Source: Escherichia phage LHE71. Taken from it: a stretch of DNA of 50,158 nt. The position numbers were made by a program, and so were the translations under genes. A model generated the notes under the pieces. The model was not told the DNA's origin and did no database searches. It saw nothing but the letters and a program-made list of their open reading frames with translations. Shown piece after piece: positions 1 through 50,158 of this stretch. Numbering within the stretch: position 1 is the first letter of the stretch; each line of letters begins with the position of its first letter. The stretch is taken from the sequence record OP455115; one strand, given 5' to 3'.

Positions 1-18
1 AAATCCATCCTCTCTGTT

Positions 19-33
19 TAACATTTAGTGCTA
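19..33. promoter_or_regulatory. Palindromic intergenic motif instance (TAACATTTAGTGCTA)
   Basis: Matches recurring 15-bp inverted repeat TAGCA(A/C)-N3-(G/T)TGCTA seen about 20 times in intergenic DNA. Confidence 0.35.
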
Positions 34-53
34 TTTTACCATATTGCAGACAT

Positions 54-75
54 AAAAAAACCCGCCGAAGCGGGT
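54..75 (-). terminator. Rho-independent terminator
   Basis: Stem CCCGC/GCGGG with 4-nt loop, followed by a 7-T run on the minus strand, immediately 3' of the 85..312 gene. Confidence 0.55.
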
Positions 76-84
76 TAGTGTTTA

Positions 85-312
85 TCACGACAATCGTCGC
101 TTAATTCCTTTAGGGTGGGTCTGAGCTTTAGAGTAGCAGTGAGCAAGGTCGCCAGTCATTTCCCATTGGTCCTTCTTGGCTGAGTAGGTAAGCCATACGC
201 CAGTTTTATCCTTAGCGTCCATCGCAATTGCTGCCGCAACAAGTGCGAAGCCAGCAAACAAACCAGCACCAAAAATAACGATACCAGCAAGAATCAATAA
301 AAAAATGGTCAT
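85..312 (-). CDS. Small membrane protein, unknown function
   Basis: 75-aa ORF, SD AAGGAG upstream, N-terminal hydrophobic segment. Confidence 0.55.
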   Translation of the reverse strand: MTIFLLILAGIVIFGAGLFAGFALVAAAIAMDAKDKTGVWLTYSAKKDQWEMTGDLAHCYSKAQTHPKGIKRRLS

Positions 313-313
313 G

Positions 314-499
314 TTAAATCTCCTTGATTAATTCAATGTTTATTTTGTGGGTGTCAAGATTAGCTCCAGAAAGTTTCTTTGCTTTCGTGATGGCTTCTGC
401 CTGACTGGTTGCAGATAATTCAGCTTCGAAAGATTGTTTGCACGACTGGCAAAACATACCCATCTTTCGAATGATTAATTTAACTTTGAATCGCTTCAT
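314..499 (-). CDS. Hypothetical protein
   Basis: 61-aa ORF tightly packed in the minus-strand early operon. Confidence 0.45.
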   Translation of the reverse strand: MKRFKVKLIIRKMGMFCQSCKQSFEAELSATSQAEAITKAKKLSGANLDTHKINIELIKEI

Positions 500-641
500 C
501 TTCCTGCGCCTTAATCATAACGCCAGCAATGCGACCAATTACAGCCTCGCCAGGATTTAATCGCTTTTTATAACGAGTGGTTTCACCGTTGCGAGTTACT
601 TTAATTTCAATTTTGATTGATTCGTCTTTAGTGTTTTGCAT
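480..641 (-). CDS. Hypothetical small protein (about 53 aa)
   Basis: ORF absent from the supplied track (below its size cutoff); ATG with AAGGGG-like SD; overlaps the next gene start by about 20 nt. Confidence 0.3.
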   Translation of the reverse strand: MQNTKDESIKIEIKVTRNGETTRYKKRLNPGEAVIGRIAGVMIKAQEDEAIQS

Positions 642-805
642 TATGCAATCCCCTTGAATTGTTGCCGCTTACGGGTCTGCGGCGTTGCTTAACCACTATG
701 CAACCGAGCTTGTTAGCTGGAAGAGTGAGAATCGTCTCACGCGTTGCGCTTCATTGCGCCTCGTCTGTCTACGGGATTAATACTATCACCGCTCAGGGAC
801 GTAGG

Positions 806-1009
806 TCAATCATTAATTTCAAATTGGCCCTTAGTAATATCCTGCGGGTAATCAACCTCATGCAGGTTTCCATCATCGCCGTACGCATATACGAGTCTAT
901 TTGCTTTATTTACTTTTTCAACATCGTACAAGCACCCCGCTGAGAAAGCATCGCTATTGCGTGACGTGATGCATCGAACCTGATCGCCTTTCTTTGGTAA
1001 ATTAGCCAT
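806..1009 (-). CDS. Hypothetical protein, member of small paralogous domain family
   Basis: 67 aa; carries the VRCITS...LYDV...DDGN pattern shared with 4233..4871, 12582..12998 and 16401..16577. Confidence 0.5.
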   Translation of the reverse strand: MANLPKKGDQVRCITSRNSDAFSAGCLYDVEKVNKANRLVYAYGDDGNLHEVDYPQDITKGQFEIND

Positions 1010-1239
1010 TATTCGTAATCCCCTTCTTTGTTACCTACGCGCCCGGCAATATACCCGGCAGTCCAGACAAATTTGTAGCGATCGATGAGTAATTCGACCT
1101 TTTTGTGGTGAGCAGAAATAACGTCAATCATGATCTTGTCGTTTTTCCGATCTTCTTTTTTCATGCCACTGACGAATTTATTTAATTCCTTCGCCGCGCG
1201 CTTTACTACGTTCCATTCCGCTTCACTTAAACCGAACAT
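1009..1239 (-). CDS. Hypothetical protein
   Basis: 76-aa ORF, start overlaps upstream stop. Confidence 0.5.
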   Translation of the reverse strand: MFGLSEAEWNVVKRAAKELNKFVSGMKKEDRKNDKIMIDVISAHHKKVELLIDRYKFVWTAGYIAGRVGNKEGDYE

Positions 1240-1583
1240 TATTTACCTCTCCCAAATGAAAAATTAACACCTAAAACCTGATTGCAAACTGATTCCATGT
1301 ATCGCAACTGGTATTGAGCAACCTTTGAAGGACTTAATTCATCGGCAAATAAATCATCAACATTGATTTCTTTTTTATGCTTGCGCTTCCATGCCTTGAT
1401 AATGTTTGGCAAGATGCGCTCGCTTTTCCATGCTGCAAACTCAGCTTGATTAGTTGATGCAGGCGTAAGTTGCTTTTCAATCTGGTTTAGCAACTCATCG
1501 GTTGCTCCTTTTACGTGCAATTGATCGCTGATAGCATCAAGGATTTCACGAGCTTGCTTCTCTGACAGGTTAATAGTAATCAT
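1239..1583 (-). CDS. Hypothetical protein
   Basis: 114-aa ORF, overlapping start/stop with neighbours. Confidence 0.5.
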   Translation of the reverse strand: MITINLSEKQAREILDAISDQLHVKGATDELLNQIEKQLTPASTNQAEFAAWKSERILPNIIKAWKRKHKKEINVDDLFADELSPSKVAQYQLRYMESVCNQVLGVNFSFGRGK

Positions 1584-1789
1584 GCCTCTTCTCCTTCATC
1601 TTCGATCGGTGTAAAAAACAGAGTGTTCACTGCCGGGTTATAATAAACTCCGTCGTCATAGTCGCTTTCTTTCACTTTAATGAAAACGCCGCAACCGTCA
1701 TGCATGAAATCACCGTTATCAGTATGAACGAGTTCGAATACTTCAGAAGTTTTAGTGCAAGTGAAAAACTTATCAGTTGATACCATCAT
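1580..1789 (-). CDS. Hypothetical protein
   Basis: 69-aa ORF directly downstream of a promoter-like module. Confidence 0.5.
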   Translation of the reverse strand: MMVSTDKFFTCTKTSEVFELVHTDNGDFMHDGCGVFIKVKESDYDDGVYYNPAVNTLFFTPIEDEGEEA

Positions 1790-1849
1790 TTCTATTTTCT
1801 CTCTTCGTTGTCGATGAGGTAACTATATCAAATCACCCCACCGACGTTT

Positions 1850-1864
1850 TAGCAATTAGTGCTA
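1850..1864. promoter_or_regulatory. Palindromic intergenic motif instance (TAGCAATTAGTGCTA)
   Basis: 15-bp inverted repeat; on the minus strand followed after 22 nt by TATAGT and a conserved leader. Confidence 0.45.
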
Positions 1865-2434
1865 TTTATTGATGAACGTAGCGGCTATGTGCTGAGCGGT
1901 AATTTCTGGATGACCTTCTATAGCAAAGAAATCACACTCCTGATAACCATTAACCCCGATCATATCGTCCAGATAAATATAATCACGGCTGTCGTTGTCA
2001 AAGTTGCAGCCTTTGCGATGGATTCGGCATAGCTTGACCTGGATATCACCTTCAATCATCTGCAATACCTCATCCTTGAATCCTCCATCTGTAAATACCG
2101 ACAGAGAATCTGACTCTTTTACCTTGCATTCCGCTCGCATACCGAAAAATCGATTGCCAAATTGCGGCTTGATTACCTCCTCGCTAATCCAGATCATAAA
2201 TTGCCGTGGGCTTTTACCGTTCAGGATAGATGCTGGCTCTTCTTTATATCGACGGTCCTCATACAGGAACATGAAATACTCGAAATTAGCCTCACCCAAT
2301 ATTGCTCGTGCAATCTCAAACATTGGCGCTTTGAAGCTTCGTAGCGCTACGTGATCGTAAGTGTCAGCCAGGATGCATCCGATAGTGTCTTTTCCAGCGC
2401 CTGGTGCACCGTTTAAAATGATAGCTGTTTTCAT
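1862..2434 (-). CDS. P-loop kinase, deoxynucleoside monophosphate kinase-like
   Basis: Walker A GAPGAGKDT near N-terminus and LNGKSP motif; resembles phage dNMP kinases from memory. Confidence 0.55.
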   Translation of the reverse strand: MKTAIILNGAPGAGKDTIGCILADTYDHVALRSFKAPMFEIARAILGEANFEYFMFLYEDRRYKEEPASILNGKSPRQFMIWISEEVIKPQFGNRFFGMRAECKVKESDSLSVFTDGGFKDEVLQMIEGDIQVKLCRIHRKGCNFDNDSRDYIYLDDMIGVNGYQECDFFAIEGHPEITAQHIAATFINK

Positions 2435-2435
2435 G

Positions 2436-2546
2436 TTAGTATCTCCCTAAAAATAATTTTGCCACATTGATGATGGTGTGATTGATGATTAACAGTATAA
2501 TAACCGTTAATACCGGATGCGCTGCAATAAATTCGTACATGTTCAT
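2436..2546 (-). CDS. Small hydrophobic peptide (36 aa)
   Basis: ORF absent from the supplied track (below its size cutoff); ATGA overlap with the HAD gene stop; predicted single TM segment. Confidence 0.35.
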   Translation of the reverse strand: MNMYEFIAAHPVLTVIILLIINHTIINVAKLFLGRY

Positions 2547-3076
2547 TCATCTACTCCGTGAGATTTTAAATGATCGTGGACGTTATCGCCATAGTCAACT
2601 ACAGCATACGTAGTTATTCCAAGCGATCGGAATAATGGAATAATTTGCGGTGAGTCATCCCAAGCTGCCAGAATGTTATCAACGCCGATCGCGCGCACCG
2701 CCTCTTCTTTCATTACCGTGTCTTTGCGGTTGTCGGTATGCGGCCTCATGACTAAGTAATCATATCTTGCGCCGTGATGCTTAAGCCATAACTCAGATGC
2801 GTAACGCACCTCATCGCTTCTCCCGGTTAAAATGATCACATGATAACCAGCTGCAAACATAGAGTTCATCACTTCAATCGTACTCTGGATTGGGTTATCA
2901 AATATTGCCGCGCGGTTAAACTCAGACCAGCTTTCAGTCAAGTGCAAATCCTTTGTCGGTAGCAGGTGAAGTCGCTTTGAGCCATCACTCAGCGTTCCGT
3001 CAAAGTCAAAGATTGCTACGCGGCGCGTGCCGAGAAACAGGTTGATAGTCTGACCCCAAATGGTGACTTTATCCAT
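2543..3076 (-). CDS. HAD-superfamily phosphatase
   Basis: HAD motif I FDFDGTL (DxDxT) near N-terminus; 177 aa. Confidence 0.6.
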   Translation of the reverse strand: MDKVTIWGQTINLFLGTRRVAIFDFDGTLSDGSKRLHLLPTKDLHLTESWSEFNRAAIFDNPIQSTIEVMNSMFAAGYHVIILTGRSDEVRYASELWLKHHGARYDYLVMRPHTDNRKDTVMKEEAVRAIGVDNILAAWDDSPQIIPLFRSLGITTYAVVDYGDNVHDHLKSHGVDE

Positions 3077-3279
3077 TACGCTTTCTCCTGTACGCGAATG
3101 ATTTTGATGGTTAATTCTTCTTCAACAATTTTGTAGCCGGATGATTCAAATTTACTCTCACGAGTCTGATTGCATGAATCAATAACTACCTGGCTATTCT
3201 GAATATCGTCAGCCATGCCGATTAGCATGCTAACGATCTGCGTTCTCGTTTCGTTGCTCATTCCGGTAATAGTTTTCAT
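3076..3279 (-). CDS. Hypothetical protein
   Basis: 67-aa ORF downstream of a promoter-like module. Confidence 0.5.
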   Translation of the reverse strand: MKTITGMSNETRTQIVSMLIGMADDIQNSQVVIDSCNQTRESKFESSGYKIVEEELTIKIIRVQEKA

Positions 3280-3346
3280 ATTGATTCCTCTGATTGGTTG
3301 CTTAACTCAACGAAGGGCATTCTATCAAATGCCCTTGAGCAAGTTT

Positions 3347-3361
3347 TAGCAATTCGTGTTA
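3347..3361. promoter_or_regulatory. Palindromic intergenic motif instance (TAGCAATTCGTGTTA)
   Basis: Inverted repeat; 22 nt to TAGAAT with TGn extension on the minus strand. Confidence 0.45.
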
Positions 3362-3808
3362 TTACCAGTAATCGACCTCGTAGTCGGCCCAAGCGTCAAA
3401 ATCACTTTGGCAGAATGTGCCGCTATAATTTTCCATAATTTCATCGATCAGGAAGTAGCATGATTCGCCGTTACGATAGAAGTATGAATCTGCAACGTTG
3501 CGCGCCCAGCGCCCGGCGTCCTTCTTACTCATCTTCCAGCGCTTCATTGCGATTTTCTTGAATGCACGCACAACACGTTTGCGGATCTTGATATGCTTGT
3601 ACACCGCGTTGCAGCCGTAAGCCATATATTCATTATTACCAATATTCTGCATGATGTACGGATTAACGTCTTTTGACGTAATCATCAGATCGCCATCGCC
3701 GCGACGCGCATCATAAATGCTTGCTGTCATGTAGTGGCCTTTGAACATTCCAATGCCGTGCAGAGTGTATTCATTATTAGGTGTGTCAATGCAAATTAAG
3801 TGTTTCAT
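3362..3808 (-). CDS. Hypothetical protein
   Basis: Start moved to internal Met MKHLICID, which has SD GAGGAA; the longer ORF start lacks an SD. Confidence 0.5.
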   Translation of the reverse strand: MKHLICIDTPNNEYTLHGIGMFKGHYMTASIYDARRGDGDLMITSKDVNPYIMQNIGNNEYMAYGCNAVYKHIKIRKRVVRAFKKIAMKRWKMSKKDAGRWARNVADSYFYRNGESCYFLIDEIMENYSGTFCQSDFDAWADYEVDYW

Positions 3809-3865
3809 GAGTGATTCCTCGTTTGTTGGTGTAGGGGAATCATAGCGCATTCCCCTTGATAGGTT

Positions 3866-4084
3866 TTAGCAATTCGTGCTATTCGTTTTAATAGTGATGC
3901 AAAAATAATTTTTTAAGCACGTCACCACGCGCGCTGAATCGACTTGTGGAAGCCTTAAAATTTCATGGACCAGTTGCACTGGCGACACCTCAGATTTGTA
4001 GTAGTGTGCGATTCTGGAGGTGTTTGGGCGCATTCCTTCCACTGCGTCGCGTGCTGCATCTTCTGCTGTCATGATAGTAGCCAT
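3866..4084 (-). CDS. Hypothetical protein
   Basis: 72-aa ORF with AAGGGTG SD; its 3' end runs into the palindromic motif. Confidence 0.4.
   Translation of the reverse strand: MATIMTAEDAARDAVEGMRPNTSRIAHYYKSEVSPVQLVHEILRLPQVDSARVVTCLKNYFCITIKTNSTNC
3867..3881. promoter_or_regulatory. Palindromic intergenic motif instance (TAGCAATTCGTGCTA)
   Basis: Inverted repeat; 22 nt to TATGAT on the minus strand, with -10 inside a hairpin loop. Confidence 0.45.
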
Positions 4085-4179
4085 AAAACACCCTTAAGAG
4101 ATAATGTCAGGACCAGGAGGCAAAATAGCAACTCCTGAAATGATGGCGGCTCGTTATTCCAGTTAGTGAAGTCTGGCAT
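4072..4179 (-). CDS. Small hydrophobic peptide (35 aa), speculative
   Basis: ORF absent from the supplied track (below its size cutoff); SD GGAG 9 nt upstream of ATG; hydrophobic; overlaps next gene start. Confidence 0.25.
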
Positions 4180-4190
4180 AGTTCTTTCTC

Positions 4191-4225
4191 CAAAAGAAAG
4201 GGGAACCGTTCAGAGCCGATTCCCC
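4191..4225 (-). terminator. Candidate rho-independent terminator
   Basis: Stem GGGGAA/TTCCCC with 14-nt loop followed by a T-rich tract on the minus strand, after the 4233..4871 gene. Confidence 0.4.
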
Positions 4226-4232
4226 ATTAGCA

Positions 4233-4871
4233 TTACATGATGAAAAGCAGCGAAATAGCAGCGACCAGGAGAACAAGCGAGGCGGCAAGATTGAATAAAT
4301 CCACCTTCTCTTTAAACTTCAGCGCTGGCTTGTGGTCAACTTCCGACGGCTTGACGTTATGGATCTTGTTAGCTGCAATCTTGCCGTTAACGCAGAAAGT
4401 GCTCTTACGCTTCTTGCCGAACGTTGCGAACTTAGTGCCGCCGCTGTTCCAACGAAGACCTTCGCCGTTGTGGGTTACGGTAGCAATGCGGTGACGGCCC
4501 GTGTCGTCGGTCAGCGCTACAGTGTGCTTTGCGTGCTCAGTAGGCACGTCGTAGATTTTGCCAACGGTAAATTTTTTGGTGTTATCACTGATACATTCAA
4601 ATTTCATAAATTTTACCTCTTTATTATGCAGTTGGTTGATTGCTTCGATTACGTCGTTAAATTTAACACCATCCACGATTCGATGGAAGATATATTTTGA
4701 ACTACCGCCATAAGGCAGGAAAATTTCCTGATATTCGTGACGCCTGACAACGTTCACATTGCATCCGTTCTCATCAGTAATGATAAAACTATCATCATTT
4801 ACTCGCGCACCTTTGTAAGTTTTGCCCCACTTGAAACCAGATCCGCTACTCGATACACATTCAAATTTCAT
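4233..4871 (-). CDS. Membrane-anchored protein with two tandem copies of the small paralogous domain
   Basis: Internal repeat MKFEC(V/I)S...GK(T/I)Y twice; C-terminal hydrophobic anchor LAASLVLLVAAISLLFIM. Confidence 0.55.
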   Translation of the reverse strand: MKFECVSSSGSGFKWGKTYKGARVNDDSFIITDENGCNVNVVRRHEYQEIFLPYGGSSKYIFHRIVDGVKFNDVIEAINQLHNKEVKFMKFECISDNTKKFTVGKIYDVPTEHAKHTVALTDDTGRHRIATVTHNGEGLRWNSGGTKFATFGKKRKSTFCVNGKIAANKIHNVKPSEVDHKPALKFKEKVDLFNLAASLVLLVAAISLLFIM

Positions 4872-5155
4872 GGTTTAATGATCCTGTAAGGTTTGATTGA
4901 TAACATCACGTATTGCGTGAAGTCGCATTCTTGATCGTCATAGCCGCGATTGATGTATGGCGTCACGTCGGTAACATCGGACACCCTGGCATGTACTTCC
5001 CATCCGGTAAACTCACCGCGATCGAACTCGCATAGCTCAAGGATATCTCCAAGCTGGAATTTTCGGTCATTGATGCGGAACTCCGCTGTTTTGTTCCCGT
5101 TCATTACACCGATGAAATGTACCGGGGCGATTTTTAACTTATGAGTTTTGCTCAT
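4868..5155 (-). CDS. ASCH/DUF3850-like PUA-fold protein
   Basis: 95 aa; HKLKI...F...G.KT.E.R.NDR.FQ.GD.L pattern typical of DUF3850 from memory. Confidence 0.5.
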   Translation of the reverse strand: MSKTHKLKIAPVHFIGVMNGNKTAEFRINDRKFQLGDILELCEFDRGEFTGWEVHARVSDVTDVTPYINRGYDDQECDFTQYVMLSIKPYRIIKP

Positions 5156-5173
5156 CTTTCTTTACCTCGAATG

Positions 5174-5356
5174 TCACGTTCCAGAATTTATTGCCTCATG
5201 AATGATAGATACGTCCTGAGACGTGAGTTCGTGCAATGCGTGCCCGATAATCTCCATTCGGTCATTCGGCGCCATTCCACGAAGTGATTCACGTATGCGC
5301 GATGCCTTGTCGTAAATCTGCCATTGGGTGAGTCGTGTAGCCATAGCTGATTCCAT
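5174..5356 (-). CDS. Hypothetical protein
   Basis: 60-aa ORF with protein-like composition; preferred over the overlapping 5188..5382 frame. Confidence 0.4.
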   Translation of the reverse strand: MESAMATRLTQWQIYDKASRIRESLRGMAPNDRMEIIGHALHELTSQDVSIIHEAINSGT

Positions 5357-5378
5357 GATGAGTTAACTCGAATGTCTC

Positions 5379-5591
5379 TCATTGATTTTCTGCCTCTTCC
5401 GCCGCCAGGATAAGCGCCGCCGCTAATTTGCGAGCCGCGTCAGGTGAGTATTGCATCAGTGTTTGGCCATCTGCGTAACCCTCAGGATCGAAGTCCAGGT
5501 TGACAACATTACCACGAACGGTTCCCATCGTGACGCTGACCTCTGCTTGGTCAAAGTTAACATCGTCAATACGTACAGTTTCCATAATCAT
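5379..5591 (-). CDS. Hypothetical acidic protein
   Basis: 70-aa ORF downstream of a promoter-like module. Confidence 0.5.
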   Translation of the reverse strand: MIMETVRIDDVNFDQAEVSVTMGTVRGNVVNLDFDPEGYADGQTLMQYSPDAARKLAAALILAAEEAENQ

Positions 5592-5643
5592 TTCCTCTTC
5601 GTTGTTGATATGGCAATCATAGCTGACTACCCGATTTATTGTT

Positions 5644-5658
5644 TAGCAATTCGTGCTA
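5644..5658. promoter_or_regulatory. Palindromic intergenic motif instance (TAGCAATTCGTGCTA)
   Basis: Inverted repeat; 22 nt to TATGAT on the minus strand. Confidence 0.45.
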
Positions 5659-5722
5659 TTTAATAACTTCTTGATGCGATTGCGATAAAACTGCATTATG
5701 TGCTCATTGTGCCAATTGCTCA

Positions 5723-6220
5723 TTATTTCACCTCGTAGCGTACAAGCGTTCCGCGCTTAATGCTGATTTCACCTGATACCGTCTTGTTCTTAAATCCGCC
5801 GTAATGCAACAGGAGAATCACCACATCATCGTGTACCTCAATAGTTTTAGGAGTGGCGGTAATATCGATCCATGATTCGCTATCAAGTTGGACACCCTTT
5901 AGCGTCGCGCTCAATGGCATGTTCTCGATCTGAGTGCACTGTAGCGATGGCTTGATTTCTGGCTTTGCGCTATGAAAGATGGCTCGGCCAGCTTTCCAAC
6001 CAGCTTTCCAGCCAGGACCAACATACTCAACATAATATGGAAGAGATGGGATGTTATCAGGGTTGTGATTGTTATGAAGCTCAATGAGATTGCCAACGAT
6101 AGACGGATGGCACTCATTGAATGACGAATCTGTTGCACGGTCTTTGCTATGGCAGGTTATTTTCCCGCAGCTAATAGTGTTAAAAACCACAGGGAATTTA
6201 ATCTCGTTTAATTTCAACAT
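5723..6220 (-). CDS. Hypothetical Cys/His-rich protein
   Basis: 165-aa ORF next to the DpdA-like/YhhQ-like pair; N-terminal C-x4-CH...CH cluster; no family recognised. Confidence 0.5.
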   Translation of the reverse strand: MLKLNEIKFPVVFNTISCGKITCHSKDRATDSSFNECHPSIVGNLIELHNNHNPDNIPSLPYYVEYVGPGWKAGWKAGRAIFHSAKPEIKPSLQCTQIENMPLSATLKGVQLDSESWIDITATPKTIEVHDDVVILLLHYGGFKNKTVSGEISIKRGTLVRYEVK

Positions 6221-6287
6221 AATGATTTCCTCTTATTGGTTGCTCTGCTTCAATAAGGACACTATAACAAATGTCCTTGCGGAAGGT

Positions 6288-7115
6288 TTAGCAATTCGTG
6301 CTATTCCACTCGCTAATTTTCGGAGGCTTTACAGATTCAATGCAGTTCTTCAATATCGCACACCTTTCGGCAAGTATGTCTGATTTGCTGCCACCTTTGG
6401 AAAGGCATTGATCTACAGCTTGCTTAACGTCATCAGTATCAATCCACTTATCCTTGTGGATACTCCTCCTGCAAGCCTCAATTGTCACTACTTTATTTAT
6501 GGCAAGGTACTTAGGAACGTTGCAAGCCAGGTTAGTGCTATCTGCTGAGTTTAGAGGGTAGTTACCTAAAACTCTTCCATCAAGCATCCTTAATCCATGC
6601 AGCTTCACGTCAACCTGTGATTCTTTAACTGCTGAGAAAGCCTCGCTTATTCTTTGCTTCCACTTAGCGGATCTGACTGTTGCAAATTCACCAGAAGAAC
6701 CCATGCATACCCAATCCCATTTTTCACACAGACTTATCAGCCTACTGATTGGCTCATGCATATGCCACACCGGGGCGGCCTTGCTTTTAAGATCTGACGG
6801 CAGTTGAGATATGAGCTTATCATTATCCTCCGCGCTTCCTGTTATATCATCAGGGATAACAAAGAATCTCAATTTAGGATTATCAAACCAGTCAGGAAGA
6901 AAGTTGAAATAAAACTCCCTCCAGTCCTGAACCTTTCCGCTCTTCCACTTTGAGAATGCCCCATTATCTATGCATACCGTCTCAGCCACATCGAAGGCTA
7001 GCTTTATCTGGTCTGGTCGCTCAAAGGATACGAACGCACCACTTCCACGGTGCGCAATTCGTGCAATCCTTCCCTTATCTCCCCATATTGGAGATCCGTG
7101 AAAGTGAATTGTCAT
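6288..7115 (-). CDS. Alpha/beta enzyme, candidate tRNA-guanine-transglycosylase-like DNA-modification enzyme (DpdA-like)
   Basis: 275 aa with alternating strand/helix pattern; IDNGAF resembles the TGT DSGGFQ motif; ATGA-coupled to the upstream YhhQ-like gene. Function is inference. Confidence 0.4.
   Translation of the reverse strand: MTIHFHGSPIWGDKGRIARIAHRGSGAFVSFERPDQIKLAFDVAETVCIDNGAFSKWKSGKVQDWREFYFNFLPDWFDNPKLRFFVIPDDITGSAEDNDKLISQLPSDLKSKAAPVWHMHEPISRLISLCEKWDWVCMGSSGEFATVRSAKWKQRISEAFSAVKESQVDVKLHGLRMLDGRVLGNYPLNSADSTNLACNVPKYLAINKVVTIEACRRSIHKDKWIDTDDVKQAVDQCLSKGGSKSDILAERCAILKNCIESVKPPKISEWNSTNC
6289..6303. promoter_or_regulatory. Palindromic intergenic motif instance (TAGCAATTCGTGCTA)
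   Basis: Inverted repeat; 22 nt to TGtTATAGT (extended -10) inside a hairpin loop on the minus strand. Confidence 0.45.
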
Positions 7116-7591
7116 AGTTTAAATTTCCTCATGATAGCTATGATTATAAATGCGCCAACTGTCTTAGCTGCGAATTGTGCCAATGAAACATCAATCATTA
7201 CCGTTCCGAATGCTATCATCGGGAATGCTATTGAGTCAATCGCAGCCGACACTGTATTTGCGGGAATGGATTTACTGTAGAAATCACCACGCTTGAATTT
7301 GAACGTTATAGCGCTGCCTGTGCCAGCCAGCATTACCGATGACACTGAGGCGATCGCTATCATCCCTGCGTCTGGATCTATCAAAACGGTAGCAATACCT
7401 GCTGAAAGGCAAGCAATCATAGAATGCCAGAAACCAAATTTGTGCTGTATCTTATCCCTGATAACCATATCTGCCGATATGATTACGAGCGCATTAATCG
7501 GAGTGGCCCACACACCGAAATATGCAACCGACAGGTTTGCTGAAACATACAGCAAAACGAACAATGCAACCATTACTGATAACTTACGCAT
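7112..7591 (-). CDS. Multi-pass membrane protein, YhhQ/queuosine-precursor-transporter-like
   Basis: 159 aa, several TM helices; motifs SANL...W, SAD, NTVSAAIDSIAF..IAFG line up with recalled E. coli YhhQ motifs. Confidence 0.45.
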   Translation of the reverse strand: MRKLSVMVALFVLLYVSANLSVAYFGVWATPINALVIISADMVIRDKIQHKFGFWHSMIACLSAGIATVLIDPDAGMIAIASVSSVMLAGTGSAITFKFKRGDFYSKSIPANTVSAAIDSIAFPMIAFGTVMIDVSLAQFAAKTVGAFIIIAIMRKFKL

Positions 7592-7712
7592 ACTGGCTCT
7601 CCTGAGAAAATTGGTATAATTTGGATATTCGGTCTTACCTGCCTGATTCTGTTTACGGTTGATTCGTCACTTAGAGGATAAAAAACACCATTTACTAGCC
7701 ACCCTATCCTAG

Positions 7713-7883
7713 TCATTCGTCAGACTCTCCAATATATTTAGCCTCTTTCCATTGAGAGTATGCATCTTGCTCGCTGAACCCGTAGCCAGTAAAGCCACCA
7801 CCTTGACACATGAATCGCTTAAATTTCATGATTCCTTTGTAGCTGTAGCCACGGTCGGTGATTTTGCATTCTTCGTTAATCAT
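7713..7883 (-). CDS. Small hypothetical protein (56 aa)
   Basis: ORF absent from the supplied track (below its size cutoff); SD GAGGAAA upstream of ATG; directly downstream of a promoter-like module. Confidence 0.4.
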   Translation of the reverse strand: MINEECKITDRGYSYKGIMKFKRFMCQGGGFTGYGFSEQDAYSQWKEAKYIGESDE

Positions 7884-7942
7884 CTTCGTTTCCTCGCTCG
7901 TTGTCGATGGGATAACTATACCAGGTTATCCCGATCCAGTTT

Positions 7943-7957
7943 TAACAAAAAGTGCTA
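7943..7957. promoter_or_regulatory. Palindromic intergenic motif instance (TAACAAAAAGTGCTA)
   Basis: Inverted repeat; 22 nt to TGgTATAGT then leader TTATCCCATCGACAACGAG on the minus strand. Confidence 0.45.
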
Positions 7958-8278
7958 CTCTACGATGAACTCAACATTTACCGGGGTCCACTCTTCCATC
8001 CTGGGGATTGAGAGATTTTCCACCTCGCACATATTCCCCTCAACCTTGACAAGTTTTAATTTTTGGTTATTCACCTTCTGCATTCTCATCACGAGGTATC
8101 TTGCTTTCTCGTTTATGGTGCGTTTATCCACGCCTTTTGTGAAGTACATGGGGCCAACAGTGTCGAGGTTTATTTTGATTGACCGCTTACCAATCAGTGC
8201 ATCAGCTATTACCTGAATGTTTGCGTTCTGCTTTGCGTATGCGTAGCGGCCCTCTTCTGTTGTTACGTGTTCAAACAT
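7955..8278 (-). CDS. Hypothetical protein
   Basis: Start set at ATG 8278, which has SD GGAGGA 6 nt upstream. Confidence 0.5.
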   Translation of the reverse strand: MFEHVTTEEGRYAYAKQNANIQVIADALIGKRSIKINLDTVGPMYFTKGVDKRTINEKARYLVMRMQKVNNQKLKLVKVEGNMCEVENLSIPRMEEWTPVNVEFIVE

Positions 8279-8290
8279 AATCACTCCTCC

Positions 8291-8866
8291 TTACAGTCCA
8301 CATTTTTCTATATGCGCTTTCATCTGGCGAACCAGGTCGCGCACAGTGCTTACAGTCACATCACCTTGCTCAATGTCATCAATATCAGGAGTGAAAGAAT
8401 CAAGGCAGTCAGCCAGGCTAACTTTTTTCCGGCTGCGGCGCTTCTTCACCGGAACCTCTTCGTCACTCACCGAGATAGTAACGACTCGCAACTTCTCATC
8501 GTTCATGGTCACGCTAACCTTGACAGATTTGCCGATCTTGGAGAAGTGGCGCGATACGATCGGGGTGATGAATGAGGATTTAAACTTCTCGTTAATCTCT
8601 TCAGTCTTCCCTAACAGCCAGGACTCAGCATATCCGCTAACGGCATCGTCATCAGCGTCAGGAACTGACTTTCTCACTGCTGCCTCAGCCATCTGAGTAG
8701 CATCGAATGTGAACTCGGTATTCTCGCCATCACCATAAAGCTGGTCGCAAGCCGCCCGGATAACATCAGTCACCTTCGCCTCCTGGCGCTGGTTAACGGT
8801 CACGCCAGCTTTCTCGTAAGCTGCCTGGATTGCTGCCTGAACTGCATCTGATTGGTAAGAACTCAT
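8291..8866 (-). CDS. Hypothetical acidic protein, first gene of leftward early arm
   Basis: Start set at internal Met MSSYQ with SD AAGGAG; the longer ORF N-terminus has no SD. Confidence 0.55.
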   Translation of the reverse strand: MSSYQSDAVQAAIQAAYEKAGVTVNQRQEAKVTDVIRAACDQLYGDGENTEFTFDATQMAEAAVRKSVPDADDDAVSGYAESWLLGKTEEINEKFKSSFITPIVSRHFSKIGKSVKVSVTMNDEKLRVVTISVSDEEVPVKKRRSRKKVSLADCLDSFTPDIDDIEQGDVTVSTVRDLVRQMKAHIEKCGL

Positions 8867-8981
8867 AGCTTTCTCCTTAGTTTCAATATACACAATAATT
8901 AACGCGTAACAGCGTGTCTCTGATTGCAGTGTTACACGTCGACCCGCTTGTGTCAATGCTTACAGGCCGATTTTAAGTGTG

Positions 8982-9008
8982 GTTAATCGTGTTAATCGTG
9001 TTAATCGC
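8982..9008. repeat. Tandem 9-bp repeat (GTTAATCGT x3)
   Basis: Three direct copies in the divergent control region. Confidence 0.6.
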
Positions 9009-9120
9009 TTTTCCCATATAAATATGAGCCGATAAAACTACTGTATATATAAACATGAATATCATAATCAGAGCATCCAACGATTAACATAGTAGACACG
9101 CTATACAACCATGTTACAGA

Positions 9121-9196
9121 TAATATCATCTATATATATAAATAAAAAAAATACTTATATATTATATATATACATATATCTATATGTATATTATAA
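9121..9196. repeat. AT-rich (TA)n tract
   Basis: About 75 bp of near-pure A/T with TATATATA runs in the divergent intergenic region. Confidence 0.6.
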
Positions 9197-9216
9197 GGCG
9201 TAATTTGGCGTAATTT
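9197..9216. repeat. Tandem 10-bp repeat (GGCGTAATTT x2)
   Basis: Two perfect direct copies. Confidence 0.55.
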
Positions 9217-9285
9217 TGTCTACAATTGCGATTCAGGCAAATAGTATACAACTGTTAACACAAAATCAATTGTAATCGTAATCGA

Positions 9286-9300
9286 TAGCACGTTTTGCTA
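9286..9300. promoter_or_regulatory. Palindromic intergenic motif instance (TAGCACGTTTTGCTA)
   Basis: Inverted repeat in the control region; no obvious -10 at the usual 22-nt spacing. Confidence 0.35.
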
Positions 9301-9490
9301 AAAATGGAGGTGACTACCGGGCGAACCGGGTAACACTAATTCCTCCCTCTCACAATCATTGCATTCTAAGCAACAATCACATCAACAGTTGCACACCATG
9401 CAACAATCACATTTCATCATTCGCAATCAATCACAATCAAAATTATTCCAGATATTCCAGTATTGATGGAATAATGAGCAACTATTTGAA

Positions 9491-9505
9491 TAGCATTTTT
9501 TGCAA
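9491..9505. promoter_or_regulatory. Palindromic motif of rightward early promoter module
   Basis: TAGCATTTTTTGCAA, then 22 nt, then TATGAT (9528..9533), conserved leader, SD GAGGAAG, ATG at 9568. Confidence 0.5.
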
Positions 9506-9567
9506 AGCATCAGCCAGGTGAATCGGGTATGATTCATCTCATCAACCAATCAGTAGAGGAAGCAGCA

Positions 9568-9693
9568 ATGAGAGTTAAACAGATTTGTAGTCAGTGTGCT
9601 GGTCGTGGTTTTACTCTAGTCCCGTTATTCACTGGAGTCTGGACAATGCAGCGAATCACGTGTCCGGCCTGCAACGGTCAGGGTAAGCGATAA
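9568..9693 (+). CDS. Small zinc-ribbon protein (41 aa) with two CxxCxGxG motifs
   Basis: ORF absent from the supplied track (below its size cutoff); SD GAGGAAG 6 nt upstream; CSQCAGRG and CPACNGQG match the DnaJ-type zinc-finger repeat. Confidence 0.45.
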   Translation: MRVKQICSQCAGRGFTLVPLFTGVWTMQRITCPACNGQGKR

Positions 9694-9716
9694 GGTCAAT
9701 CAGGAGAATGCAACAA

Positions 9717-10423
9717 ATGAAATTAATCTGGTCACTATTTGACGGTTCAGGTCTTGCTGGTCATGAGCTGGCAAAGCAAGGTCACAAGGTGATGTGCTTC
9801 AACTTTGACGGAGCCGATCACGGTGATTACGCAAAGTACAATGCCAGAGTCGAGCATCCGAACATTGAGTATGTGAACGTCTTCATTGATGAGAAGTTCG
9901 AACGTGATGCTATCGCTGGCGTGTACGGAAAGCCGGATTTTATTATGGCCTTCCCGCCGTGCACTGACCTGGCTGTTAGTGCCGCCGCCGCCTCTTTGCC
10001 AGCAAGCGTGAACGTGATCCGTTATTCCAGGAGAAGGCTGTTGCCACCGCAAGGATTGCTGCGAACATTGGCGAGGCGCTTGGTGTTACTTACATCATTG
10101 AGAATCCGGTGAGCGTCCTGTCGTCTGCGTGGAGAAAACCAAATCACTCCTTCAATCCCTGGGAGTATGGCGGCTATCTTCCCGAGAATGACGTGCATCC
10201 CTGGTTCCCGATGTATATTGCGCCGCGAGATGCTTACCCGAAGAAGACTTGTCTGTGGACCTCTGACGATTTTGTCATGCCAAAAAGGAAACCTGTAAGA
10301 CTGCCTGACGGGTACTCTGCACAGCAAAACAAGCTGGGCGGCAAGTCTGCCAAAACGAAGCTGATACGATCCCTGTCGCCGCGTGGATTTTTCAAAGCGA
10401 TCGCAAATAGCACTTTTTGTTAA
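9717..10423 (+). CDS. DNA (cytosine-5)-methyltransferase-like gene interrupted by a -1 frameshift at a GCC repeat
   Basis: N-terminal frame has motif I-like LFDGSGLAG and motif IV-like FPPCTDLAVS; downstream frame has RDPLF and IIENPV (motif V/VI-like); frames switch within 9980..9992. Confidence 0.4.
10408..10422. promoter_or_regulatory. Palindromic motif of promoter module
   Basis: TAGCACTTTTTGTTA, then 22 nt, then CATAAT (10445..10450) and leader TACCTCATCGAAACGAG. Confidence 0.5.
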
Positions 10424-10482
10424 AACTCGAACGATATGATTTGGCATAATTACCTCATCGAAACGAGATTGAGGAAAACAAA

Positions 10483-10668
10483 ATGGCACGTCGCATCACT
10501 AAAGACCTTAAAGTTCTGAACAAAGAAAACGTAGTTAAAATTCTGGTTATTTGGGGTTACAACGAAGAGTCAGCAAAGCAGAAGGTCGAGGCTGGTTATG
10601 ACCTGGCTATCAAGGCAATGCCTAACGACGACGCTAAAGGTATTGCAAATTACGTATCTTTCTTCTAA
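10483..10668 (+). CDS. Hypothetical protein
   Basis: 61-aa ORF with SD GAGGAAAA. Confidence 0.5.
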   Translation: MARRITKDLKVLNKENVVKILVIWGYNEESAKQKVEAGYDLAIKAMPNDDAKGIANYVSFF

Positions 10669-10683
10669 TTAACAGGCCAGTAA

Positions 10684-10869
10684 ATGAAAACAAAATTAGT
10701 TCATAAATCAGAAATCAAGATCGGCGATACCGTGATTCACAACGGAGAGCTTAAAACTGTTGGCAAGGAGTCAATAACCAACGATGAATTTATGGGTTTG
10801 TTGTTGTTCGGGGACTCCTATCGACTTGGTTACAAAATGGTTGAGCTTGTTGAAGATGTAAAATTCTAA
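10684..10869 (+). CDS. Hypothetical protein
   Basis: 61-aa ORF; KOW-like GDTVIHNGELKTVG pattern. Confidence 0.5.
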   Translation: MKTKLVHKSEIKIGDTVIHNGELKTVGKESITNDEFMGLLLFGDSYRLGYKMVELVEDVKF

Positions 10870-10870
10870 A

Positions 10871-10885
10871 TAGCACTTTTTGCTA
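10871..10885. promoter_or_regulatory. Palindromic motif of promoter module
   Basis: TAGCACTTTTTGCTA, then 22 nt, then CATAGT inside a GGGAG/CTCCC hairpin, then conserved leader. Confidence 0.5.
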
Positions 10886-10944
10886 AACGAAAATGCGGGA
10901 GGGCTGCCATAGTTCTCCCATCAACAGAAAACGAGGCAATCACC

Positions 10945-11316
10945 ATGTTTAAACAATTCGTAGACCTGGACTTCTCAGCCAGCACAGCAATCCAGACTGA
11001 CGAGAAAGAGAACGTAGCGATCGATAACATTGCGCGCAAGATTTACAACAAGCAAGAGAGGGCAGTGAGAGTCGCTCTAAGCGCTTATTACGGTGTAAGT
11101 GATGCAATGGAGTGCGTGAACCGAGTAACCCGCGTGGTGGACCGTTTGGGCGTGTCTCGTTTCGTTGATAACGACACTGGCGAGACAATCATTCAGCTTA
11201 ATAATCCATCTATGCGTACCGAGCTTGGAAATATTGCATTATGGGGCGTGGCTAACTACTCAATCACTGTAAACTCCTGCATTGCGGATCGTGTTAAGGA
11301 GGCATTGTATGAGTGA
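10945..11316 (+). CDS. Hypothetical protein
   Basis: 123-aa ORF with SD. Confidence 0.5.
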   Translation: MFKQFVDLDFSASTAIQTDEKENVAIDNIARKIYNKQERAVRVALSAYYGVSDAMECVNRVTRVVDRLGVSRFVDNDTGETIIQLNNPSMRTELGNIALWGVANYSITVNSCIADRVKEALYE

Positions 11317-11509
11317 TAATATCTACCGCGTGGTTGCGATCTCACGCAAGACGCAGAAGAGCGTGATCGCTTACATGGGTAGTAGCGCCATTGAAGCTAC
11401 GGACGCCTTCGAATCATTGAAGAACAACGAGGGATTTATGAACACGTTCCTCGTTCGACTTGAGCGTCTCGAACCTGTTATCATTGATGAGGCGCGAAAG
11501 CTATCCTGA
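11309..11509 (+). CDS. Hypothetical protein
   Basis: Start at MSDNIYRV with SD AAGGAGG; overlaps upstream stop. Confidence 0.5.
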   Translation: MSDNIYRVVAISRKTQKSVIAYMGSSAIEATDAFESLKNNEGFMNTFLVRLERLEPVIIDEARKLS

Positions 11510-11525
11510 CTGGTTAGGGGGAATA

Positions 11526-11846
11526 ATGAACCATACTTACAAAATCACAACGAAGTCACCGAAGATTAACGGGAGCACGGTTGCAGCACTGAATAACGCG
11601 GCGGCAATTCACGAAAAAAATATCATGGAGCGCGTGAAGGCAGCGGTAGGTAGATTCTACGGGATCAACGCTGATATTGCCGACAGTAAACGACTATTCA
11701 AATACGTGCCAGGTCATCCATATAGCAGGATGATTGATATCAAGCATGAAAAAGAATTGGTTCGAATCGGATCGCTTAGCATTGACGAGTTCGACCATAG
11801 CATCAACCTGGTGACGGCGTATCAAACTTGGGACGGTAAAAAATGA
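11526..11846 (+). CDS. Hypothetical protein
   Basis: Start at MNHTYKIT with SD GGGGGAA. Confidence 0.5.
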   Translation: MNHTYKITTKSPKINGSTVAALNNAAAIHEKNIMERVKAAVGRFYGINADIADSKRLFKYVPGHPYSRMIDIKHEKELVRIGSLSIDEFDHSINLVTAYQTWDGKK

Positions 11847-11986
11847 TTTATATTCACACTTTCTATACTGGCAAATTTAACAGCGTAAAAAATGTTCGCG
11901 TTTACGATAGCCACCAAAAAGCAATGATGCAGAAAGTAGTTCTAGGTGGCACAATAAAAGAGTGCAAAGTAATTTCTGAGTACTAA
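11843..11986 (+). CDS. Small hypothetical protein (47 aa)
   Basis: ORF absent from the supplied track (below its size cutoff); ATGA overlap with upstream stop. Confidence 0.3.
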   Translation: MIYIHTFYTGKFNSVKNVRVYDSHQKAMMQKVVLGGTIKECKVISEY

Positions 11987-12001
11987 TAGCACGAATTGCT
12001 A
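11987..12001. promoter_or_regulatory. Palindromic motif of promoter module
   Basis: TAGCACGAATTGCTA, then 22 nt, then ATATAT-type -10 inside a GGGAGT/ACTCCC hairpin. Confidence 0.45.
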
Positions 12002-12063
12002 AAGACATACGATCGGGAGTGATATATATTACTCCCACACCAAAAGAAATAAAGGAATTAAAA

Positions 12064-12288
12064 ATGAGTATTAAAGTTGAGAATATCATCAAGCACCTGA
12101 ACGCGAGAGGCCGTGTAGTTATCAAAATGGATAAGTCTTCCGGTTTTATTTCAATGACGGTAACTAAGACTCGTAACGGTAATAACGTTATCGGCAGCAC
12201 GCCAGGCTCGCGCTTAGTAAATGCTACAGATGCGGATGTGCGCGCTACGCTTGAGGCTAACTCAATTTACATTAATTCATGGAGTTAA
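12064..12288 (+). CDS. Hypothetical protein
   Basis: Start at MSIKVEN with SD AAAGGAA. Confidence 0.5.
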   Translation: MSIKVENIIKHLNARGRVVIKMDKSSGFISMTVTKTRNGNNVIGSTPGSRLVNATDADVRATLEANSIYINSWS

Positions 12289-12501
12289 TTGATGGAGCGG
12301 GATAATTTCTGGACTCGTTATTTTGCCGCCCTTGATGCCGGGCTTAGTGCGGAATGGTGTATAAAGGTTGCATATAAAGAAATCACGCTTGATGACGCGC
12401 TAGGGAATATGGATATGGACGCAGAAAGCGAATATAATCCAGACTTCGAGTTACCTGGTGATGATATTGATGAGGACGACGACGATTATATTCCCTGGTA
12501 A
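12289..12501 (+). CDS. Hypothetical protein with acidic C-terminus
   Basis: 70 aa; C-terminal DDIDEDDDDYIPW. Confidence 0.5.
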   Translation: MMERDNFWTRYFAALDAGLSAEWCIKVAYKEITLDDALGNMDMDAESEYNPDFELPGDDIDEDDDDYIPW

Positions 12502-12503
12502 AT

Positions 12504-12518
12504 AGCACGATTTGTTAA
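12504..12518. promoter_or_regulatory. Palindromic motif of promoter module
   Basis: TAGCACGATTTGTTA, then 22 nt, then TGaTAAAGT inside an AAGGTCA/TGACCTT hairpin. Confidence 0.45.
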
Positions 12519-12581
12519 TATTGCCGTAAGGTCATTTGATAAAGTGACCTTATTCAAGATAACCAATCAGGAGCGAACGCA

Positions 12582-12998
12582 ATGAAATCCATCAAACTGA
12601 AATGCACTCACGCAGATAAAATTACAGGATTTGAAGTAAACAACCTATACAAAGGTCGTGAGCGCTATGATGGCACTCGCGAAGTAAAATTAAAATGTGG
12701 GAAGTATTTAAAACTTGAAAAGCATGATGAATTACAGATTCACGGATCTGATGAAATCTTATTCGCTAAGTTCACTGAGTTGAAAACAAAGACGCTCAAG
12801 TGCACCGGGCTTGACCATCGCAATCCTATGAAAAAATCATTCAAAGTTGGCAAGCGTTACCAGGTGGAAAGCGGTCGCGCTCTCGGCGGCGTAGCTGGTT
12901 ATATTTTTGATGAGGATGGTTGCCGTTGGACATTGTTTCGCGAGGAGATCGGTTTTAGCATAGCGGACGGTACAACCTTTGAGGCAAAATACTTATAA
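12582..12998 (+). CDS. Protein with two copies of the small paralogous domain
   Basis: 138 aa; repeated LKC...GK.Y..E.G pattern related to 4233..4871. Confidence 0.5.
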   Translation: MKSIKLKCTHADKITGFEVNNLYKGRERYDGTREVKLKCGKYLKLEKHDELQIHGSDEILFAKFTELKTKTLKCTGLDHRNPMKKSFKVGKRYQVESGRALGGVAGYIFDEDGCRWTLFREEIGFSIADGTTFEAKYL

Positions 12999-13003
12999 CC
13001 AAT

Positions 13004-13018
13004 AGCACTTTTTGCAAA
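13004..13018. promoter_or_regulatory. Palindromic motif of promoter module
   Basis: TAGCACTTTTTGCAA, then 22 nt, then TATCAT inside a CGGTGT/ACACCG hairpin. Confidence 0.45.
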
Positions 13019-13074
13019 ACGCGTGTACCATTGGCGGTGTATCATTTACACCGTCAACTAAGGAGTTTATTGTG

Positions 13075-14643
13075 ATGTTTAATATTAAGCCAAAACTGAA
13101 TTACCAACAGATTATTGAGATCGCCAATAGCACTGGAGTTAATCCGGTGGCGATCGCAATTCGTGAAAACAGCTATGGTGACTCAGTTTCATTTTGGCAA
13201 GATCCGATCGATATCAATAGCGGCAACGATAAGTTCCCTCTGATTTCGTTAGGTGGCAATAACTTGGTATTCGAATATGCAAAAGCAAAGGCCGAGTCTG
13301 TACAGTTCCCTGTTTCGTCTGCGTACGCTCATTTCATTGGGTGCATCTCAGCCGCGATGCTCGGGAAGTTTTGGGTGAAATATCACGGAGAAGAGCAACC
13401 GACCGCTCTTTACATGGTGATTAGCCAGCCACCTTCAACAGGTAAATCAGCGATCAACTCAGCGGCTATAACGCCTATGCGTGCAGAGATTCAGCGACTG
13501 AATGAAGAGCGCAAAAAGGAACGCACCCGATTAACCAGTCAGCTACGTCAGGTCGAGAAGGAAATTAAAAACGACCCGAAGGGTAACACGACGGCGGCGC
13601 TGTACGAGGACAAGGAAAAACTGGAAGAGAAGATTAAGAAGATGGCTGATATTGTTTTCGCGGTATCAGATCCAACACCTGAAGGTCTAGCTAAGGTGGC
13701 GGCAGTGCAAGGTCACTTTTCCGTAATATCTGACGAGGCAACGGCAATCAATACATTGCTCGGTCTTACGTATGGAGGTTCTGATAAGAAATCAAACAGC
13801 GAGCTTATCCTTAAGGCGTGGGATAAAAACCATATGGAGGTCGCGCGTTCAAATCAGGACAATAACTTATCTCTTTGCCCGGTCGGTTCGATCTGCGTCA
13901 TTGCGCAGGATGAAACAATCAAGGGTATCATGGACGCAGGCCAGCGCGGTATCGGTGTATCTGAGCGTTTCCTTTTGGTTCGCGAGGAGCCGCTTTTAGG
14001 TACTCGTATTCTTTGTGATGAAAATGGTGATGCACTGTATAAAGAAGTCGATCGCGGACTGGTTAGCAAATATTACAGACTCGTGCACAACATCATGAAG
14101 GAGGACAACGTTGTTCTCTCTGTGAGCCGTAATGCTATGCGTGAATTAAACCTTGCGCGCCAGGCGATGGAGCCTGATTTCGCCGCCGGGGGAAAATACT
14201 CTCACTCAATGCTTCGCGGTCATCTCGGCAAGTTCGATAAGCACGCCTTGCGTATTGCTTCAGTTCTCCACACGATCAAGAATTGGGAGGGTGAATCACC
14301 GAACCGTTCCAACCGTGAGATTGACCTTGAAACAATGCAGGAAGCAATCATGATCTTCAATGAGCTTTCCAGGACTTATCTGTCGTCTGCCAGCGCTGCC
14401 GGGTATGCTGGTGATGAGGCTGAATCTCGTAAGCTGATTGATGTTATCACTGATATCGCAAAGAAGAATAAAGGGCGCGCTCCTATTCATAGCATCGTTG
14501 CAAAGTGCCGGAACGTTACGCCGTTCAACGGTCAACAGAAAGTATCTGAGCGAATCGACAGCCTGCTGATTACGCTCGAAGAGATGAATTACACTTGCCG
14601 CATTGATGATATTGTTTTCATCAATCCTCGACTGATGGGTTAA
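13075..14643 (+). CDS. P-loop NTPase, putative replication/primase-associated protein (DUF3987-like)
   Basis: Start at MFNIKP with SD AAGGAG; Walker A PPSTGKS and Walker B-like VISDEA. Confidence 0.55.
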   Translation: MFNIKPKLNYQQIIEIANSTGVNPVAIAIRENSYGDSVSFWQDPIDINSGNDKFPLISLGGNNLVFEYAKAKAESVQFPVSSAYAHFIGCISAAMLGKFWVKYHGEEQPTALYMVISQPPSTGKSAINSAAITPMRAEIQRLNEERKKERTRLTSQLRQVEKEIKNDPKGNTTAALYEDKEKLEEKIKKMADIVFAVSDPTPEGLAKVAAVQGHFSVISDEATAINTLLGLTYGGSDKKSNSELILKAWDKNHMEVARSNQDNNLSLCPVGSICVIAQDETIKGIMDAGQRGIGVSERFLLVREEPLLGTRILCDENGDALYKEVDRGLVSKYYRLVHNIMKEDNVVLSVSRNAMRELNLARQAMEPDFAAGGKYSHSMLRGHLGKFDKHALRIASVLHTIKNWEGESPNRSNREIDLETMQEAIMIFNELSRTYLSSASAAGYAGDEAESRKLIDVITDIAKKNKGRAPIHSIVAKCRNVTPFNGQQKVSERIDSLLITLEEMNYTCRIDDIVFINPRLMG

Positions 14644-14647
14644 TGAT

Positions 14648-15055
14648 ATGCTTCTTCTTTTAGATCTATTCAGGTTCTGCGAAGGTTACGACAAATACAC
14701 TCGACAGCACATAGCGAAATTTATATACGCCCACAAGGAAAGTGAGCGATTTGCTAAGGCCGCCGGAATGACTCGACGTGAATTTACAAGTGCGTTATCT
14801 AAGGAGTTTTGCGCTCGTTGCGTTACTGAGGGTTACTTGGATCTCAAGGATGGATTTTACTGGTGCAAGGGAAAGATCAAACGCCCGGTAATGATGAAGC
14901 TGATGTGTATTGATGGCTACAACAATCGATATACGTGGGAAATGATGCACATTGGAGAAATGAGTGATGAGGATTTGTTTGGCGAACGTAGAAACATTGA
15001 TAGATCGGAACGTCGAATTGTGCGCAAGACTCCAGCTTACGAAAGAAGAATTTGA
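14648..15055 (+). CDS. Hypothetical protein
   Basis: 135-aa ORF, last gene of the plus block before the terminator. Confidence 0.5.
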   Translation: MLLLLDLFRFCEGYDKYTRQHIAKFIYAHKESERFAKAAGMTRREFTSALSKEFCARCVTEGYLDLKDGFYWCKGKIKRPVMMKLMCIDGYNNRYTWEMMHIGEMSDEDLFGERRNIDRSERRIVRKTPAYERRI

Positions 15056-15170
15056 GCAAGGGTTGTTGAGTCTGTTGCTCACTTCAATGAGGACCAACAA
15101 CGACAGTGAGCACAATCTTTGCGACCAGGAAGGTGAGTTGCTTCTCCATGTCAAAAGATACAAATAACAA

Positions 15171-15193
15171 AGGAGGCTAAGCCTCCTTTTTTT
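15171..15193. terminator. Bidirectional rho-independent terminator
   Basis: Stem AGGAGGC/GCCTCCT followed by TTTTTT; lies between convergent gene blocks. Confidence 0.6.
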
Positions 15194-15581
15194 CGTCCTT
15201 ACGAAGTGAAAAATAAACCAGCAATAGACCAATAAAAACGAGAATCCAGCCAACGATAGCGTCATACCAGTTTCCAGGCTTAGTCACAGTGATGCTTTCA
15301 GCGTTAACCGTGTTGGCCTTAATGGTTGACACCTCAATTGACTTCTTCACGGAAGAGTCAACCTTTCCTACATTGGACTTTTCAACTTTAACATCTCGCT
15401 TATCTTCGGATTTTGCGGTTACTCCTGCTAATTGCTTTGTGTTCTCCTCTCCAATCTGTGCTGTAACTTCAGGTTTAGATCCGATTAAACCGCTCAGGGC
15501 AGATGCCGTCGAGCAACCGGATAGAGAAATAACACCAACAGCCACTACAATAGCAACGCACGTTTTCTTCAGTCTCATCAT
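15177..15581 (-). CDS. Unimolecular spanin (T1 gp11-like)
   Basis: Lipoprotein signal with lipobox LSGC at N-terminus, C-terminal TM helix, directly downstream of endolysin. Confidence 0.6.
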
Positions 15582-16066
15582 AATTCCTTAACGCAATACG
15601 CGTATTCTTCAGCGCGTCTGTTCTTGAGTCCTCTAGACACTTCGCGCTTTTTGGTTTTTGGGTTGTAGTAGTATACCCATCGCCATAACTGATTGCACGC
15701 TTCCCTGTGCTTACCCTGATTTATTAGCTTAAGCATTGTAGAAGATCCGAACGCTCCAGTACCAACGTTGAAAGTGAAGCTATACAATGACGCGCGCATC
15801 GTTACCGGAATATCAACCTTAACCTTCTTGTCAACGTATCGCTGAGCGACGCCGATGTGTTTTATCAACAAAGCATCGCATTCTCGCTTAGTGTATTTCT
15901 TACCAGGTATGACGTCCGGCCCGGTTATTCCGCTGCATACGGTAGGGACTCCGGCGATATCGTAATAAACCTCGTATTCTATACCTTCGATTCGTTCCAG
16001 TAGGGTAGGTGTCAACGTCAAAGCTGCCCCGATTGATGCGCCTATAACGTTATTTTTTAAACTCAT
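15578..16066 (-). CDS. Endolysin, lysozyme (GH24-like)
   Basis: [23 protein letters not shown] matches the E...D...T catalytic region of lambda R / T4-type lysozymes. Confidence 0.75.
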
Positions 16067-16281
16067 TATCTCCCCCTGATCTTAAGCGCCTTATTTAGAT
16101 CGCCATCGTTTAACGCTTCCTGAATTGCCTTGCTATCACGATACTTCCAGTACGCTCCCCAAGCGCCAAAAAGCAGAAAGCAAATGAATGTAGCGCCAGC
16201 AATATAAAGTTGACCTGTCGCCGCCCCTACCAACGAAGCACCGCCCGTGCTTGACGTAGCTGCTGTTAAAAATTCTTTCAT
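16066..16281 (-). CDS. Holin candidate
   Basis: Small protein with hydrophobic TM segment upstream of endolysin; start uncertain (ATG 16281 or TTG 16308). Confidence 0.45.
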
Positions 16282-16400
16282 AATCTCACCATATATTTTT
16301 TTGAACAAGTGAGTCGATTTTAACCTTCAAATTTACTTGATACAACGCAAAAAGGCCAGCATGTAAATCATGCCAGCCTGTAAGGTTATGAATGATATTG

Positions 16401-16577
16401 TTAATCCAGCTCAATAAATTCCAGGTAATGACCGTTCAGAGGAGCTTGGATTACTGAGCCTTGCCCGTCGTAAATCTCAAGCAATCCCCCACCGAAATCA
16501 TAACCAACACTATAGATCTGATTTACGCGGAATGGAAGTGTTTTGGAGTCATTTCGGATGCACTTAACTAGTTTCAT
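16401..16577 (-). CDS. Small protein, single copy of the paralogous domain
   Basis: Start at MKLVKCIR with SD AAGAGG; pattern KC..F.V.QIYSVGYD shared with 806, 4233, 12582. Confidence 0.45.
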   Translation of the reverse strand: MKLVKCIRNDSKTLPFRVNQIYSVGYDFGGGLLEIYDGQGSVIQAPLNGHYLEFIELD

Positions 16578-16636
16578 GATATGTAGCCTCTTTGTTTTCG
16601 ATGTGGTTACTATACCCGAATCCATTCGGGCATTTT

Positions 16637-16651
16637 TAGCAATTAATGCGA
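16637..16651. promoter_or_regulatory. Palindromic motif of promoter module
   Basis: On the minus strand TTGCTA, then 22 nt with CCCGAAT/ATTCGGG hairpin, then TATAGT (plus 16609..16614). Confidence 0.5.
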
Positions 16652-17794
16652 TCCTGTCATTTCTGGACGATAGATGAATCGACCTATCTCACCAAATTGC
16701 TTGTCGTAAACGATTACCGCCGCCTGACGATATGAGCGCCACCCGCCGCGCGCGGCGTATGCATCCTTAGCGCCTAACTGACCGTGCACTTCATCAATAC
16801 CGAGAGAGTGCTCAGTTATTGTCTGGTGATGCCAGTGACCGCTATGAGTATACACATACTTGCTCTCACCAAAATCAGCACGGAAGTCTGCTGCCATAGC
16901 TGCCAGTCGAGTCTCTGCCTTTTTCATCGTGTGACCGTGAGTGTATCCAAGCAAGGTATTGCCCCATCGAGTCTTATGCAGAACCATAGGGCTTACGTCA
17001 ACGAATACTCGCGGCTCATCTTCATAGTATGCAGCCATTGCAGCGCGCAACCAAATCATCCCGGATTGGTCGTGATTACCTTCAACAACCTGAACTTCGA
17101 CCTCTTTGTGTTTCGTCAGCATTTTGTCGATAGCGCGACGCACCGAACGGATCGCAACATGCACCAATTTTGCGTATCGTGAATCCTGATCCAGAACGTG
17201 ACCGCTTGCCGGGGTAACAGCGTCAAGACCGTCCGAGTGAAGGAAGTCACCGCCGATTAACAGAACAGCTTTCTCTGCGTTCGGAGCAATATCGATCGCG
17301 TAGTTAAAGAAGTCATTCAGCACTTTTTCCGCTACGTCTGTAGAGTAGTTCTCTCCGCATTCATGCTTGTGAGCAAGCGCGCCAATGTGCAGATCGAACA
17401 CCGGATAGAGTGCCAGCTTACCCATCGCTGTCGTAAGTCCTTGCGAGGTTAGTAACTCAGTTGGCTTTGCTCGCGGCAGGTCTTCACAGAATGCAATACG
17501 CGCCGCTTCCATCATGGCCGCAATCTTCTCACGGTCCTGATCGGTTTTGACCCATCGCACGACCTCAGTTCCATCACCTCGAATCATCGTAGACGTGCCT
17601 TTTACCATGAATCCCTCGGGCACGTTTTTAGCAACATGCTCATTACCGTGGAAGTGACCTTCTTTTGCCAGTTTGGCGTGACGCGCTTCAACAGTGCGAA
17701 TGTGCATACCGTATTTTTCCGCGATCTCGCGAAGTGTTAGGCCGTTCATACGCTCTTCAATAAGTTGTTCGGTGGTGATTTTAGCTTGTGACAT
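16643..17794 (-). CDS. HTH-containing calcineurin-like metallophosphoesterase
   Basis: N-terminal HTH TLREIAEKYGMHIRTV; phosphoesterase motifs GDFLHSDG and GNHD. Confidence 0.65.
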   Translation of the reverse strand: MSQAKITTEQLIEERMNGLTLREIAEKYGMHIRTVEARHAKLAKEGHFHGNEHVAKNVPEGFMVKGTSTMIRGDGTEVVRWVKTDQDREKIAAMMEAARIAFCEDLPRAKPTELLTSQGLTTAMGKLALYPVFDLHIGALAHKHECGENYSTDVAEKVLNDFFNYAIDIAPNAEKAVLLIGGDFLHSDGLDAVTPASGHVLDQDSRYAKLVHVAIRSVRRAIDKMLTKHKEVEVQVVEGNHDQSGMIWLRAAMAAYYEDEPRVFVDVSPMVLHKTRWGNTLLGYTHGHTMKKAETRLAAMAADFRADFGESKYVYTHSGHWHHQTITEHSLGIDEVHGQLGAKDAYAARGGWRSYRQAAVIVYDKQFGEIGRFIYRPEMTGSH

Positions 17795-17872
17795 ATTTTA
17801 ATCCTTACATGATAATGAAATACATTACTGAAAATGAAATTAGCGGTGTTAATACTACAGCAAAATAAAGTT

Positions 17873-18274
17873 TCATGCCACAGCCTTTAACCAGAATCCT
17901 AGATCTGAAGATTTAAACTCAACGAGTTTTCCGTCAACCTCAAGCATCACACTGTTTCGGCCAGGTGAGTAGTAACCTATATGCAACTCCTGCTCAATCC
18001 CAATAGTGCAAAGCACGTTAACGAAGTCAGGAGGCAACCAGTCAGAGAAAGGAATTTTCTTAACCTGCTTTTTTCCGATCCAGATAGTCTGATAATCTTC
18101 TGCGTTAATGTTTAAGCCTGGAAGACTTACTGTTTTTTGTGGATTTTCTTTCTCGATCAATTCTCTTTCCCTCTTCACGATAAAACTCAAGTGATGGAGT
18201 TGCTGGAACTCTGTGCATTTTTCTCGGCATATCTTCCATAAATGAAATCTTTCCGTTTGAGATAATGCTAACAT
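17873..18274 (-). CDS. Hypothetical protein (start uncertain)
   Basis: 133-aa ORF overlapping 18105..18377 by 170 nt in another frame; weak SD. Confidence 0.35.
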   Translation of the reverse strand: MLALSQTERFHLWKICREKCTEFQQLHHLSFIVKRERELIEKENPQKTVSLPGLNINAEDYQTIWIGKKQVKKIPFSDWLPPDFVNVLCTIGIEQELHIGYYSPGRNSVMLEVDGKLVEFKSSDLGFWLKAVA

Positions 18275-18377
18275 CCTTTATATCGAAATATTTCGCTATT
18301 AGTGCTATATCGCCTGAGATCCCGCATTCCTTCGCGTGCTCCCAAACCTCGCGTTTACCTTGTTTTTTTATCAACAT
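18105..18377 (-). CDS. Hypothetical protein (possibly N-terminal part of a frameshifted gene)
   Basis: 90-aa ORF with ordered N-terminal half and basic low-complexity tail. Confidence 0.3.
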   Translation of the reverse strand: MLIKKQGKREVWEHAKECGISGDIALIAKYFDIKDVSIISNGKISFMEDMPRKMHRVPATPSLEFYREEGKRIDRERKSTKNSKSSRLKH

Positions 18378-18564
18378 TGGTTAATTTCTCCACGCTTTCA
18401 ATAAAATACTCAACATCTTTGACTGAGCAGCGATAGTAAGCCATTTTAAGGAAGTTCATAGCAATATCCCAATCAAAATTGCCGCCTTGCTTGTCAGTGA
18501 TATGAACAGCCATTTTTGCAGACTGCTGAGCGATATTGAAAAAGTTTGCGTTAATGCGTGCCAT
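18355..18564 (-). CDS. Hypothetical protein
   Basis: Start set at second ATG (MARINANFF), which has AGGA 9 nt upstream. Confidence 0.45.
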   Translation of the reverse strand: MARINANFFNIAQQSAKMAVHITDKQGGNFDWDIAMNFLKMAYYRCSVKDVEYFIESVEKLTNVDKKTR

Positions 18565-18624
18565 ATTCTTATTCCTCATTTCGTTTTGATGAAATAACTA
18601 TACCCGACTTTCGCCGGGTAGTTT

Positions 18625-18639
18625 TAGCAATTAGTGCTG
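18625..18639. promoter_or_regulatory. Palindromic motif of promoter module
   Basis: 22 nt from TATAGT on the minus strand. Confidence 0.45.
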
Positions 18640-18882
18640 TAAGATCGTGTCGGATTTAAGTTCTTCTACGTCTTTCTGAATGATTGAAGGCCAACGCTCG
18701 ATATATTCATTTTTTATCTCATCGAAAGACATGTCAAGAGAACTAGTGAACTCCCACAGATCGCAACCAATAACATCCTGAGTCAATCCGTTTTGCTCCA
18801 TAATTTCGCAGCACGTAGCGCGATAAAGAAGCCATAACCCTTGATCAGTTAATTTAACAGGAAACATTTTTTCGCTCATCAT
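18631..18882 (-). CDS. Hypothetical protein
   Basis: 83-aa ORF, ATGA coupled to Dam gene. Confidence 0.5.
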   Translation of the reverse strand: MMSEKMFPVKLTDQGLWLLYRATCCEIMEQNGLTQDVIGCDLWEFTSSLDMSFDEIKNEYIERWPSIIQKDVEELKSDTILQH

Positions 18883-19592
18883 ACTTTCCTCACCTTTGCT
18901 CGTTTGTTTTTAACGGAAGGACAAATGCTTGTGATTGGGATGTAGTGAGTCTGTTGCACCTCACCTTCTTTAAGCTCGCGCATAATAAAAATCACCGAAC
19001 CTTTGTTATTACCATCTACAGCCTTTCCAGTTTCACCGGATATGAAAGCCAGACGACCGGATCGTGCGTATTCATTGCCGTCAATATCCTCAGTCAAATC
19101 AGCTTCAATCCAGATGATTTCAGCCGCGTGCTGTCGAGCCTCAGTAAACCACGCCGTCGAGTTATCGGCAGGTAAAAGAATATCGATCTGGTTGTTGTGC
19201 TCCATTTGCTCAATCGCTTTCTTGACGAATATATCAGGTCGACTGTAAGGAGGATTTAACCATACGTGCTTATTTTTACCCCACCAACGTTTTAAGCAGT
19301 TTGTTTCCTGGGAATAAAACTTCTCGCAAACTTTATTTTCTTCGCTTGCCGCAGCGTCGAGATCATATTTTCCGTAGCGCCCCTCAAGGTATGCGATAAC
19401 CTCGCGTGGAGTTGACCATAAATCACGAACAACATCCGGCGTATTTGTTCCCTTGTATCGACGCCCTGAAATCTCTTTGCAGGTTGGAGTTTTCAATGCT
19501 TGATAATAACCTCCTGATGCTATTGCTTCGCGAGTGAATGAGCAACCAGTTTCTGCAAAGTCGATTGTTTCGATATCATCAAAGTCTTTCAT
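18879..19592 (-). CDS. DNA N6-adenine methyltransferase (phage Dam-like)
   Basis: Catalytic NPPY motif in WLNPPYSRPDIF; SD AAGAGGA. Confidence 0.7.
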   Translation of the reverse strand: MKDFDDIETIDFAETGCSFTREAIASGGYYQALKTPTCKEISGRRYKGTNTPDVVRDLWSTPREVIAYLEGRYGKYDLDAAASEENKVCEKFYSQETNCLKRWWGKNKHVWLNPPYSRPDIFVKKAIEQMEHNNQIDILLPADNSTAWFTEARQHAAEIIWIEADLTEDIDGNEYARSGRLAFISGETGKAVDGNNKGSVIFIMRELKEGEVQQTHYIPITSICPSVKNKRAKVRKV

Positions 19593-19647
19593 TTTTAGTC
19601 CTCTTGTTTTGGTGAGGTAATAATGCCAGATTCCATTCCGGCATGTT

Positions 19648-19662
19648 TAGCAAAAAGTGCTA
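19648..19662. promoter_or_regulatory. Palindromic motif of promoter module
   Basis: TAGCAAAAAGTGCTA; 22 nt from CATTAT on the minus strand, then leader TACCTCACCAAAACAAGAGG. Confidence 0.45.
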
Positions 19663-20079
19663 TTTCGTTAAATCGTATATTGCCAGCTTGAATTGCTCAA
19701 ATCCGTATGCAACGGCAGAGAATCCACCGCGATCTCGAACCTTTTTGAGAAACTCCCTTTGCTTATCGCTGACTGGTGATGCCTTTCCTTTGCCGGACTT
19801 ATTAACCCGCTTGAGTTCGATGGCTGCAAACGGGTAGCGTGAGTTTACACCAATCAGGATAACGAAGTCTGATACGCCTTTAAGTAATCCTGACTGCTGG
19901 TCAATCATCGCTGTAACTTTTGTTTTCTCATTTTCATTGACGCTATGCCAAGCAAGCAATTCAGGATGATTGTGCTTTAGCCACTGGAAGCTATCAATCT
20001 GATGAGCAACCTCCTTTCGAGTATCGCTGGGATCTCGTTCATAATATTCTAAATAATCACCCTTATCTACTACAGCCAT
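19660..20079 (-). CDS. VRR-NUC domain nuclease
   Basis: Start at MAVVDKGDY; PD-(D/E)XK-like D...ELK core (SDFVILIG...AAIELKRVN). Confidence 0.6.
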   Translation of the reverse strand: MAVVDKGDYLEYYERDPSDTRKEVAHQIDSFQWLKHNHPELLAWHSVNENEKTKVTAMIDQQSGLLKGVSDFVILIGVNSRYPFAAIELKRVNKSGKGKASPVSDKQREFLKKVRDRGGFSAVAYGFEQFKLAIYDLTK

Positions 20080-20080
20080 T

Positions 20081-20560
20081 TTACACCCCGTGATTTTTAT
20101 GAAAATCAAGCTCTATCTCTGCTGACTTTCTCGCCTTCACTGCATCATCAAAGCTATCCCCTTCATATAACATCTTTTTCCTCTTGTTGCTTTGTATCTG
20201 AGCTACCCATTTCCTTTTCTTTGAGTGCCAGCTTACTCCAGTAACGCCAGATTTGTTATTTGAATATGATGATTTATTTTTCATGTTAACTTGCTTAGTG
20301 ACAAGAAGAAGGTTTTCTATTATGTTGTCAGTCCTGTCGTGATTTATATGGTCTACTTCCATCCCTTCGGGTATTTTTCCGTAGTGCATCTCCCATATTA
20401 TTCTATGAGCATGATACGCTTTCTTGCGCATCATGACTTTCACGTAACCCTCATCACTTATAGTTCCAGCAAGCGTTCCAGCTTGAACTCTATTATTTCT
20501 AGTGACGAGCCAGTAAAGATTACCGTCGCTGTACTTAAGGTATTTTGACCATTCAATCAT
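20081..20560 (-). CDS. HNH homing endonuclease with AP2-like DNA-binding domain
   Basis: HNH core EVDHINHDRTDNIIENL; C-terminal GVSWHSKKRKWVAQI AP2-like segment. Confidence 0.7.
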   Translation of the reverse strand: MIEWSKYLKYSDGNLYWLVTRNNRVQAGTLAGTISDEGYVKVMMRKKAYHAHRIIWEMHYGKIPEGMEVDHINHDRTDNIIENLLLVTKQVNMKNKSSYSNNKSGVTGVSWHSKKRKWVAQIQSNKRKKMLYEGDSFDDAVKARKSAEIELDFHKNHGV

Positions 20561-22575
20561 TCCGGGATACCCTCCATACCGAAGTCTTTGCGTGAAATAA
20601 TATCTTCTTTCTTCTGGTTGCGCCTATGAGTAACGCGTACCGGATGCGCTATATGATGAGAGTATTGCACGATCTTGATGGCGTTCTTCATCCCGATAAA
20701 GTAGCGACGCATTTTAGGATCTGATACGTGAGGTAATACTCCTTTCGTTTTCCATAGCGTACCGCAAATCTTAGAGTCGGACTCAGGAAAGAATTTTTCA
20801 TACGCCTTGAACTCATCACCGTCATCATTAATAAGTGTGTATTTGTATATCACACCTTTTTGATTTTTGGTTAACGTAACTTCAAAATTCTTGACCTCGT
20901 ACCAGTCATTCTTAGTGTACGCCTTACCGGATAACTTAAGGTTAGGATCGACAAGAGAAACATCGCAACAGCGACAGACTCTGGCCACAACGTCATTCTC
21001 CGCACCACACCCTTTAACAAGGATTTTTCCTGTACGCTCATCAACCTGGTCCTCGCAAATCTGAGAAGTCCAGAAGTGATCGCAGCGCTCGCCGTCGATA
21101 ACGTTAACGCATCTGCGAGCGTAGAAGCTATTTACGCAACCACACTTCGGACACGTTTTCGGGTCTTTTCCGTTTTCAAAACGCTTTTGGAATTGTGCCT
21201 GCTCAAGTATCGGATCGAAATAAAGCTGCCCCAGTTCATCCATCGTACCTGCAAAATCCCATACCAGATGGTCTTGCTTAACCATACCCTCAGCAACCTG
21301 CCATGATTTAAGCAGTCGCATACCCCTACCTAAAAGCTGAATTAGCAAGGTGAGAGATCCTATCTTGCGAAGTATTACGCTGAAATCCCAATTTGGAACG
21401 TTAACGCCAGTAGTTAGCGCCATGACCTGAAAGGTATATTTAATTTTCCCGGCCCTCACATCGTCAAGAATTTTCTTGCGCGTTTTCGTGTCTGTATCGC
21501 CAGTAATAATTGCATAGGTGCTTCCTGGTGGTAGTGCCGCCGCCGCCTCTTTGCAGTGACGCACCCCGGCGCACGTGATTAGAACTGCGTTACGCTCTTC
21601 AGCCTTTTTGGCAACCATTTGCATGATTCGCTGAGTAAGAGATTTATCATGAAGGATCTCATCCTCCATTGCCTTCATATCTTTCTCTGCAAAGTCCTGT
21701 ACCCCATCCTCGCTTGAGGCCTTAAATTTATCAAGATCGTAGTGAACTCCGTCCGTAGAACCGAATATAGTCGGAACGACTGAGCCAAACTCAATAAGGT
21801 AGTTGGTGTCTATATCAGTAACGCGCTCACGCCAGAATCCTAACGCCTTTGGATTCTCAACAAGAATTGGAACTACGCCCCTAAATTCAGATCCAGTCAT
21901 ACCAAATATTCTAAGGTCGTGACCGTGAACCTCTTTACAGCGGCGCATCATCTCCATAATTACGATCGTGTACTGACTGCGTTTAGTTCCAAGCAAAGGT
22001 TTTCCATCATTACCAATCAGGGGAATATCTCCGTCCATGATAATTTTCCCTTTCTCGCCCCTCATCTGTTCCATCGTTTCCTTGCCTTCGATGGCTTGCG
22101 CAAGGTCTTCCCAATCTACCTGATGACATTCATCAATCCCGATTACGTGCGGGACAAAATCAGCCAACTCATTATTGAGTCCATTTGCAACAGTACCCTC
22201 AGAGCCGACCACGATCGGGAAGTAGCAAGACTTGATTCCAAGTGACGCTGAGAATATAGAGTTAGTTACGCCGAAGTTGTCGATCTCCTCACTATCCTGA
22301 TCGACAATCTCACCCTGTCGTGCCAGCACGAGCATTTTCAAGCCCATTTTTTGACACTGCTTTGCAACCATAGCAAAAATGATGGTCTTACCCGCAGACA
22401 CTGACGCTTTAACAAAGAATGGATGCTCGTAATTTGATAGGCGTTTTGCGATCTCAGCATAAGCAACAACCTGGTACGGATACGGAACGATCTCACCAAC
22501 AGTGAATCGTTCTTGAGTTCGTTTTATATAGTCCTCGCCAAGTAATGCGATTTGCTTTTTGATGTTAATTGTCAC
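20557..22575 (-). CDS. Superfamily-2 ATP-dependent helicase
   Basis: Walker A SVSAGKT, motif II DECH, C-terminal Cys cluster; GTG start with AAGGA SD. Confidence 0.75.
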   Translation of the reverse strand: MTINIKKQIALLGEDYIKRTQERFTVGEIVPYPYQVVAYAEIAKRLSNYEHPFFVKASVSAGKTIIFAMVAKQCQKMGLKMLVLARQGEIVDQDSEEIDNFGVTNSIFSASLGIKSCYFPIVVGSEGTVANGLNNELADFVPHVIGIDECHQVDWEDLAQAIEGKETMEQMRGEKGKIIMDGDIPLIGNDGKPLLGTKRSQYTIVIMEMMRRCKEVHGHDLRIFGMTGSEFRGVVPILVENPKALGFWRERVTDIDTNYLIEFGSVVPTIFGSTDGVHYDLDKFKASSEDGVQDFAEKDMKAMEDEILHDKSLTQRIMQMVAKKAEERNAVLITCAGVRHCKEAAAALPPGSTYAIITGDTDTKTRKKILDDVRAGKIKYTFQVMALTTGVNVPNWDFSVILRKIGSLTLLIQLLGRGMRLLKSWQVAEGMVKQDHLVWDFAGTMDELGQLYFDPILEQAQFQKRFENGKDPKTCPKCGCVNSFYARRCVNVIDGERCDHFWTSQICEDQVDERTGKILVKGCGAENDVVARVCRCCDVSLVDPNLKLSGKAYTKNDWYEVKNFEVTLTKNQKGVIYKYTLINDDGDEFKAYEKFFPESDSKICGTLWKTKGVLPHVSDPKMRRYFIGMKNAIKIVQYSHHIAHPVRVTHRRNQKKEDIISRKDFGMEGIPE

Positions 22576-22589
22576 GGCTATTTAATCCT

Positions 22590-22618
22590 TTGAATCGTTG
22601 TAACGTTTACGCTATAAT
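22590..22618 (+). promoter_or_regulatory. Sigma70-like promoter for the Cro-like gene
   Basis: TTGAAT, 17-nt spacer, TATAAT; flanked by inverted repeat AACGTTTAC/GTAAACGTT. Confidence 0.5.
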
Positions 22619-22641
22619 ACACGACATACAGTAAACGTTTT

Positions 22642-22656
22642 TAGCAAAAAGTGCCA
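22642..22656. promoter_or_regulatory. Palindromic motif, shared by divergent helicase and Cro-like promoters
   Basis: TAGCAAAAAGTGCCA; 22 nt from TATTAT on the minus strand; lies downstream of the plus-strand promoter. Confidence 0.45.
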
Positions 22657-22669
22657 CAGGAGAATTAAG

Positions 22670-23122
22670 ATGAATATGAAACGTATCGCAGAGTCAACTG
22701 GTGAAATCGATAAACGTCACATTAATGGTAACAACGGAACGCGACGCGGTAAAGACAAAAAGCCTCGCCAACGCTGCGGATTCTATATTCACAAAGAAGA
22801 AACACGAGCAGGACTGCGAGCGCGACTTGACGCTCTTATTGAATATTACGGCGGCCCAGCGGCTTGCGCAAAGGCTCTGAAAGTTAGCAACCAGACGGTT
22901 CAAGGGTGGAAGGATCGAAATATGATTTCCTGGCAAGGCGCTGAAGCGGCGCATCGTGCTTATCGCCGACAGGGTTGCAAAGGATTTCGGGCTGCATGGC
23001 TGCGATTCGATCTGAAGTTTGATGGGAACGGCAAGTGCCTTGAGAAGCGCTGCAAAAACAAGAAGTTTATGCGGGTCGTGAAGAAGGAAGATATTGGAAC
23101 GACAAATAGCATTTTTAGTTAA
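22670..23122 (+). CDS. Cro/YdaS-like HTH transcriptional regulator
   Basis: HTH segment YYGGPAACAKALKVSNQTVQGW; SD AGGAGA. Confidence 0.55.
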   Translation: MNMKRIAESTGEIDKRHINGNNGTRRGKDKKPRQRCGFYIHKEETRAGLRARLDALIEYYGGPAACAKALKVSNQTVQGWKDRNMISWQGAEAAHRAYRRQGCKGFRAAWLRFDLKFDGNGKCLEKRCKNKKFMRVVKKEDIGTTNSIFS

Positions 23123-23130
23123 AACAAACG

Positions 23131-23165
23131 ACGCGTAGCGGGTTAACATCCTTCTACGCGTTTTT
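23131..23165 (+). terminator. Candidate terminator
   Basis: Stem ACGCGTAG/CTACGCGT with long loop followed by TTTTTATTT. Confidence 0.35.
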
Positions 23166-23181
23166 ATTTGGAGATCTGTAA

Positions 23182-24117
23182 GTGAACGAAGAGTTTATGA
23201 TGTTTCAGAAAGAGGACGTCTTGCCGTACATGAAGGGTTTATGGCGCGAGGCGTTCCAGTCAGTCTGCGGATTGCCGAATGAGGTGTTTAATAAGAAGCA
23301 CCAACCTTGCCCTAACTGCGGAGGTAAAGACCGTTTTCGCTGGACCGACAACCTGAACACTCCAGGAGACGGCGGTGCGATCTGCAACTCATGCGGTAAC
23401 GACTCCGGGATCGGTTGGTTGATGAAATTAACTGGTATGCCGTATAGCGATTGCATAAACATCCTGGGAAGATTTCTCGGAAAAGTTCCGCAGGAATACA
23501 TCGTCAAGGCAAACAAGAAAGCGCGCCGGACTCCGGTGTCTGGTGTCAATGTCATGATGGCAGATCATGAAGCAGTGATGAAAGTCATGGAGCGCACAGT
23601 GAAGCGCGTAAAAACACCTCTAAGCATGTTTGAGTCACTACCTACTGAATCATTCGATGTTGGGGTAAAACGTCGCGAGGATGGCAGAGAGTCGGTATTT
23701 CATGCTATCCCGTGCCAACTTGTCCACGAGGACGGGCTTGATGACGAGTTTTGCAATATTTTGATTATTGATGAAGAGGGAAGAGAATCGTTTTACGCGA
23801 AGAAATATACCAGTTGCTCGGTTGCCGTGACTGGTAAAACTGAAAAAGCGATCTACTTATGCCTTAATTGGGTTGATGCTCAGCATATTGCATTTCACAC
23901 AAAGCAAGAGGTATGGGCCTGTTTCACTCCTGAAAATCTCGAAATGGTTGCGTACAGATACAAAGGGGAGCGTGAGGTAAGAGTGGCGTGCGAACCTTCA
24001 GATAAGGAGACTTTATACATGGCTGATGACCGACAATTAAAAATAATCATCCCGAATCCTGGAGGATACCGTTCAGGAATGCAAGCCAAGCTATTCTCAC
24101 CAAGCGATCTACTCTAA
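23182..24117 (+). CDS. Primase-like protein with N-terminal primase zinc ribbon
   Basis: CPNCGGKDRFRW...ICNSCGN matches the CxxCGGxDRFR primase-helicase zinc-binding pattern; GTG start. Confidence 0.6.
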   Translation: MNEEFMMFQKEDVLPYMKGLWREAFQSVCGLPNEVFNKKHQPCPNCGGKDRFRWTDNLNTPGDGGAICNSCGNDSGIGWLMKLTGMPYSDCINILGRFLGKVPQEYIVKANKKARRTPVSGVNVMMADHEAVMKVMERTVKRVKTPLSMFESLPTESFDVGVKRREDGRESVFHAIPCQLVHEDGLDDEFCNILIIDEEGRESFYAKKYTSCSVAVTGKTEKAIYLCLNWVDAQHIAFHTKQEVWACFTPENLEMVAYRYKGEREVRVACEPSDKETLYMADDRQLKIIIPNPGGYRSGMQAKLFSPSDLL

Positions 24118-24138
24118 CCGCCTTCGGGCGGTTTTTTG
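24117..24138 (+). terminator. Rho-independent terminator
   Basis: Stem ACCGCC/GGCGGT with TTCG loop then TTTTTT. Confidence 0.6.
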
Positions 24139-24145
24139 TTGCCCG

Positions 24146-24174
24146 TTGCAAGACTCATAACACAATGATAAAAT
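24146..24174 (+). promoter_or_regulatory. Sigma70-like promoter for the tail fibre gene
   Basis: TTGCAA, 17-nt spacer, TAAAAT; palindromic motif lies just downstream at 24182..24196. Confidence 0.45.
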
Positions 24175-24181
24175 CTATGTT

Positions 24182-24196
24182 TAGCAATTCGTGCTA
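24182..24196. promoter_or_regulatory. Palindromic motif in operator position of tail fibre promoter
   Basis: TAGCAATTCGTGCTA between the predicted -10 and the SD AAGGAG. Confidence 0.45.
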
Positions 24197-24217
24197 TTTA
24201 CTTAAGGAGTTTATACT

Positions 24218-26002
24218 ATGGCTTTATACAGACGCGGTACAGCATCAATGGATGCAGACGGAACGGTTCACGGAACCGATACAAAATGGAAGGATCAGCT
24301 TGCTCTGATTCGCGTAGGTGCAACTATCGTTTTCCTTGAGCAACCAATTAAGCTGGCTGTGATTAGCGATATCGTTAGCGACACCGAATTAAAGGCTATC
24401 TCTACCGACGGTCAAACGGCTGATAACGGTAAGTATGTGATCCTACTTAACGATTCACTGACTGTAAACGGCTTAGCTCAAAACGTCGCTGAGACGCTTC
24501 GATACTATCAAAGCAAAGAGACTGAGATCGCGGCAGCTATAGACCTGATAAATCAGCTTGATATGAATAAACTTGAGCAAATTGTTGCTGAGGTGAATCA
24601 GGCAAAATCTGATTCTCAATCTGCGAAAAACCAGGCTGAATTAGCGCGTGACGCAGCTAACGCCGCGCGTGATGAGACTAACTCAATCAAGAACCAGGCA
24701 CGGCAAATTGTTGACGGGGCAGTCGGTAGCATCAATGCAGCAAAAGAACAAGCGATCACAGATGTAGGCTCTAAAGAATCAGCGGCGATTACGCACATCG
24801 ACACGGAAGAGAAAGCAGCCATTAAGGCAATCAATGACGCAAAAGGAGATCTGTCAGGTTACGTTAACGACGCTCAGACGGCGGCGCAAACTGCAACCTC
24901 AGCAAAAAACGGTGCCAATTCGGCAAAAGAAGCTGCGGTTAAAGCTAAAGATGAGGCGGCGGTAAGTGCTAAAAAAGCGAAAGACGCAGCTAATAGCATT
25001 AATGCCGATAATCTTTTAACTAAGGATGGTAATCTCTCCGGTCTTGTGAACAAAAAAGAGTCTAGAAGAAATATTGGGTTAGGTGAAAATGATGCTGTTA
25101 ACTTTCTTACTATTAACACCACGGGTGCTATAGGTGCAGGAAGGAACTCATGGGACGGTTCTGGCTGGGGTAGTCAGTCCATATTGTCATCATTGATGAT
25201 TATGTCACCTGATGGAATATCCATACCAGGGATTTACGTCAGAACAGAACATGGCGATAATGGTTATGCTGGAACTTTATTATTTTATGAGAGGGCAAAC
25301 TACTTCGAGACTAACAATAGATTTAGAGCCAATCAGTTTTTATGCCAGAGAACATCTATGGGTTATAACCAGATGTGGTCTGCCTCATGCTTTCAGGGAA
25401 ATGCTTACACCGCTGATAGTGGTGTTGAAAACTATCAATCGCTTATTGCTGGATCGTGTGATACGATGGGTCAAGGGTATGTTGGCGGCGTAGCTTTTGG
25501 CATGATGACTACGGGCAATCCTGAATGGCCCAGGGCACAAATATCAGTAGGTGCTCAAGATAGGGATGGAGCAGGCAATATTGGTCTGCAAATGCATTTC
25601 AGGTTTATAGCTTCAGGGCAAATATCTTACTCTGGACCTCAAGGGGCTGGAAGTTTCCAACAGGTTCCGGCATCTGACAGAAATATAAAGCACAGCATAA
25701 AGGATGATGAATCAAGCATTGCATACAACAACATAAAATCAATGAGATTTAGGAACTTTATATTTAACGATGATGAGCAAGAAAGGGTAAGGAGAGGTGT
25801 TATAGCTCAGGAGATAGAAGAGATCGACAATCTATATGTTAAGAGAAGGGTGTATGAGAGCCACGAGCTAAACGGGCCAAAAGTTGAAAGGCTTGAGCTT
25901 GATACAACTCCTTTATTGCTTGACACTATGAGAGCTTTACAGGATACAATAAAGAAAGTTGAAGAGTTACAAGAAGAGATAAAAATGTTGAAGTCCAAAT
26001 GA
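24218..26002 (+). CDS. Tail fibre protein with C-terminal intramolecular chaperone (peptidase S74-like) domain
   Basis: 594 aa; Ala/Lys-rich coiled-coil repeats centrally; C-terminal SDRNIKH...IAQEIEEI segment resembles the autoproteolytic chaperone domain. Confidence 0.7.
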   Translation: MALYRRGTASMDADGTVHGTDTKWKDQLALIRVGATIVFLEQPIKLAVISDIVSDTELKAISTDGQTADNGKYVILLNDSLTVNGLAQNVAETLRYYQSKETEIAAAIDLINQLDMNKLEQIVAEVNQAKSDSQSAKNQAELARDAANAARDETNSIKNQARQIVDGAVGSINAAKEQAITDVGSKESAAITHIDTEEKAAIKAINDAKGDLSGYVNDAQTAAQTATSAKNGANSAKEAAVKAKDEAAVSAKKAKDAANSINADNLLTKDGNLSGLVNKKESRRNIGLGENDAVNFLTINTTGAIGAGRNSWDGSGWGSQSILSSLMIMSPDGISIPGIYVRTEHGDNGYAGTLLFYERANYFETNNRFRANQFLCQRTSMGYNQMWSASCFQGNAYTADSGVENYQSLIAGSCDTMGQGYVGGVAFGMMTTGNPEWPRAQISVGAQDRDGAGNIGLQMHFRFIASGQISYSGPQGAGSFQQVPASDRNIKHSIKDDESSIAYNNIKSMRFRNFIFNDDEQERVRRGVIAQEIEEIDNLYVKRRVYESHELNGPKVERLELDTTPLLLDTMRALQDTIKKVEELQEEIKMLKSK

Positions 26003-26004
26003 TA

Positions 26005-26030
26005 AAATCCCCGCAATGCGGGGATTTTTG
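26005..26030 (+). terminator. Rho-independent terminator
   Basis: Stem ATCCCCGC/GCGGGGAT followed by TTTTTG; between convergent genes. Confidence 0.6.
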
Positions 26031-26444
26031 TTAGAACGGGATATCATCATCGAAAGTTGATTGAGGATTTGGCTGTGGCTGTGATTGCGCTCGCTGCTGT
26101 TGCTGCGGTGCTCGTTGTTGATTGCTTTGTCCTCGTTGACTGAATACCAGCTTAGGGAAATCAGCAGCCTGCAATGAATTGTAAGTCGTTCCGTTGTGCT
26201 CACGGGATGAGATCTTCAACGTTTCGCAAGATACTGAAATTACCCGACCAACCTGAAACGCTTCACGATACCAATCAGCAAGGCCAGGCTTTCCACCATC
26301 GCTTAAAAAGAATGTGTAGTTTGTGTATTCGCGATCGCCATCACGAGGCTTGTAGCTTTCTGCCAGTTCGATGATATAAGTATTTCCTCCGTTACGTTCC
26401 AGAATCTTTGGTTCTTTGCGGATCTCGCCAGTGATAATATGCAT
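26031..26444 (-). CDS. ssb: Single-stranded DNA-binding protein
   Basis: 137 aa; Gln/Pro-rich linker and acidic C-terminal tail DDDIPF typical of SSB. Confidence 0.7.
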   Translation of the reverse strand: MHIITGEIRKEPKILERNGGNTYIIELAESYKPRDGDREYTNYTFFLSDGGKPGLADWYREAFQVGRVISVSCETLKISSREHNGTTYNSLQAADFPKLVFSQRGQSNQQRAPQQQQRAQSQPQPNPQSTFDDDIPF

Positions 26445-26490
26445 GTTTTTCTCTCCTAAATTTTATGGGCGACCGAAGCCGCCCTGATGA

Positions 26491-27138
26491 TTATTCGAAG
26501 TTGGTGATTGATTGAGATTGTACAGGCTTCGCGCTAGTTGCTTCAACCTGTTTTTTCTGTTCCGGTTGCGCCGGGCGAATGCCGCGAGCTTTACCGATCT
26601 CAAACTTAGCCTTAAGTGCGTTGTAGTGATCCTGAATGATTGACTTGCTTGCCGTGTCCGTCTGGCGGTAAGCGTTAGCCCATACCTCTTTCAGTGATTC
26701 GATATCTTCACACGCATCAAGTTCTTTTTTCCAGTCCTTGACAGATTTTACTGCAAGCTGAGCGTCGTCATCACTTTGGCTAATCCCCAGCGCTGCGGCA
26801 AGAGAGTAACGTCGCGCATACGTCATTGCGGAACCTACACCTTGCGGATCGCGTTTTGCAATCGGCATCATCATGAAGAATTTGGCCCATTGCCCGGATT
26901 TGTGAATCAGCATAGTCTCAAGATGGAATGTTGTTTCCGTGCTGGTATCAAGCATTGATTGCAGGATCATGATATCGTTATCGGTTAACGCCGGACTAAC
27001 TGCCGCCATCATTGCGTCAAGAGTTGCGTATGAATTTTTCAGGTGATTGTTTTTAGCGTCCTTCTTTGCCTTAGCGAATTTATTTCGAGCATTAAACAGT
27101 GCTGGGAGGATTTCGTTTGTTTCTGGTGATAATTGCAT
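26491..27138 (-). CDS. Erf-family single-strand annealing protein
   Basis: Start at MQLSPET with SD AGGAGA; conserved YARRYSLAAALGI segment. Confidence 0.6.
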   Translation of the reverse strand: MQLSPETNEILPALFNARNKFAKAKKDAKNNHLKNSYATLDAMMAAVSPALTDNDIMILQSMLDTSTETTFHLETMLIHKSGQWAKFFMMMPIAKRDPQGVGSAMTYARRYSLAAALGISQSDDDAQLAVKSVKDWKKELDACEDIESLKEVWANAYRQTDTASKSIIQDHYNALKAKFEIGKARGIRPAQPEQKKQVEATSAKPVQSQSITNFE

Positions 27139-27212
27139 CTTAACTTCTCCTGATTGGTGTATTAGGTGCATTATAACACCTCATTAATTATTTGTTTAGC
27201 TATTTGTGCCGT

Positions 27213-28277
27213 TTACTTGTTTTGATATCTTACCCATGACGGCGTTTCAAGTTCGATCTCGCTTGCGTCGCCAGCATATCCGGGCCAAACGTCCATCTCA
27301 GAGCAAGCCTTATAAGTGTGGACCACGCTAATATACTGATTGCGACCTATTCTGATTTGCTCCATAGTCATGCGGTAAGCAAGGGCAATGTAAGGTTCCT
27401 TTTTCTCCTGTGCCAGCAATCGAACTACGATCGGAATATCTTCCGGGAAGTTTCCTTCAAATGCTCCAGCCTGGATTGCACGTCGCAGCAGGTCGTGCTG
27501 CAATGCCATTTTCAGGTAATAGCCGTGATTGTATGCCAGGCGCGGGAACTCTAACGGGTTAGCGCTCATCGTGGTTTTGAAGTCAGTGATAATCAGAGCT
27601 TCAGGAAAAATCACGTCTTCAAATACCGGATCGCCATTCTCATCATAACCAGTCAGCACACGACCCGGAACATTCTCTTTGTAGTCAAGATGGTCGATCC
27701 GAACCTTAACTTTGACTCCGGATATCTCACCGAAGATTGAGATCTCACGCTGCGCCGTTTCGCTGTTGATGCACGCCTCATGATCAGGATTTTGCTCAAG
27801 TATAGCCCTCATCTTCATGCATGCGTCGTATTTGTCAGCATCAACAAGTTGCTTTCCTTCAGCGCGCGCCTCAGCTTCTGCGATCAGTTCAATCAGGTAT
27901 TGAACGTTTAGTTCCTCACCACAATCAACCATCATTTTGATGAGGTCCGGGTACTGCTTACCGGATGTACCTTTCAGGCCGAATGATTTTAATTTTGCTG
28001 CCAGCGCCGCCTGCGAAGTAATCAGATCCTTAAACTCTGCCGGAGCCGGGCAACGGGCATACGATGCAGTAAACAGATCTCGGCTCTCAAAGTTGGTATG
28101 CGACTGAGTACCGAACTCCAGCGCTTTCGTTGTCTCATTCTTCTTGAATCTCCAGTTAGCCGGGCAAGTTTGATAGATTTCTGCAAGGCTCGATCCGCTA
28201 ACATACTCTGCCGACCAACCTTCGTTACTATGATACTCGTCATTAGAAAGCTGACTTGATGTGAATACTTGGAACAT
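27213..28277 (-). CDS. Recombination-associated exonuclease (PD-(D/E)XK-like)
   Basis: 354 aa, SD AAGGAG; IITDFKTT segment; sits in operon with Erf and SSB. Confidence 0.5.
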   Translation of the reverse strand: MFQVFTSSQLSNDEYHSNEGWSAEYVSGSSLAEIYQTCPANWRFKKNETTKALEFGTQSHTNFESRDLFTASYARCPAPAEFKDLITSQAALAAKLKSFGLKGTSGKQYPDLIKMMVDCGEELNVQYLIELIAEAEARAEGKQLVDADKYDACMKMRAILEQNPDHEACINSETAQREISIFGEISGVKVKVRIDHLDYKENVPGRVLTGYDENGDPVFEDVIFPEALIITDFKTTMSANPLEFPRLAYNHGYYLKMALQHDLLRRAIQAGAFEGNFPEDIPIVVRLLAQEKKEPYIALAYRMTMEQIRIGRNQYISVVHTYKACSEMDVWPGYAGDASEIELETPSWVRYQNK

Positions 28278-28586
28278 TGCGTTTATCTCCTTCGTTTACG
28301 ATAAATCCATTATAGCCATTAACAGCGTTTAGTCAATCGAATACATGTAATTGGTGTGTAATTGCGTGTCTATATTGCTCAAGTTACAACCAGCATCAGC
28401 AGAATCAATGTCTTAAGTCGATTTTTATGCACTGTATATTGCGTAACACTTGTAACCGCTTTTTCTTAGAAATACAGAGATACCTACAAATAGAATCCAC
28501 ATTGATTAAATTTTGAACATACATGATAGAAATTTTACGAATCAATCAAATCACCTGTTACACGATAGACAACTGTTACACAACAA

Positions 28587-28650
28587 TAATTATATATATA
28601 AAGCTAAAATTAAATATTATCTATCTATATATATTATATAGAGTTTTTAC
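28587..28650. repeat. AT-rich (TA)n tract in second divergent control region
   Basis: Near-pure A/T with TATATATA runs, flanked by GTTACAC-type short repeats. Confidence 0.55.
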
Positions 28651-28803
28651 CATATCTACCTGCGGTCGAATGAGGTCGATTTTGTAACACCTCTTCCAGT
28701 TACAAAAATATACACCTGTTACGCGAAAAAATTGTAATCGCACTATTGCAATAAAAGTAAATGCGACATACAATGCAATCACACTAACGACGAGGACATA
28801 CAA

Positions 28804-29031
28804 ATGAAAAAGTTAATCACCATTATCGCTGCGGCATTCATCCTGACTGGTTGCTCATCGATGCCTGAGCGCACTTGTACGGCAATTTATGAATCAGGCG
28901 GCGCGGAGTACTCGGTTTACGTTTTTGGATCTAAGATGCGCGGAAATGAGATGGTATTGCGTGCTGGATACCCATTCTCCTTCAACTATGTATCAGAGAA
29001 AAACTTCAAATCTCACGATTGCTCGATATAA
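28804..29031 (+). CDS. Small outer-membrane lipoprotein, Cor/Llp-like superinfection-exclusion candidate
   Basis: 75 aa; signal peptide with lipobox LTGC; lies next to the distal tail genes. Confidence 0.5.
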   Translation: MKKLITIIAAAFILTGCSSMPERTCTAIYESGGAEYSVYVFGSKMRGNEMVLRAGYPFSFNYVSEKNFKSHDCSI

Positions 29032-29053
29032 AAGAAAAGCCCCGAAAGGGGCT
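29030..29053 (-). terminator. Rho-independent terminator
   Basis: Stem AGCCC/GGGCT followed on the minus strand by TTTCTTTT; end of the late operon. Confidence 0.55.
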
Positions 29054-29742
29054 TAGTCGTATGCTGCCGTTTTGATTGCTGTTATAATATTTCCATTATT
29101 CGTTGTGTTCATTATCTGACCTGCCGCAGTGGTTGCTGCTGCATTTATTCTCGTTGTGCTCCCGTTGTACCTGCATGAACTGCCTGCTGTTGAGTTTCCT
29201 ATTATTGGTTGCCCAGTTGGCAACCTGCCAATAACAACTTGATAGTTGCCAAGTATAGTTGGAACAACCGCGTAGCTTCCGCTGAGTGTTGTGTCTATGT
29301 TTAATCCACCGCCAGCGTATCCAGGAGTGCCGATTGTAACCAAATCACTAAGGACCTTTGTCTCATTTGTCAACACTAGCTTTCCTGACGCATCCCATAT
29401 TGCCATACCCCAGCTAGGTAGTGACTGCTCAAATATGGCAAATATGTAGTATGTTAGCGTGTATGATTGGTTTGCTGGATTTGTCCCCCTTATATAAACA
29501 GTTCCAACATTGGGTCCGCTTCTGAAAGTAAAGGCTGAAAGCGCGGTCCCCTGCTGCGTGTTTGTTGTTTTGCAAAAAGCTATAACCGGAACACCTGTAG
29601 GTATCCGAACATATCTCTCTGCAACCTGCGAACCACTAACATTTACTGATTGAATTTCCCCTCTCGCATATAAAGCGAATGGCGTTGATAACGGGGTTAT
29701 GAATGGGTTTCCGTTTACATCTATAAAAGCACCGTATGACAT
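29053..29742 (-). CDS. Distal tail protein, receptor-binding candidate
   Basis: 229 aa Gly/Thr/Asn-rich beta-type sequence downstream of J. Confidence 0.4.
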   Translation of the reverse strand: MSYGAFIDVNGNPFITPLSTPFALYARGEIQSVNVSGSQVAERYVRIPTGVPVIAFCKTTNTQQGTALSAFTFRSGPNVGTVYIRGTNPANQSYTLTYYIFAIFEQSLPSWGMAIWDASGKLVLTNETKVLSDLVTIGTPGYAGGGLNIDTTLSGSYAVVPTILGNYQVVIGRLPTGQPIIGNSTAGSSCRYNGSTTRINAAATTAAGQIMNTTNNGNIITAIKTAAYD

Positions 29743-30047
29743 TAATCATTCTCCAGATATGCTATTAAGTAACAGTTTGATGATGGGTACACGTTTGGCC
29801 CAGGTGAGTTTGTTGGCGTTACTGTTATCGTATTACCGCTAGCAATAATTTTCCTGCCAGGCCCACTAATGGCGCCATCGTCAAGGCTTATAACGTAGTT
29901 CACATGCATACCAGGAGGCACTTGATAGCTGAACGATGCTGAATTCTGGCCTGCTGACAAAAAGTTCCAACCAACAACCGTAACAGGCTTAATCCCATAG
30001 TTATTATAAACGCCATTTGCGTCCCAAGTTGATATACCGTACGCCAT
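29742..30047 (-). CDS. Tail-associated protein
   Basis: Start at MAYGISTW with SD GGAGGA; shares WDA(S/N)G motif with 29053..29742. Confidence 0.4.
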   Translation of the reverse strand: MAYGISTWDANGVYNNYGIKPVTVVGWNFLSAGQNSASFSYQVPPGMHVNYVISLDDGAISGPGRKIIASGNTITVTPTNSPGPNVYPSSNCYLIAYLEND

Positions 30048-30092
30048 AATAAATCCTCCAAAAGAAAAGGGCATCTCTCGATGCCCTTGATA

Positions 30093-33000
30093 TTACCATG
30101 AGCCAGTCAACCTGCCAATCTGAACCCTCAGGCGACCACTCGAATCCCTAACAGATATTGTGGTATTAGTTTGCTTCATCGCACCCTCACCATCACTTCC
30201 GTAGTTTTCAAATGTACCTCCCTTGTCAAGTCTCCAGCCAGCCTTGTTAACGACATAGTTATTCGATTGAATAACATTACCAATCATCGCATTCGTGATG
30301 AATCCGTTCTTAATGATGGCACTATTAAGAATCACCTGATTACCTTCAACAACAAAAGGGTACTGAGTCTGACCATTCATCCCTGTCATGATTGCAAATC
30401 GTGATGCCTCAAACAAAATCTGCGCCTTAACCGCAGCTCCGGAACCAATCAGAGACATAGCCATGCCTGCACTGTATTCTTGGCCGTTATACTTCAGACC
30501 GAGCTTGATGCCGTACATTGCACCAGTCGAATCCGCATTGCTCCACGAGTCAAGTTTTTGAGAAAGTGCTGCCTCATTATTCCCAAGCCTCGCGCTTAAC
30601 GACAAGTCAGCTTGCGTTCTCGCCTCAGTCTCGTTTGCTATAGCCTCTCTGATATCAGTCAAACTTGCCTGGATATCATCACCAATCTCTGCCTTGAGTT
30701 GGTCAATTTCACGCGATAGCGCTCCAGTCTCAGTTGCGATAACTTCACGCAATTCGCTGTTGCTAGCGCTAATCTGATCGCCAAAACTTGCCTTCAATTG
30801 CTCGATCGCCGTCACTCGTGCCTGCGTCTCATCAGTAATAAGTTTCAGTGATTTCGTGTACTCAGCTTTTCGTTTTCCGTTCTCCTTCTTCATGTATATC
30901 GCGTCTTTGTCATTGGCGAGCGCGTTTTCTATTACTGCCTCTGCGTTAGCTGCGTTCTGCGCCGCGTTGTCGGTTGCGTTATCAACAAGCCACTCGTAAC
31001 CAGGCGAGTTTTCGATATCGACAGAAATCTCCCCAATGATATCGTCAACGTTTGTTGATGCCATACCTCTGACAAAATCAGTCCACTGAGACACGTTACC
31101 GATCCTATCAACCGTCCTTACCCGATACCACACAATATTCCCTCCAGGCATCGGTGAGTGATAATACTCATGCTGCGGGTACGGAATCAAAGAAAGCAAA
31201 CTTGCGTTATCCACTGTTCCATCTGGCGACTGTTGCAACTCTGTATAGGCCGTATCTCCAGAACCATCAGAGAATCCCCATTTTGTACGGATACCAAAAA
31301 CAACATCATCCGTAGCTGTAAGGTTAATCGGTCGACCCGGCTCTCCTTGCTTGCCTGTCAACGTCGCTGCGACGATATTTGACCAGCCGGAAGTTGTACC
31401 AGAACCAGCAACGGAGCGAACGCGAACCTGATAGTTTCCAGCGTAAATACCTTCAACGTATACCTCTTTGTTTGCTGTCTGCGGTACATTTTGCCAGTTG
31501 CCATTATCCTTTCGCCACTGTACGTCATAGAAAACTGCGTACGGAACTTTATCCCAGCTAACAATCATCGTTTCTACGCTCATCCCCTGGACGATTCTCG
31601 ACTCTGAGGACACCTGCACGTTTTCCGGTCTAGGGATCTGATCTGGCTCAACGATGCTCGTCGGTCGGTCGTCGATATTAACTCCGTAATCAATCTCATC
31701 GTACTTGTTAGGATCGTACTCCACCGCCGTGATTTTGTAGGTAAATTCCTCATCATCATCGCCCTTATCGATTTTTGTCACTACGTACTGCTGTAACGCA
31801 ATGTCGGTGCGGTCGATAGCGAATACCGTGTTAGGCTTCACAGGAAATCCAAAGCCAATGTTAACCTCTATAGTCTTACCATCCGCACTAACACTTGAGA
31901 TTGTGCGCTTCACGGGCTTGCCATCTGGCTTATTTACGATAATAAAGTCACCCGCGCGTGCATCCACCCGGAACGGCAAGAAAATCTGACTACCGGATAC
32001 TTCGAGCAAGCGCCCTGATAGGTTCATCGTCAAGTTACTTGACCAGAAGTTATCAGCTATTGCCACAACATCTCCGATTGTCGGGATCATGCCCTCAAGC
32101 CCGGTAGCGAAGTTTACCGTGGTGCTGCGGAGGTTAGTTTTCAGAATCCATCTCCCGCGTCGGTTGGCCTCACTGCGTCGGGTACATCCGATTGCTGTAA
32201 TACTGGTTACGTTGTTCCCGAACCGCAGAGTAGCCTCTCGATCGAATACTGGCTCAACGTCCTGTTGATACATGTTTTGCTCATCATCAAACATCACGTT
32301 ACACGTCGTGTACATGCTTTTCTCGCTTGCAAACGTGTAGGAGAAGTCTCCATTAACAACGTTGTCGTTCGTGAAGATGTACGCAGGTTCACGCGGTCTG
32401 TCGATGATTACAGAAATGCTTTCACCATTCCAAAAGCTCATTCCTCGGAATATTGAGCAAATGTCTCGAATCACTTTGTACGCATCAGTTTGTGACTGAA
32501 TTATCACATCGCAAAGGTAGCGAGGCTCAGTTCCACCCTTTCCATCTGGAACCATCTGATCGCAATATTGCGCAGCCTCATAGAGCGCCCATTTATCAAC
32601 GGAGATTCCAAGCTCTTTCTGATCCAGTCCATAACGCTGATTAATCATCAGGTCATAAAGAACCCACGCCGGATTATTAGTCCACGCCTTCTTGAAAGTT
32701 CCATCCCAATTGCCGTTATAGGTTCTCGATTCAGGGTCGTAATTCGATGGAACGTTAATAATCTTCCAGCGCTTACGAATTGAGATCGTAGGTAGTTGAT
32801 TTGGGAACATTTTCGAATCAAACTCGACAAAAAGAAGACCAGTCAGGGGATAACGGAACTTGGCATCTATAACCTCAGCGTAGCTTTTTACCTGAATTGC
32901 ATCGACAACGTTTGAGTTATCAGAGTCTGGAGTCTTTCTAACAATCCTGAATATCACTTGGTTATTGAAGTTTGGTAAGTTTATTCGACGACTTCGATCG

Positions 33001-33512
33001 TAACCAGACATTGTTTTTCCTTCAATTACGTCAGTGAGAACAGTCTCAAACGAACCACCATCAACCGCTTGCTGCACTTCGTACTCAACGCGTACGCCGT
33101 TTTTATCACCGTTGCTTTCAATTCGTACGCCTCGAGGCATAAACATTTTGATACGGATTGCCGAAAGCGTTTTGTTGGTTACTGAGATCGTGTACGGGTT
33201 ATCTGTAGTAACCTCACGGTTTACAGTTACCTCACTAGAGCTATCTTCCATCCCCTTGATATATTCCTGAGTCTGCGTCCCCGGCCTGAACTCAGCCTTT
33301 ACCCCTTCAAAGTTGAACGATCCATCCTCGTTTTGCACCGGGACTGAGTTAAACATCAGTTGCTTTAGGCTGAATGTTTCGTCAATTTCACCATCAGATA
33401 TTGCTAACAGGATCTTAATCTTGTTGATTGAGATCAGGTTATCTTCCATTTCTTGTGGTTTGTGAGGCTTTGGTGAACCACCTTTCGATCCGCTTATCAC
33501 TTTTTGAATCAT
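30093..33512 (-). CDS. Tail tip / host specificity protein J-like
   Basis: 1139 aa; N-terminal region aligns by eye with lambda J; C-terminal coiled-coil and fibre-like region. Confidence 0.85.
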   Translation of the reverse strand: MIQKVISGSKGGSPKPHKPQEMEDNLISINKIKILLAISDGEIDETFSLKQLMFNSVPVQNEDGSFNFEGVKAEFRPGTQTQEYIKGMEDSSSEVTVNREVTTDNPYTISVTNKTLSAIRIKMFMPRGVRIESNGDKNGVRVEYEVQQAVDGGSFETVLTDVIEGKTMSGYDRSRRINLPNFNNQVIFRIVRKTPDSDNSNVVDAIQVKSYAEVIDAKFRYPLTGLLFVEFDSKMFPNQLPTISIRKRWKIINVPSNYDPESRTYNGNWDGTFKKAWTNNPAWVLYDLMINQRYGLDQKELGISVDKWALYEAAQYCDQMVPDGKGGTEPRYLCDVIIQSQTDAYKVIRDICSIFRGMSFWNGESISVIIDRPREPAYIFTNDNVVNGDFSYTFASEKSMYTTCNVMFDDEQNMYQQDVEPVFDREATLRFGNNVTSITAIGCTRRSEANRRGRWILKTNLRSTTVNFATGLEGMIPTIGDVVAIADNFWSSNLTMNLSGRLLEVSGSQIFLPFRVDARAGDFIIVNKPDGKPVKRTISSVSADGKTIEVNIGFGFPVKPNTVFAIDRTDIALQQYVVTKIDKGDDDEEFTYKITAVEYDPNKYDEIDYGVNIDDRPTSIVEPDQIPRPENVQVSSESRIVQGMSVETMIVSWDKVPYAVFYDVQWRKDNGNWQNVPQTANKEVYVEGIYAGNYQVRVRSVAGSGTTSGWSNIVAATLTGKQGEPGRPINLTATDDVVFGIRTKWGFSDGSGDTAYTELQQSPDGTVDNASLLSLIPYPQHEYYHSPMPGGNIVWYRVRTVDRIGNVSQWTDFVRGMASTNVDDIIGEISVDIENSPGYEWLVDNATDNAAQNAANAEAVIENALANDKDAIYMKKENGKRKAEYTKSLKLITDETQARVTAIEQLKASFGDQISASNSELREVIATETGALSREIDQLKAEIGDDIQASLTDIREAIANETEARTQADLSLSARLGNNEAALSQKLDSWSNADSTGAMYGIKLGLKYNGQEYSAGMAMSLIGSGAAVKAQILFEASRFAIMTGMNGQTQYPFVVEGNQVILNSAIIKNGFITNAMIGNVIQSNNYVVNKAGWRLDKGGTFENYGSDGEGAMKQTNTTISVRDSSGRLRVQIGRLTGSW

Positions 33513-33560
33513 GATGTTTACCTTTTTGTGCTATTTATCGGTGAACTCATTATACAGGCG

Positions 33561-33583
33561 AAAAAAAACCCGCGCAAGGCGGG
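33561..33583 (-). terminator. Intra-operon terminator/attenuator hairpin
   Basis: CCCGCGCAAGGCGGG stem-loop with 8-T run on the minus strand between I and J; near-identical copy at 35741..35762. Confidence 0.5.
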
Positions 33584-33589
33584 TTGGTT

Positions 33590-34189
33590 TTAACTCATAT
33601 CCTCAGCGTAAGAACCTGCCGAGAATGTTGCTCCACCTCCGGCGCGATACCCGTACGGAACAGGGAGAGGATATCCCGCCGCCGTCGTATTTACAGCACC
33701 ACCGAACGCGTACGAAGGTTTATTCTTGCTTGACTGAACCTCAAAATTTGCGCCGCCTGGCTGGGGTGAAATCATCTGCATCACACCACCCAGCACCATA
33801 GCACCACCCATCATGAATAGAGATGATGACATTGTACCCATTAACGCCAGAGATGCGCCGCCAGTATAGAATGCGGCAACCATTATTGCCGCGCCCAATA
33901 CAACCTGAAATAGACCTCCTGTCTTAGAGCCAGTGGGGATCGGTACGATTCTTATCTCTTTAGCACACTTGAATTTTTCCTCTTCATGTTGCCCTACGTT
34001 AACGCCATCTACGAATATTGCAAACTTGCTACGAGATCCTACTTCGCTTTGCATGTATTCTTTAAATCCATCTACCTGACTTGATAGCGCCCGTATAGCT
34101 TCCGGGTAAGAGTCAACAGCGTAACGGTGAAAGACGCCGAAGCGTCTCCCAAGTGAACCTGATAATTTGATTACTTTTACATCATTCAT
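33590..34189 (-). CDS. Tail assembly protein I-like
   Basis: 199 aa; Gly-rich hydrophobic C-terminus; position after K. Confidence 0.65.
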   Translation of the reverse strand: MNDVKVIKLSGSLGRRFGVFHRYAVDSYPEAIRALSSQVDGFKEYMQSEVGSRSKFAIFVDGVNVGQHEEEKFKCAKEIRIVPIPTGSKTGGLFQVVLGAAIMVAAFYTGGASLALMGTMSSSLFMMGGAMVLGGVMQMISPQPGGANFEVQSSKNKPSYAFGGAVNTTAAGYPLPVPYGYRAGGGATFSAGSYAEDMS

Positions 34190-34920
34190 AATTTGAGATC
34201 CTTATGGCGAACAATCAAAACGGTGTGATCCTGATACCAGCCTGAATAAATATCACGTCGCGATAGCTTACCGAAGGCATGATGCAAGATCTGATTATCA
34301 CCCAGGTAAATCCCTGCGTGATTCCATACCGGAACATTTTGCCCTATCTGCATGATTACCATATCACCAAATGAAGGATTATTCTGATCTGGTATCTCAA
34401 CGAATCCATCTTGCTTGTAATAGTCCTGATAGAGATTGATTCCGTGCTCCGGCTTCCACCATTCAAAATTCAATCGGCGATCGCGCAACTCTACTCCATG
34501 CTCTTTGTGCCACGCCATCACAAGGCCGTAACAGTCGAATGATCCTAATGACCACGGACGACCAATCAGAGGCAATTTCTCCGGCTTCACAAATCGCATA
34601 TCCCCTTCCGGCACGCTAACAATAATCCAGGTAACCTCCATCTCGTTGCACATGCACGTATCGTGAGCGCTTGGTAGAGTTGTAGCCCCGTCTCCTGTGT
34701 GGCTGTGAACAATTGCTATTGTTGTTGATTCCTCATCGTCCTCAATGCAAGCGTATTGTACAGCATCCATCATGAAATGATTCTCTGGATCACGATGCAC
34801 ATTATCAATGCGATGGTATTTTTGCACGCGGCCCTTTTGGGTGACTACCCCGCAGCATTCGCGGGGGTATTCTTCCTGAGCGTGAGTCATAATTTCAAGT
34901 TTAATTTTTGCACTAATCAT
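34186..34920 (-). CDS. Tail assembly protein K-like (JAB/MPN plus NlpC/P60)
   Basis: HSHTGDGATTLPSAHD JAMM-like motif; SD GAGGAAAAATCA. Confidence 0.75.
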   Translation of the reverse strand: MISAKIKLEIMTHAQEEYPRECCGVVTQKGRVQKYHRIDNVHRDPENHFMMDAVQYACIEDDEESTTIAIVHSHTGDGATTLPSAHDTCMCNEMEVTWIIVSVPEGDMRFVKPEKLPLIGRPWSLGSFDCYGLVMAWHKEHGVELRDRRLNFEWWKPEHGINLYQDYYKQDGFVEIPDQNNPSFGDMVIMQIGQNVPVWNHAGIYLGDNQILHHAFGKLSRRDIYSGWYQDHTVLIVRHKDLKL

Positions 34921-35699
34921 TGATTTTTCCTCTGTAGTGAAGCGACAGCGCAACCGCCAAAATCCAATTCATTGTTTGCGCCGAATCTCAGACGGCAGGC
35001 AGTTACCGTTCCCGGGCAGAAGTCGAGCGCGGGATCATCTACAGGATTATTGTCTTTGTCAAAGTAACCGTTTTGCCCGTTGTATCCGCAACCTTTCCCG
35101 GTTTTATACCAGCCACGCTGCGCCCAATAGCAAACGCTTTGCGTGAGTCGTGACGGTATCATTATTCCATCCATATCATACGGCGACGTGAGATCGAATC
35201 GTGCAACGCTCTTATCGACATAGCTCGGGCGTTCGATATAGTATACCAGCTTCCGATAAGCACCGTCAGCGATAGATCCGTCAGAGTTGATAAGCTCACG
35301 CTGAGTTATCCATATTGTAACCTTCGCTTGCATCAATCCGTTATATGCGCGAATCATCGCAGACACTCTACTATCAATGTTTGCTACCGTTAATTGTGGT
35401 TTTGTAGCCTTGCCTGAACTGTCGAACGAGATCCCTGATATACCGAACGGTCGCGCGCCGTACTGTTCACCACGGAAGGTAATTTCTTTCGGCGGTAGTG
35501 TTCCTGTTTGCTGGGCCTGCATGATTTCTTCTGGAGTGTACTGGATATTCTCCCCGTGGAATCGGTACACCTGAGCACCGAACTTACTACCATCAACTTC
35601 AATAAGGGTGATTATCTCGCCAGGATACAGTGACTGAAGGCAGTTGTGAAACAGGCTCTTTCCGCTTTCTTCATCATAAAGTTTTTTGTTTTCGCTCAT
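34917..35699 (-). CDS. Minor tail protein L-like
   Basis: Start at MSENKKLY with SD GAGGAAAAATCA; C-terminal Cys cluster CYWAQRGWYKTGKGCGY as in lambda L. Confidence 0.75.
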   Translation of the reverse strand: MSENKKLYDEESGKSLFHNCLQSLYPGEIITLIEVDGSKFGAQVYRFHGENIQYTPEEIMQAQQTGTLPPKEITFRGEQYGARPFGISGISFDSSGKATKPQLTVANIDSRVSAMIRAYNGLMQAKVTIWITQRELINSDGSIADGAYRKLVYYIERPSYVDKSVARFDLTSPYDMDGIMIPSRLTQSVCYWAQRGWYKTGKGCGYNGQNGYFDKDNNPVDDPALDFCPGTVTACRLRFGANNELDFGGCAVASLQRKNQ

Positions 35700-35740
35700 T
35701 GATTTTTCCTCTTGTTTAGTTGCAACCATTCTACAGCTAC

Positions 35741-35762
35741 AAAAAAACCCGCGCAAGGCGGG
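35741..35762 (-). terminator. Intra-operon terminator/attenuator hairpin
   Basis: Same AAAAAAACCCGCGCAAGGCGGG element as at 33561..33583, between M and L. Confidence 0.5.
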
Positions 35763-35778
35763 CTTTTGTCACTAAGTG

Positions 35779-36132
35779 CTATTGCATAGATGTAAACTGC
35801 TCCATAAACGTTACGTTAATTTCCATCACGTCTCGTGATACTGGTTTAGCTCCCAGGCTGTTAGGCTTAACAACCCATATCCCGATCTTCCCGTCCGGCG
35901 GCATCCATGCGAACGGCTTAATGCGGTGAGAATCGCAGAAGTCGTAAACAGCCATGAAATCTTCCCCGGCATAGACAACTGAATACTCGCGTCGAGTGGT
36001 GTTAAATCCAGACGATGCAAGCTGCATGTAGCCATTACCAAACTGGATGGAGCGGTCGTTATTGGTAGTGGTAAGGGAGCCACCGCCCCCTTGAACCTGC
36101 GTACACCAACCGAAAGTGTCAAGTGTCGCCAT
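35779..36132 (-). CDS. Minor tail protein M-like
   Basis: 117 aa; position between tape measure and L. Confidence 0.65.
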   Translation of the reverse strand: MATLDTFGWCTQVQGGGGSLTTTNNDRSIQFGNGYMQLASSGFNTTRREYSVVYAGEDFMAVYDFCDSHRIKPFAWMPPDGKIGIWVVKPNSLGAKPVSRDVMEINVTFMEQFTSMQ

Positions 36133-36134
36133 TA

Positions 36135-39008
36135 TTAACCTCCTGTTTTTTCCTGAATGTAATTATAAACCTCGCCGCCCTGCGAACAAGACTCACGAAT
36201 CATTTTTTTGAACATCATTTCTACACCCTGAGAAATTCCTCTCGGATCTGAACCATTGTCAACTTTAACCTCCATGCCCCTAACGTCAACGACCGTTCCA
36301 CCTGCTGATTGGTTTACTGCCTTCGGTGCTGATTTAGATGCGTTAAATCCAGAGGTTGCAACACTACCCGCAGCGGCAGCAAGCGATGTAACGGCGACAC
36401 CTGAAGATAAAGACCTAAAACCATAGGCGACAGGCGTAGGAGTTGCCTGTGATGCCGCAGAAGCACCAGACGAAGCTCCTCCAGCAAAACTCCATGTTTT
36501 ACCACCCATCATGCCCGAGATCGTATTGAAGATTACCATCTGAGCAATCATCTTTATAATCATGCCGATGATATTTTTAGCAAAGTCAGCAAAGTTTGCT
36601 TTCCCGGTAGTTAGGAATTGAACCATCATGTCAGTCATACCGTTTAGAGCACTTGACGCGATCTCGTTAACATTGCCGTACATATCCATTGCCGCATCAC
36701 CGTAATCAGCAAAAGCACTTTCAGCACCAGCTAACCAGTCAGCACGTTTGGCATCTTCCGCAGCGTAGTAATCATTTTGCGCCTTAATCATGTTCTGGAG
36801 TTTTTCGTCTCCTTCACCACCGCCAGCGTTGATATAATCAGTGGTTATTTTAGCCAGTTCCGCTTGTCGTTCCATTTCGCGAGTGCTAAGACCGCGTGAC
36901 GCGTTAAGCTGTTCTGTCGCCGCCGTCATCTCATTGACAAACTTCAGAGATTTATCGGTAAGAGCATTCAACTGTTGCTGCTTAACAATCTGATCGCCAA
37001 TCTCAGCCTTCTGTTTTGCAAGCTCTAAAACTTTCTCCTGGTTTGCAAGTAGTGCTTTTTCTTCCGTAGACAACTGACGCTTAGAACTGGCTTCACGAAG
37101 AACAGCAATCGTAGCCTCGGTAGTAAACAGTGCCTTTCTCTGTGCGGAAAGTTTTTGCCCGATCTCCTTGTGTTCCTGCAATACCTTAAGTTGAGCCTTG
37201 AGTGAGATTAACTCCTTGTCGAATTGCTCTGTCGGTGAGCGTACAATTTTCGACTGCTTATTTCGTTCTCGGTTTCGCTTATCGATCTCTTCTGCTTCTT
37301 TCCTTATTGCTTCCTTAGTTTCCTCGCTGTACTGCTTTTCAAGAGTGCGACGCTGCTTCATCGCTTCAACGTATCCCATCTCGCCTTTTTCTACGCGAGC
37401 GTTAATAGCATCAAGCTCGGATGCCAACTGGTCGTAGTTGTCGCGAGAACTTTTTACGATGTTCTCCTGCTCCTTCAGCACATCAGCACCAAAATCACTC
37501 ATGCCAGGCAGGGATTGCGTAGCCTTGATTGCAGAGGCGATAAAGTTTGAGATGTACTCATCACCTTTCGCAAGAATCATTTTTACCTGAATCACTGTAC
37601 CCTGTACCACATCAATAATCAGGTTAAGCGCCCCGAGAGTATGATCCCCTACCCATCCCCAAGCGTCAGAAGACCACTGCTTAATATCGTTCCACATTTT
37701 TTCAAGAGGTGTGGCATTGTCTGCGATCGACTTCATTCGCTTCTCCATAACTTCGGCGAATAATTTCGTTGCTTCAGACACTGCTTCCGTTTCACCCTTA
37801 GTACGGCTTAGCGTATCGACATATGTCAGTTGTCCTTTTTCTAAAAAGTTGTATTGCTCGTTAAGTTTAGCCAGACCCTTTACAGGATCGCTTGCGATTT
37901 TATCGAACTCAGCGATGATTTTACTTGCCGATTTTCCGGTTGCTGTCGACCACTCAGCGGTAGCTTTTGTGATGTTCTGAATCTGCTCTCGCGTATATTT
38001 CCCCGTACTGGCAAGTTCAGTAACAATCTCACGAATGCTTGAAATTGTTGAGTTGCTCGTCTGAGCTACCTTTTTAGCAACAGAATCAAGGTCTTCAGCC
38101 GTGACTCCTGCATAACCTCCAGTCTCAACAAGAGCCTTCTGCATATCAGTTATTGACTTGTAAGAGTCATAACCAGCTTTCGCCAGAAGACCTAACGAAC
38201 CAACAAGAACGCCAACCCCTGCCGTGACCGGATTAATATAGCTAAGCAGTACTTTAAACGTATTACCGACACCGCCGAACGAGTCCTTGATCTGACCACC
38301 TTGCTGGATGGCAACCAGCCATACAGGCATGCCGGAGGCGAGAGATGTTACGACGTCAGTAATCTGTGCCGGAAGCATTCTCATAGCCTGCTTATATTCC
38401 CCAGCGCTGATACCTGCCGCATTCATTGCTCGCCCCTGCTCTTTCAGTTTTGCGATTAGTGGCGCTGCTTCATTTGATAGTCCAAGCTGAGCCGCTTTCA
38501 GTTCCATTAACTCTGCGTGAGTTTTTCCAATAGCGTTAACCTGACTGTTCAGGGAATCCATGAACGCTTTGCTTTTCGCTGCCGCCTGCTCTTTTGCTTT
38601 CGCCTCCTGTAATGCTGCTTGGCCTTCTTCCGTAAGCATGGCACGGCTGCGAGCAAGTTTTGCGTTTTGCAGATCCAGCATTTCACCTAAACGGAAAAAC
38701 GTGTCATCTGGAACGACGCCTTGCTGCCAGAGTTTATCAAGCTGCTGGGAAGCAACTTTTAACCTCTCCATTTTTGCAACTGTAGGATCGATTGCCTTCT
38801 CTACAGCCTCGTACTCTTTTCGCTGGCGTTTAAGTTGTTCAGCGTGTTCTTTAGCCTTCTGTTTTGCAACCTCGGCCTCATTGATTAAAGACCCCATAGA
38901 GTCAGCGGCTTGGTCGTTAGCTTTTGAAAACTCTTTCAATGACTTGACGGCGCGCTGCACTGTCGACACATCAACGTCAAGCGATAGACCTGCTACCTTA
39001 TCAACCAT
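36135..39008 (-). CDS. Tail tape measure protein
   Basis: About 957 aa, helical and coiled-coil rich; start set at MVDKVAGL with SD AGGGGG. Confidence 0.85.
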
Positions 39009-39024
39009 ATAACCCCCTATATAC

Positions 39025-39045
39025 AAAAAAACCGCCAAACGGCGG
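39025..39045 (-). terminator. Intra-operon terminator/attenuator hairpin
   Basis: Stem CCGCC/GGCGG with 7-T run on the minus strand immediately upstream of the tape measure SD. Confidence 0.45.
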
Positions 39046-39046
39046 C

Positions 39047-39681
39047 TTAGTTATTCTGCTTAGCAATCATTTCAAGCGCTTTAGCTTCCATGATCCTAAC
39101 GTCCTGCAATGCCAGTTCTTCATCTTCTATTTTATAGATTTTAAACAACATAGGCAAAACATTATAATCAAGACCGTAAGCGCCAGCGCCTGAACTTCTC
39201 CACTGAGTGAGCATTGATGTAAAAACATTCCAAGCCTTCACCATTTCAGCGTCGCCAATTATCGTTTCCGGTTCCTCGTCTTCATAGTCAGAAAGACTTA
39301 AACCAACCGATCGCAATTGTTCCTCTGTTGGCGGCTTCTGATATAACAGATAGACCGCCCTTTTTAGTTTTTTGCGCGGTGTCCTGCGAGAGCCTTGATG
39401 TAAGTCGCTGTCAGGTTGTACGCTGCTGAAGGATAATACTGAACCAGTTTTCGCGCATTTTCTTCGTTAAATTCTTCTTCTAGGTTCCACCCTGAAGCGA
39501 TCTTGGTAATGAACTCGCTGTCGTTCATTTCTCCCTGGTTAGCATACATATCCTGAACTTCTTTACTGGAAAGGTGGCGTACAGTGAAAATGATCGTTGC
39601 ATCTTCACCGTTAGGCATGGTGAAGGTAACTGGAAGTTTGAAGTCTGGAAGTTGACCAAGAACGAAATTAAATTTAGCCAT
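39047..39681 (-). CDS. Tail assembly chaperone GT-like fusion made by programmed -1 frameshift
   Basis: Slippery heptamer A AAA AAC at the last codons of the 39364..39681 ORF; -1 frame continues into the 39047..39316 ORF. Confidence 0.5.
39364..39681 (-). CDS. Tail assembly chaperone G-like
   Basis: 105 aa between major tail and tape measure genes; ends at the slippery site. Confidence 0.6.
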   Translation of the reverse strand: MAKFNFVLGQLPDFKLPVTFTMPNGEDATIIFTVRHLSSKEVQDMYANQGEMNDSEFITKIASGWNLEEEFNEENARKLVQYYPSAAYNLTATYIKALAGHRAKN

Positions 39682-39703
39682 GATATTTCTCCTGATTGGT
39701 TAA

Positions 39704-39718
39704 TGGCACTTTTTGTTA
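39704..39718. promoter_or_regulatory. Palindromic motif instance upstream of the chaperone gene
   Basis: TGGCACTTTTTGTTA about 20 nt upstream of the SD. Confidence 0.4.
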
Positions 39719-39754
39719 AAAGATAATAGTGCAAAGTTGATACGATGATTTTAC

Positions 39755-39783
39755 AGAAATGAAGAAGGGGGCGCAAGCCCCCC
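39755..39783 (-). terminator. Candidate terminator/attenuator after major tail gene
   Basis: GC stem GGGGG/CCCCC followed by a T-rich tract on the minus strand. Confidence 0.4.
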
Positions 39784-39795
39784 TGTGGATATGAT

Positions 39796-40464
39796 TTAGG
39801 CACCAGGTGATGCCAGAGAGGATGAGATGAAAGTGAAATCACCCTTCAGGGATACGGCGAGTTGTACCGTTTCCATTTCGTTTACTTGCGTAGATGGAAT
39901 GTCGTTAAAAGACAAGATACCAGCCCACATGCGCATCTCGTTCGCTTTTGGAACATACATCCGAACCGCAGTTACCTGACCAGAAGAATCCAGCTTACGC
40001 AGAATAGGATAGATAGGGTTATCAAATTCGTGCGCAAAGGTGTACGTTAGCGAGATCGCAGATTTAAACGTCGGGATCTGCTGCTCTTTATCGTCGGACA
40101 AACACTGATAAGTGTAATACTGCTGCTCTCCACCGTCCTGACCAATCTCCTGCACGCAAGGGATCTCAGTCCAGCCAGTAACTTTTGCAAAGCTCATTGT
40201 ACCGCCAGCCGGGAAAACAAGAGTATCAGTAGTGTCAATTCCAGCAAGAGTAATACTTGTTTCCCGAGCGTCAGTAACAATTAGTACTCGACTAACCATC
40301 TTATTCCAAGTTGACTGAGTTACAATAACGTAATCACCTTTTGCTAAGTCGCCCTTAGATGCAACTGTAGCAACAGGATTTTTTGCGTTAGTGACAGCGG
40401 TTGCCTCGATCTCTACTCCTCGAGAGGTTTCCACGAAAATTTGCGCGCCATTTGGTAAGTGCAT
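39796..40464 (-). CDS. Major tail protein
   Basis: Start at MHLPNGAQIF with SD AAGGAG; position just upstream of the chaperone pair. Confidence 0.6.
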   Translation of the reverse strand: MHLPNGAQIFVETSRGVEIEATAVTNAKNPVATVASKGDLAKGDYVIVTQSTWNKMVSRVLIVTDARETSITLAGIDTTDTLVFPAGGTMSFAKVTGWTEIPCVQEIGQDGGEQQYYTYQCLSDDKEQQIPTFKSAISLTYTFAHEFDNPIYPILRKLDSSGQVTAVRMYVPKANEMRMWAGILSFNDIPSTQVNEMETVQLAVSLKGDFTFISSSLASPGA

Positions 40465-40466
40465 AA

Positions 40467-40865
40467 TTAAGTCTCCTTTGTGTCTACTCGTACCGTAAAG
40501 CGAACTGGAATCATCCATCCGCTTTCGTGTTTAACAATTTGATGCACGATTGCACCTTCGAAAATATAACCAACGTTAAGCATTTTACCATCTTTGAAAA
40601 AATCGGCAATCTCTTTTGCTTTCAATCTTGCCTCATCAACGCCGGAGCCTGGAGGGAACACTACGCCGATCTGAACGATTGCGATGTAAGATTTACACTT
40701 TCGGTCAATTGATAGATAAAGCGTATCCCCTTCAATGTAGTTGAACCTTAGCCACATGCCGCCATCTCTCGGCGGTGTAAAGTTCCTGTTTTCCATGTAG
40801 TGAGGAAAGTCTCTATACTTCGACAGAAAGGCGGCGCGCGCCGCCGCTGATAACTCATAGTGCAT
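40467..40865 (-). CDS. Tail terminator/completion protein candidate
   Basis: 132 aa, position before major tail gene. Confidence 0.45.
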   Translation of the reverse strand: MHYELSAAARAAFLSKYRDFPHYMENRNFTPPRDGGMWLRFNYIEGDTLYLSIDRKCKSYIAIVQIGVVFPPGSGVDEARLKAKEIADFFKDGKMLNVGYIFEGAIVHQIVKHESGWMIPVRFTVRVDTKET

Positions 40866-41298
40866 TTTGTTGTCTCCTTGCTTGCTTTATTGCATCAGCC
40901 ATATACGATCGCAGCCTCAACGCCACCAAACCTACTACTCCGCTTGGAGCTTGCTGTGAGTGACCGTATTCAAGGGCGTTTGCATAAATCAACATGTTTG
41001 AAAAGTGAACTGAGGTTATCGCGCCTCCACGGCTGAACATGCCATAAGTTTTTGCTTGCTCTTCGCTACGGACGACGCCGCCAGTTTTATCATATCGATT
41101 TAATGCGTGGTTAGGGATTTCGTTAAAAGTTATCTGCCAGTTACCCTTAAAGCGTCCTGTATCTACCGGAGAGCGGCTAACGAGGGCGCTATGTACATCT
41201 CTGACGAATATCTCTATAGCGTGCTCCAGCGTGCTCTCAGCTGCCTTAATCCACGCATCAATCTCACCTTGAAATCTACGAATCTGATAGTTAGCCAC
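40855..41298 (-). CDS. Head-tail joining protein (HK97 gp10-like)
   Basis: 147 aa; GRFKGNWQ motif. Confidence 0.5.
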   Translation of the reverse strand: MANYQIRRFQGEIDAWIKAAESTLEHAIEIFVRDVHSALVSRSPVDTGRFKGNWQITFNEIPNHALNRYDKTGGVVRSEEQAKTYGMFSRGGAITSVHFSNMLIYANALEYGHSQQAPSGVVGLVALRLRSYMADAIKQARRQQNAL

Positions 41299-41671
41299 AG
41301 ACTGATACCCTCCGCAATACTGGACGATAGGCGACTGGTTTCAGTGACGCCTGAACCGGGCGAGCATCAACGACAACATGACGAATGCCATCAATCTCTA
41401 TATAGTCACCCTCGTTTATTTCATGATCATTATTGAAGATCCCCAAAATATCTGAGGCACGGATAGTTTCCCCGTCAATCTCACGAGCGTTCGGTCTTCG
41501 CGTCGCGCCGGATATTGGAATAACCTGTTCCATCGGTGGGATCTCGAATCCGTTTTCATCATATCCGTATTCACCTTGCTTTATCAGGTTCATAGGTCTT
41601 GAAGGATCGGTGAAGAAAGCCACGCCTTTACGAGCCATCCTTTCAATCTGTGAGTAGTTCATTAGTGGCAT
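41291..41671 (-). CDS. Head-tail adaptor/head closure protein candidate
   Basis: 126-aa ORF by position in the neck module. Confidence 0.4.
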   Translation of the reverse strand: MPLMNYSQIERMARKGVAFFTDPSRPMNLIKQGEYGYDENGFEIPPMEQVIPISGATRRPNAREIDGETIRASDILGIFNNDHEINEGDYIEIDGIRHVVVDARPVQASLKPVAYRPVLRRVSVCG

Positions 41672-42072
41672 CCTCCACGGAGTCCTGTCATTAATGCGAA
41701 TCGACCACGGCGTCGTGCTTTAAGCTGTTCGAACATCTTACCCCACGGCGTCGAAAGCATTGTGTTATCTGACTGGTTCTTAGTCACCTCTCCAAAAGTC
41801 TGGCTAAATTCACCGCTCAGGGAGAAAGACGTAACGCGTCGTGAGTATGATTCAAGATCCTCATCTTCACCTTTTAGCGCCCCATCAAGGAAAGCAAGGT
41901 GCAATGCATAAAGAGCAAGCGCCTTGACGTATGCATCTTTAAAGGTCTTCTTGCAGACGAATAGATCAGCCATTTCTACCCATGCATAAAGTGTTTCATC
42001 TGGAACTTTTCGAAGTGCCGGAACCAGCTTTCGCATTTGCTCAACAACTGCAATTAAAGTTTCTTGATTCAT
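41662..42072 (-). CDS. Head-tail connector protein candidate
   Basis: 136 aa; SD GGAGGTAAATT; by position. Confidence 0.45.
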   Translation of the reverse strand: MNQETLIAVVEQMRKLVPALRKVPDETLYAWVEMADLFVCKKTFKDAYVKALALYALHLAFLDGALKGEDEDLESYSRRVTSFSLSGEFSQTFGEVTKNQSDNTMLSTPWGKMFEQLKARRRGRFALMTGLRGGCH

Positions 42073-42085
42073 AATTTACCTCCAT

Positions 42086-42112
42086 AAAAAAAAGGCGCTA
42101 CATGAGCGCCTT
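42086..42112 (-). terminator. Intra-operon terminator/attenuator hairpin
   Basis: Stem AAGGCGCT/AGCGCCTT followed by 8-T run on the minus strand, just upstream of the next SD. Confidence 0.45.
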
Positions 42113-42117
42113 GATGA

Positions 42118-42405
42118 TTAATATTCGCCGCCGTCTTCAAGCTCTTTAACGCTTTTGCTATCCCACGGATCGGGCTTCGTGATTTTTGCCATTTCAGCGC
42201 GGATTTTTCGGTTGGTGGCACTGTCGTCTTTTACTTCGATTTCTTCGCGAGCAATCAAGCAACGCAGCCCAGGCAATTCAAGTACGGATGCCGGGAGTGT
42301 CACCTCTTCATCTGGAAGAACCTTTGCGAATGAGCCATCTTCAAGACGGAACATCTGAAGAGCTACACCAACGTTTACGATAACAACAGTTTTCTCTTTA
42401 GCCAT
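42118..42405 (-). CDS. Hypothetical structural protein
   Basis: 95-aa ORF downstream of the capsid gene. Confidence 0.45.
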   Translation of the reverse strand: MAKEKTVVIVNVGVALQMFRLEDGSFAKVLPDEEVTLPASVLELPGLRCLIAREEIEVKDDSATNRKIRAEMAKITKPDPWDSKSVKELEDGGEY

Positions 42406-42420
42406 TTTGATTTCTCCAAT

Positions 42421-42447
42421 AAAAAAGGGACTAACTAAGTTAGCCCC
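42421..42447 (-). terminator. Terminator/attenuator after major capsid gene
   Basis: Imperfect stem GGGACTAAC/GTTAGCCC followed by 6-T run on the minus strand. Confidence 0.45.
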
Positions 42448-42454
42448 TATAATA

Positions 42455-43414
42455 TTACACGCCAGTGATTAAGACAATAGTCATCGGGCGATAAATTGTA
42501 AGACCAGTACACTTAGAGGTGCAAGGCACTTTAAAGTGAAGGTCTTTCGGCTGCGCTGGCAGCATGTTAAACGCTTCCGGGATCTCGATGGACATATTCA
42601 TCGGATTCTTTTCGTACACCAGCACGCCTTTAGTTCCAGCGCCGTCGATATCTTCAAGCTCTGCGATAGAGTCGATTTCGATACCCGCGTTCTGAGACTT
42701 AAAATAGTCCAGATAAGACATGGTAGTTTCAGGCATACGGATCGCAAGAACCTTACGCATGGACGGCGGAATCAGGATGTTGGTTGCACGATGCTGACCG
42801 CGCGTAATCGTCTCGATGGTTTCGATCGCCTGAGTCAGTTCAGCCTCTGCCGTTTCCGGTTTCTGAGTTGCGCCATCCATCCACTTACCGGAGGTAATTT
42901 TGGTGATGTTCGGATGGTTGAACACGGACACGATCTTGTGCGGCGCAGAACCTTTAAACACCAGGCGGTTAACCAGTTGATCATGAGCTAACTGACACGC
43001 GCTCGCCTTGCGAGTTGACAGCGGACGACCAGTTGCCTGACCTGCTTTGATTTCGTCGATTGAGATCAGAAACGCATTACCCAAACGGAACACTTTGCCG
43101 AACTCAGAAGTACCCAGGGCATCAACAAGCGGCAGGTCGTCGGTGTAGTCAGCGATAATCTGCGCAGTGCCAACCTTATCAAAGGTCATGTATTCGAACG
43201 TCTTGTCAGTAGGAGAAAGATCGGTAGTAACCGGGAATACGCGTAGAGCGGAGCCTACCGGGTAGTCTTCTTCATAGGACTGGCTTTTGATGCGGTGTAG
43301 TTCCTGAGCGGTCCAGATACCCATCGTTGCGGCTGCATCCTGTTTTACGCCAGCCTGGATCAGATACATTTCAACATTGCTTTTATCTGCTTCATCAAAT
43401 TTTTTAGTGGTCAT
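42455..43414 (-). CDS. Major capsid protein
   Basis: 319 aa; SD AAGGAGAAG; position between decoration-like genes and neck genes. Confidence 0.7.
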   Translation of the reverse strand: MTTKKFDEADKSNVEMYLIQAGVKQDAAATMGIWTAQELHRIKSQSYEEDYPVGSALRVFPVTTDLSPTDKTFEYMTFDKVGTAQIIADYTDDLPLVDALGTSEFGKVFRLGNAFLISIDEIKAGQATGRPLSTRKASACQLAHDQLVNRLVFKGSAPHKIVSVFNHPNITKITSGKWMDGATQKPETAEAELTQAIETIETITRGQHRATNILIPPSMRKVLAIRMPETTMSYLDYFKSQNAGIEIDSIAELEDIDGAGTKGVLVYEKNPMNMSIEIPEAFNMLPAQPKDLHFKVPCTSKCTGLTIYRPMTIVLITGV

Positions 43415-43434
43415 GATTACTTCTCCTTAGTTAA

Positions 43435-43462
43435 TAAAAAAGCCGTGATTATGTTCACGGCT
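43435..43462 (-). terminator. Hairpin plus T-run upstream of the capsid gene
   Basis: Stem AGCCGTGA/TCACGGCT, with CATAAT in the loop, followed by TTTTTT on the minus strand. Confidence 0.4.
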
Positions 43463-43469
43463 TCAATAA

Positions 43470-43484
43470 TAGCACTTTTTGTTA
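43470..43484. promoter_or_regulatory. Palindromic motif instance upstream of the capsid gene
   Basis: TAGCACTTTTTGTTA adjacent to the hairpin containing CATAAT. Confidence 0.45.
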
Positions 43485-43505
43485 AAGCGTCAAAGTGTTT
43501 TTATG

Positions 43506-44273
43506 TTATGCATCAACCTCTGGCGTTGGCACCGCTTCCACGCGATAAGCAATTGTTGCCGTCGTCTTACTAGCATCATTAGCCGTCCAGGTGATATTGA
43601 AATCACCGACTGCCTCTTCACCAACAGGGGTTACAAGACCCGAGTCCGGATCGACGGTGGCGATATTGGTAGCGTCGATTGACCACTTGCCAGTCTTATC
43701 AGTTGCATTGGCTGGAAGAACATTAGCCACACACTGGATCGTAACATTGTTTGGCTGAGGACTTTTCTTGTCAGTGGTGATTGTAGCGGATTCAACAAGA
43801 ACGACAGGGGGCGGCGGCGGTGGAACGATGAAAGCATTTTGTTTCACCTGAACCTCAATAAAGTTCCCGTCTTCGTGCTTAACAAAGCCACCCGCAAAGG
43901 TCCAACCAACATAATCATCAACTCCAGTTACTGAGCCTCCAGCGCCAAATTTAAGTTTTGAGAATAGTTCTGGAGCGTCACCAATAGAAGTAAGCGCCCA
44001 CACGCGACCGTGAGAAACGACGTTGCACACTTCACCGTCTAGGATTTTACCGCTCAGGTGTTCATATTGGGAACGGAAAGCGATTCCGTAAGGTGTTGCA
44101 CCATCAGTAAGCGTGGAAACAACCTTAACGCCGTCAACAATACCGACAACTTTAACAGCAGCGCCGAACTCAATATCACCCTGAGCAACACAAGATCCAT
44201 CAATATTGTAGGTTGAAGTATCGGAAATACTGCCAGGACACGCAGGGCGTAACATTAAATTTTCATAAGCCAT
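43506..44273 (-). CDS. Capsid-associated protein with polyproline linker and C-terminal Ig-like (Big_2-like) domain
   Basis: N-terminal 150 aa paralogous to 44334..44810; PPPPPP linker; C-terminal segment matches bacterial Ig-like pattern. Confidence 0.6.
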   Translation of the reverse strand: MAYENLMLRPACPGSISDTSTYNIDGSCVAQGDIEFGAAVKVVGIVDGVKVVSTLTDGATPYGIAFRSQYEHLSGKILDGEVCNVVSHGRVWALTSIGDAPELFSKLKFGAGGSVTGVDDYVGWTFAGGFVKHEDGNFIEVQVKQNAFIVPPPPPPVVLVESATITTDKKSPQPNNVTIQCVANVLPANATDKTGKWSIDATNIATVDPDSGLVTPVGEEAVGDFNITWTANDASKTTATIAYRVEAVPTPEVDA

Positions 44274-44287
44274 AATAATTTCTCCAT

Positions 44288-44317
44288 AAAAAAAGGACCA
44301 TCCAAAAAGGATAGTCC
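44288..44317 (-). terminator. Candidate hairpin plus T-run
   Basis: Imperfect stem GGACCATCC/GGATAGTCC followed by 7-T run on the minus strand. Confidence 0.35.
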
Positions 44318-44333
44318 CAATATTAAACGCTAA

Positions 44334-44810
44334 TTACAGTTGATGCAACTGAACCTCAACAAGCCGAACATCTTTGTATTTAGTCCAACCGCCAGCGTAG
44401 GTCCAGGTTGTTTCGATCGTGCCATCAGATTTCTCTTGACCATCAACATCAAGTTTAACGGCAGAGCCGAAAGTTGGTGCTTCGGTGGATTTGGAAAGCA
44501 TCCATACTCGGCCTGAAGTCATCACGTTAATTGCGCCACCTTCTTCATAAACCATCTGGTTTTGAGCATTAACAGTCTGCCAGTGAGATCGGATTGCCAC
44601 GCCGTAAGGAGTGGTTCCGGTAGAAAGAGCCTTAACCAACTTATGACCATCAACCGCCTGAGCTTGAACAATCTGTACGGCAGCGCCAACAAAAACATCA
44701 CCTTCATTAACGACGCAAGCGCCGTCAATATTGTACTTTGAAGTATCCGCAACCATACCCGGGAGCGCAATCGCCATATCTCGCTGATAAGATGCATTAA
44801 TTTGTGCCAT
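44334..44810 (-). CDS. Capsid-associated protein, paralog of 43506..44273 N-domain
   Basis: Shared motifs DTSKYNIDGACV, TPYGVAIRS, SGRVWML, TWTYAGGW. Confidence 0.55.
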   Translation of the reverse strand: MAQINASYQRDMAIALPGMVADTSKYNIDGACVVNEGDVFVGAAVQIVQAQAVDGHKLVKALSTGTTPYGVAIRSHWQTVNAQNQMVYEEGGAINVMTSGRVWMLSKSTEAPTFGSAVKLDVDGQEKSDGTIETTWTYAGGWTKYKDVRLVEVQLHQL

Positions 44811-44821
44811 GATATTTCCCC

Positions 44822-45934
44822 TTACATTACTTTGCTTAAACGTGAATTTGGCGTAACAGGCGCGGCGTCGTTTTTCTCTTCCGGCTTACCGCCTTCGATA
44901 GAGTCGCCTTTTACTGCTTTACGCTGAATAGCCATGATATCAGAATCTTTAGCAACATCAAACATAGCGTCGATATATGCGTCTGATTTTTTACTAACAT
45001 CTTTATCAAGCATGGCTTTAACTACGGCAATCTTGACGTCTTTGATATCAAGACCATCATGTTTGACGCCTGCTGTTTCTGCTACTGCGGTAACTTCTGC
45101 GCGTGCGGCGGCATCGGCTTTTTGCTTCTCTACCTCGGCCTTAACCAGTTCCGGCAGGGAGTCAACCTTAACCTTCAGCGCATCGCGCTCAGCTTCGAAG
45201 CCATCAGCTTTACCCTGAATGGTGGCAATCTGCGCGGTTAATTTTTCGATATGGTTTGCAACTTCTTCGGTTACTTCCACATCAACTGAGTCGATCTTAA
45301 TTTTTTTCATTTGCTTGTCCTCGTTAGTTAATTGAACGTTATTATCATACGGGAACTCCTGCTCGGCATCAAGATTTAATTTAGCGATTCCCGCACGACC
45401 TTTGAAAACAAGTGCAATATGGTTGACCTTGATATTAGTCTGTACCGCGTCAAATTTCACCCAGCCTTCAGGCGGCGCTTCGTCCTGTTTCATATCCTCT
45501 TCGAAGATATATTCTCCAGTCTCATTTGAACCCCAACCAGGCTTATCAATATCAACCGAAGTATAACCAACAGATAATTCACCTGCTTCTTTTGCTTTAG
45601 CCTTGCTGATCGCGTAGTCGCTGTAAATACTCAAAGGAACTTCAACGCCAACCCCTGAAGCAATACCAGCTCCAGCACACGATCCGACAACAACGTCCTT
45701 AGCATTTTGGGGAGTCACCGTTACGTGACCGACTGTGATCGGCTTTCCTGCAAAACTTTGCAAGGAATCTTGCTTGAAAACTTCGGACGCCGGACGGAAC
45801 TCAACCCGATCGCCGTGAGGAGTTTTGTAAACCTGAGCGCCGATTCGCGCCACGATTGGGCGGTCAACTAAAAAACCGTTATCATCAAAGTGCGCCTTGA
45901 TTTTTACTGAATCGAATCTTTGCTTTGCCTTCAT
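44822..45934 (-). CDS. Prohead protease/scaffolding protein candidate
   Basis: Start at MKAKQRF with SD AGGAGA; globular N-terminal domain and coiled-coil C-terminal half. Confidence 0.5.
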   Translation of the reverse strand: MKAKQRFDSVKIKAHFDDNGFLVDRPIVARIGAQVYKTPHGDRVEFRPASEVFKQDSLQSFAGKPITVGHVTVTPQNAKDVVVGSCAGAGIASGVGVEVPLSIYSDYAISKAKAKEAGELSVGYTSVDIDKPGWGSNETGEYIFEEDMKQDEAPPEGWVKFDAVQTNIKVNHIALVFKGRAGIAKLNLDAEQEFPYDNNVQLTNEDKQMKKIKIDSVDVEVTEEVANHIEKLTAQIATIQGKADGFEAERDALKVKVDSLPELVKAEVEKQKADAAARAEVTAVAETAGVKHDGLDIKDVKIAVVKAMLDKDVSKKSDAYIDAMFDVAKDSDIMAIQRKAVKGDSIEGGKPEEKNDAAPVTPNSRLSKVM

Positions 45935-45936
45935 TT

Positions 45937-46698
45937 TTAATCTCCTGTAGAAAAGTCTGGAACAGCCCAACAGCGGCAATTGTATTCCTCACCCGGGAAT
46001 ACATGATCGGAATCTACCGCTATGCGCTTACCTTCCCATCTTACATGTTTTTCACGTTCGCGTAAATCCATCACCCCGCGCCAGAAATAGTAAGATACAC
46101 CAGCGTCTTTTATGCGCTGCCGCATCAGTCTACTGTTCCATGTTCCGACAATTCCCGACGCTCTATTTTTGGCCCAGCTACGGTAAATACCAAATCGCTC
46201 CTTAGCAAGTTCAACAACAAAATCCTTGCTTTTACCCTGACCGGATGCCGCACGAAGTTTATCAGTGAAATCAGTAACCATGTTGGCGGCAAATTTCCTG
46301 ATAGAAGTAGTCACCTGCGATCGCCACAGATTATATTGTCCTGAGTACCAGTTTTCGGCAGCGGTAGGACCAATCAGGGCTAGTAGCATCACGGCTTGAT
46401 TCTTCTTACCTCCAGCATTGCGAGCGATGCGCAGCCACTGCTTAGAGTTGAATTTATAGATCGCGAGCGCAACGGATGATAGAGAACCAATAATCGGAGC
46501 GATGAGTGATTCGACGTAATCAAGCAATGACCTTTCTGTCTGATCTATCTCTTCGTCAGTAGCGTCAAATTTCATCGGCTTTAATTCGTCACGCATTTTT
46601 TCAGTTAGTTTGGCTGCAACATCCTGTAGGGAGCGCGACATTGCGCGCTCGCTCATTTCAGGATAGCGCCACTGTGTTGCAACGCCATTAATTTTCAT
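45937..46698 (-). CDS. Head morphogenesis protein (Mu F-like)
   Basis: 253 aa; C-terminal W..GKRI...VFPGEEYNCRCW segment typical of Mu F / SPP1 gp7. Confidence 0.6.
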   Translation of the reverse strand: MKINGVATQWRYPEMSERAMSRSLQDVAAKLTEKMRDELKPMKFDATDEEIDQTERSLLDYVESLIAPIIGSLSSVALAIYKFNSKQWLRIARNAGGKKNQAVMLLALIGPTAAENWYSGQYNLWRSQVTTSIRKFAANMVTDFTDKLRAASGQGKSKDFVVELAKERFGIYRSWAKNRASGIVGTWNSRLMRQRIKDAGVSYYFWRGVMDLREREKHVRWEGKRIAVDSDHVFPGEEYNCRCWAVPDFSTGD

Positions 46699-47971
46699 CT
46701 TCTAACTTCTCCCCTAACCCCGGTTCCGGCTCAGTTGTTTCTTCCGGTTCGCGAATGTTGATGTTATTGCCATCCTTGAGTTTGAACTCAGGGGCAATAG
46801 ATCGCAAAGTGTCGCGAGCTTCTTCCAGATCGATGATTTGCTCAGTGATAGCCTTCGTGACTGACTCAACGTTATTCTTCGTGATCTCTGATTCCTCTTT
46901 CTTGCTCGGAACAGACAAAGGCTCAAACTCGATCGACCACTCTTCCTCATCAACAATGAACGGCAACAAGAACTCAAGAAGCGGCCTGTAATCTTCCTCG
47001 CGCTTGCGATCGACTAGCTTATAGAAAGTCTCAAGCGCTGTGTTTTGGCTCGCTGATACGCCGCCTACGTTCTTATTCTTGATGATAATCTCATGAATCC
47101 CGGATAGGGAGACGATGCGGTCCATCTTGCTTGACAAGAACTCAGGAACTCCGCTGATATCAGAGTTTAGAACGTCGTATTCTTCCGTCTCAGCATCGAT
47201 ACCGATCGCACGGCCTACGCCGGAGTTATCATCAACCTGAGCAAGTCGCAGGCGCGCGGCATACTGAGCATTATCATCATCACACATTTCAACAAGACCT
47301 TTGACCTTCCATACAGCCTGTTGCTTACGTCGCAAGATCTGAGTAGCCAGAGATTCACAGTAATCATAGTCACAGATTGCATCAATCAGTGACTTGTTCA
47401 ATACCGAAGCTCCCCATCCTTGATTCTGCTTTCTTGCCTGTTGCGTTACTCTTTCACCATCAGCAATAAAGACTCTTGAGTGATGAATCAGATACGGCTG
47501 CATATTGTCGCCAGGGGATACCTTGTAAATTTCAGGCTCACCATAGCGAGGGGATCTTGCATTGGTGACTCGCTTTTCAACAGAGATAGCAAATCGATCG
47601 TAAACTCGGACGCCTTCAAGTTTAGCTCCAGGTTTTGCCTGACTGGTTAACATCCTGTTGTCTTTGATGATTGCCACCATCGCCGCGCCGCCGTAAAGTC
47701 GTGCCCAACAAAGAAGATCCACCAGACTTGAATCAAGTTTGTAGCTATCCCATAAAGACTTGAACTCTTTTTCATCCTTAACGCCTGACATTTTAAAACC
47801 AGCCGTCACCATCTCTTCCGGGATAACATCCACAATTCGCTTCGCGGTTGCGTTGTCGTTGTAGAAAGAACCGACGTGATATGATGCATCAGACATAAAG
47901 AATGGCTTAGGCGAACCGTCCGCGCCGCCGTTAAAGATATCGTTATAGCCATCATGCTTAACAATTTTCAT
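46688..47971 (-). CDS. Portal protein
   Basis: Start at MKIVKHDG with SD GGAGGAAAC; size and position after terminase. Confidence 0.7.
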   Translation of the reverse strand: MKIVKHDGYNDIFNGGADGSPKPFFMSDASYHVGSFYNDNATAKRIVDVIPEEMVTAGFKMSGVKDEKEFKSLWDSYKLDSSLVDLLCWARLYGGAAMVAIIKDNRMLTSQAKPGAKLEGVRVYDRFAISVEKRVTNARSPRYGEPEIYKVSPGDNMQPYLIHHSRVFIADGERVTQQARKQNQGWGASVLNKSLIDAICDYDYCESLATQILRRKQQAVWKVKGLVEMCDDDNAQYAARLRLAQVDDNSGVGRAIGIDAETEEYDVLNSDISGVPEFLSSKMDRIVSLSGIHEIIIKNKNVGGVSASQNTALETFYKLVDRKREEDYRPLLEFLLPFIVDEEEWSIEFEPLSVPSKKEESEITKNNVESVTKAITEQIIDLEEARDTLRSIAPEFKLKDGNNINIREPEETTEPEPGLGEKLEDEN

Positions 47972-47983
47972 GTTTCCTCCAAT

Positions 47984-48009
47984 AAAAAGGGCCGTCAATT
48001 GACAGCCCT
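47984..48009 (-). terminator. Hairpin plus T-run between terminase and portal genes
   Basis: Stem GGGCCGTCAA/TTGACAGCCC followed by 5-T run on the minus strand. Confidence 0.4.
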
Positions 48010-48025
48010 AATTATATCTCATTTA

Positions 48026-49594
48026 TTACCGCTTAACCATCCCGGCGAGTCGCTTCATTCTCTCGATAGGATCATCAATGGTCAGCAATTCGATGTTCGC
48101 TGCATCCATGAAGTTATCGACGATATCATCATGCGGATGGGTGTCATCGTAAGTGAAGGCGCTGTGTTCAGCGATAATTTCAGCAAGCATAGGGTGCTCT
48201 TCTGGCAGAACCACACGCCCGGCTTTAATAACTGGCTGAGCATCCATAGCTCGGGTAACTTTATCTTTGTTACGCTGCAATGGTGTGATTGAGATCGGAG
48301 TCTTTTTCCTTAAGTTCTGAATCAAGCCCGTTCCGCTCGCTTTATCTTCCACGTAGATTTTGCGAAGCACGCCCATTGATTTATTGTGCCTCCATGCCTG
48401 ATTCACAAATGCGGTAAATTGTTTCTCCATATCAGGCGCTTCCCACTTGCCGCGAATACCGTCGATAAAGTAAACCTTATCGTTTTTCTTACCCCATAAA
48501 CAAAAGACTGTGTAGTCGTTTAGCTCACCTGTCTTCTGAGCGGTATCAGCGGTGATAAAACGGTAATCATATTTACCAGGATCTGGCTCGTCAGCGTCAA
48601 GGCTGCTTCCGTAATAAGTCCACCACTCCGAGTTAAACACGGAGCCACCAAGCGCGATCGGCTTCTGTTGATACTGGGAATCAAAGGTGTACTGGTCCGC
48701 TTCGCGCAAAGCTAATAGGTCGTGAACACTTTCCTTGCTGGGCCAGAATGAATAATGCTTAACACCATCCAATTCTACATACTCAGACGACAAAACGTCG
48801 CGCTCGAAATAAGGCTGCAACCAGTCAGGAAGCGTCTTTCCGTATTCTTCAGTCACCAGCGCCGGGATCGAAATCTGGTCAAACTCAATACCCATACCGC
48901 CATTCATCATAAACCAGGTTGAATCCTGCGCGTGCAGTCGCTGCTGGATTGCGATAATCGGCGTCTCGTTGTGCATACGACGGGAGCGGATAGTGTTCTT
49001 CAATAGCATGTGCGTACGCTCACGCTTAACCTTTGAGAACATATCATCAGGCTTGTCGATGTCGTCGAGCATTACCATCCCCGAGAATCCAGGCGTCATG
49101 TACCCACCACGCGAACCTGTAATACGACCGCCAGCCGCAGCGGATATCAACTCAAACCAAACCTTTCCATCTTCGTTAAGAACCTGCATCTCCTCATCTT
49201 TCGATGTACCGAACTTGCAAGGCCATAGCTCTTGGAACTCTTTGCTGCTGATAATCTCACGAACTCGCTTACTGTTACGCTTAACCAGGCTGTCAGCAAA
49301 CGACACGTTAAGGTTTCGCACCTTCTTACACTTTAGCATTGCGTACACCGGAAGGTGAATTGAGAACACTTCAGTTTTACCGGAACCAGGCGTGACGTTA
49401 AAGATTGTATTCCCTCGCCGCCCTGCAATAATTTCCTCCACTTCGTGACATAGGTAAAGGTGATGCCAGTTAGGCTGAAACTGCTGCGCCTGCATAATCT
49501 GGAACCAGATCCTAATCATCTTCTCGAAATTCGCCTCACTCATTTTCTTGATCGCTAACTTCTGAGTTGCGTCGAGGTCTTCCCATTGAATCAT
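48026..49594 (-). CDS. terL: Terminase large subunit
   Basis: 522 aa; Walker A TPGSGKT in N-terminal ATPase, acidic nuclease-type C-terminal domain. Confidence 0.85.
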   Translation of the reverse strand: MIQWEDLDATQKLAIKKMSEANFEKMIRIWFQIMQAQQFQPNWHHLYLCHEVEEIIAGRRGNTIFNVTPGSGKTEVFSIHLPVYAMLKCKKVRNLNVSFADSLVKRNSKRVREIISSKEFQELWPCKFGTSKDEEMQVLNEDGKVWFELISAAAGGRITGSRGGYMTPGFSGMVMLDDIDKPDDMFSKVKRERTHMLLKNTIRSRRMHNETPIIAIQQRLHAQDSTWFMMNGGMGIEFDQISIPALVTEEYGKTLPDWLQPYFERDVLSSEYVELDGVKHYSFWPSKESVHDLLALREADQYTFDSQYQQKPIALGGSVFNSEWWTYYGSSLDADEPDPGKYDYRFITADTAQKTGELNDYTVFCLWGKKNDKVYFIDGIRGKWEAPDMEKQFTAFVNQAWRHNKSMGVLRKIYVEDKASGTGLIQNLRKKTPISITPLQRNKDKVTRAMDAQPVIKAGRVVLPEEHPMLAEIIAEHSAFTYDDTHPHDDIVDNFMDAANIELLTIDDPIERMKRLAGMVKR

Positions 49595-49633
49595 AATTGA
49601 ATCTCCTTCATGGGCGCTTTCGCGCCCGTAACG

Positions 49634-50158
49634 TTAAAGCATATCAAGAATGCTGTTCACTGCCTCTTTCATTGCATCCTCAGTGGTGGCAACAGAGGTC
49701 GATGCGGAAGCTGCCGAGTTTTCGATATTGATTGAGGCTGGTTTATCGATCCCGAGATCCTTACCGATAAATGAGGCGTTAATAACACCGTTGGCGGCAA
49801 GCTGAAATTTTTGCTCGTTGATTACAGATTCCACGAACTCCATAACCTCGCTATATTCCTCTTCTCGCTTCCACTTAATGATCGCGGCCTCACTTGCACC
49901 GATGAATAGTCTGTATCCGGTCCACGTAAACACTCGCGGCTTATGAACAAGCGATTCATACACGCCACCCTGGAAGCTGGCTGATTCTGACGCCTTTATC
50001 GCGTTGTCCTCAGCCCATTCGAAATACTTCACCGACAGATCGAATAGTTGTTCTGGCGTCATCGCACGGTTTTTCGCGAGTACAGTGCCGAATTTTTTCT
50101 TGTATAGCTCTTTGAAATTACCACCCTGGACTACGGGAGCGTTCTTAGGTTCACTCAT
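49634..50158 (-). CDS. terS: Terminase small subunit candidate
   Basis: 174-aa ORF immediately upstream of terL; ATG falls on the last three bases of the window. Confidence 0.5.
   Translation of the reverse strand: MSEPKNAPVVQGGNFKELYKKKFGTVLAKNRAMTPEQLFDLSVKYFEWAEDNAIKASESASFQGGVYESLVHKPRVFTWTGYRLFIGASEAAIIKWKREEEYSEVMEFVESVINEQKFQLAANGVINASFIGKDLGIDKPASINIENSAASASTSVATTEDAMKEAVNSILDML

Follow-up and report, generated by a model that had tools for sequence, protein, structure and literature searches.

An intergenic direct repeat of 21 nt (aaATAGCACnnnTTGnTAAAA) has been published for the phages TLS, T1, Rtp and Rogue1. In TLS it occurs in 18 intergenic copies, oriented with transcription and lying ~76 nt 5′ of start codons, and its role was left open, with a stoperator, an enhancer-binding site and an UP element put forward as ideas (PMC11447400). 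Among bacterial promoters, those activated by the MarA/SoxS/Rob family offer the closest comparison. Their class II sites face forward, cluster near −41 and occur without a −35 element (PMC10268841). The published MarA consensus is GCANNWWNTGNNAAA (PMC12052159), the soxbox is composed of an A site, GCAC, and a B site, CAAA (PMC9638938), and helices 3 and 6 of MarA and RamA read a CAC(G/T)-N7-AAA spacing (PMC8811837).

Escherichia phage LHE71 is a virulent T1-like phage of the Drexlerviridae. The whole stretch of 50,158 nt (OP455115) is referred to here as the window. The repeat itself is not new, the LHE71 box being the same element as that of TLS, T1, Rtp and Rogue1; in LHE71 the start codon lies 69–84 nt from the 5′ end of the box, compared with the ~76 nt of TLS. 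The fixed distance to a −10 element, the marbox identity and the reverse copies at late promoters are absent from the TLS paper (PMC11447400).

Copies and placement of the box in LHE71

A preliminary description of the window had reported an inverted repeat, TAGCAM-N3-KTGCTA, at intergenic positions. It was indeed present above chance, with nine exact occurrences against 0.00 expected and 30 occurrences with ≤2 mismatches against 6.8 expected. The total came to ~25 boxes, for a chance expectation of ~1. When the box is read directionally, it follows the strand of the downstream gene in 17/17 gene-proximal modules, 11 of which, with a −10, lie on the − strand (1864, 3361, 3881, 5658, 6303, 7957, 16651, 18639, 19662, 22656 and 27211) and six on the + strand (9491, 10408, 10871, 11987, 12503 and 13003). 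Two weaker copies (18307− and 23107+), four reverse or antisense boxes (24196, 39704, 43470 and 22656 viewed from the + strand) and three orphan boxes (15–34, 9285–9304 and 35763–35782) were also identified.

On the − strand, the forward module at 1789..1865 comprises the box (1846–1865; ATAGCACTAATTGCTAAAAC), a −10 hexamer TATAGT (1822–1827), a leader and an ATG at 1789, with a hairpin of −22.4 kcal/mol (z −6.0). Further forward modules on this strand are found at 3279..3362 (box 3343–3362, starting ATAACAC, with one mismatch; TGa-TAGAAT 3319–3324; ATG 3279; hairpin z −4.8), 3808..3882 (box 3863–3882, TATGAT 3839–3844, ATG 3808), 5585..5659 (box 5640–5659, TATGAT 5616–5621, ATG 5585 or 5591), 6220..6304 (box 6285–6304, TATAGT 6261–6266, ATG 6220), 7883..7958 (box 7939–7958, TATAGT 7915–7920, ATG 7883) and 16577..16652 (box 16633–16652, a GC hairpin in the spacer, TATAGT 16609–16614, ATG 16577). 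The module at 18564..18640 has its box at 18621–18640, a terminator-like hairpin (CCCGGCGAAAGTCGGG) and TATAGT at 18597–18602, and its orthologue carries a terminator annotation in T1. The Dam methyltransferase operon is headed by 19592..19663 (box 19644–19663, CATTAT 19620–19625, ATG 19592), the helicase operon by 22575..22657 (box 22638–22657, TATTAT 22614–22619, GTG 22575) and the Erf gene by 27138..27212 (box 27193–27212, ACGGCACAAATAGCTAAACA; TATAAT 27170–27175, at a 21-nt spacing; ATG 27138).

The + strand modules begin with that of the first rightward early gene at 9490..9570 (box 9490–9509, GCATTTTTTGCAAAG; TATGAT 9528–9533; ATG 9568), followed by 10407..10485 (box 10407–10426, CATAAT 10445–10450, ATG 10483), 10870..10947 (box 10870–10889, CATAGT 10908–10913, ATG 10945), 11986..12066 (box 11986–12005, ATATAT/TATATT 12024–12030, ATG 12064), 12502..12584 (box 12502–12521, TGa-TAAAGT 12540–12545, ATG 12582, hairpin z −4.9) and 13002..13077 (box 13002–13021, TATCAT 13040–13045), the last serving a helicase gene that starts at ~13072. 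The weaker module at 18239..18308 (−; box 18289–18308, ATAGCACTAATAGCGAAATA; TAGCAT 18265–18270) is kept in T1, and a degenerate box at the end of the regulator gene (23106..23184, +; box 23106–23125) precedes a terminator hairpin, TAACAT (23144–23149) and the primase GTG at 23182.

Asymmetry of the box and its match to the marbox

The repeat had been regarded as a two-fold palindrome, a view that did not hold when 236 copies were compared using a symmetric seed and an orientation assigned from the −10 alone. Position 6 of the core was C in 224/236 copies and its partner, position 10, was T in 229/236; G3 was invariant and its partner C13 was Y, and the flanks were AA upstream and AAA(a/c) downstream. 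In our reading, the box is better described as an asymmetric 20-mer, ATAGCAC-KWW-TTGYTAAAAC.

This 20-mer agrees with the E. coli marbox at each informative position, and the positions at which the phage motif varies are the degenerate positions of the marbox (W10 in 235/236 copies, Y14 in 233/236). The patterns scored were GCAnnWWnTGnnAAA and AYnGCACnnWnnRYYAAAYn. Exact matches to the published MarA consensus numbered 20 in LHE71 (1.09 expected), 20 in T1 and 14 in Klebsiella phage Sin4, with ≤1.0 in shuffles, and the classic marbox pattern AYnGCACnnWnnRYYAAAY, allowing ≤1 mismatch, gave 18 matches in LHE71 (0.92 expected). The validated chromosomal sites (mar, micF, lpxC, rfaY and fumC) are one or two positions off the consensus, and chromosomal class II promoters carry degenerate sites, whereas this virulent phage carries ~20 copies exact to the consensus.

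With 20 exact sites per genome, where natural sites are imperfect, and with SoxS limiting relative to its cellular sites (PMC9638938), the boxes might be thought to act mainly as decoys, replicating DNA presenting consensus marboxes by the thousand, which would titrate MarA, SoxS and Rob and blunt the stress response of the host. A decoy would work at any distance from a −10 and in either orientation relative to the gene, and we consider this explanation highly improbable.

Promoter geometry, leaders and hairpins

The fixed geometry reported in the preliminary description was reproduced: in the 17 gene-proximal modules TTGCTA is separated from a downstream −10-like hexamer by 22 nt, or by 21 nt in one case. 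Among 378 unique exact boxes from ~15 related genomes, TAnnnT was found exactly 22 nt away in 221 cases and at any other offset in ≤24. The extended −10 (TGn) was also recovered (of 236 copies, 189 have G at −14 and 101 have T at −15), as was the conserved leader, with the consensus tacCtC|ATCgAAAc.AAa..aggA. An A exactly 7 nt past the hexamer, present in 226/260 copies, coincides with the predicted +1 and is followed by the leader and SD. Measured from this predicted start, the site is centred at ~−40.5, in keeping with the class II activator position proposed for it, and the 22-nt spacing rules out TTGCTA as a −35, as had been argued. No −35 hexamer could be recognised in the modules, in which −35 to −30 reads AAAACn, and the −10 consensus is TATART.

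The box faces forward, with 18 bp between its end and the −10. The class II promoter of E. coli micF, read from MG1655, has the form ACAGCACTGAATGTCAAAAC-18 bp-TAGAAT, and the phage modules have the form ATAGCACGAATTGCTAAAAC-18 bp-TATAGT. The modules resemble micF-type class II promoters of MarA/SoxS/Rob (RamA) in that their 20-bp marbox is asymmetric (GCAC as A site, YAAA as B site), lies forward, 18 bp before a canonical −10 (sometimes with TG), and overlaps and replaces the −35. Because the modules carry a perfect marbox at the micF distance, a host stress regulator of the MarA/SoxS/Rob family probably drives the early genes of the phage. Each module would then be a class II promoter of this type built into the phage genome, its 20-bp marbox replacing the −35 and ending 18 bp before a good −10, often with the extended −10 G at −14. 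A monomeric host activator (MarA, SoxS or Rob, or RamA in Klebsiella) would contact RNA polymerase while bound to the box, and the predicted start of transcription is the conserved A, 7 nt past the hexamer, followed by a short A/C-rich leader. What we infer from sequence is that a protein binds the modules, that it activates or represses, and where transcription starts.

Other known promoter elements were compared and rejected. Sigma-54 promoters (TGGCAC-N5-TTGC, GG and GC 10 bp apart) differ in that the box has an N3 spacing and AG in its first element; UP elements are A/T-rich, lie at −40 to −60 and have no G/C core, whereas G, C, C and G are invariant in the box, which reaches −31; and in T4 MotA middle promoters TGCTT lies near −30, 11–13 bp from the −10, whereas TTGCTA lies 22 nt away.

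Hairpins had been noted in many modules, with the −10 enclosed, and both observations were substantiated. Hairpin z was ≤ −2.4 in 15/17 LHE71 modules; over a set of 247 unique modules, median MFE was −12.7 kcal/mol and median z −3.0, with a hairpin in 194/247 and a stem enclosing the −10 in 136/247. Most modules have a terminator-like hairpin, with greater stability as sense-strand RNA, and the T1 record labels several module hairpins as terminators. By eye, the stem of 6220..6304 shows one possible compensatory change relative to T1. The hairpin over the spacer, −10 and discriminator would form only in read-through RNA from the upstream unit and is probably a terminator or 3′-end structure, so that each module would close one unit and open the next.

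Unlike micF-type promoters, the phage module is joined to a conserved leader and a hairpin resembling a terminator. The T4-type PeSL cassettes are likewise repeated compact promoter and stem-loop units lying between small early ORFs (PMC2839356, PMC4122927). The promoter of a PeSL is either of the ordinary −35/−10 sigma-70 type (TTGACA-N17-TATAAT or a variant of it) or contains a Mot box, and marboxes are absent, whereas the phage module has a marbox in place of the −35. Like PeSLs, the modules probably serve to insulate one transcription unit from the next, and they may favour modular shuffling.

The module is also found outside the relatives of T1. Phage C130_2 (Hungariovirus) has eight boxes, seven with module geometry, and IME_EC2 (Murrayvirus) has six with the same spacing and −10 and differing leaders; both are podoviruses unrelated to LHE71, with only replication and recombination enzymes in common with it. 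The T4-like phage Lw1 carries the module with the same leader. The listed hosts of these phages were all Enterobacteriaceae except for 20 records labelled Campylobacter, which are probable mislabels.

These features bear on the possibility that the box has no dedicated reader and that the modules work as extended −10 promoters without an activator, the 20-mer being kept because it is a PeSL-like recombination cassette, because it bends DNA or resembles an UP element, or because it forms a roadblock of the stoperator type. G at −14 together with good −10 hexamers could yield basal activity, promoter and stem-loop lie between small early ORFs as in PeSLs (PMC4122927), the presence of the module, leader included, in a T4-like phage that is unrelated suggests cassette mobility, and stoperator, enhancer or UP roles were proposed by the TLS authors (PMC11447400). 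However, a recombination cassette needs neither single-base conservation confined to the informative positions of the marbox nor a fixed 18-bp phase, and the leader is not retained in IME_EC2, although box, spacing and −10 are; the invariant G/C positions of the core, which reaches −31, are unlike an UP element. Mycobacteriophage L5 stoperators resemble the boxes as short asymmetric sites in many copies oriented with transcription, but a prophage repressor binds them and their phase to a −10 is not fixed, whereas the sites of the virulent LHE71 are in phase with promoters; no stoperator repressor was recognised in the subset of ORFs screened in these virulent phages. Overall, we regard a box without a reader as unlikely.

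Candidate readers and boxes at late promoters

The binder previously suggested was the Cro/YdaS-like HTH protein encoded at 22670..23122 (+; phrog_2856, T1 gp23 family), the only recognisable HTH protein in LHE71; no AraC-family ORF was found in any of the six frames. If this or another early phage protein were both the class II activator and the binder of late-gene operators, the marbox resemblance would be coincidence or mimicry. The half-sites of the core TAGCA-N5-TGCTA are centred 10 bp from each other, as is typical of HTH dimers, and the HTH gene, present in 824/824 Drexlerviridae-like records found, adjoins a box and is preceded by a canonical promoter of its own, an arrangement that would suit an immediate-early regulator. 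The systematic asymmetry of the site argues against an HTH-dimer reader, and the 22670..23122 protein proved a poor fit, since its recognition helix differs between genera (NQTVQGW, LKTVWGW, PQAVEEW, HATLYEW and IQVVQQW) while the box is invariant, and since it is missing from the module-bearing C130_2 and IME_EC2 (best tblastn E 0.013 and 0.22). These two phages have no recognisable DNA-binding protein in common with LHE71, so the module is independent of any recognised shared phage regulator, although a small unrecognised phage protein may be common to all three, each of which has a T1-like replication module. A phage activator would, moreover, be missing for the earliest promoters at the moment of infection, and its involvement appears doubtful. 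A dimeric operator of the Cro/CI type was rejected, the two half-sites being unequal (C6 versus T10, G3 versus Y13, AA versus AAA), the regulator not being present wherever the module is and its recognition helix not being conserved.

Counting against a host factor of the MarA/SoxS/Rob family, T1-like phages thrive in unstressed laboratory cells, in which MarA and SoxS are scarce and much Rob is reportedly sequestered. Class II activation by this family is also modest (two- to fourfold for RamA; PMC8811837). None of rob, marA and soxS is singly essential, because a Keio single-knockout screen with the T1-like phage LL5 recovered none of them (PMC7229145). A dependence could nevertheless be masked by redundancy among MarA, SoxS and Rob and by basal activity of the extended −10.

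MarA represses promoters at which the marbox overlaps core elements (rob, hdeA and purA). The major-head promoter (43466..43493, −) is similar in having a reverse marbox between or across its −35 and −10: the box at 43469–43488 (+) fills the spacer of TTGACG(43493–43488)-16-TGcTATTAT(43471–43466). This arrangement is conserved in T1, pSf-2 (L008) and L020 and degenerate in Sin4. The tail-fibre promoter (24146..24197, +) is as originally described, TTGCAA(24146–24151)-17-TAAAAT(24169–24174) with the box core at 24182–24196 downstream; it is conserved in T1, whereas the leftward ‘−10’ there is not. Unlike the MarA-repressed promoters, the phage arrangement is deduced from position, and the reverse 20-bp tail-fibre box (24178–24197) spans ~−3 to +17. 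The operator-like placement noted at this late promoter extends to the major-head case and to a third, the divergent regulator/primase promoter (22590..22618, +), a canonical TTGAAT-17-TATAAT read straight from the sequence, whose −10 overlaps that of the leftward module and which has a reverse box at ~+13 to +32. The reverse boxes at the capsid, tail-fibre and regulator/primase promoters could be operators. Reverse copies, lying inside or just 3′ of these canonical −35/−10 promoters or pointing antisense into late genes, would allow the same protein to occlude the promoters or oppose them. An antisense module of this kind at 39703..39746 (+; box 39703–39722, TGa-TACGAT 39741–39746) sits between the major-tail terminator and the SD of the tape-measure chaperone and is kept in T1.

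The orphan exact box at 9285–9304 (9285..9349, +) has no −10 at 22 nt and is followed by a long hairpin; it lies within an AT-rich, repeat-rich non-coding region (8960–9490) and is conserved at the T1 left end. The late-region box at 35763..35782 (−; GCACTTAGTGACAAA) is followed by a terminator, with no −10 at the fixed distance. The box at 15..34 (−) lies directly 5′ of the terS SD, has no −10 and has an orthologue in T1. The LHE71 stretch is circularly permuted.

Architecture of the promoter modules

Exact matches to TAGCAM-N3-KTGCTA numbered nine in the window (0 expected), and 30 sites matched with up to two mismatches (6.8 expected), confirming that the box is repeated well beyond chance. 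When TAGCAC-N3-TTGCTA was read directionally, the orientation of the copies was that of the strand of the next gene. A -10-like hexamer lay 22 nt past TTGCTA in 17 window copies (21 nt in one), followed by a leader and an SD, with the start codon 69–84 nt from the box. In a pooled set comprising T1, Klebsiella phage Sin4, Sfin-1 and fragments of about 12 related genomes (IMG/VR), TAnnnT occurred at exactly 22 nt in 221 of 378 unique boxes, with every other offset represented at most 24 times, and position -14 was G in 189/236 copies. An A, preceded by C, was found exactly 7 nt past the hexamer in 226/260, where +1 is expected, and the leader starting with this A had the consensus ATCgAAAc.AAa..aggA. 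Both the fixed 22-nt geometry and the conserved leader of the preliminary description were therefore upheld. The box often overlapped, at its 5' end, the stop codon of the upstream gene (as TAA-TAG, or through the TAG in TAGCAC; for example, at 1862–1864), so that box and preceding ORF are tightly packed.

Several other element types were rejected. The spacing of the box was wrong for a sigma-54 promoter (TGGCAC-N5-TTGC), the invariant G/C positions of its core ruled out an UP element and its distance to the -10 was not that of a T4 Mot box. TTGCTA could not serve as a -35 because the 22-nt spacer is too long; the hexamer 17 nt 5' of the -10 is AAAACG.

The repeat itself has already been described, with no function assigned. 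A re-annotation of phage TLS in 2024 reported a 21-nt direct repeat, aaATAGCACnnnTTGnTAAAA, in 18 intergenic copies running with transcription about 76 nt 5' of start codons, noted it also in T1, Rtp and Rogue1, and counted its function among the open questions for T1-like phages (PMC11447400). Just three sigma-70-like promoters were predicted in TLS, one of this group of very fast phages (PMC11447400). No transcription-start or transcriptome data for Drexlerviridae were found in the searchable literature.

The palindromic character ascribed to the box was not borne out. A symmetric seed (TAGCA-N5-TGCTA, ≤1 mismatch, orientation assigned by the -10 alone) recovered 236 unique sites, but the sites were asymmetric: position 6 was C in 224/236, whereas its symmetry partner, position 10, was T in 229/236; G3 was invariant, whereas its partner, position 13, was C or T (159 and 74, respectively); and the flanks differed (AA upstream, AAA(a/c) downstream) around a K-W-W middle. 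The repeat unit is an asymmetric 20-mer, ATAGCAC-KWW-TTGYTAAAAC.

This unit appears to be a consensus marbox, the site of Escherichia coli MarA, SoxS and Rob; no earlier report linking the marbox to T1-like phages was found in the searchable literature. The MarA consensus of the Grainger laboratory, gcannwwntgnnaaa (PMC12052159), matched exactly at 20 window sites (1.09 expected). At ≤2 mismatches there were 238 sites, compared with about 192 per 50 kb in E. coli; with densities this close, the surplus lies in a separate class of perfect sites. The classic marbox pattern, reportedly given by Martin et al. in 1999 as AYnGCACnnWnnRYYAAAY, had 18 window matches at ≤1 mismatch (0.92 expected). Marboxes follow a 20-mer consensus and an '18–19 bp' rule, and the degenerate positions of box and marbox coincide (W at 10, Y at 14). 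The soxbox has an A site, GCAC, and a B site, CAAA (PMC9638938), and helices 3 and 6 read CGTG-7-TTT (PMC8811837); the phage boxes have CAC(G/T)-N7-AAA. Validated chromosomal marboxes carry one or two deviations from the consensus and the phage sites carry none.

Read directly from MG1655, micF has ACAGCACTGAATGTCAAAAC, 18 bp and TAGAAT, with +1 eight nt further, and the reverse complement of the mar site is ATGCCACGTTTTGCTAAATC. The phage modules have ATAGCACGAATTGCTAAAAC, 18 bp and TATAGT, and thus share with micF the succession of marbox, 18 bp and -10. At class II promoters of the marbox regulon a forward site lies near -41 and no -35 is recognisable (PMC10268841), as in the phage modules. 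The class II activator position proposed previously was supported by this phased forward site near -41 without a -35 and by the match to the micF geometry.

Candidate readers of the box

The Cro/YdaS-like HTH protein encoded at 22670–23122 (+) had been put forward as the binder. It is the only recognisable HTH protein of the phage: it gave the sole match in Pfam scans of 14 early proteins, and the 150 aa product has sub-threshold P22_Cro/YdaS matches and is a member of phrog_2856. No homologue of solved structure was found for it. A phage-encoded AraC/MarA homologue was ruled out as reader, as none was detected by phmmer and hmmsearch among all six-frame ORFs of the window. The HTH regulator is universal in Drexlerviridae, so that its presence or absence within the family could not discriminate, and only outside phages did. 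Its recognition helix differs strongly among genera with an identical box, and the module is present in phages without the regulator; both observations speak against it as the binder. A T1-type regulator (~58 % identity) is also encoded by 20 'Campylobacter phage' records (e.g. A13a, A134, 47 kb), which look like T1-like coliphages and have therefore probably been assigned the wrong host.

Outside the family, eight exact boxes, seven with the geometry, were found in Escherichia phage C130_2 (Hungariovirus), the virion genes of which are P22-like, and six exact boxes, with quite unlike leaders, in Enterobacteria phage IME_EC2 (Murrayvirus). No homologue of the regulator was found in either (best E 0.013 and 0.22, respectively), and their overlap with LHE71 is limited to helicase, primase, methyltransferases, VRR-NUC, Erf and exonuclease VIII. 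Both are podoviruses combining P22-like virion genes with marbox modules and a T1-like block of replication and recombination genes (divergent primase and helicase, ExoVIII, Erf, SSB and Dam), and they form a mosaic link from Drexlerviridae to Hungariovirus and Murrayvirus. The T4-like Escherichia phage Lw1 (176 kb) has at least four marbox modules with the T1-type leader ACACACATCGAAACGAAGGAGG, which look like promoter cassettes moved horizontally between phage families. The Lw1 modules precede small hypothetical ORFs, and two have a terminator hairpin inserted between box and -10.

Enterobacteriaceae hosts encode MarA, SoxS and Rob. Since enterobacterial hosts are the common feature of the module-bearing phages, a host activator is favoured, and on sequence grounds we consider it rather probable that the box is a consensus marbox read by a host activator of the MarA/SoxS/Rob family. 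Against this, none of rob, marA and soxS was recovered when the Keio collection was screened with LL5, a T1-like phage (PMC7229145), T1-like phages thrive in unstressed cells and members of this activator family usually have modest effects.

Hairpins, reverse copies and a possible temporal programme

The hairpins reported at the modules, often enclosing the -10, were recovered: 15 of 17 window modules folded with z ≤ -2.4, and the 247 unique modules had a median z of -3.0, with a stem enclosing the -10 in 136. G.U pairs (11 % of stem pairs) and the greater stability of the sense strand than of the antisense strand (180/245 modules) point to RNA structure in read-through transcripts from upstream; by the position of the predicted start, the 5' arm would be absent from transcripts started at the module. 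Several of the hairpins are annotated as rho-independent terminators in the T1 record, so that the modules resemble the PeSLs of T4-type phages, likewise composite promoter–terminator cassettes (PMC4122927), but differ in having a marbox where the -35 would be. No Rfam family matched across the whole window.

Reverse boxes were found at canonical promoters. At the strong major-head promoter, TTGACG-16-TGcTATTAT (43466–43493, minus strand), a reverse box fills the spacer and touches both hexamers, a layout kept in T1, pSf-2 and one further lineage and degenerate in Sin4. The upstream terminator hairpin (43464–43439) has the predicted start (~43459) within its 5' arm, so that transcripts from this promoter would escape the terminator that stops read-through. 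The tail-fibre promoter is, as had been proposed, a canonical TTGCAA-17-TAAAAT with a reverse box in an operator-like place, over about -3 to +17; a leftward promoter at this box was ruled out because its '-10', TATGAG, is not conserved (TACCTG in T1). At 22590–22657 the -10 hexamers of a canonical rightward promoter, TTGAAT-17-TATAAT, and of the leftward helicase module overlap, and box-recruited polymerase would therefore exclude the rightward promoter. A complete module at 39703–39746, antisense towards the major-tail gene, is kept in T1. The positions of the reverse copies fit the idea, put forward previously, that one protein could activate early genes and restrain late ones.

That a host stress regulator runs the temporal programme of the phage seems unlikely on present sequence evidence. 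Under such a programme, MarA, SoxS or Rob already in the host cell would act through forward consensus marboxes to activate about 17 early and middle promoters, and late genes would be held off by the reverse marboxes at the major-head and tail-fibre promoters together with the antisense modules of the tail region. Loss of the activator would bring the switch to late expression, either through lability of MarA and SoxS, which are Lon-labile, combined with host transcription shut-off, or through titration by hundreds of replicated genomes. The same trick appears to be common to unrelated virulent phages of Enterobacteriaceae, namely Drexlerviridae, Murrayvirus and Hungariovirus, with some cassettes in Lw1. 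Such a programme would couple phage development to gut signals (bile salts, salicylate and oxidants).

Should the boxes prove to be marboxes, the host multidrug-resistance regulators would be required by, or would boost, a large family of virulent phages (coliphages and Klebsiella phages), many of which are therapy candidates. Phage growth would then be tied to gut chemistry and to antibiotic-resistance states (mar mutants and ramA over-expressers), and phage–antibiotic interactions could be predicted. The modules would also supply compact, insulated promoter parts with the exact marbox consensus.

Gene map and non-coding region

Megablast of 19000–27000 matched 119 phage records, with ~91–92 % identity to Shigella phages S2_02, Sfin-1 and Shfl1 (Tunavirus, Drexlerviridae). 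The gene map, transferred from the RefSeq annotations of Sfin-1 and T1, comprised early small genes (leftward at 1–8956, rightward at 9568–15055), leftward lysis, repair and replication genes (15177–22575), the rightward regulator, primase and tail fibre (22670–26002) and leftward recombination, tail, head and packaging genes (26031–50158). The window is a circular permutation in which terS (49634–50158) starts at the final base; a forward box at 15–34, without a -10, lies directly 5' of the terS SD, on the other side of the window junction. Two overlapping ORFs without Pfam matches (9708–10112 and 10109–10423) lie where Sfin-1 has one methyltransferase gene of 705 nt, near the beginning of its rightward arm, and may be a split or frameshifted gene.

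The divergent early arms are separated by about 530 nt of AT-rich, non-coding sequence (8960–9490), the counterpart of which in T1 lies at the left genome end. Short repeats, both tandem and dispersed, occur in this region (GTTAATCGT, two to three copies; GGCGTAATTT, two copies; (TA)-rich blocks; and TTGCA..GCAACAATCACAT, two copies), as does an orphan exact marbox (9285–9304) followed by a long hairpin, and the region may be origin-like or packaging-related.

Follow-up and report, generated by a model that had tools for sequence, protein, structure and literature searches.

The window analyzed here, a 50,158-nt stretch of DNA from Escherichia phage LHE71 (OP455115), belongs to a T1-like phage (Drexlerviridae, Tunavirus). 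In four of its genes a single kind of domain, about 60 amino acids long, occurs six times in all, once in each of G1 and G4 and twice in each of G2 and G3. Their coordinates, already given in a preliminary description, are 806-1009 (minus strand), 4233-4871 (minus), 12582-12998 (plus), and 16401-16577 (minus), and all four are confirmed as open reading frames there. As that description also noted, they are found in both arms, which are divergent, and next to the lysis genes. In the following list, the G2 linker shares 9 nt (three residues) with the end of unit b because the disorder call begins at residue 153.

806..1009, minus strand: G1, a 67-aa single-unit protein of unknown function, PHROG 4927
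4200..4225, minus strand: terminator-like hairpin directly after G2, with a 9-bp stem, 6 GC pairs, and a T-run
4236..4298, minus strand: G2 tail anchor, residues 192-212, LAASLVLLVAAISLLFIM at the protein end; predicted helix 192-211
4299..4415, minus strand: G2 linker, residues 153-191, disordered, Lys/Arg-rich, pI 9.9
4407..4610, minus strand: G2 unit b, residues 88-155, a six-stranded barrel with AlphaFold strands in 88-150
4611..4871, minus strand: G2 unit a, residues 1-87, a six-stranded barrel (strands in 2-66), then a helix at 71-83
12582..12788, plus strand: G3 unit a, residues 1-69, a six-stranded barrel with AlphaFold strands in 2-67
12789..12995, plus strand: G3 unit b, residues 70-138, a barrel with AlphaFold strands in 71-133
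16353..16379, minus strand: terminator-like hairpin in the gap between G4 and the holin gene, with an 11-bp stem, 6 GC pairs, and a T-run
16401..16577, minus strand: G4, a 58-aa single-unit protein, member of Pfam DUF7244 (PF23896)

The units share a motif, as first described, although the pattern originally given for it was too strict. In its looser form the motif reads [KRE]-C-[IVT], 6-12 residues, and then F-x-[VWA]-[GN]-x-x-Y, followed in five of the six units by a D-[DEG]-x-G turn, the place of which is taken by K-C-G in G3 unit a. A strict regular expression finds five matches in the six-frame translation, all within units, where shuffled sequences lead one to expect 0.003; G3b, whose spacer is 12 residues long, is the one unit that falls outside this expression. 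Since this pattern was derived post hoc, the profile tests that follow are the weightier evidence. Across the copies, strand 1 contains a Cys (or Val), an aromatic-x-x-Gly/Asn-x-x-Tyr stretch closes the long β1-β2 loop and opens strand 2, and an Asp-x-x-Gly turn is shared. These residues look structural, and outside them the copies have diverged.

When the four proteins are compared pairwise, BLASTP detects no significant match. Profile HMMs built from the copies, a check that the preliminary description had proposed, do detect a relationship. When each gene was omitted in turn, it was recovered at rank 1 of 835 six-frame open reading frames in every case (E-values of 8e-4 for G1, 1.5e-10 for G2, 1.3e-4 for G3, and 4e-3 for G4), with the top unrelated reading frame at 0.3 or worse. 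Distant relatives were found elsewhere, and a second HMM was made from 157 such units, obtained by exhaustive search after removal of anything near the units of the window. This far-unit HMM, which is not wholly independent, the six units having been part of the profile used to retrieve its members, matches exactly six units in the window (G1 at 4e-8 (3.8e-8), G2a at 4e-7, G2b at 6e-10 (5.5e-10), G3a at 2.5e-8, G3b at 4e-6 (3.7e-6), and G4 at 5e-7), and the next reading frame stands at 0.21. Profile scans for a seventh copy within the window found none, the best other reading frame having an E-value of 0.2 or worse. The six units are therefore homologous; the profile tests bear out the idea of a small domain that has been duplicated repeatedly, and contradict a similarity confined to composition, which had been named as the observation that would count against it.

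Links between individual units vary in strength. Alignment of profiles with hhalign connects G2a with G2b (P 2.7e-7), G4, represented by its DUF7244 family, with G2b (5e-5), and each of the two G2 units with G3b (~1e-3), and the pairwise links of G1 and G3a are weak. The match of G1 to the far-unit HMM spans positions 9-61 of the profile, and it is by sequence profiles that G1 is placed in the family. PHROG families also cross-match between the genes, and G2 unit b matches the PHROG of G1 at an E-value of 0.0038.

The preliminary description could not assign the domain to a named family, a view that is overturned by G4, which matches PF23896 with an E-value of 4.4e-27 (94.4 bits against a cutoff of 27), as well as by the consensus of the 157 distant units, which scores 34.8 bits and so passes the same cutoff. 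PF23896 is carried by all G4 homologs. G2 and G3 score 15.2 and 15.7 bits (E ~0.02 each), below the 27-bit gathering cutoff, and G1 is unmatched. Judged from these sequence scores, G4 is a member of DUF7244 and the other units appear to be divergent relatives outside its curated boundary. Among the 94 proteins retrieved by an exhaustive search with the unit profile, 44 match DUF7244 and 23 match DUF6501 (PF20111). The latter family shares single tandem-repeat proteins with DUF7244 units (e.g., P0194), but the four window proteins have no match to it at E-values up to 10; the family consensus matches it weakly (E 0.02). Proteins of 1,000-3,300 aa were set aside from this search, since their matches (up to 27 short ones) cover only profile positions ~31-47 and are probably repeat-motif matches to the D-x-x-G turn. 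NCBIfam yields no match for the family, which is real and already partly catalogued, and G1, G2, and G3 are annotated only as hypothetical proteins.

DUF7244 belongs to the SH3 clan according to a recent paper, which regards the G4 fold as SH3-like and describes a standalone SH3 protein beside the lysis cassette; of 522 Drexlerviridae, 188 have it (Eremina et al., IJMS 2026, PMC13164509). G4 occupies this published position between an exonuclease-like gene and the holin gene, lying between a reading frame at 16643-17794 and the holin at 16066-16308. The ATG of G4 at 16577 is preceded 8-9 nt upstream by an AAGAGG ribosome-binding site, and in phage SA32RD annotated terminators flank the DUF7244 gene. 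Judged by its passages on this family and by a term search, which returns no mention of Gp54, the published account concerns only the single lysis-adjacent gene (PMC13164509). G1, G2, and G3 are not at the lysis-cassette position but in the divergent arms; G2 and G3 each have two domains, and G2 is membrane-anchored.

AlphaFold models of G2 and G3, made without templates, each contain two six-stranded SH3-like barrels, which is the outcome of the structure-prediction check that had been suggested. Overall pLDDT is 74 for G2 (~90 in unit a) and 90.6 for G3. The models and the HMM domain calls agree that G3 comprises two copies and that G2 comprises two copies and a C-terminal membrane anchor, as originally claimed. 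In structure comparisons the independent G2 and G3 models arrive at the same rare PDB fold, for which the sole strong match is Gp54 (PDB 9AXB). When PDB sequences were searched with the individual proteins and the six-unit profile, only chance matches resulted (Tectonin, nanobody), and Gp54 was not among them. Compared with the canonical small barrels (SH3, SH3b, Tudor, and KOW), this fold has a sixth strand at the place of the 3-10 helix of SH3, and the window proteins are predicted to be cytoplasmic, with units standing alone or in tandem. No SH3- or SH3b-type Pfam family matches the four proteins at E-values up to 10.

Gp54 of phage Bas11, a non-essential protein of 66 aa, folds into a six-stranded barrel of rare topology; it binds a host immunity protein directly and activates CapRel(SJ46) (Zhang et al., Nature 2024, PMC11578894). 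Gp54 homologs that differ by 3 residues fail to activate CapRel(SJ46), and one or two substitutions abolish activation (PMC11578894). Because this property varies among such close homologs, it is not transferable to the four proteins described here. The G2 and G3 models resemble Gp54 as small six-stranded β-barrels with a prominent β1-β2 loop, but there is no detectable sequence relationship and no Gp54 ortholog in the window. The Pfam family PF25180 ("Phage antiviral trigger protein Gp54") has no match among the four proteins at E-values up to 10 and scores Gp54 itself at 116 bits; a tblastn search of the window with Gp54 yields only E-values above 1; and Gp54 scores -1.6 bits with the superfamily HMM (hhalign probability 0.1%). 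The link is structural only, and on the models the shared fold could be convergent. Given the SH3-like fold and the example of Gp54, a direct binder of a host protein, the earlier term "binding-type" domain is a reasonable one.

G2 combines its barrels with a membrane anchor. Unit b is its most conserved part (column entropy 0.28 bits versus 0.54 for unit a), and unit a is missing from the G2 homolog of phage T1. The linker has pLDDT values below 50 over residues 153-191 and is variable among homologs. The hydrophobic C-terminus is kept in all G2 homologs, including the 124-aa protein of T1. The N-termini of the four proteins (MANLPKKGDQ, MKFECVSSSG, MKSIKLKCTH, and MKLVKCIRND) carry no hydrophobic leader or segment, no protein of the four is fused to a lysin, and the sole hydrophobic segment among them is the C-terminal anchor of G2. 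This tail anchor comes after a Lys/Arg-rich linker, and G2 lacks a signal peptide, so that its barrels should face the cytoplasm. G2 overlaps the stop codon of an adjacent DUF3850 (ASCH-like) gene, and in SA32RD a rho-independent terminator is annotated ~95 nt past the stop codon of the G2 homolog.

G3 pairs two barrels that have evolved very differently. Among 101 homologs, unit a is hypervariable (mean column entropy 1.80 bits) and unit b is strongly conserved (0.57 bits); in both G2 and G3, the N-terminal unit varies more than the C-terminal one. A DUF3987 helicase-like gene lies immediately downstream from G3 in the window and in Bas13, and one small gene intervenes in Bas11. G3 homologs occur in 823 phage records, mostly matching the unit b half. 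These 823 records and the helicase-like neighbor in three genomes resemble a core replication accessory, an observation that speaks against a counter-defense role.

The family has an accessory distribution. G2 homologs occur in 67 phage records, all from Escherichia or Shigella phages, and are restricted to one genus; G1 homologs occur in 97. Further members of the family are found at different loci in Bas11 and Sfin-2. Word-indexed homolog searches with G2 and G4, together with scans of viral contigs, recovered close T1-like relatives only. Tandem arrays of two to five units occur elsewhere, and a cluster look-up of the tandem-array proteins returned unnamed metagenomic entries only. A literature search on small proteins of Bas13 or T1 found nothing relevant.

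The explanation that we favor, if tentatively and at somewhat less than even odds, is that the four genes carry six copies of a phage-specific, ~60-residue, six-stranded SH3-like barrel of the DUF7244 superfamily that serves as a protein-binding module directed at the host or its defenses. We infer protein binding as the mode of action, along with the targets and an anti-defense role, and the most likely role for the domain is that of a diversifying module for host or defense interaction. Each copy would be a compact protein-protein interaction module, made in the cytoplasm, and different copies would bind different host proteins, probably including defense proteins, or phage proteins. G2 would tether a pair of them to the inner membrane, on its cytoplasmic side, by means of a flexible basic linker and a C-terminal tail anchor, and G3 would join a conserved C-terminal barrel to a fast-diverging N-terminal one.

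A bolder extension, unlikely though not far-fetched, holds that T1-like phages keep a diversifying repertoire of this one scaffold as a general-purpose toolkit of binders, individual members of which would inhibit or sequester different defense or housekeeping proteins of the host. Its forms would be soluble single units, rigid pairs of units (one conserved, one hypervariable), and pairs tethered to the membrane. If this were true, Gp54 would be the first member to be caught, since the host sensor CapRel would have evolved to recognize the scaffold, and the four proteins would be candidate anti-defense factors as well as candidate triggers of other sensor-type defenses.

Binding to nucleic acids, by analogy with Tudor, KOW, and Sm-like barrels, is an unlikely function, although it would suit the neighbors of G3 (a helicase-like gene, with G3 homologs in those 823 records) and of G2 (the DUF3850 gene whose stop codon it overlaps), as well as the basic character of G2b, G3a, and G3b (pI 9.0-9.7). 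On this view the barrels would act on DNA or RNA, G3 together with the helicase-like protein and G2 together with the DUF3850 protein. Against it, G1, G4, and Gp54 are acidic (pI ~5), matches to helicase SH3 domains are no better than generic SH3 matches, no nucleic-acid-binding family is matched by sequence, and Gp54, the sole representative of this fold to have been studied experimentally, binds protein.

An accessory role in lysis has been suggested for the DUF7244 gene, G4 here, as an SH3b-like cell-wall-binding module that aids the endolysin; the sections on this gene report it only near the lysis module in 188 Drexlerviridae (Eremina et al., PMC13164509), and the genes for holin, endolysin, and spanin follow directly after G4. 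We consider such a role improbable. G4 lacks a signal peptide, a SAR segment, and an endolysin fusion, and is therefore predicted to stay in the cytoplasm. Pinholin lesions are too small for the release of folded proteins. T1 has been described, in sections of the same paper, as having a pinholin and a SAR endolysin (PMC13164509). Moreover, a hairpin divides G4 from the holin gene, terminators flank the gene in SA32RD, the four proteins match no SH3b-type Pfam family, G4 is acidic (pI 5.1), and the remaining five copies are in the divergent arms, at a distance from the lysis genes.

It is very doubtful that G2 acts in superinfection exclusion, the reading first offered for the anchored copy, in which it would block the entry of a second phage. 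Its anchor is conserved, and both a place in the divergent arms (called early in the preliminary description) and a range of one genus are typical of exclusion genes. This reading is weakened by the tail-anchor topology and Lys/Arg-rich linker, which predict cytoplasmic barrels, whereas exclusion of the Cor or Llp type acts in the periplasm. Cor (described in sections of PMC13164509) and Llp are lipoproteins with a signal peptide, a lipobox, and periplasmic exposure that block FhuA, and G2 has neither an N-terminal signal nor a lipobox; nor could its soluble paralogs act in this way. Finally, a chance or compositional resemblance of short motifs is scarcely credible despite the silent BLASTP comparison, the post hoc motif, and the weak profile links of G1 and G3a, given that the leave-one-gene-out and far-unit HMMs single out exactly these units among 835 reading frames, that the G2 and G3 models agree on a rare PDB fold, and that the consensus passes the DUF7244 cutoff.

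Because no new mechanism is demonstrated, the value of these results lies in annotation and in the generation of hypotheses. About 5% of the genes in a classic type of coliphage are copies of one tiny domain, whose sole experimentally studied structural relative directly triggers a bacterial immune sensor. Three "hypothetical protein" families, PHROGs 4927, 10580, and 2684, thereby gain a connection with DUF7244 and with the Gp54 fold, and the family supplies a small set of candidates for anti-defense and defense-trigger screens in T1-like and BASEL phages. The paralogs far from the lysis genes, together with the apparently cytoplasmic location of all copies, also counsel caution toward the proposed cell-wall-binding helper. 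Among the loci considered along the way, Sfin-2 gene 51 was rejected as a free-standing G2 unit a, given that its match is weak (BLASTP E 0.004) and is to unit b; by fold and motif it is a further member of the family.

By megablast, the first 17 kb of the window match T1-like coliphages (Drexlerviridae, genus Tunavirus), with ~91% identity across 75-78% of the query to vB_EcoS_SA32RD, IME18 and LeonhardEuler/Bas13. Four small genes, here called G1 to G4, had been described as carrying six copies of one domain, and each was confirmed as an open reading frame (ORF):

806-1009, minus strand: G1, 67 aa, one unit
4233-4871, minus strand: G2, 212 aa, two units (G2a N-terminal, G2b C-terminal)
12582-12998, plus strand: G3, 138 aa, two units (G3a N-terminal, G3b C-terminal)
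16401-16577, minus strand: G4, 58 aa, one unit

The short G4 start is preceded by an AAGAGG ribosome-binding site. In the records of SA32RD, IME18 and Bas13, the counterparts of all four genes carry no annotation beyond "hypothetical protein"; in Bas13 they are genes 80, 70, 47 and 39.

Because BLASTP found no significant pairwise match among the four proteins, motif and profile tests were needed. A strict motif, [KRE]-C-[IVT]-x(5,10)-F-x-[VWA]-[GN]-x-x-Y, has five matches in the six-frame translation, each within a proposed unit, versus 0.003 occurrences expected from residue shuffles; since the motif was drawn up post hoc, this count is a weak test. A longer spacer puts the sixth unit, G3b, outside the motif. 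Leave-one-gene-out HMMs, built on local orthologues of the other genes' units, were run against 835 six-frame ORF segments, and the omitted gene ranked first of 835 in all four runs (E = 8e-4 for G1, 1.5e-10 for G2, 1.3e-4 for G3 and 4e-3 for G4; top unrelated ORF 0.3 or worse). All alignments were in the same register, over the N-terminal 35-45 residues of the unit. Family-to-family comparison by hhalign gave P values of 2.7e-7 (G2a-G2b), 5e-5 (G4-G2b) and 8e-4 (G2a-G3b), with weaker values for G2b-G3b (1.3e-3), G4-G3a (6e-3) and G1-G2b (0.03).

At the level of sequence, the curated libraries (Pfam and PHROG) agree with the profile tests. G4 matches Pfam DUF7244 at E = 4e-27, G2 and G3 each match the same model at E ~0.02, and the PHROG to which G1 belongs is matched by G2b at E = 0.0038. 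These comparisons confirm the shared domain proposed in the preliminary description and show it to reach further than was seen there. The accompanying statement that the domain could not be assigned to a named family does not hold: it belongs to the DUF7244/DUF6501 superfamily, which is catalogued, uncharacterised and placed in the SH3 clan.

The profile search of databases that had been suggested was carried out with a profile of the six units and some relatives against 1.84 billion representative proteins. It returned 113 representatives at E = 1e-3 or better, many of them arrays of 2-5 units spaced ~70-80 residues apart and bearing the matching signature Cys ... F/W-T-x-G-K-x-Y ... D-D-x-G. 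DUF7244 was matched by 44 and DUF6501 by 23 of 94 scanned proteins, and the two can co-occur inside one protein. From these results 157 distant units were taken, leaving out those whose phmmer E to one of the six window units was < 1e-4; their consensus scores 34.8 bits, passing the DUF7244 gathering cut-off of 27. Among window ORFs, an HMM built from the distant units detects exactly the six units (G1 4e-8, G2a 4e-7, G2b 6e-10, G3a 2.5e-8, G3b 4e-6, G4 5e-7) and no further ORF better than E = 0.21. This test is partly circular because the distant units were retrieved with a profile containing the six; the circularity is offset by their being natural sequences that each pass a whole-library E-value, and the leave-one-gene-out test is free of it. 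Among metagenomic proteins of 240-450 aa, P0194, P0198, P0206, P0207, P0232 and P0267 are made up of 3-5 tandem units, and P0267 additionally has a hydrophobic segment at its N-terminus.

A model of G2 predicted by AlphaFold2 from 23 sequences without templates (mean pLDDT 74, ~90 within unit a) contains six-stranded barrels at residues 2-66 and 88-150 joined by a helix (71-83), followed by a disordered stretch (153-191) and a terminal helix (192-211). The G3 model (101 sequences, no templates; pLDDT 90.6, pTM 0.83) likewise has two six-stranded barrels. The AlphaFold2 weights are older than the 2024 structure of Gp54, a phage Bas11 protein recognised by the host CapRel immunity protein, and no templates were used, so agreement of the G2 and G3 folds with Gp54 should be independent. 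A Foldseek search of BFVD found the barrel in many phage proteins of small size or tandem build, some of them from phages with Gram-positive hosts; one match, a 70-aa protein of phage Sfin-2, bears the family motif.

Gp54 is a 66-aa, non-essential protein that binds a host protein; its crystal structure (PDB 9AXB) shows six strands in a barrel of rare topology, with SH3 domains as the nearest known folds (PMC11578894). Gp54 activates CapRel(SJ46), but close homologues with a few residues changed do not (PMC11578894). The models of G2 and G3 indicate that the family shares this fold. Gp54 has a separate Pfam family, PF25180, which none of G1-G4 matches; tblastn of Gp54 against the window gave only E > 1, its score with the superfamily HMM was -1.6 bits, and its hhalign probability to the family studied here was 0.1%. 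The relation is therefore at the fold level only, and may stem from convergence or from homology that is very remote. Besides Gp54, Bas11 (MZ501085.1) has at least six genes with matches to the DUF7244-type barrel HMM (genes 41, 48, 61, 71, 78 and 79; 33759-33929, 37578-37943, 42369-42554, 45147-45338, 47025-47219 and 47216-47653), so the two barrel families coexist in one genome.

A recent account describes DUF7244 as a "standalone SH3" found beside the lysis cassette of 188 among 522 Drexlerviridae and proposes an endolysin-assisting role for it (PMC13164509). The passages of it consulted here deal with the lysis-adjacent gene only, and a term search of that account found no mention of Gp54. 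The present analysis newly assigns three unannotated families, one of them a tail-anchored two-domain form, to the superfamily and fold.

Inspection of the sequences revealed no N-terminal signal in any of the four proteins. The C-terminus of G2 is an 18-residue hydrophobic stretch, and before it comes a disordered, Lys/Arg-rich linker (pI 9.9); by the positive-inside rule this points to a tail anchor with both barrels in the cytoplasm; the G2 homologue of phage T1 consists of unit b and the anchor only. Of the two units in G3 and in G2, the N-terminal one varies more than the C-terminal one, with mean column entropies of 1.80 versus 0.57 bits in G3 (101 homologues) and 0.54 versus 0.28 bits in G2. 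Within the phage collection, homologues occur in 67 records for G2 (all Escherichia/Shigella phages), 97 for G1 and 823 for G3.

What all units have in common are residues suited to building a small barrel (core Cys/Val, an aromatic, Gly, Tyr and a turn), and outside them the units diverge everywhere. Each unit may be a compact protein-binding module that the phage would deploy on host proteins, possibly defence proteins among them, or on phage partners, with the G2 pair held at the inner face of the membrane. We tentatively regard this as the best-supported mechanism because of the SH3-like fold, the host-binding precedent of Gp54 (the sole experimental one), the patchy modular distribution and the predicted cytoplasmic location.

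Nucleic-acid binding by the barrels, with which three basic units and the position of G3 beside a helicase-like gene are consistent, seems unlikely. That gene (DUF3987) lies directly downstream of G3 in the window and in Bas13, with one small gene between them in Bas11. Its mechanical start in the window is TTG 13012, and an AAGGAG ribosome-binding site precedes GTG/ATG at 13072/13075 (12999-13075, plus strand), after a small hairpin; the true start is probably ~20 codons later than the mechanical call.

A role as lysis helper, which would concern G4 only, is quite unlikely, since G4 has no export signal, its paralogues sit elsewhere and a strong terminator-like hairpin stands between it and the holin gene. 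A similar hairpin follows G2, a gene that shares bases with the stop codon of a DUF3850 (ASCH-like) gene. The SA32RD annotation has rho-independent terminators after its G2 and G3 homologues and to either side of its G4 homologue. Superinfection exclusion by the anchored G2, as the preliminary description also suggested, is very unlikely, the predicted topology speaking against it. Chance similarity of the six units is scarcely credible.

The window contains four further features of interest:

5723-7591, minus strand: three ORFs of 165, 275 and 159 aa, the last apparently multi-pass and hydrophobic
9529-9693, plus strand: first ORF of the rightward arm (54 aa), with a DnaJ-type CxxCxGxG zinc-finger match (E = 3e-6, under the Pfam cut-off)
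9708-10423, plus strand: Dcm-like C5-cytosine methyltransferase gene, split by a frameshift near 9989-9995
15169-15189, both strands: perfect hairpin with a 9-bp stem and T-runs at both sides

The three ORFs of the first block have no Pfam match; its Bas13 counterpart is annotated with differently sized ORFs, and, judged by these sizes, it is probably a strain-specific insertion. At the position of the zinc-finger ORF, Sfin-2 has its 70-aa barrel-family member instead. Residues 1-91 of the Bas13 methyltransferase align in frame 3 of the window and residues 93-234 in frame 2, the split gene being either a pseudogene or a sequencing error. The hairpin stands where the rightward arm (end 15055) meets the lysis operon (spanin end 15177) and is likely a bidirectional terminator, as annotated in SA32RD.

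Follow-up and report, generated by a model that had tools for sequence, protein, structure and literature searches.

A DpdA-like enzyme paired with a short YhhQ-family transporter in a T1-like coliphage: a candidate 7-deazaguanine DNA-modification cassette

Modification of DNA with 7-deazaguanines is an established counter-defence of phages. In the Queuovirinae, the cluster of phage CAjan consists of dpdA (gp35), yhhQ (gp41), folE, queD, queE and queC, the phage makes its own preQ0, and about 25-32% of G is modified. Deletion of the CAjan DpdA abolishes dPreQ0, and in folE and queC mutants modification is 12-fold lower, the base still being supplied from the host pool. A DpdA-only group of 76 phages has also been catalogued, for which supply by the host or uptake was proposed, and DpdA of phage 9g alone inserts dPreQ0 into plasmid DNA in E. 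coli (Hutinet 2019). What such singleton DpdAs do is a matter of some weight: they make up the largest group in that survey, and its one tested member, phage 7-11, was barely modified, with dADG at 50 per 10^6 nt in its virion DNA (Hutinet 2019). Supplementary Data 1 of the same paper includes three phages, CDKM15, eHP-6 and phiLM21, with DpdA and an adjacent YhhQ only.

The window analysed here is the whole stretch of 50,158 nucleotides from Escherichia phage LHE71 (OP455115). An earlier note, made from the letters of this DNA, had pointed to a coupled YhhQ-like transporter and TGT/DpdA-like enzyme. The pair belongs to a real and already catalogued kind of phage anti-restriction module, DpdA with a mini YhhQ-family importer, here in a new phage family, the T1-like Drexlerviridae. 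We infer that the cassette modifies DNA.

Layout and setting of the cassette

The source genome is that of a T1-like (Drexlerviridae) coliphage carrying a 1.7-kb accessory operon, in which the order of genes is 56-aa ORF, 47-aa ORF, short Vut_1 transporter and DpdA-like enzyme. The cassette extends over about 6265-7985; flanked by two copies of a 17-nt repeat, it takes the place of T1 genes ST71-75. Its features are as follows:

6288..7115, minus strand: 275-aa DpdA-like transglycosylase (TGT superfamily), a minimal TIM barrel without Zn subdomain
7112..7591, minus strand: predicted short inner-membrane transporter of the Vut_1/YhhQ family, 159 aa, six TM helices
7573..7716, minus strand: conserved 47-aa ORF with the motif IGWLVNGxFY, its end overlapping the Vut start by 19 nt
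7713..7883, minus strand: 56-aa ORF, the first cassette gene, joined to the 47-aa ORF by an ATGA overlap
7909..7957, minus strand: upstream cassette boundary, a copy of the 17-nt repeat (7941-7957), then an inverted repeat and the RBS GAGGA
6265..6303, minus strand: downstream cassette boundary, with the second copy of the 17-nt repeat (6287-6303)

The three ORFs of the earlier note, 7112-7591 (159 aa), 6288-7115 (275 aa) and 5723-6220 (165 aa), are all present on the minus strand, and the ATGA that it described as shared by the Vut stop and the DpdA-like start is there in the sequence (...AAA CTA TGA / ATG ACA...). All four cassette genes are under purifying selection in comparison with phage Lg3 (dN/dS 0.05-0.11).

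In the direction of transcription the 17-nt repeat reads TAGCAC-N5-GTTAAA; a motif scan found 21 copies against 0.5 expected, and their orientation tracks gene direction. At the upstream boundary, where the alignment between this genome and T1 breaks, an 8-bp inverted repeat, GGGATAAC/GTTATCCC, was read directly at 7909-7932, and the repeat region there is presumed to be a T1-type regulatory or promoter element. A scan of 5500-8400 told little, giving 12 sigma-70 promoter sites against 6.7 expected and no terminators; pairs of TTG[CT]TA...TATAGT near the repeat were rejected as a standard promoter because they are 22 nt apart. The downstream copy overlaps the stop codon of the DpdA-like gene (...EWNSTNC-stop), and collinearity with T1 resumes just below it. 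The same repeat motif ends the DpdA gene of phage Lg3.

The 165-aa gene at 5723-6220, which lies next to the cassette, was rejected as a member of the module: it is the homologue of T1 ST70, a backbone gene that is 91% identical in T1 and occurs in 222 phage records regardless of the cassette, mostly without the DpdA-like and Vut genes. Its protein had been called Cys/His-rich, which is true only mildly (four Cys and seven His).

The enterobacterial form of the module has the 47-aa ORF as a third gene. This ORF occurs at the same position in Lg3, Opt-719, Phc, RCIP0319 and one metagenome contig (L012), being unannotated in Lg3 and Phc, and its dN/dS against Lg3 is 0.11. No Pfam or PHROG family matches it; a set of 1.84 billion proteins yields nine clusters for it, of which seven have 46-47 aa. 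A 1016-aa library protein that matches it in five stretches is a Listeria-Bacteroides repeat protein and was set aside as a short-motif resemblance only. Conservation of the 56-aa ORF (dN/dS 0.056; no family match in Pfam or PHROG) is limited to cassettes of Drexlerviridae: the ORF is 96% identical in Lg3 and 60-66% identical over about 40 aa in Opt-719 and Phc, and is absent from RCIP0319 and the metagenome contig.

The transglycosylase and the transporter

Searches of Pfam, NCBIfam and PDB sequences with the 275-aa protein gave no match, either with the single sequence or with a 73-sequence profile; structure and phage-specific profiles were required. The only curated family that matches is PHROG 887. 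The modelled protein (pLDDT 95) is a (beta/alpha)8 TIM barrel of the TGT superfamily, whose best structural matches are Cap10, the DNA preQ0-insertase DpdA and ArcTGT, and its family profile and HMM match CAjan DpdA. Among studied proteins, the one nearest to it in sequence is the singleton DpdA from Salmonella phage 7-11, at 35% identity. The assignment to TGT/DpdA-type enzymes made in the earlier note is thus upheld by fold, profile match and invariant motifs, and so is its comparison of IDNGAF (residues 49-54) with a TGT active-site motif: DNGAF is unchanged throughout the 73 close and the 10 divergent members compared, down to about 36% identity, and IDNGAF aligns by hhalign to LDSGAF of CAjan DpdA.

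The invariant residues are D50-N-G-A-F54, P88-D89, H118, G139(SSG), H173-GLRML and A191-D192-S-x-N. A191-D192-S193, which ends strand 190-193, is aligned with CDSS in the CAjan enzyme; P88-D89, H118 and G139, at the ends of strands 82-86, 116-118 and 135-139, are kept in 10 of 10 divergent members, and S141 is invariant only in the close set. D50/F54, D89, H118, the Gly-rich loop and D192, at the ends of beta3, beta4, beta5, beta6 and beta8, match Asp95/Phe99, Asp130, His181, the Gly loop and Asp256 of DpdA, in which Asp95 acts as general acid/base (with Phe99), Asp256 as nucleophile, and Asp130 and His181 in base recognition (PMC10164549). The base-recognition residues were mapped by strand order, hhalign placing the CAjan Asp two to three residues from D89.

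No conserved Cys cluster that could form a structural Zn site was found, as C130, C137, C198 and C252 vary in distant members. CAjan DpdA, with only four scattered Cys, also lacks this site, and thus the Zn feature marks cellular TGT and bacterial DpdA rather than phage DpdA; its absence was rejected as a disqualifier of DpdA identity.

The 159-aa protein is a six-helix polytopic membrane protein with a fold like that of ECF S-components. It scores 15.8 bits against Pfam Vut_1 (PF02592), below the gathering cut-off of 27.2, but 61 of 68 subfamily members match this family (best E 7e-13); a profile of the protein and its relatives retrieves 5069 proteins, with PF02592 in nearly all of the 120 listed, and profile comparison shows homology to CAjan gp41, a 159-aa "preQ0 transporter". 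By these sequence comparisons, the protein is assigned to a short (about 160 aa), phage-borne subfamily of Vut_1/YhhQ. The YhhQ-like, multi-pass character noticed earlier stands at the level of the family, whereas the direct relation to E. coli YhhQ is distant: hhalign gave E 9e-4 and a probability of 23% over the C-terminal half only (159 versus 221 aa), on which orthology was rejected and subfamily membership retained. To our knowledge, the characterised members of Vut_1 (YhhQ; Zallot 2017, as cited in Hutinet 2019) transport 7-deazaguanines, and the family and the gene linkage suggest transport of preQ0 or preQ1 by the 159-aa protein.

Gene linkage and proposed function

Vut and DpdA-like genes are adjacent, in both gene orders, in all contexts sampled except one phage lineage; these include six metagenomic phage lineages and the isolates Lg3, PEAT2, AB3P2, RCIP0319, Opt-719 and Phc. 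Wherever the overlap of the two genes was measured (10 of 10 contexts), it amounts to 4-31 nt, in either order and down to about 36% identity. The proposed coupling of transporter and enzyme is therefore kept across lineages and gene orders. Linkage is asymmetric: DpdA-like genes were found in 104 phage records and Vut in 20, and prophage contexts also have DpdA-like genes without Vut. As most DpdA-like genes are without Vut, Vut looks like an accessory to DpdA. The transporter of PEAT2 was missed in the published table (Hutinet 2019).

In mEp021-type phages a Vut homologue occurs without a DpdA-like gene; in mEp021 it sits among DNA methyltransferase genes. The gene after it, mEp021_33, was considered as a DpdA and rejected, being a phrog_757 DNA methyltransferase with no similarity, and no DpdA-like ORF was found in 1-23 kb of mEp021.

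Genes for preQ0 synthesis were sought in the LHE71 genome by tblastn with the CAjan QueC, QueD, QueE and FolE enzymes (all E>0.4) and by scanning another 51 ORFs, each of 90 aa or more, against Pfam, and none was found, in agreement with the earlier note. Its conclusion that the phage would have to import the base was overstated: preQ0 is made by E. coli itself, which also carries a yhhQ. Nor is a phage salvage route as unusual as was supposed, because DpdA-only phages, some with an adjacent YhhQ, had been catalogued (Hutinet 2019).

The locus is probably a minimal 7-deazaguanine DNA-modification cassette without biosynthesis genes, in which Vut imports the base and the DpdA-like enzyme inserts it into phage DNA. 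Early in infection, the operon would be transcribed from the repeat element at about 7941, with coupled translation of its genes. From its place in the inner membrane, the six-helix Vut protein would bring in a free 7-deazaguanine (most likely preQ0, possibly preQ1 or queuine), supplementing preQ0 from the host QueCDE/FolE pathway. The DpdA-like enzyme would then swap guanines in replicated phage DNA for this base by a TGT-type double displacement. In this reaction D192 would be the nucleophile and D50 the general acid/base; the base would be read by D89 and H118, and F54 would stack on it. Progeny DNA, modified to some presumed level, would be partly protected from host restriction; the two small ORFs may have a part in this.

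A bolder proposal is possible, if doubtful: the 47-aa ORF, Vut and the DpdA-like gene may form a widespread, self-sufficient trio for purely salvage-driven DNA hypermodification, with the 47-aa protein as accessory factor. If so, how much base is written into phage DNA, and perhaps which one (preQ0, preQ1 or queuine), would depend on what the phage's own importer scavenges from the environment or from neighbours that have lysed. The small protein would help the transglycosylase in a role new for such modules, and thousands of short-Vut/DpdA pairs in uncultured phages would be involved.

Does the enzyme act on DNA? TGT enzymes are ancestrally tRNA enzymes, PHROG and RefSeq both label the family "queuine tRNA-ribosyltransferase", and phage 7-11 DNA is barely modified; moreover, it has been suggested that certain que genes of phages serve to increase Q in tRNA, and that divergence may have occurred among the singleton DpdAs (Hutinet 2019). 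The enzyme could accordingly work on host or phage tRNA, with the transporter lifting the supply of queuosine precursor, so that translation would be tuned instead of DNA being protected. We consider this unlikely: the protein is a bare barrel of 275 aa, in which the Zn subdomain and the C-terminal RNA-binding domains that bacterial and archaeal TGTs carry are missing, a Tgt is already present in the host, the homology is to a DNA enzyme, CAjan DpdA, and the mEp021 Vut homologue sits among DNA methyltransferase genes.

Is the importer needed at all? The conserved overlapping adjacency, found in all sampled lineages but one, through order inversions and to about 36% identity, is hard to explain without a shared function, and purifying selection is strong. 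These observations make it improbable that the DpdA-like enzyme uses the host preQ0 pool only, with Vut redundant or otherwise occupied (export, another substrate or superinfection exclusion), although the host has YhhQ, deletion of CAjan yhhQ gives no phenotype, most DpdA-like genes do without Vut, mEp021-type phages carry Vut on its own, and the 159-aa protein is so distant from E. coli YhhQ.

A Cap10-like enzyme that handles protein-attached 7-deazaguanine, or removes or transfers the base against type IV CBASS, QatABCD or bacterial Dpd, is very unlikely. The 275-aa protein has fold similarity to Cap10 (type IV CBASS, PDB 9NTN), but Cap10 acts together with Cap9 and a CD-NTase, its base being linked to a protein, and LHE71 is without these partners, no CD-NTase or QueC-family (Cap9-like) match being found among the genome ORFs scanned (tblastn, Pfam).

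Comparison with known systems

A 7-deazaguanine cassette of the preferred kind, with Vut importing and DpdA inserting the base, would place a singleton DpdA and its dedicated importer in a genetically tractable, strictly lytic T1-like coliphage, a simple system for asking whether salvage alone supports protective DNA modification. The gene linkage also suggests that many "hypothetical" pairs in phages, including those of Lg3, Phc and RCIP0319, deserve annotation as DpdA/preQ-transporter modules. In phage therapy and in typing by restriction it is of note that a rare subset, about 3% of Drexlerviridae, may carry modified DNA.

The bacterial DpdA of the S. Montevideo Dpd system (PDB 7UI4) has 413 aa, carries a large insertion (Ins8) along with a structural Zn site, and depends on the DpdB ATPase, whereas the LHE71 protein, of 275 aa, has neither a Zn site nor a partner such as DpdB or DpdC. 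The 159-aa transporter has in common with E. coli YhhQ (COG1738, a queuosine precursor transporter) the six TM helices, the S-component-like fold and, by transitive profile evidence, the Pfam family Vut_1.

The pair is homologous to CAjan gp35 and gp41 (profile probability 92-95%; HMM E 6e-8 and 2e-9), although pairwise similarity is very low (tblastn E about 1e-3). Both transporters have 159 aa, and both DpdAs are without the Zn Cys cluster. The CAjan cluster thus carries a yhhQ of the same length, but its dpdA and yhhQ are not adjacent and it has the synthesis genes that LHE71 lacks.

The DpdA-only group (group 3 of Hutinet 2019; 7-11, HK106, SfI, BTP1, PEAT2) is of the same protein family, with 35-59% identity to 7-11, HK106, PEAT2 and SEN1. 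Like the LHE71 cassette it is without preQ0 or G+ synthesis genes, and some members pair DpdA with YhhQ (CDKM15, eHP-6, phiLM21), as LHE71 does. The differences are that the host phage family is new, a DpdA cassette in Drexlerviridae having no mention in the searchable literature, and that the conserved 47-aa and 56-aa ORFs are not described for that group. Finally, "no correlation" was reported for YhhQ (Hutinet 2019), whereas here a gene of the short Vut subfamily nearly always comes fused to a DpdA-like one; this near-obligate linkage of short Vut_1 with DpdA refines the published statement.

The cassette and its genomic setting

The window, 50,158 bp long, spans the complete genome of a T1-like siphophage (Drexlerviridae, Tunavirus-like), in which Pfam scans of 51 ORFs recovered the usual T1 complement of portal, capsid, tape measure, terminase, primase/helicase, ERF, Dam and lysozyme. 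Its closest GenBank record is Escherichia phage Lg3 (89% identity across 82% of the region 5000-9000). Alignment with T1 and Lg3 has revealed that the window is collinear with T1 through a 165-aa gene, and that a different segment, at ~6265 to ~7985 and shared with Lg3, stands there instead of T1 ST71-ST75. This segment holds four overlapping genes:

7713-7883, minus strand: 56-aa ORF, the first
7573-7716, minus strand: 47-aa ORF, the second
7112-7591, minus strand: the 159-aa Vut transporter gene, the third
6288-7115, minus strand: the 275-aa DpdA-like gene, the fourth

The last two, like the 165-aa gene at 5723-6220 (minus strand), lie where the earlier note had placed them, and the ATGA that it read as common to the Vut stop and the DpdA-like start is present. 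That note had also flagged the 165-aa gene, but it is backbone and lies outside the module, because it is the homologue of T1 ST70 (phrog_7116), with 91% identity in T1 and a presence in 222 Drexlerviridae-type records. A C18-x4-C23-H24 ... C37-H38 pattern in its product could bind metal. Just downstream of the region, the T1 backbone also includes a gene (4868-5155, minus strand) for a 95-aa DUF3850/ASCH-like protein (Pfam E 8e-16; PHROG 'RNA-binding protein'). ASCH domains are linked with RNA or modified-base binding.

All four cassette genes are under purifying selection between the window and Lg3 (dN/dS 0.05-0.11). The cassette is a rare accessory, because only about six of ~220 Drexlerviridae-type records have it. 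The 56-aa ORF is conserved in Drexlerviridae versions only. The 47-aa ORF, with the motif IGWLVNGxFY, occupies the same position in Lg3, Phc, Opt-719, RCIP0319 and one metagenomic contig, and is left unannotated in GenBank in Lg3 (6062-6205, minus strand) and Phc (2373-2516, plus strand); its family is tiny (nine clusters among 1.84 billion proteins), and a search of it for known domains found none.

The segment is bounded on either side, at 6287-6303 and 7941-7957, by consecutive copies of a 17-nt repeat, TTTA[AG]CAA-N3-GTGCTA, which occurs 21 times in the window against 0.5 expected, and also in T1 and Lg3. Other copies lie, for example, at 17-33, 1848-1864, 3865-3881, 5642-5658, 9286-9302, 10408-10424, 24180-24196 and 43470-43486. 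The sites are intergenic or at gene ends, their orientation tracks gene direction, and at two of them a hairpin containing TATAG follows. The repeat is probably a T1-type regulatory element doubling as a recombination joint for cassette exchange.

Elsewhere, a phrog_757 DNA methyltransferase gene (9708-10423, plus strand; motif FPPCTDLAVS) is broken into two reading frames at ~9981-9992, where an altered stretch has gained 2 nt and reads (GCC)4. The unbroken counterpart in phage SH2, an enzyme of 243 aa, shares 93-96% identity with each half; the break is either a sequencing error, a phase-variable tract or the mark of a recent pseudogene. The genome also encodes an intact Dam methyltransferase (Pfam PF05869).

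The enzyme and the transporter

The 275-aa protein has no match in Pfam, NCBIfam or PDB sequences, even using a 73-sequence profile. It does match PHROG 887, 'queuine tRNA-ribosyltransferase' (E 1e-76), and its AlphaFold model, built on the 73-sequence alignment (pLDDT 94.9), is an eight-stranded beta/alpha barrel of the TIM type. Foldseek against viral models returned 30 matches at E<=1e-3, each named one being a phage queuine tRNA-ribosyltransferase, and the family profile aligns with the DpdA of CAjan, a phage enzyme validated by genetics (92% probability and E 5e-7 by hhalign; E 6e-8 by hmmsearch). In ten members down to ~36% identity, D50-N-G-A-F54, P88-D89, H118, G139, H173-G-L-R-M-L and A191-D192-S-x-N are invariant; the first of these is part of the IDNGAF motif (residues 49-54) picked out in the earlier note. 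The model places them at the C-terminal ends of beta3, beta4, beta5, beta6, beta7 and beta8, a layout like that of DpdA Asp95/Phe99, Asp130, His181, the Gly-rich loop and the nucleophile Asp256 (Gedara et al. 2023, PMC10164549). Like CAjan DpdA, the protein lacks the structural Zn site found in cellular TGT and bacterial DpdA. The PHROG, barrel, Foldseek, CAjan and residue evidence therefore places it among the phage DpdA-type enzymes of the TGT superfamily, as had been proposed. Among the clusters of Hutinet et al. (2019) it falls in the 'singleton, gamma-proteobacterial' one, together with Salmonella phage 7-11 (whose DpdA is 35% identical to the window protein), HK106, SfI, BTP1, SEN1 and PEAT2.

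The family comprises >4000 clusters, almost all 'hypothetical' and many from enterobacterial prophages, where it is very widespread and unannotated. Singleton genes with ~50% identity to the window protein and no transporter were found in such prophages:

5001-5831, Salmonella P2/186-like prophages (L024/L025): directly upstream of the gpA replication gene
5001-5810, E. coli lambdoid-type prophage (L026): between holin and endolysin

The 159-aa protein alone falls below the Pfam Vut_1 cut-off (E 0.019, 15.8 bits; cut-off 27.2). An initial search gave eight relatives, the three most distant with PF02592, and a nine-sequence profile then reached 5069 proteins of about 157-172 aa; PF02592 is on nearly all of the 120 matches listed, several of them named 'queuosine precursor transporter' or YhhQ. 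Vut_1 was matched by 61 of the 68 aligned subfamily members, and CAjan gp41, a 159-aa 'putative preQ0 transporter', matched the profile (94.6% probability, E 7e-8). E. coli YhhQ (221 aa) matched weakly, over the C-terminal half only (E 9e-4, probability 23%), and orthology with it was rejected. These profile comparisons therefore place the protein in a short Vut_1 subfamily that is carried by phages; the suggested YhhQ-like character holds at the level of the family.

Linkage of transporter and enzyme genes

The two genes are coupled. The transporter is rare in the phage database (20 records), and 13 of the 20 have a DpdA-like neighbour; pairs occur in Lg3, Phc, Opt-79, Opt-719, Phleasolo, Sadiya, RCIP0319, Tbat1_6, PEAT2, ECO111 5-P and Acinetobacter AB3P2. 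In six distant metagenomic Vut clusters sampled, the unannotated neighbour was DpdA-like every time (hhalign E 7e-56 and 1e-40; HMM E 1e-29 to 1e-123), on contigs bearing phage hallmark genes. The order is DpdA to Vut in freshwater phages and AB3P2 and Vut to DpdA in enterobacterial phages, and the genes overlap by 4-31 nt in all ten cases measured. The sole exception found is the mEp021 group (also mEp554, mEp044, mEp010, mEp515, mEp013 and MagusPhagus), in which the transporter stands apart from DpdA and is flanked by DNA-methyltransferase genes:

2991-5259, mEp021: 170-aa short Vut_1 homologue between N6-adenine methyltransferase-like and phrog_757 methyltransferase genes

No DpdA-like ORF lies within the first 23 kb of mEp021. 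The linkage is one-way, as most DpdA-like genes lack the transporter (104 versus 20 phage records), so the transporter looks like an add-on to the enzyme.

Both genes are annotated 'hypothetical protein' in Lg3, Phc and RCIP0319. For PEAT2, whose pair lies at 3965-5190 and whose transporter RefSeq calls 'VUT family protein', Supplementary Data 1 of Hutinet 2019 gives DpdA only; the published census therefore undercounts phages with both.

Proposed function and known systems

The evidence best supports a minimal cassette for modifying DNA with 7-deazaguanine. The analysis shows the protein families, the fold, the catalytic residues, the gene linkage and the selection; which base is used, that DNA accepts it, which way it is transported and how far the DNA is modified are inferred. 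By TGT-type double displacement, the DpdA-like enzyme would replace guanine in phage DNA with a free 7-deazaguanine, and the Vut protein would bring in that base, topping up the host preQ0 pool.

As the earlier note had it, QueC, QueD, QueE and FolE are absent from the window: tblastn with the CAjan enzymes gave only E>0.4, and none of their Pfam families appeared among the ORFs scanned. Its conclusion that the base must be imported is overstated. E. coli has preQ0 synthesis and yhhQ, and in that host phage 9g DpdA by itself puts dPreQ0 into plasmid DNA; in CAjan, loss of folE or queC leaves a host-derived modification, 12-fold lower, and loss of yhhQ changes nothing. Import therefore probably boosts the modification without being required for it. 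A less likely, rival reading makes this host pool the sole route and gives the transporter an unrelated role, against which stands its coupling to the enzyme gene. An RNA target for the enzyme is likewise less probable: the one tested singleton of its clade, 7-11, has only 0.02% of G as dADG, and Hutinet et al. (2019) caution that singleton DpdAs may have functionally diverged, but the family match to validated CAjan DpdA favours DNA. A Cap10-like or anti-defence role is a further, unlikely rival; Cap10, with a TGT fold and an intact base pocket, can act on a protein substrate.

Salvage by a phage is less unusual than the earlier note supposed. DpdA-only phages were set apart as a group of 76 genomes by Hutinet 2019, which suggested that the host supplies the base or that it is taken up, and which also recorded that some phages have YhhQ homologues. 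For CDKM15, eHP-6 and phiLM21, Supplementary Data 1 of that paper lists just a DpdA accession with a YhhQ accession adjacent to it. The pairing as a kind is thus already known. What is new is the cassette in T1-like Drexlerviridae, on which a literature search found no paper; the near-obligate linkage of short Vut_1 to DpdA-like genes, where Hutinet 2019 reported 'no correlation'; and the conserved small ORFs beside them.

What the first reader, a model, noticed from the sequence alone, without database searches (positions are those of the whole stretch)
8957..9567. Divergent control region with iteron-like repeats and AT tract
About 600 bp of non-coding DNA separates the leftward and rightward early arms. 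It contains three tandem GTTAATCGT units, two tandem GGCGTAATTT units, two CAACAATCACAT copies, GTTACA-type short repeats, a 75-bp (TA)n tract and two copies of the palindromic motif. The arrangement fits a combined early promoter and replication-origin region.
Basis: seen in the sequence. Interest (0 to 1): 0.5.

Follow-up and report, generated by a model that had tools for sequence, protein, structure and literature searches.

The report
T1-type phage divergent control/pac region
This 700-bp gene-free stretch is the central switch region of a T1-like coliphage genome: both early gene arms start here, related phages place their packaged DNA end here, and lineage-specific repeats flank the most easily melted DNA of the genome; it is real and conserved, but nothing here shows it is the replication origin.

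Summary
The window is a complete T1-like (Tunavirus) genome, and the region (really 8867-9567) is homologous to the intergenic region in which the T1 and TLS reference records open at their assigned pac ends. Comparison across five Drexlerviridae lineages splits it in two.

The left half (8867-9282) is variable. It holds a leftward promoter and short repeats around the least stable duplex of the genome. The repeat positions are conserved, but the repeat sequence changes from lineage to lineage together with the adjacent gene (8294-8866, unknown function). This points to a lineage-specific DNA-binding array.

The right half (9283-9567) is nearly invariant. It holds two copies of a box found 27 times in the genome, a CAATCA repeat array containing T1 position 1, a TATTCC/GGAATA inverted array, and a canonical promoter cassette for the first rightward gene.

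The reading "divergent early control region" is supported. The reading "replication origin" is possible but untested, and several results count against it: no DnaA or IHF sites, 9-bp units rather than phased iterons, and a second similar TA-rich module at 28.3-28.8 kb.

The parts
8294..8866 (-). First gene of the leftward arm (191 aa; T1 ORF77 homologue; phrog_11083, unknown function). Candidate binder of the lineage-specific repeats.
   Evidence: PHROG hit 1e-110. Homologous but diverged versions sit at the same position in all lineages. AF2 model pLDDT 72.5. Only weak fold matches, to winged-helix Rep, R3H and Alba proteins.
8867..8956 (-). Leader and candidate leftward promoter PL: -35 TTGACA at 8956..8951, 17-nt spacer, weak -10 AACACT preceded by TGT, RBS AAGGAG, ATG at 8866.
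   Evidence: Read from the sequence. GTCAA is conserved at the equivalent place in lineages A-D and TLS. Not found by the consensus scanner.
8982..9007 (+). Tandem GTTAATCGT x2.9 (lineage-A-specific repeat), lying about 26-51 bp beyond (upstream of) the -35 of PL.
   Evidence: Identical in T1, ISF002, ADB-2 and Lg3. Replaced at the same position by TGTCTAG x2 (B), TGCAACCG x2 (C), GGTAAGAT (D) and GTTCACG x2 (TLS).
9039..9058 (.). Conserved island TACTGTATATATAAACATGA shared by lineages A and B amid divergent flanks. It matches the LexA-box consensus at 17 of 20 positions but lacks the ACAG half-site.
   Evidence: The canonical CTGT-N8-ACAG pattern does not match here.
9080..9088 (-). Single inverted copy (ACGATTAAC) of the lineage-specific repeat, at the left edge of the TA tract.
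   Evidence: I12, I18. An inverted copy lies at the equivalent coordinate (about 202-227) in lineages A-D.
9115..9195 (.). TA-rich tract (90% A+T). It is the least stable 80-bp duplex of the whole genome and holds two weak sigma-70-like matches (+ 9102-9129, - 9190-9161).
   Evidence: Nearest-neighbour dG -72.0 against a mean of -109.1, sd 5.9. 85% identical between lineages A and B although both flanks diverge. Promoter matches.
9197..9216 (+). Tandem GGCGTAATTT x2, right edge of the TA tract. It lies in the variable segment 9197-9282 (A vs B 54% identical).
   Evidence: The second copy is not exact in ISF002, ADB-2 or Lg3.
9272..9284 (+). GTAATCGTAATCG: two further TAATCG copies on the far side of the TA tract.
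   Evidence: Lineages B, D and TLS also carry a copy of their own motif beyond the TA tract.
9285..9301 (+). 'Orphan' copy of the genome-wide box ATAGCACGTTTTGCTAA. It has no -10 at +21 and no gene behind it, yet is invariant in all 12 Tunavirus sequences compared.
9317..9330 (+). Small hairpin CCGGGCGAACCGGG followed by GTAACACT. Two deposited genomes (IME167, Henu5_2) open at 9316|9317.
   Evidence: z about -2. Record openings. Likely not physical termini, because metagenome contigs also break here.
9348..9441 (+). CAATCA repeat array (6 copies in 82 bp), including GCAACAATCACAT x2. T1 record position 1 maps to 9404|9405. Candidate packaging-initiation (pac) region.
   Evidence: T1 annotates 1..2800 as the terminal repeat. 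The TLS pac-assigned position 1 lies in the analogous AATCA array. The array is also present in Webervirus.
9444..9495 (.). TATTCCAG x2 (9444, 9453) facing TGGAATAAT (9467) and (G)GAATAGCA (9487). An operator-like inverted array abutting the second box.
   Evidence: Conserved in Tunavirus and Webervirus. In TLS a tandem palindrome AGACCAATCGGTCT x2 occupies the same place.
9490..9567 (+). Canonical promoter-like cassette for the rightward arm: box 9490-9506, -10 TATGAT 9528-9533 (exactly +21), leader CATCAACCAATCAG, RBS GAGGAAG 9556-9562.
   Evidence: Box start to ATG is 78 nt; TLS repeats lie about 76 nt upstream of start codons (PMC11447400).
9568..9693 (+). First gene of the rightward arm: 41-aa CxxC...CxxC zinc-ribbon protein.
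   Evidence: DnaJ_CXXCXGXG 2.9e-6, below the curated cut-off.
8904..9335 (.). Scattered TGTTACAC-type words (8904-8911, 8929-8937, 9112-9119, 9328-9335). One pair brackets the -10 of PL and one lies in the spacer of the + strand promoter-like site.
   Evidence: The same word clusters in the second divergent region at 28441-28724.

Best explanation
This is the T1-family divergent early-control region, and it also carries the packaging start. It has two functionally different halves.

Right half (9283-9567), near-invariant. By homology with T1 and TLS, terminase recognises and first cuts concatemeric DNA within the CAATCA/CAACAATCACAT array (about 9348-9441). Immediately downstream, a TATTCC/GGAATA operator-like array and a box-plus-extended -10 cassette (9490-9533) start transcription of the rightward early arm at about 9540.

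Left half (8867-9282), lineage-specific. PL (TTGACA 8956-8951) starts the leftward arm. A set of short lineage-specific sites brackets the TA-rich, easily melted tract: three tandem GTTAATCGT, one inverted copy, and two more TAATCG beyond the tract. These sites are bound by a lineage-specific DNA-binding protein, most likely the product of the adjacent gene 8294-8866. That protein thereby controls the promoters in and around the tract (autoregulation or early shut-off).

Shown here: homology, conservation pattern, repeat statistics, cassette geometry. Inferred: every binding, cutting and transcription step.
For: Identity: the window is a Tunavirus genome. The T1 record junction 48836|1 is continuous in the window, and position 1 falls at 9404|9405 inside the second CAACAATCACAT. 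T1 annotates 1..2800 as the terminal repeat.

Literature: PMC7718038 states that pac lies in this UTR in T1 and T1-like phages. TLS pac was mapped by restriction analysis and then assigned by resemblance to P22 pac (PMC11447400). The TLS record opens in the homologous region, 588 bp from the homologous gene (538 bp in T1), inside an AATCA array.

Conservation: 9283-9507 is 82-91% identical across lineages, against 45-59% for 8867-9100 and 9197-9282. No ORF is conserved there.

Promoter cassette: the box occurs 27 times against 2.9 expected and is co-oriented with genes. In 18 of 22 copies a -10-like hexamer starts exactly 21 nt after the box, with the ATG 51-67 nt after it; the 9490 copy fits.

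Binding array: five lineages have different 7-9-mers at the same coordinates (tandem copies, an inverted copy, the TA tract, and mostly a further copy beyond it). Each goes with a diverged homologue of the adjacent gene (A-B 54%, A-C 26%, A-D 17% identity). The A/B divergence is confined to the N-terminal ~100 aa.

Duplicated module: a similar TA-tract and TGTTACAC module sits in the only other divergent intergenic region examined, 28278-28803. That fits a promoter/operator role.
Against: No experimental datum exists for this phage. I could not read the primary papers on how T1 position 1 was fixed. The final TLS assignment used resemblance to P22 pac rather than end sequencing. Other deposited genomes open 54-88 bp away (9316-9350), and some of those breaks look like assembly artefacts. 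The consensus promoter scan found fewer sites than shuffles (2 vs 4.2), and the -10 of PL is poor. Repeat/gene covariation is confounded by physical linkage (100-500 bp). The predicted winged-helix-like recognition region of the protein is in its conserved part, not its lineage-specific part. The CAACAATCACAT duplication is exact in only 7 of 12 Tunavirus sequences. The packaging direction could not be determined.
Confidence: 0.6

Rival explanations
1. The left half is the replication origin. The lineage-specific repeats are iterons for an initiator (the 8294-8866 protein). Binding on both sides of the TA tract melts it, and the phage helicase (13075-14640) and primase (23182-24114) are loaded there. 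The promoters are incidental or prime replication.
Confidence: 0.25
2. The conserved right block is not a packaging site but the template of a non-coding leader or small RNA. It would be transcribed from the orphan box at 9285 and regulate the rightward arm.
For: The orphan box is invariant. The 200 nt behind it contain no conserved ORF. They fold somewhat better than shuffles (z -2.28).
Against: The 9285 box lacks the -10 hexamer found at +21 in 18 of 22 boxes. There is no Rfam match (best E 0.97). No compensatory changes beyond one position in T1. No terminator was found.
Confidence: 0.1
3. The repeats are by-products of replication slippage and AT-rich drift in a gene-free spacer, with no function of their own.
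For: Short tandem duplications arise easily. GGCGTAATTT x2 and CAACAATCACAT x2 are exact in only some relatives.
Against: The positional architecture is conserved across three subfamily-level groups although the sequence is replaced. The right block is near-invariant while neighbouring genes are swapped. The repeats exceed shuffles.
Confidence: 0.03

Closest known systems
Genome-end (pac) intergenic region of coliphage T1 (NC_005833: 1-538 joined to 48675-48836)
   Same: Direct homologue. It aligns in one piece at about 85% identity over window 7897-9546, with the same GTTAATCGT x3, TA tract, boxes, CAACAATCACAT x2 and TATTCC array.
   Different: T1 has three GATC sites here and the window has none. 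The genes to the right differ: the window and most relatives carry a small zinc-ribbon gene and a Dcm-like methyltransferase before the T1 ORF1 homologue.
21-nt intergenic direct repeats of phage TLS, aaATAGCACnnnTTGnTAAAA (PMC11447400)
   Same: It has the same consensus, is co-oriented with transcription, and lies about 76-78 nt before start codons.
   Different: The TLS paper leaves the function open (stoperator, enhancer or UP element). Here a -10-like hexamer lies exactly 21 nt downstream in 18 of 22 copies, which puts the palindrome centre near -42 (inference). The 9285 copy is an orphan without that hexamer.
Lambda ori with O protein, and iteron plasmids (RepE/ori2, pi/R6K)
   Same: Repeated binding sites lie next to an A+T-rich tract and beside a gene whose N-terminal half is type-specific and whose C-terminal half is conserved. 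Sites close to the gene's own promoter would allow autoregulation.
   Different: Units are 8-9 bp, not 17-22 bp. The sites lie outside the gene, whereas lambda's lie inside O. No sequence similarity to O or Rep, and only marginal fold similarity. There are no DnaA or IHF sites. Origin activity is untested.
Defined pac sites of headful phages (P1 pac with TGATCA/G hexamer clusters, SPP1 pacL/pacC/pacR, P22 22-bp pac)
   Same: A cluster of short repeats (CAATCA x6) surrounds the assigned cut position. Cutting may be spread over tens of bp.
   Different: In P1, P22 and SPP1, pac lies in or next to the small-terminase gene (established knowledge). Here terS (49634-50158) is about 9.4 kb away on the circular map. 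There is no sequence similarity. The GATC sites seen in T1 and TLS are absent here.
Class II activator-dependent promoters (e.g. CRP site centred at -41.5)
   Same: The geometry of the box cassette: a 15-bp palindrome centred about 42 bp upstream of the inferred start, no usable -35 (TTGNTA is 22 nt from the -10), and often an extended -10.
   Different: No activator is known. The start sites are inferred, not mapped.

Membership tests
T1-type (Drexlerviridae) terminal/pac intergenic region | Sequence homology and synteny with the region in which the T1 reference genome opens | tested here: met
   Continuous alignment across the T1 48836|1 junction, position 1 = window 9404|9405. Same flanking gene family.
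T1-type (Drexlerviridae) terminal/pac intergenic region | First terminase cut of a headful series occurs here in this phage (sub-molar pac fragment, read-start peak) | not testable with these tools
   Needs virion DNA or raw reads. Only literature on T1, TLS and SU57 is available. Record openings are ambiguous.
T1-type (Drexlerviridae) terminal/pac intergenic region | Headful (pac-type) terminase encoded by the genome | tested here: met
   TerL with Terminase_6C domain at 48026-49594 and adjacent 174-aa ORF at 49634-50158. T1 family membership.
Iteron-type replication origin | Several direct repeats of about 17-22 bp spaced in helical phase | tested here: not met
   Units are 9 bp at 9-bp spacing (8982-9007). 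Other lineages have 8-9 bp units.
Iteron-type replication origin | Adjacent A+T-rich DNA-unwinding element | tested here: met
   9115-9194 is the least stable 80-bp window of the genome.
Iteron-type replication origin | Host-factor sites (DnaA boxes, IHF) in the origin | tested here: not met
   Only two 1-mismatch DnaA boxes in the region, with no enrichment window-wide (43 vs 50). No IHF consensus in the region.
Iteron-type replication origin | Cognate initiator of the Rep/O type encoded nearby | tested here: inconclusive
Iteron-type replication origin | Replication initiates here | not testable with these tools
   Needs marker-frequency or 2D-gel data.
Divergent sigma-70 promoter region | Genes diverge from the region on opposite strands | tested here: met
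   ORFs and homologue annotation. Strand switch of the co-oriented box.
Divergent sigma-70 promoter region | Consensus -35/-10 pairs above chance | tested here: inconclusive
   The scanner finds 2 sites against 4.2 in shuffles. By eye, PL has a perfect TTGACA but a weak -10. The rightward cassette has TATGAT but no -35.
Drexlerviridae ATAGCAC box cassette (TLS 21-nt repeat) | Match to aaATAGCACnnnTTGnTAAAA, co-oriented with transcription, about 76 nt before a start codon | tested here: met
   The 9490 copy has 1 mismatch, + strand, 78 nt to the ATG at 9568, and TATGAT at +21. The 9285 copy matches the consensus but has no gene or -10 behind it.
LexA (SOS) box | CTGT-N8-ACAG | tested here: not met
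   9039-9058 matches 17 of 20 consensus positions but reads CTGT-N8-ACAT.
Known RNA families (Rfam 15) | Covariance-model match at or near the gathering score | tested here: not met
   Best match has E 0.97, 18 bits against a threshold of 44.

The most novel reading that the evidence does not exclude
The left half, together with gene 8294-8866, is the so far unidentified replication-initiation module of T1-like phages. In this reading the protein is a family-wide initiator (phrog_11083) of a new fold family. Its lineage-specific N-terminal half reads lineage-specific 8-9-bp sites placed on both sides of the genome's most meltable tract, a functional analogue of lambda O/ori with specificity swapping between lineages.
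Probability: 0.25. Interest if true: 0.6.

Novelty: new member of a known kind. Interest (0 to 1): 0.4.

Why it matters
T1 is a classical phage, yet its origin, early promoters and pac sequence have never been defined at nucleotide level. This analysis splits the region into separately testable parts. One is a near-invariant ~220-bp block that should suffice for pac recognition, which is useful for transduction and for engineering T1-like phages. Another is a promoter cassette whose fixed box-to-(-10) spacing explains the unexplained 21-nt repeats of TLS-like genomes. The third is a protein/site pair that changes specificity between lineages, which could underlie lineage-specific regulation or replication, and possibly exclusion between co-infecting relatives. 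None of this overturns current views; it sharpens the experiments.

Tried and rejected
1. Lambda test. From memory (Drexler 1984; I could not retrieve the paper), T1 initiates packaging at a lambda site between P and Q. I therefore looked for the conserved block in lambda. Three lambda sites share CACCATGCAA, which lies next to T1 position 1. But about 20% of random 278-bp pieces of the window also hold a 10-mer with 3 or more lambda hits, so this is not above chance.
2. Contig ends as termini. Logan and ENA contigs end at 9313 and 9346. Both ends of such contigs lie at repeated or highly conserved sequence, so they are assembly breaks. This also weakens the 9316|9317 openings of IME167 and Henu5_2.
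3. Rfam scan: nothing.
4. Conserved small ORF in 9283-9567: a long stop-free frame exists, but it has no start codon and is broken in ISF002 and Sso008.
6. DnaA, IHF and LexA site scans: no support.
7. GC skew as an origin marker: it tracks gene orientation.
8. Wider sampling with the search for related loci: alignment A2 was too divergent, and A1 returned only 13 loci, largely the reference phages already seen.
9. The primary T1 and Rtp papers are not in the library, and two literature searches were uninformative.

Full report
**What the window is.** Megablast of 8200-10200 against the phage collection gives 85-90% identity to Tunavirus genomes (ISF002, ADB-2, T1). The large terminase lies at 48026-49594 and a 174-aa ORF ends exactly at the window end (49634-50158). 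The portal, Dam methylase, primase zinc-ribbon protein and helicases are all present. The window is therefore a complete T1-like genome opened at the small-terminase gene, and its own ends say nothing about physical termini.

**Check of the observation.**
- GTTAATCGT x2.9 at 8982-9007
- GGCGTAATTT x2 at 9197-9216
- (G)CAACAATCACAT x2 at 9370-9382 and 9400-9412
- a TA-rich tract at 9131-9195 (94% A+T; 9115-9195 is 90%)
- two copies of a partly palindromic box at 9285-9301 and 9490-9506

In 2000 Markov shuffles of the region, the 9-mer array was never matched. The 10-mer tandem and the 13-nt direct repeat were matched in 27 and 25 shuffles respectively. The true gene-free gap is 8867-9567 (701 bp). 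The leftward gene starts at the ATG at 8866, as in its homologues. The first rightward gene starts at the ATG at 9568, because the ATG at 9529 lies inside the -10 hexamer of its promoter cassette.

**The region is the T1 genome-end region.** I joined the end of the T1 reference record to its start and aligned the junction to the window. It aligns in one piece (window 7897-9546, 84.8% identity), and T1 position 1 falls at 9404|9405, inside the second CAACAATCACAT copy (GCAAC|AATCACAT). RefSeq annotates T1 1..2800 as the terminal repeat. PMC7718038 states that the pac site lies in this untranslated region in T1 and other T1-like phages.

Phage TLS belongs to a different subfamily. Its pac site was located by restriction mapping of the sub-molar pac fragment and then assigned by resemblance to P22 pac (PMC11447400). 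Its record opens in the homologous divergent intergenic region, 588 bp from the start of gp01. Gp01 is a weak structural match (Foldseek E 0.02) to the window's 8294-8866 protein in BFVD. The equivalent distance in T1 is 538 bp. In both phages position 1 sits in an array of AATCA-type repeats. Several other deposited genomes open between 9316 and 9350. However, metagenome contigs also break at 9313 and 9346, so I treat those openings as possible assembly effects.

**Two halves with different evolutionary behaviour.** A 12-genome alignment, scored by segment, shows that 9283-9507 is 82-91% identical between lineages. The segments 8867-9100 and 9197-9282 are only 45-59% identical. The TA tract between them is 85% identical. 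Part of the right block (about 9423-9506) is recognisable even in Klebsiella and Enterobacter Webervirus phages. No ORF is conserved in the block and no Rfam family matches.

**The 'palindromic motif'.** ATAGCAYNNNTTGNTAA occurs 27 times in the window against 2.9 expected. Minus-strand copies lie left of 8000 and plus-strand copies run from 9285 to 13018, always co-oriented with the genes. It is the 21-nt repeat described for TLS, for which the authors left the function open.

Putting the copies in register adds something. In 18 of 22 copies a -10-like hexamer (TATAGT, TATGAT, CATAAT...) starts exactly 21 nt after the box, often preceded by TG, and the start codon follows 51-67 nt after the box. 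TTGNTA is thus 22 nt from the -10, too far to act as a -35. The palindrome centre falls near -42 of the inferred start, which is the geometry of a class II activator site (inference).

The 9490 copy is a textbook instance: TATGAT at 9528-9533, RBS at 9556-9562, ATG at 9568. The 9285 copy is an orphan without a -10 or a gene, yet it is invariant in all Tunavirus sequences. It may be a pure binding site.

**The lineage-specific repeats.** I counted 7-mers in the intergenic region of each lineage, numbering from the leftward gene's start codon.

| Lineage | Motif | Tandem direct copies | Inverted copy | TA tract | Further copies |
|---|---|---|---|---|---|
| A (window, T1) | GTTAATCG | 116, 125, 134 | 214 | 244-333 | TAATCG at 407 and 413 |
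| B (EF3-1, LeonhardEuler) | TGTCTAG | 121, 129 | 213 | 231-326 | 362 |
| C (AV106, phiL) | TGCAACCG | 113, 122 | 226 | 243-336 | none found |
| D (Webervirus P13a, F20) | GGTAAGAT | 94 | 202 | 204-279 | 312 |
| TLS | GTTCACG | 163, 171 | 439 (beyond the tract) | 306-395 | 504, 634 |

The positions are conserved while the sequences are replaced. That is the signature of a protein-binding array whose specificity has been swapped.

The adjacent leftward gene is homologous in lineages A-C by PHROG (phrog_11083), in lineage D by alignment and in TLS only by a weak structural match. It diverges in step with the repeats: A-B 54%, A-C 26%, A-D 17% identity. Between A and B the divergence is confined to the N-terminal ~100 residues, while the centre (FKSxFITPIxxRHFxKxGK ... 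VPVKKRRSRKKVSLADCLDSF) is conserved. Physical linkage could produce the same pattern. However, motif copies persist on the far side of the conserved TA tract, across which recombination could separate them, and that favours functional coupling.

**Origin or operator?** In favour of an origin:
- the TA tract is the least stable 80-bp duplex of the genome (-72.0 kcal/mol against -109.1, sd 5.9)
- it is bracketed by the specific sites
- the layout recalls lambda O/ori and iteron plasmids
- no origin is known for T1-like phages

Against an origin:
- the units are 8-9 bp long
- DnaA boxes are not enriched and no IHF site is present
- the TA module is not unique

On the last point, the only other divergent intergenic region examined (28278-28803) lies between the RecE-like exonuclease gene and a lipoprotein-like gene. 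It has the second least stable tract (28576-28655, -77.9), which aligns with the first. It also has its own tandem repeat (TGTAATTGCGTG x2.8), an exact IHF consensus and a 1-mismatch DnaA box. Yet 11 of the 34 hits, and all three exact copies, fall in these two regions. In the region under study they bracket the -10 of PL and lie in the spacer of the + strand promoter-like site at 9102-9129.

A module that occurs at both divergent promoter regions looks more like a promoter/operator device than a unique origin. Two promoter-linked origins, as in T4 or T7, cannot be excluded. I put the operator reading at roughly twice the probability of the origin reading.

**Verdict.** The origin claim is an open hypothesis with some comparative support and several counts against it. 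The right half is better explained as the pac/terminus block plus the first rightward promoter cassette. The sequence is about 90% identical to published genomes, and the T1 and TLS literature already places pac and the 21-nt repeats here, so this is a new member of a known kind. The additions made here are the two-module anatomy, the fixed box-to-(-10) spacing, the position-conserved but sequence-swapped repeat array co-diverging with the adjacent gene across three subfamily-level groups, and the second paralogous TA module. All are inferences from sequence and need the experiments listed under next steps.

Noticed in passing
window 28278-28803: A second divergent intergenic region, between the RecE-like exonuclease gene (27213-28277, minus) and a lipoprotein-like gene (28804-, plus). 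It has a TA tract alignable to the first one (28587-28640), tandem TGTAATTGCGTG x2.8 (28346-28378), an exact IHF consensus (28403-28415), a 1-mismatch DnaA box (28425-28433) and six TGTTACAC-type words. By eye there is a near-consensus sigma-70 promoter on the minus strand (TTGACT 28336..28331, 16 nt, TATAAT 28314..28309). It is a rival origin candidate or a paralogous promoter module.
   Followed up: partly
window-wide: 27 sites, e.g. 1849, 3866, 5643, 6288, 10407, 10870, 11986, 12502, 19647: The ATAGCAC box cassette. A -10-like hexamer lies exactly 21 nt after the box in 18 of 22 copies. Between or around them is a hairpin whose sequence differs from copy to copy but stays self-complementary. 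A conserved CATCAACAA...GAGGAA leader follows. Many boxes start right at the stop codon of the preceding gene, and one (10407) overlaps the end of the methyltransferase ORF.
   Followed up: partly
window 9708-10423: The Dcm-like C5 cytosine methyltransferase is split into two ORFs (9708-10112 and 10109-10423). The cause is a 2-nt insertion in a GCC run at about 9985, just after the FPPC catalytic motif, relative to the intact 234-aa ISF002 gene. It is either a pseudogene or a sequencing error. ADB-2 carries a 'potential frameshift' note at the same gene.
   Followed up: partly
window 9039-9058: TACTGTATATATAAACATGA matches the LexA-box consensus at 17 of 20 positions but reads ACAT instead of ACAG. 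It is an island shared by lineages A and B between divergent flanks.
   Followed up: partly
window 8294-8866 and relatives (alignment A1): The phrog_11083 protein is mosaic. Two alternative N-terminal halves and two alternative C-terminal tails (…TPDIDDIEQGDVTVSTVRDLV… vs …DVDVSKLSDSELMVRDVNEIV…) occur in several combinations, so recombination within the gene is frequent.
   Followed up: no
L015 (Shigella phage phiL) 640-999: The annotated 119-aa CDS has no PHROG or Pfam hit. It covers what in the sister phage AV106 is the repeat and TA-tract part of the intergenic region, with the same TGCAACCG sites at the same coordinates. It is probably an over-called ORF.
   Followed up: partly
L014 (Shigella phage vB_SsoS_008) 487-1557: This is a hybrid arrangement. 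The intergenic region carries a lineage-B leader followed by a lineage-A leader fragment, and the left gene is only 88 aa. It looks like a recombination scar in this region.
   Followed up: no
window 8867-9567: There is no GATC in 701 bp although the genome averages 4.7 per kb and encodes a Dam methylase (18882-19592). T1 has three GATC sites in its homologous region, two of them 10 bp apart near position 1, and TLS has several.
   Followed up: partly
window 9568-9693: The first rightward gene encodes a 41-aa protein with two CxxC pairs (a zinc ribbon; DnaJ central-domain-like, below the Pfam cut-off). A weak PHROG hit to Q-like antiterminators covers only the zinc-binding stretch.
   Followed up: no
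window 49634-50158: The window ends exactly at the start codon of the probable small-terminase ORF. The record is therefore a full genome rotated to terS, in reverse orientation.
   Followed up: partly

Follow-up and report, generated by a model that had tools for sequence, protein, structure and literature searches.

Among the T1-like phages, which are common laboratory contaminants and candidates for therapy, almost none of the small non-structural genes has, to our knowledge, a known function. We asked whether a 41-codon open reading frame (ORF) at the head of the rightward genes of Escherichia phage LHE71 encodes a functional protein, and what such a protein might do. The sequence analyzed (OP455115, 50,158 nucleotides, referred to below as the window) is the genome of a T1-like siphovirus of the genus Tunavirus (Drexlerviridae); a literature search on phage LHE71 found no paper. 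An earlier note on this sequence had described the ORF as an unannotated zinc-ribbon gene that heads a rightward early operon, directly behind a complete promoter module.

Coding status of the 41-codon ORF

The ORF was found where the earlier note had placed it, with the predicted length and a good SD sequence (Table 1). The start codon is the ATG at 9568-9570, the stop codon is the TAA at 9691-9693, and the predicted product is MRVKQICSQCAGRGFTLVPLFTGVWTMQRITCPACNGQGKR. The GAGG of the SD sequence is separated from the ATG by 8 nt. An alternative reading of the same frame would give 54 amino acids from an ATG at 9529. We rejected this start because it lies inside the -10-like hexamer of the upstream module and is not kept in relatives, and we therefore take the 41-codon start to be the functional one. 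The description of the ORF as unannotated was correct for the Tunavirus GenBank relatives UP30, S2_02 and SA30RD, in which it has not been called, and for Enterobacter phage Phc, in which a 41-aa ortholog (L007, 2498-2623) is also uncalled. It was not correct for LHE71 itself, as the public record lists an identical "hypothetical protein" (UYE91813.1).

Table 1. Features of the 41-codon ORF and its surroundings (positions in the window)
Feature	Position	Strand	Remarks
Drexlerviridae direct repeat TAGCATTTTTTGCAA	9491..9505	+	consensus TAGCACnnnTTGCTA, palindromic TAGCA-N5-TGCTA
-10-like hexamer TATGAT	9528..9533	+	22 nt past the repeat; GGG ahead, no TGn
Inferred 5' leader with conserved CATCAACCAATCAG box and SD AGAGGAA (9555-9561)	9540..9567	+	near-invariant in relatives
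CDS of predicted Cys4 zinc-ribbon mini-protein	9568..9693	+	41 aa; UYE91813.1, Escherichia phage LHE71
First putative zinc knuckle, CSQCAGRG (C7-G14)	9586..9609	+	C7, S8, C10, G12, R13, G14 invariant; aligns with DnaJ C161/C164
Predicted hydrophobic/aromatic beta-hairpin FTLVPLFTGVWTMQRIT (F15-T31)	9610..9660	+	F15, V18, F21, G23, V24, W25, Q28 invariant
Second putative zinc knuckle, CPACNGQG (C32-G39)	9661..9684	+	C32, C35, N36, G37, G39 invariant; aligns with DnaJ C183/C186
Leader-like repeat (CAATCAG...GCAACAA) with SD AGGAG (9702-9706)	9697..9716	+	SD of the methylase; cassette ends here on the right
C5-cytosine DNA methyltransferase, second cistron	9717..10423	+	phrog_757 matches the N-terminal part

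We found orthologs in six other Drexlerviridae genomes or contigs, using tblastn and contig searches. Three were tblastn matches in the Tunavirus GenBank genomes UP30 (95% identity), S2_02 and SA30RD, and two more were on Tunavirus-sized contigs, one from ENA and one from Logan. The ortholog in phage Phc, which belongs to the genus Eclunavirus, was 57-60% identical (tblastn). Altogether there were 13 distinct protein variants: 11 in two 90% clusters (~33 contigs), plus those of UP30 and Phc. The 11 clustered variants differed from each other at non-motif positions only.

Substitutions in the ORF had the pattern of a constrained protein. In a codon-level comparison of seven loci, pN/pS was 0.09-0.35, and the two remaining frames contained stops. 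Among the six Tunavirus copies, the numbers of variable columns at codon positions 1, 2 and 3 were 3, 5 and 14, respectively. Three copies contained a 9-nt insertion (encoding EVS or EVP) that kept the frame and gave a 44-aa variant. Eighteen residues were invariant in the seven orthologs (listed by segment in Table 1), including every Cys and Gly of both knuckles. This held even in the comparison with Phc, for which synonymous sites were saturated (pS ~0.9-1.0). In 200 Markov-1 random sequences with the composition of the window, the mean number of CxxCxGxG motifs was 0.2 per 50 kb of six-frame translation, and none of the sequences had an open frame with two such motifs. Conservation in related phages, the lack of which the earlier note had named as evidence against the gene, was therefore present and accompanied by purifying selection.

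These results bear on the possibility that the ORF has no protein function, and is either a chance or decaying frame or a leader ORF (uORF) of which only the translation matters. The ORF is very short, it is missing from ~95% of relatives, it has a leader position ahead of another gene, and the structure model of its product (below) is of low confidence, all of which would be expected of such a frame. However, the pN/pS values, the excess of changes at third positions, the in-frame indel, and the absence of two-motif frames from the random sequences all argue against it. So does the invariance of the Cys, Gly and aromatic residues across two genera in which synonymous sites are saturated; in addition, a separate SD sequence serves the downstream gene. 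We consider a non-functional frame highly improbable and already largely refuted by the conservation. The 41-codon ORF, skipped in several GenBank annotations, is very probably a real gene that encodes a constrained protein.

Upstream module and genomic setting

The ORF lies behind a repeat and a -10-like hexamer that recur in the genome. The repeat motif was present in 12 copies in the window at ≤3 mismatches, compared to 3.5 expected. Nineteen copies were oriented with transcription, and 18 of these lay in the non-structural half, with only the copy at 39704 outside it. A [TC]AnnnT hexamer was found 22-23 nt downstream of the repeat in the 19 copies, compared to a background of 4%. Nearly all of the 19 modules continued with a C/A-rich leader, an SD sequence, and a start codon 70-83 nt from the start of the repeat, and 10 had a TGn extended -10. 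The copy at 9491 fits this geometry, with TATGAT at +22 and the ATG at +77. Relatives keep either TATGAT or TATAGT at this site, and their leader and SD sequence are near-invariant regardless of which gene follows.

The repeat was described previously in phage TLS, with the consensus aaATAGCACnnnTTGnTAAAA, approximately 76 nt upstream of start codons, and was also noted for T1, Rtp and Rogue1 (PMC11447400). It has been proposed to be a stoperator, an enhancer site, or an UP-like element, and its function is not established (PMC11447400). The copy at 9491 has the properties of the TLS "DR", as it runs along the direction of transcription and is followed by an ATG at +77.

The module does not qualify as a canonical sigma-70 promoter: it lacks both a -35 hexamer at 16-18 nt from TATGAT (a TTGCAA is 22 nt away) and a TGn, and a sigma-70 consensus scan of the window did not call the 9491 module. 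The term "complete promoter module" used in the earlier note was thus accurate for the motif, for the hexamer, and for an arrangement that is found family-wide, but not in the sense of a canonical promoter. The module appears to be a stereotyped, family-wide expression unit that would act as a promoter, with transcription presumably starting at the beginning of the leader (9540). We also considered a hairpin around the -10 and rejected it as a conserved feature. The 6-bp repeat TGAATC/GATTCA may be due to chance, because the orthologous copies in relatives keep only 3-5-bp repeats. An Rfam scan of the window gave no match.

Genes to the left of 8956 point leftward, and those from 9568 to ~15055 point rightward. 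The rightward block contains the ORF, a C5 DNA methyltransferase, several small uncharacterised proteins, and a DNA helicase. Beside the divergent intergenic region, the first of the rightward repeat/-10 modules is followed by the ORF as its leading cistron. The following module starts at 10408, where the methylase ends, and we found no terminator-like site between the 9491 and 10408 modules. The transcription unit therefore would comprise the ORF and the methylase. Alignment to intact relatives indicated that the methylase of the window is broken by a +2 frameshift in a GCC run (9981-9992) that splits it into ORFs at 9708..10112 and 10109..10423. The claim that the ORF heads a rightward operon holds in that no other cistron precedes it in the first rightward unit, but that operon consists only of the ORF and a frameshifted methylase. 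Early expression of the unit is suggested by its position and by the gene content of the block (methylase, small ORFs, helicase); literature searches for data on temporal transcription in T1-like phages gave none usable, and no transcriptome.

Most relatives have the module but not the ORF. For the 2-kb region around the ORF, 137 phage records matched with 80-93% identity, and almost all of them were Escherichia or Shigella Tunavirinae. The promoter and leader were common to 57 phage records, and the ORF followed in three of these (~5%). In ISF002 there is no ORF, and the leader SD lies directly ahead of the methylase ATG. In SH2 and phiD2-2, the same slot contains an unrelated 70-aa ORF (phrog_16851), and in LHE71, UP30, SA30RD and the two contigs it contains the zinc-ribbon ORF and a second SD sequence. 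The slot behind the first rightward module is thus variable, being empty or occupied by one ORF or another, and such slots are the type of place where host-specific takeover or counter-defence genes occur. The cassette with the zinc-ribbon ORF is ~150 nt and has an imperfect copy of the leader at either edge, the right one (Table 1) resembling nucleotides 9547-9570 (CAATCAG...GCA.CA.ATG). These flanking repeats suggest that the cassette was gained or lost by recombination between leader repeats.

Genetically, the ORF and the methylase are independent of each other. Although the methylase is directly downstream of the ORF in five of the seven loci, in most relatives it is expressed from the same leader without the ORF. 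Conversely, an intact ORF is found next to a frameshifted methylase in the window, next to one with an in-frame TGA in SA30RD, and in S2_02, where an HNH endonuclease takes the place of the methylase. The neighbors of the Phc ortholog are unrelated. In that phage, the first rightward unit, which is also preceded by the repeat/-10 module, has four cistrons and ends with the ortholog, which has its own GGAGG SD sequence and an ATGA overlap with the upstream gene; a terminator-like hairpin and then another module come after the unit. We also ruled out that the ORF is fused to the methylase or is its N-terminal domain, as it is in another frame, its TAA is conserved, and the methylase has a second SD sequence.

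The family is also rare outside of these genomes. When the ORF and the family alignment were searched against 5.8 billion proteins by a word-indexed method, the two clusters of the family were the only matches, and the Phc ortholog gave none. Exhaustive HMMER searching of 1.84 billion representatives recovered nothing other than the family and CxxCxGxG proteins that were generic or of low complexity. In scans of contigs (viral, genome and metagenome), all matches were either to the generic motif or to the same ENA contig. As far as these searches reach, the family is limited to a handful of Drexlerviridae, and its distribution indicates that the ORF is a rare, sporadic and dispensable accessory gene of T1-like coliphages.

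Putative zinc knuckles and their relatives

The two CxxCxGxG repeats reported in the earlier note are present, at C7-G14 and C32-G39. The segment between them (F15-T31) is unusually rich in hydrophobic and aromatic residues, and the in-frame variation of three codons falls within it. All orthologs are very basic, with 6-7 Lys/Arg, 0-1 Asp/Glu, and a pI of ~10. Such a strong positive charge suits the binding of nucleic acids no less than that of proteins.

An AF2 model made from a 3-sequence alignment had strands at residues 15-19 and 25-29, with a pLDDT of 58 and no metal. A Foldseek search of the PDB with this low-confidence model found nothing below E=2.7. The invariant set of four Cys and the knuckle glycines indicate that the product most probably binds one Zn(II) through the four Cys, and we are confident, if slightly less so than of the coding status, that it is a Cys4 zinc ribbon.

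We found that the product resembles the center of the DnaJ cysteine-rich domain. Pfam PF00684 (DnaJ_CXXCXGXG) was the best match for the window, 44-aa and Phc variants, with E-values from 2.9e-6 (window) to 1e-5 across the three. The scores were 27.9 bits for the window protein, 26.2 for the SA30RD-type, and 27.6 for Phc, all below the gathering threshold of 32.7. The match spanned positions 16-55 of 65 (16-52 for the window protein), that is, the central two of the four repeats. NCBIfam DnaJ models were matched at positions 158-201, including TIGR02349 at 161-201 (21 bits, compared to a cut-off of 377). BLASTP against DnaJ of E. coli K-12 (NC_000913.3) aligned residues 5-39 of the ORF with residues 159-190 of DnaJ, with 14/35 identities (40%). 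The four Cys were in register with C161, C164, C183 and C186 of E. coli DnaJ, which form zinc centre II. The match to the central pair of PF00684 and the register of the four Cys agree with the description of the ORF as half of a DnaJ-type zinc finger. In addition, motifs 2-3 of human DNAJA2 and DNAJA3 aligned over the whole ORF.

The two proteins also differ in several ways. They share two CxxCxGxG knuckles with a beta-hairpin between them, but DnaJ has four repeats and two interleaved zinc centres. The ORF has two of the four repeats and would therefore have one zinc centre, not two. Its hairpin is 3-6 residues longer than that of DnaJ and far more hydrophobic (FTLVPLFTGVW compared to QVQMRQGFFAV). 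The product is a free-standing 41-aa phage protein that lacks the J domain (HPD), the G/F region, and the C-terminal client-binding domains. Of the 14 identities with DnaJ, eight are the motif Cys and Gly, and the Phc ortholog pairs with DnaJ in other registers. The similarity is therefore more consistent with a shared building block than with a captured piece of the host dnaJ. We conclude that the product is, by these comparisons, a DnaJ zinc-centre-II hairpin building block and not a DnaJ.

The register with zinc centre II raises the possibility that the product mimics this centre and competes with or substitutes for it in the DnaK/DnaJ cycle, redirecting or blocking the host Hsp70. All variants map on the central motif pair of the DnaJ models, and the four Cys and the 40% identity over 35 residues are as described above. 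Zinc centre II is reported to be important for the interaction with DnaK (Linke 2003, as cited in PMC4428491). However, deletion of the whole zinc domain of DnaJ had only mild effects in vitro (PMC4428491). The number of identities that are motif residues, the different registers of the Phc ortholog, and the much more hydrophobic hairpin also argue against mimicry. Literature searches gave no sign that T1-like phages depend on DnaK/DnaJ. We consider such a mimic very unlikely.

A redox role has been proposed for the DnaJ cysteine-rich domain and for chloroplast DnaJ-like zinc-finger proteins, and the two CxxC pairs of the product could in principle make it a small thiol-disulfide oxidoreductase or redox sensor. 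[quoted passage not shown] In contrast to what this role would predict, the full CxxCxGxG signature is that of structural zinc sites, there is no thioredoxin-like scaffold, and 41 residues leave no room for a substrate site. The genomic context gives no support, and we find a redox function scarcely credible.

Several other families gave sub-threshold matches: anti-TRAP, BSD2_CRD, DUF5351, and Q-like PHROGs. Anti-TRAP (RtpA) of Bacillus subtilis (PF15777, NF058604; PDB 3lcz) works purely by binding to and inhibiting another protein, TRAP. It is similarly tiny (53 aa, compared to 41 for the ORF) and has DnaJ-type knuckles, and its mode of action is the one that we propose for the ORF (below). 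The matches to it were weak, with E=0.01 for the PDB profile, E ~1e-3 for NCBIfam (15-19 bits, compared to a cut-off of 65), and E=0.17 for Pfam, and hhalign aligned only 15 columns covering a single knuckle. The knuckles of anti-TRAP are ~10 residues apart, whereas those of the ORF are 21 apart. Anti-TRAP also has a C-terminal oligomerisation helix, whereas the ORF has no C-terminal extension, and it is not basic, unlike the ORF product.

Stand-alone DnaJ-like zinc fingers without a J domain are known in BSD2/ZnJ2 (PF25436) and DUF5351, which, like the ORF, have CxxCxGxG motifs outside of Hsp40. BSD2-type proteins have four motifs and two zinc centres, compared to two motifs in the ORF, and none of the BSD2- or DUF5351-type families matched the ORF at threshold. 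Phage ORFs annotated as "DnaJ-family Zn finger" (AR9/PBS1, Loki gp45) likewise have CxxCxGxG motifs, and several are small and of no assigned function. The Drexlerviridae family formed its own tight cluster, without a PHROG.

Possible modes of action

Small zinc ribbons in phages can be regulators that bind nucleic acids. Com of phage Mu is a small, basic Cys4 zinc-ribbon translational activator encoded upstream of the DNA-modification gene mom. Q of phage lambda is a ~200-aa protein with a DNA-binding body and a zinc ribbon. The ORF product might be a regulator of this kind, like Mu Com, P2 Ogr, or the zinc ribbon of lambda Q, and in one version it would be a Com-like translational activator of the downstream modification gene. 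Like Com, the product is a small, basic Cys4 zinc ribbon encoded just ahead of a phage DNA-modification gene (the methyltransferase, in five of the seven loci), and all orthologs are uniformly very basic with essentially no acidic residues. There were also weak matches to PHROGs annotated as "anti-termination protein Q-like" (phrog_127, E=0.0035; phrog_6060, E=0.021), and an HHsearch match to lambda Q has been reported for a CxxCxGxG protein of phage Loki (PMC5313236).

Other results argue against a nucleic-acid-binding regulator. The ORF did not match the Pfam Com family, and BLASTP against a provisional lambda Q sequence gave no alignment. At 41 aa, and with only the weak PHROG matches, the ORF does not have the features that define the Q-like family. 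The hairpin is hydrophobic, not basic. A Com-like activator would be expected to be obligately coupled to the modification gene, but the ORF and the methylase are separable: in most relatives the methylase uses the same leader without the ORF, and purifying selection on the ORF persists where the methylase is broken or replaced, and in Phc. A dedicated Com-like activator is unlikely because the methylase occurs without the ORF and the ORF without a working methylase. Overall, we consider a nucleic-acid-binding regulator unlikely.

Because the defining features that we checked were not found, the ORF is, on this evidence, not a member of the DnaJ/Hsp40, anti-TRAP, Com, or Q families. We regard it instead as a very small new family of an already known type, the stand-alone DnaJ-type knuckle proteins.

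The best explanation overall, and one that we think has about an even chance of being right, is that the product is a stoichiometric zinc-hairpin binder of a host or phage macromolecule that acts soon after infection. The gene would lead the first rightward unit and be expressed together with the DNA methyltransferase gene. The basic, 41-residue product would fold round one zinc by means of its two CxxCxGxG knuckles, and the zinc would clamp a 17-20-residue beta-hairpin with an invariant hydrophobic and aromatic ridge (F15, V18, F21, V24 and W25). This hairpin would dock on a host or phage macromolecule and inhibit or redirect it. At this size the product could be neither an enzyme nor a chaperone, and it would act stoichiometrically. 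The gene would be dispensable and strain-specific, in the manner of counter-defence or host-adaptation genes, and a host- or defence-specific function would account for its patchy distribution. The earlier note suggested a host-takeover factor, which the product may be; against this stands that the gene is accessory and that ~95% of the relatives with the same promoter lack it. The neighborhood of the ORF points to no partner or target.

A more specific form of the zinc-hairpin binder is that a lytic phage uses a one-zinc DnaJ-hairpin decoy or inhibitor against the host Hsp70 (DnaK/DnaJ) or against a defence or core protein. We regard this as doubtful. If true, it would make such ~4.5 kDa zinc hairpins a new class of takeover or anti-defence effectors, exchanged at a dedicated "first-cistron" slot of Drexlerviridae.

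As it stands, the ORF is another small hypothetical protein with a recognizable motif, and a small zinc-ribbon accessory gene in the early region of a phage is a modest find that would not surprise a specialist. If a target is found, the product would be among the smallest zinc-stabilised phage effectors known. The ORF should be easily testable, as it yields three clean tryptic peptides (VKQICSQCAGR, GFTLVPLFTGVWTMQR, and ITCPACNGQGK) and has natural "deletion" alleles in its relatives.

A recurrent repeat/-10 module

We found that the zinc-ribbon gene is headed by one of many copies of a common expression module. There are 19 oriented copies in the window, spanning 1850-23107 with one more at 39704 included in the count (Table). 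In each, TAGCACnnnTTGCTA is followed after 22-23 nt by a hexamer of the form [TC]AnnnT. Downstream of the hexamer, nearly all 19 copies have a C/A-rich leader, a Shine-Dalgarno sequence (SD), and a start codon at +70 to +83. A TGn extended -10 is present in 10 of the 19, and none of the 19 has a -35 at normal spacing. The palindromic core of the module would have its centre near -42, as the site of a class II activator does. The direct repeat itself is already known from TLS and T1, without an assigned function (PMC11447400); we found no description there of a fixed spacing between the repeat and the -10.

Inverted repeats around the -10 hexamers

Eleven of the 19 modules have a perfect inverted repeat of 5-9 bp with the -10 hexamer in its loop. 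The arm sequences are different in each module (e.g., AAGGGCATT/AATGCCCTT, GGGATAAC/GTTATCCC, and TAAGGTCA/TGACCTTA). Arms from the same module formed stems with a mean length of 5.6 bp, compared with 3.9 bp for arms paired across modules, and the observed value was reached in 0 of 5000 permutations. In the orthologous modules of relatives, both arms are altered jointly, as in GGGAG/CTCCC, GGGATGACT/AGTCATCCC, and GGGAT/ATCCC. The module of the zinc-ribbon gene has no conserved stem of this kind.

An extra copy of the repeat, TAGCACGTTTTGCTA, lies in 9286-9345 and lacks a -10-like hexamer at +22. Next come GGAGG...CCTCC arms, at 9306-9310 and 9341-9345, and the entire 9286-9345 region is conserved among relatives. 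Behind the copy at 23107 (23107-23160) come 8-bp stem arms, ACGCGTAG/CTACGCGT, and a run of T, which make up a terminator-like hairpin rather than a -10 module.

Features of the window and related loci
Feature	Position	Remark
Module copies, examples	7943(-), 10408(+), 10871(+), 13003(+), 19648(-)	
Modules with inverted repeat around -10	3347(-), 3867(-), 6289(-), 7943(-), 10871(+), 11987(+), 12503(+), 13003(+), 22642(-)	
70-aa ORF (MEPKFECAVQC..., phrog_16851)	L003 230-442 (SH2); L002 2022-2234 (phiD2-2)	corresponds to window slot 9568-9716
C5 DNA methyltransferase	9717-10423	split into ORFs 9708..10112 and 10109..10423
Divergent intergenic region	repeats noted within 9370-9474	610 bp

The first-cistron slot and its flanks

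The zinc-ribbon protein of the window is identical to UYE91813.1 (Escherichia phage LHE71), and the best matches to the window among the phage genome records searched are 88-93% identical. In SH2 and phiD2-2, the first-cistron slot holds a 70-aa ORF that is unrelated to the zinc-ribbon ORF and overlaps the start of the methyltransferase gene. In ISF002, the slot is empty. Because the zinc-ribbon ORF, an unrelated ORF, or nothing is found there, depending on the Tunavirus, we regard this position as a hypervariable accessory slot. In UP30 (L004, about 795-830), a 13-nt tandem duplication, AGGGTAAGCGATA, extends across the stop codon that ends the zinc-ribbon ORF; since the TAA sits in the first copy, the encoded protein does not change.

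Compared with UP30, ISF002, and a Tunavirus-sized contig from ENA, in which the gene is intact and encodes 234-237 aa, the downstream methyltransferase gene carries a +2 insertion within a GCCGCCGCCGCC run, and the resulting frameshift at 9981-9992 splits it. The split gene is either a pseudogene or the result of a sequencing error. The SA30RD gene has an in-frame TGA, and in S2_02 an HNH endonuclease replaces the methyltransferase.

Within the divergent intergenic region, a 13-nt direct repeat, GCAACAATCACAT, occurs at 9370 and 9400. A conserved inverted repeat, TTATTCC (9443-9449) and GGAATAA (9468-9474), lies immediately 5' of the repeat element. Possible roles for these direct and inverted repeats are those of an operator, a pac site, or an origin element. 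Enterobacter phage Phc, which has a zinc-ribbon ortholog, carries similar GGAATAAT repeats.
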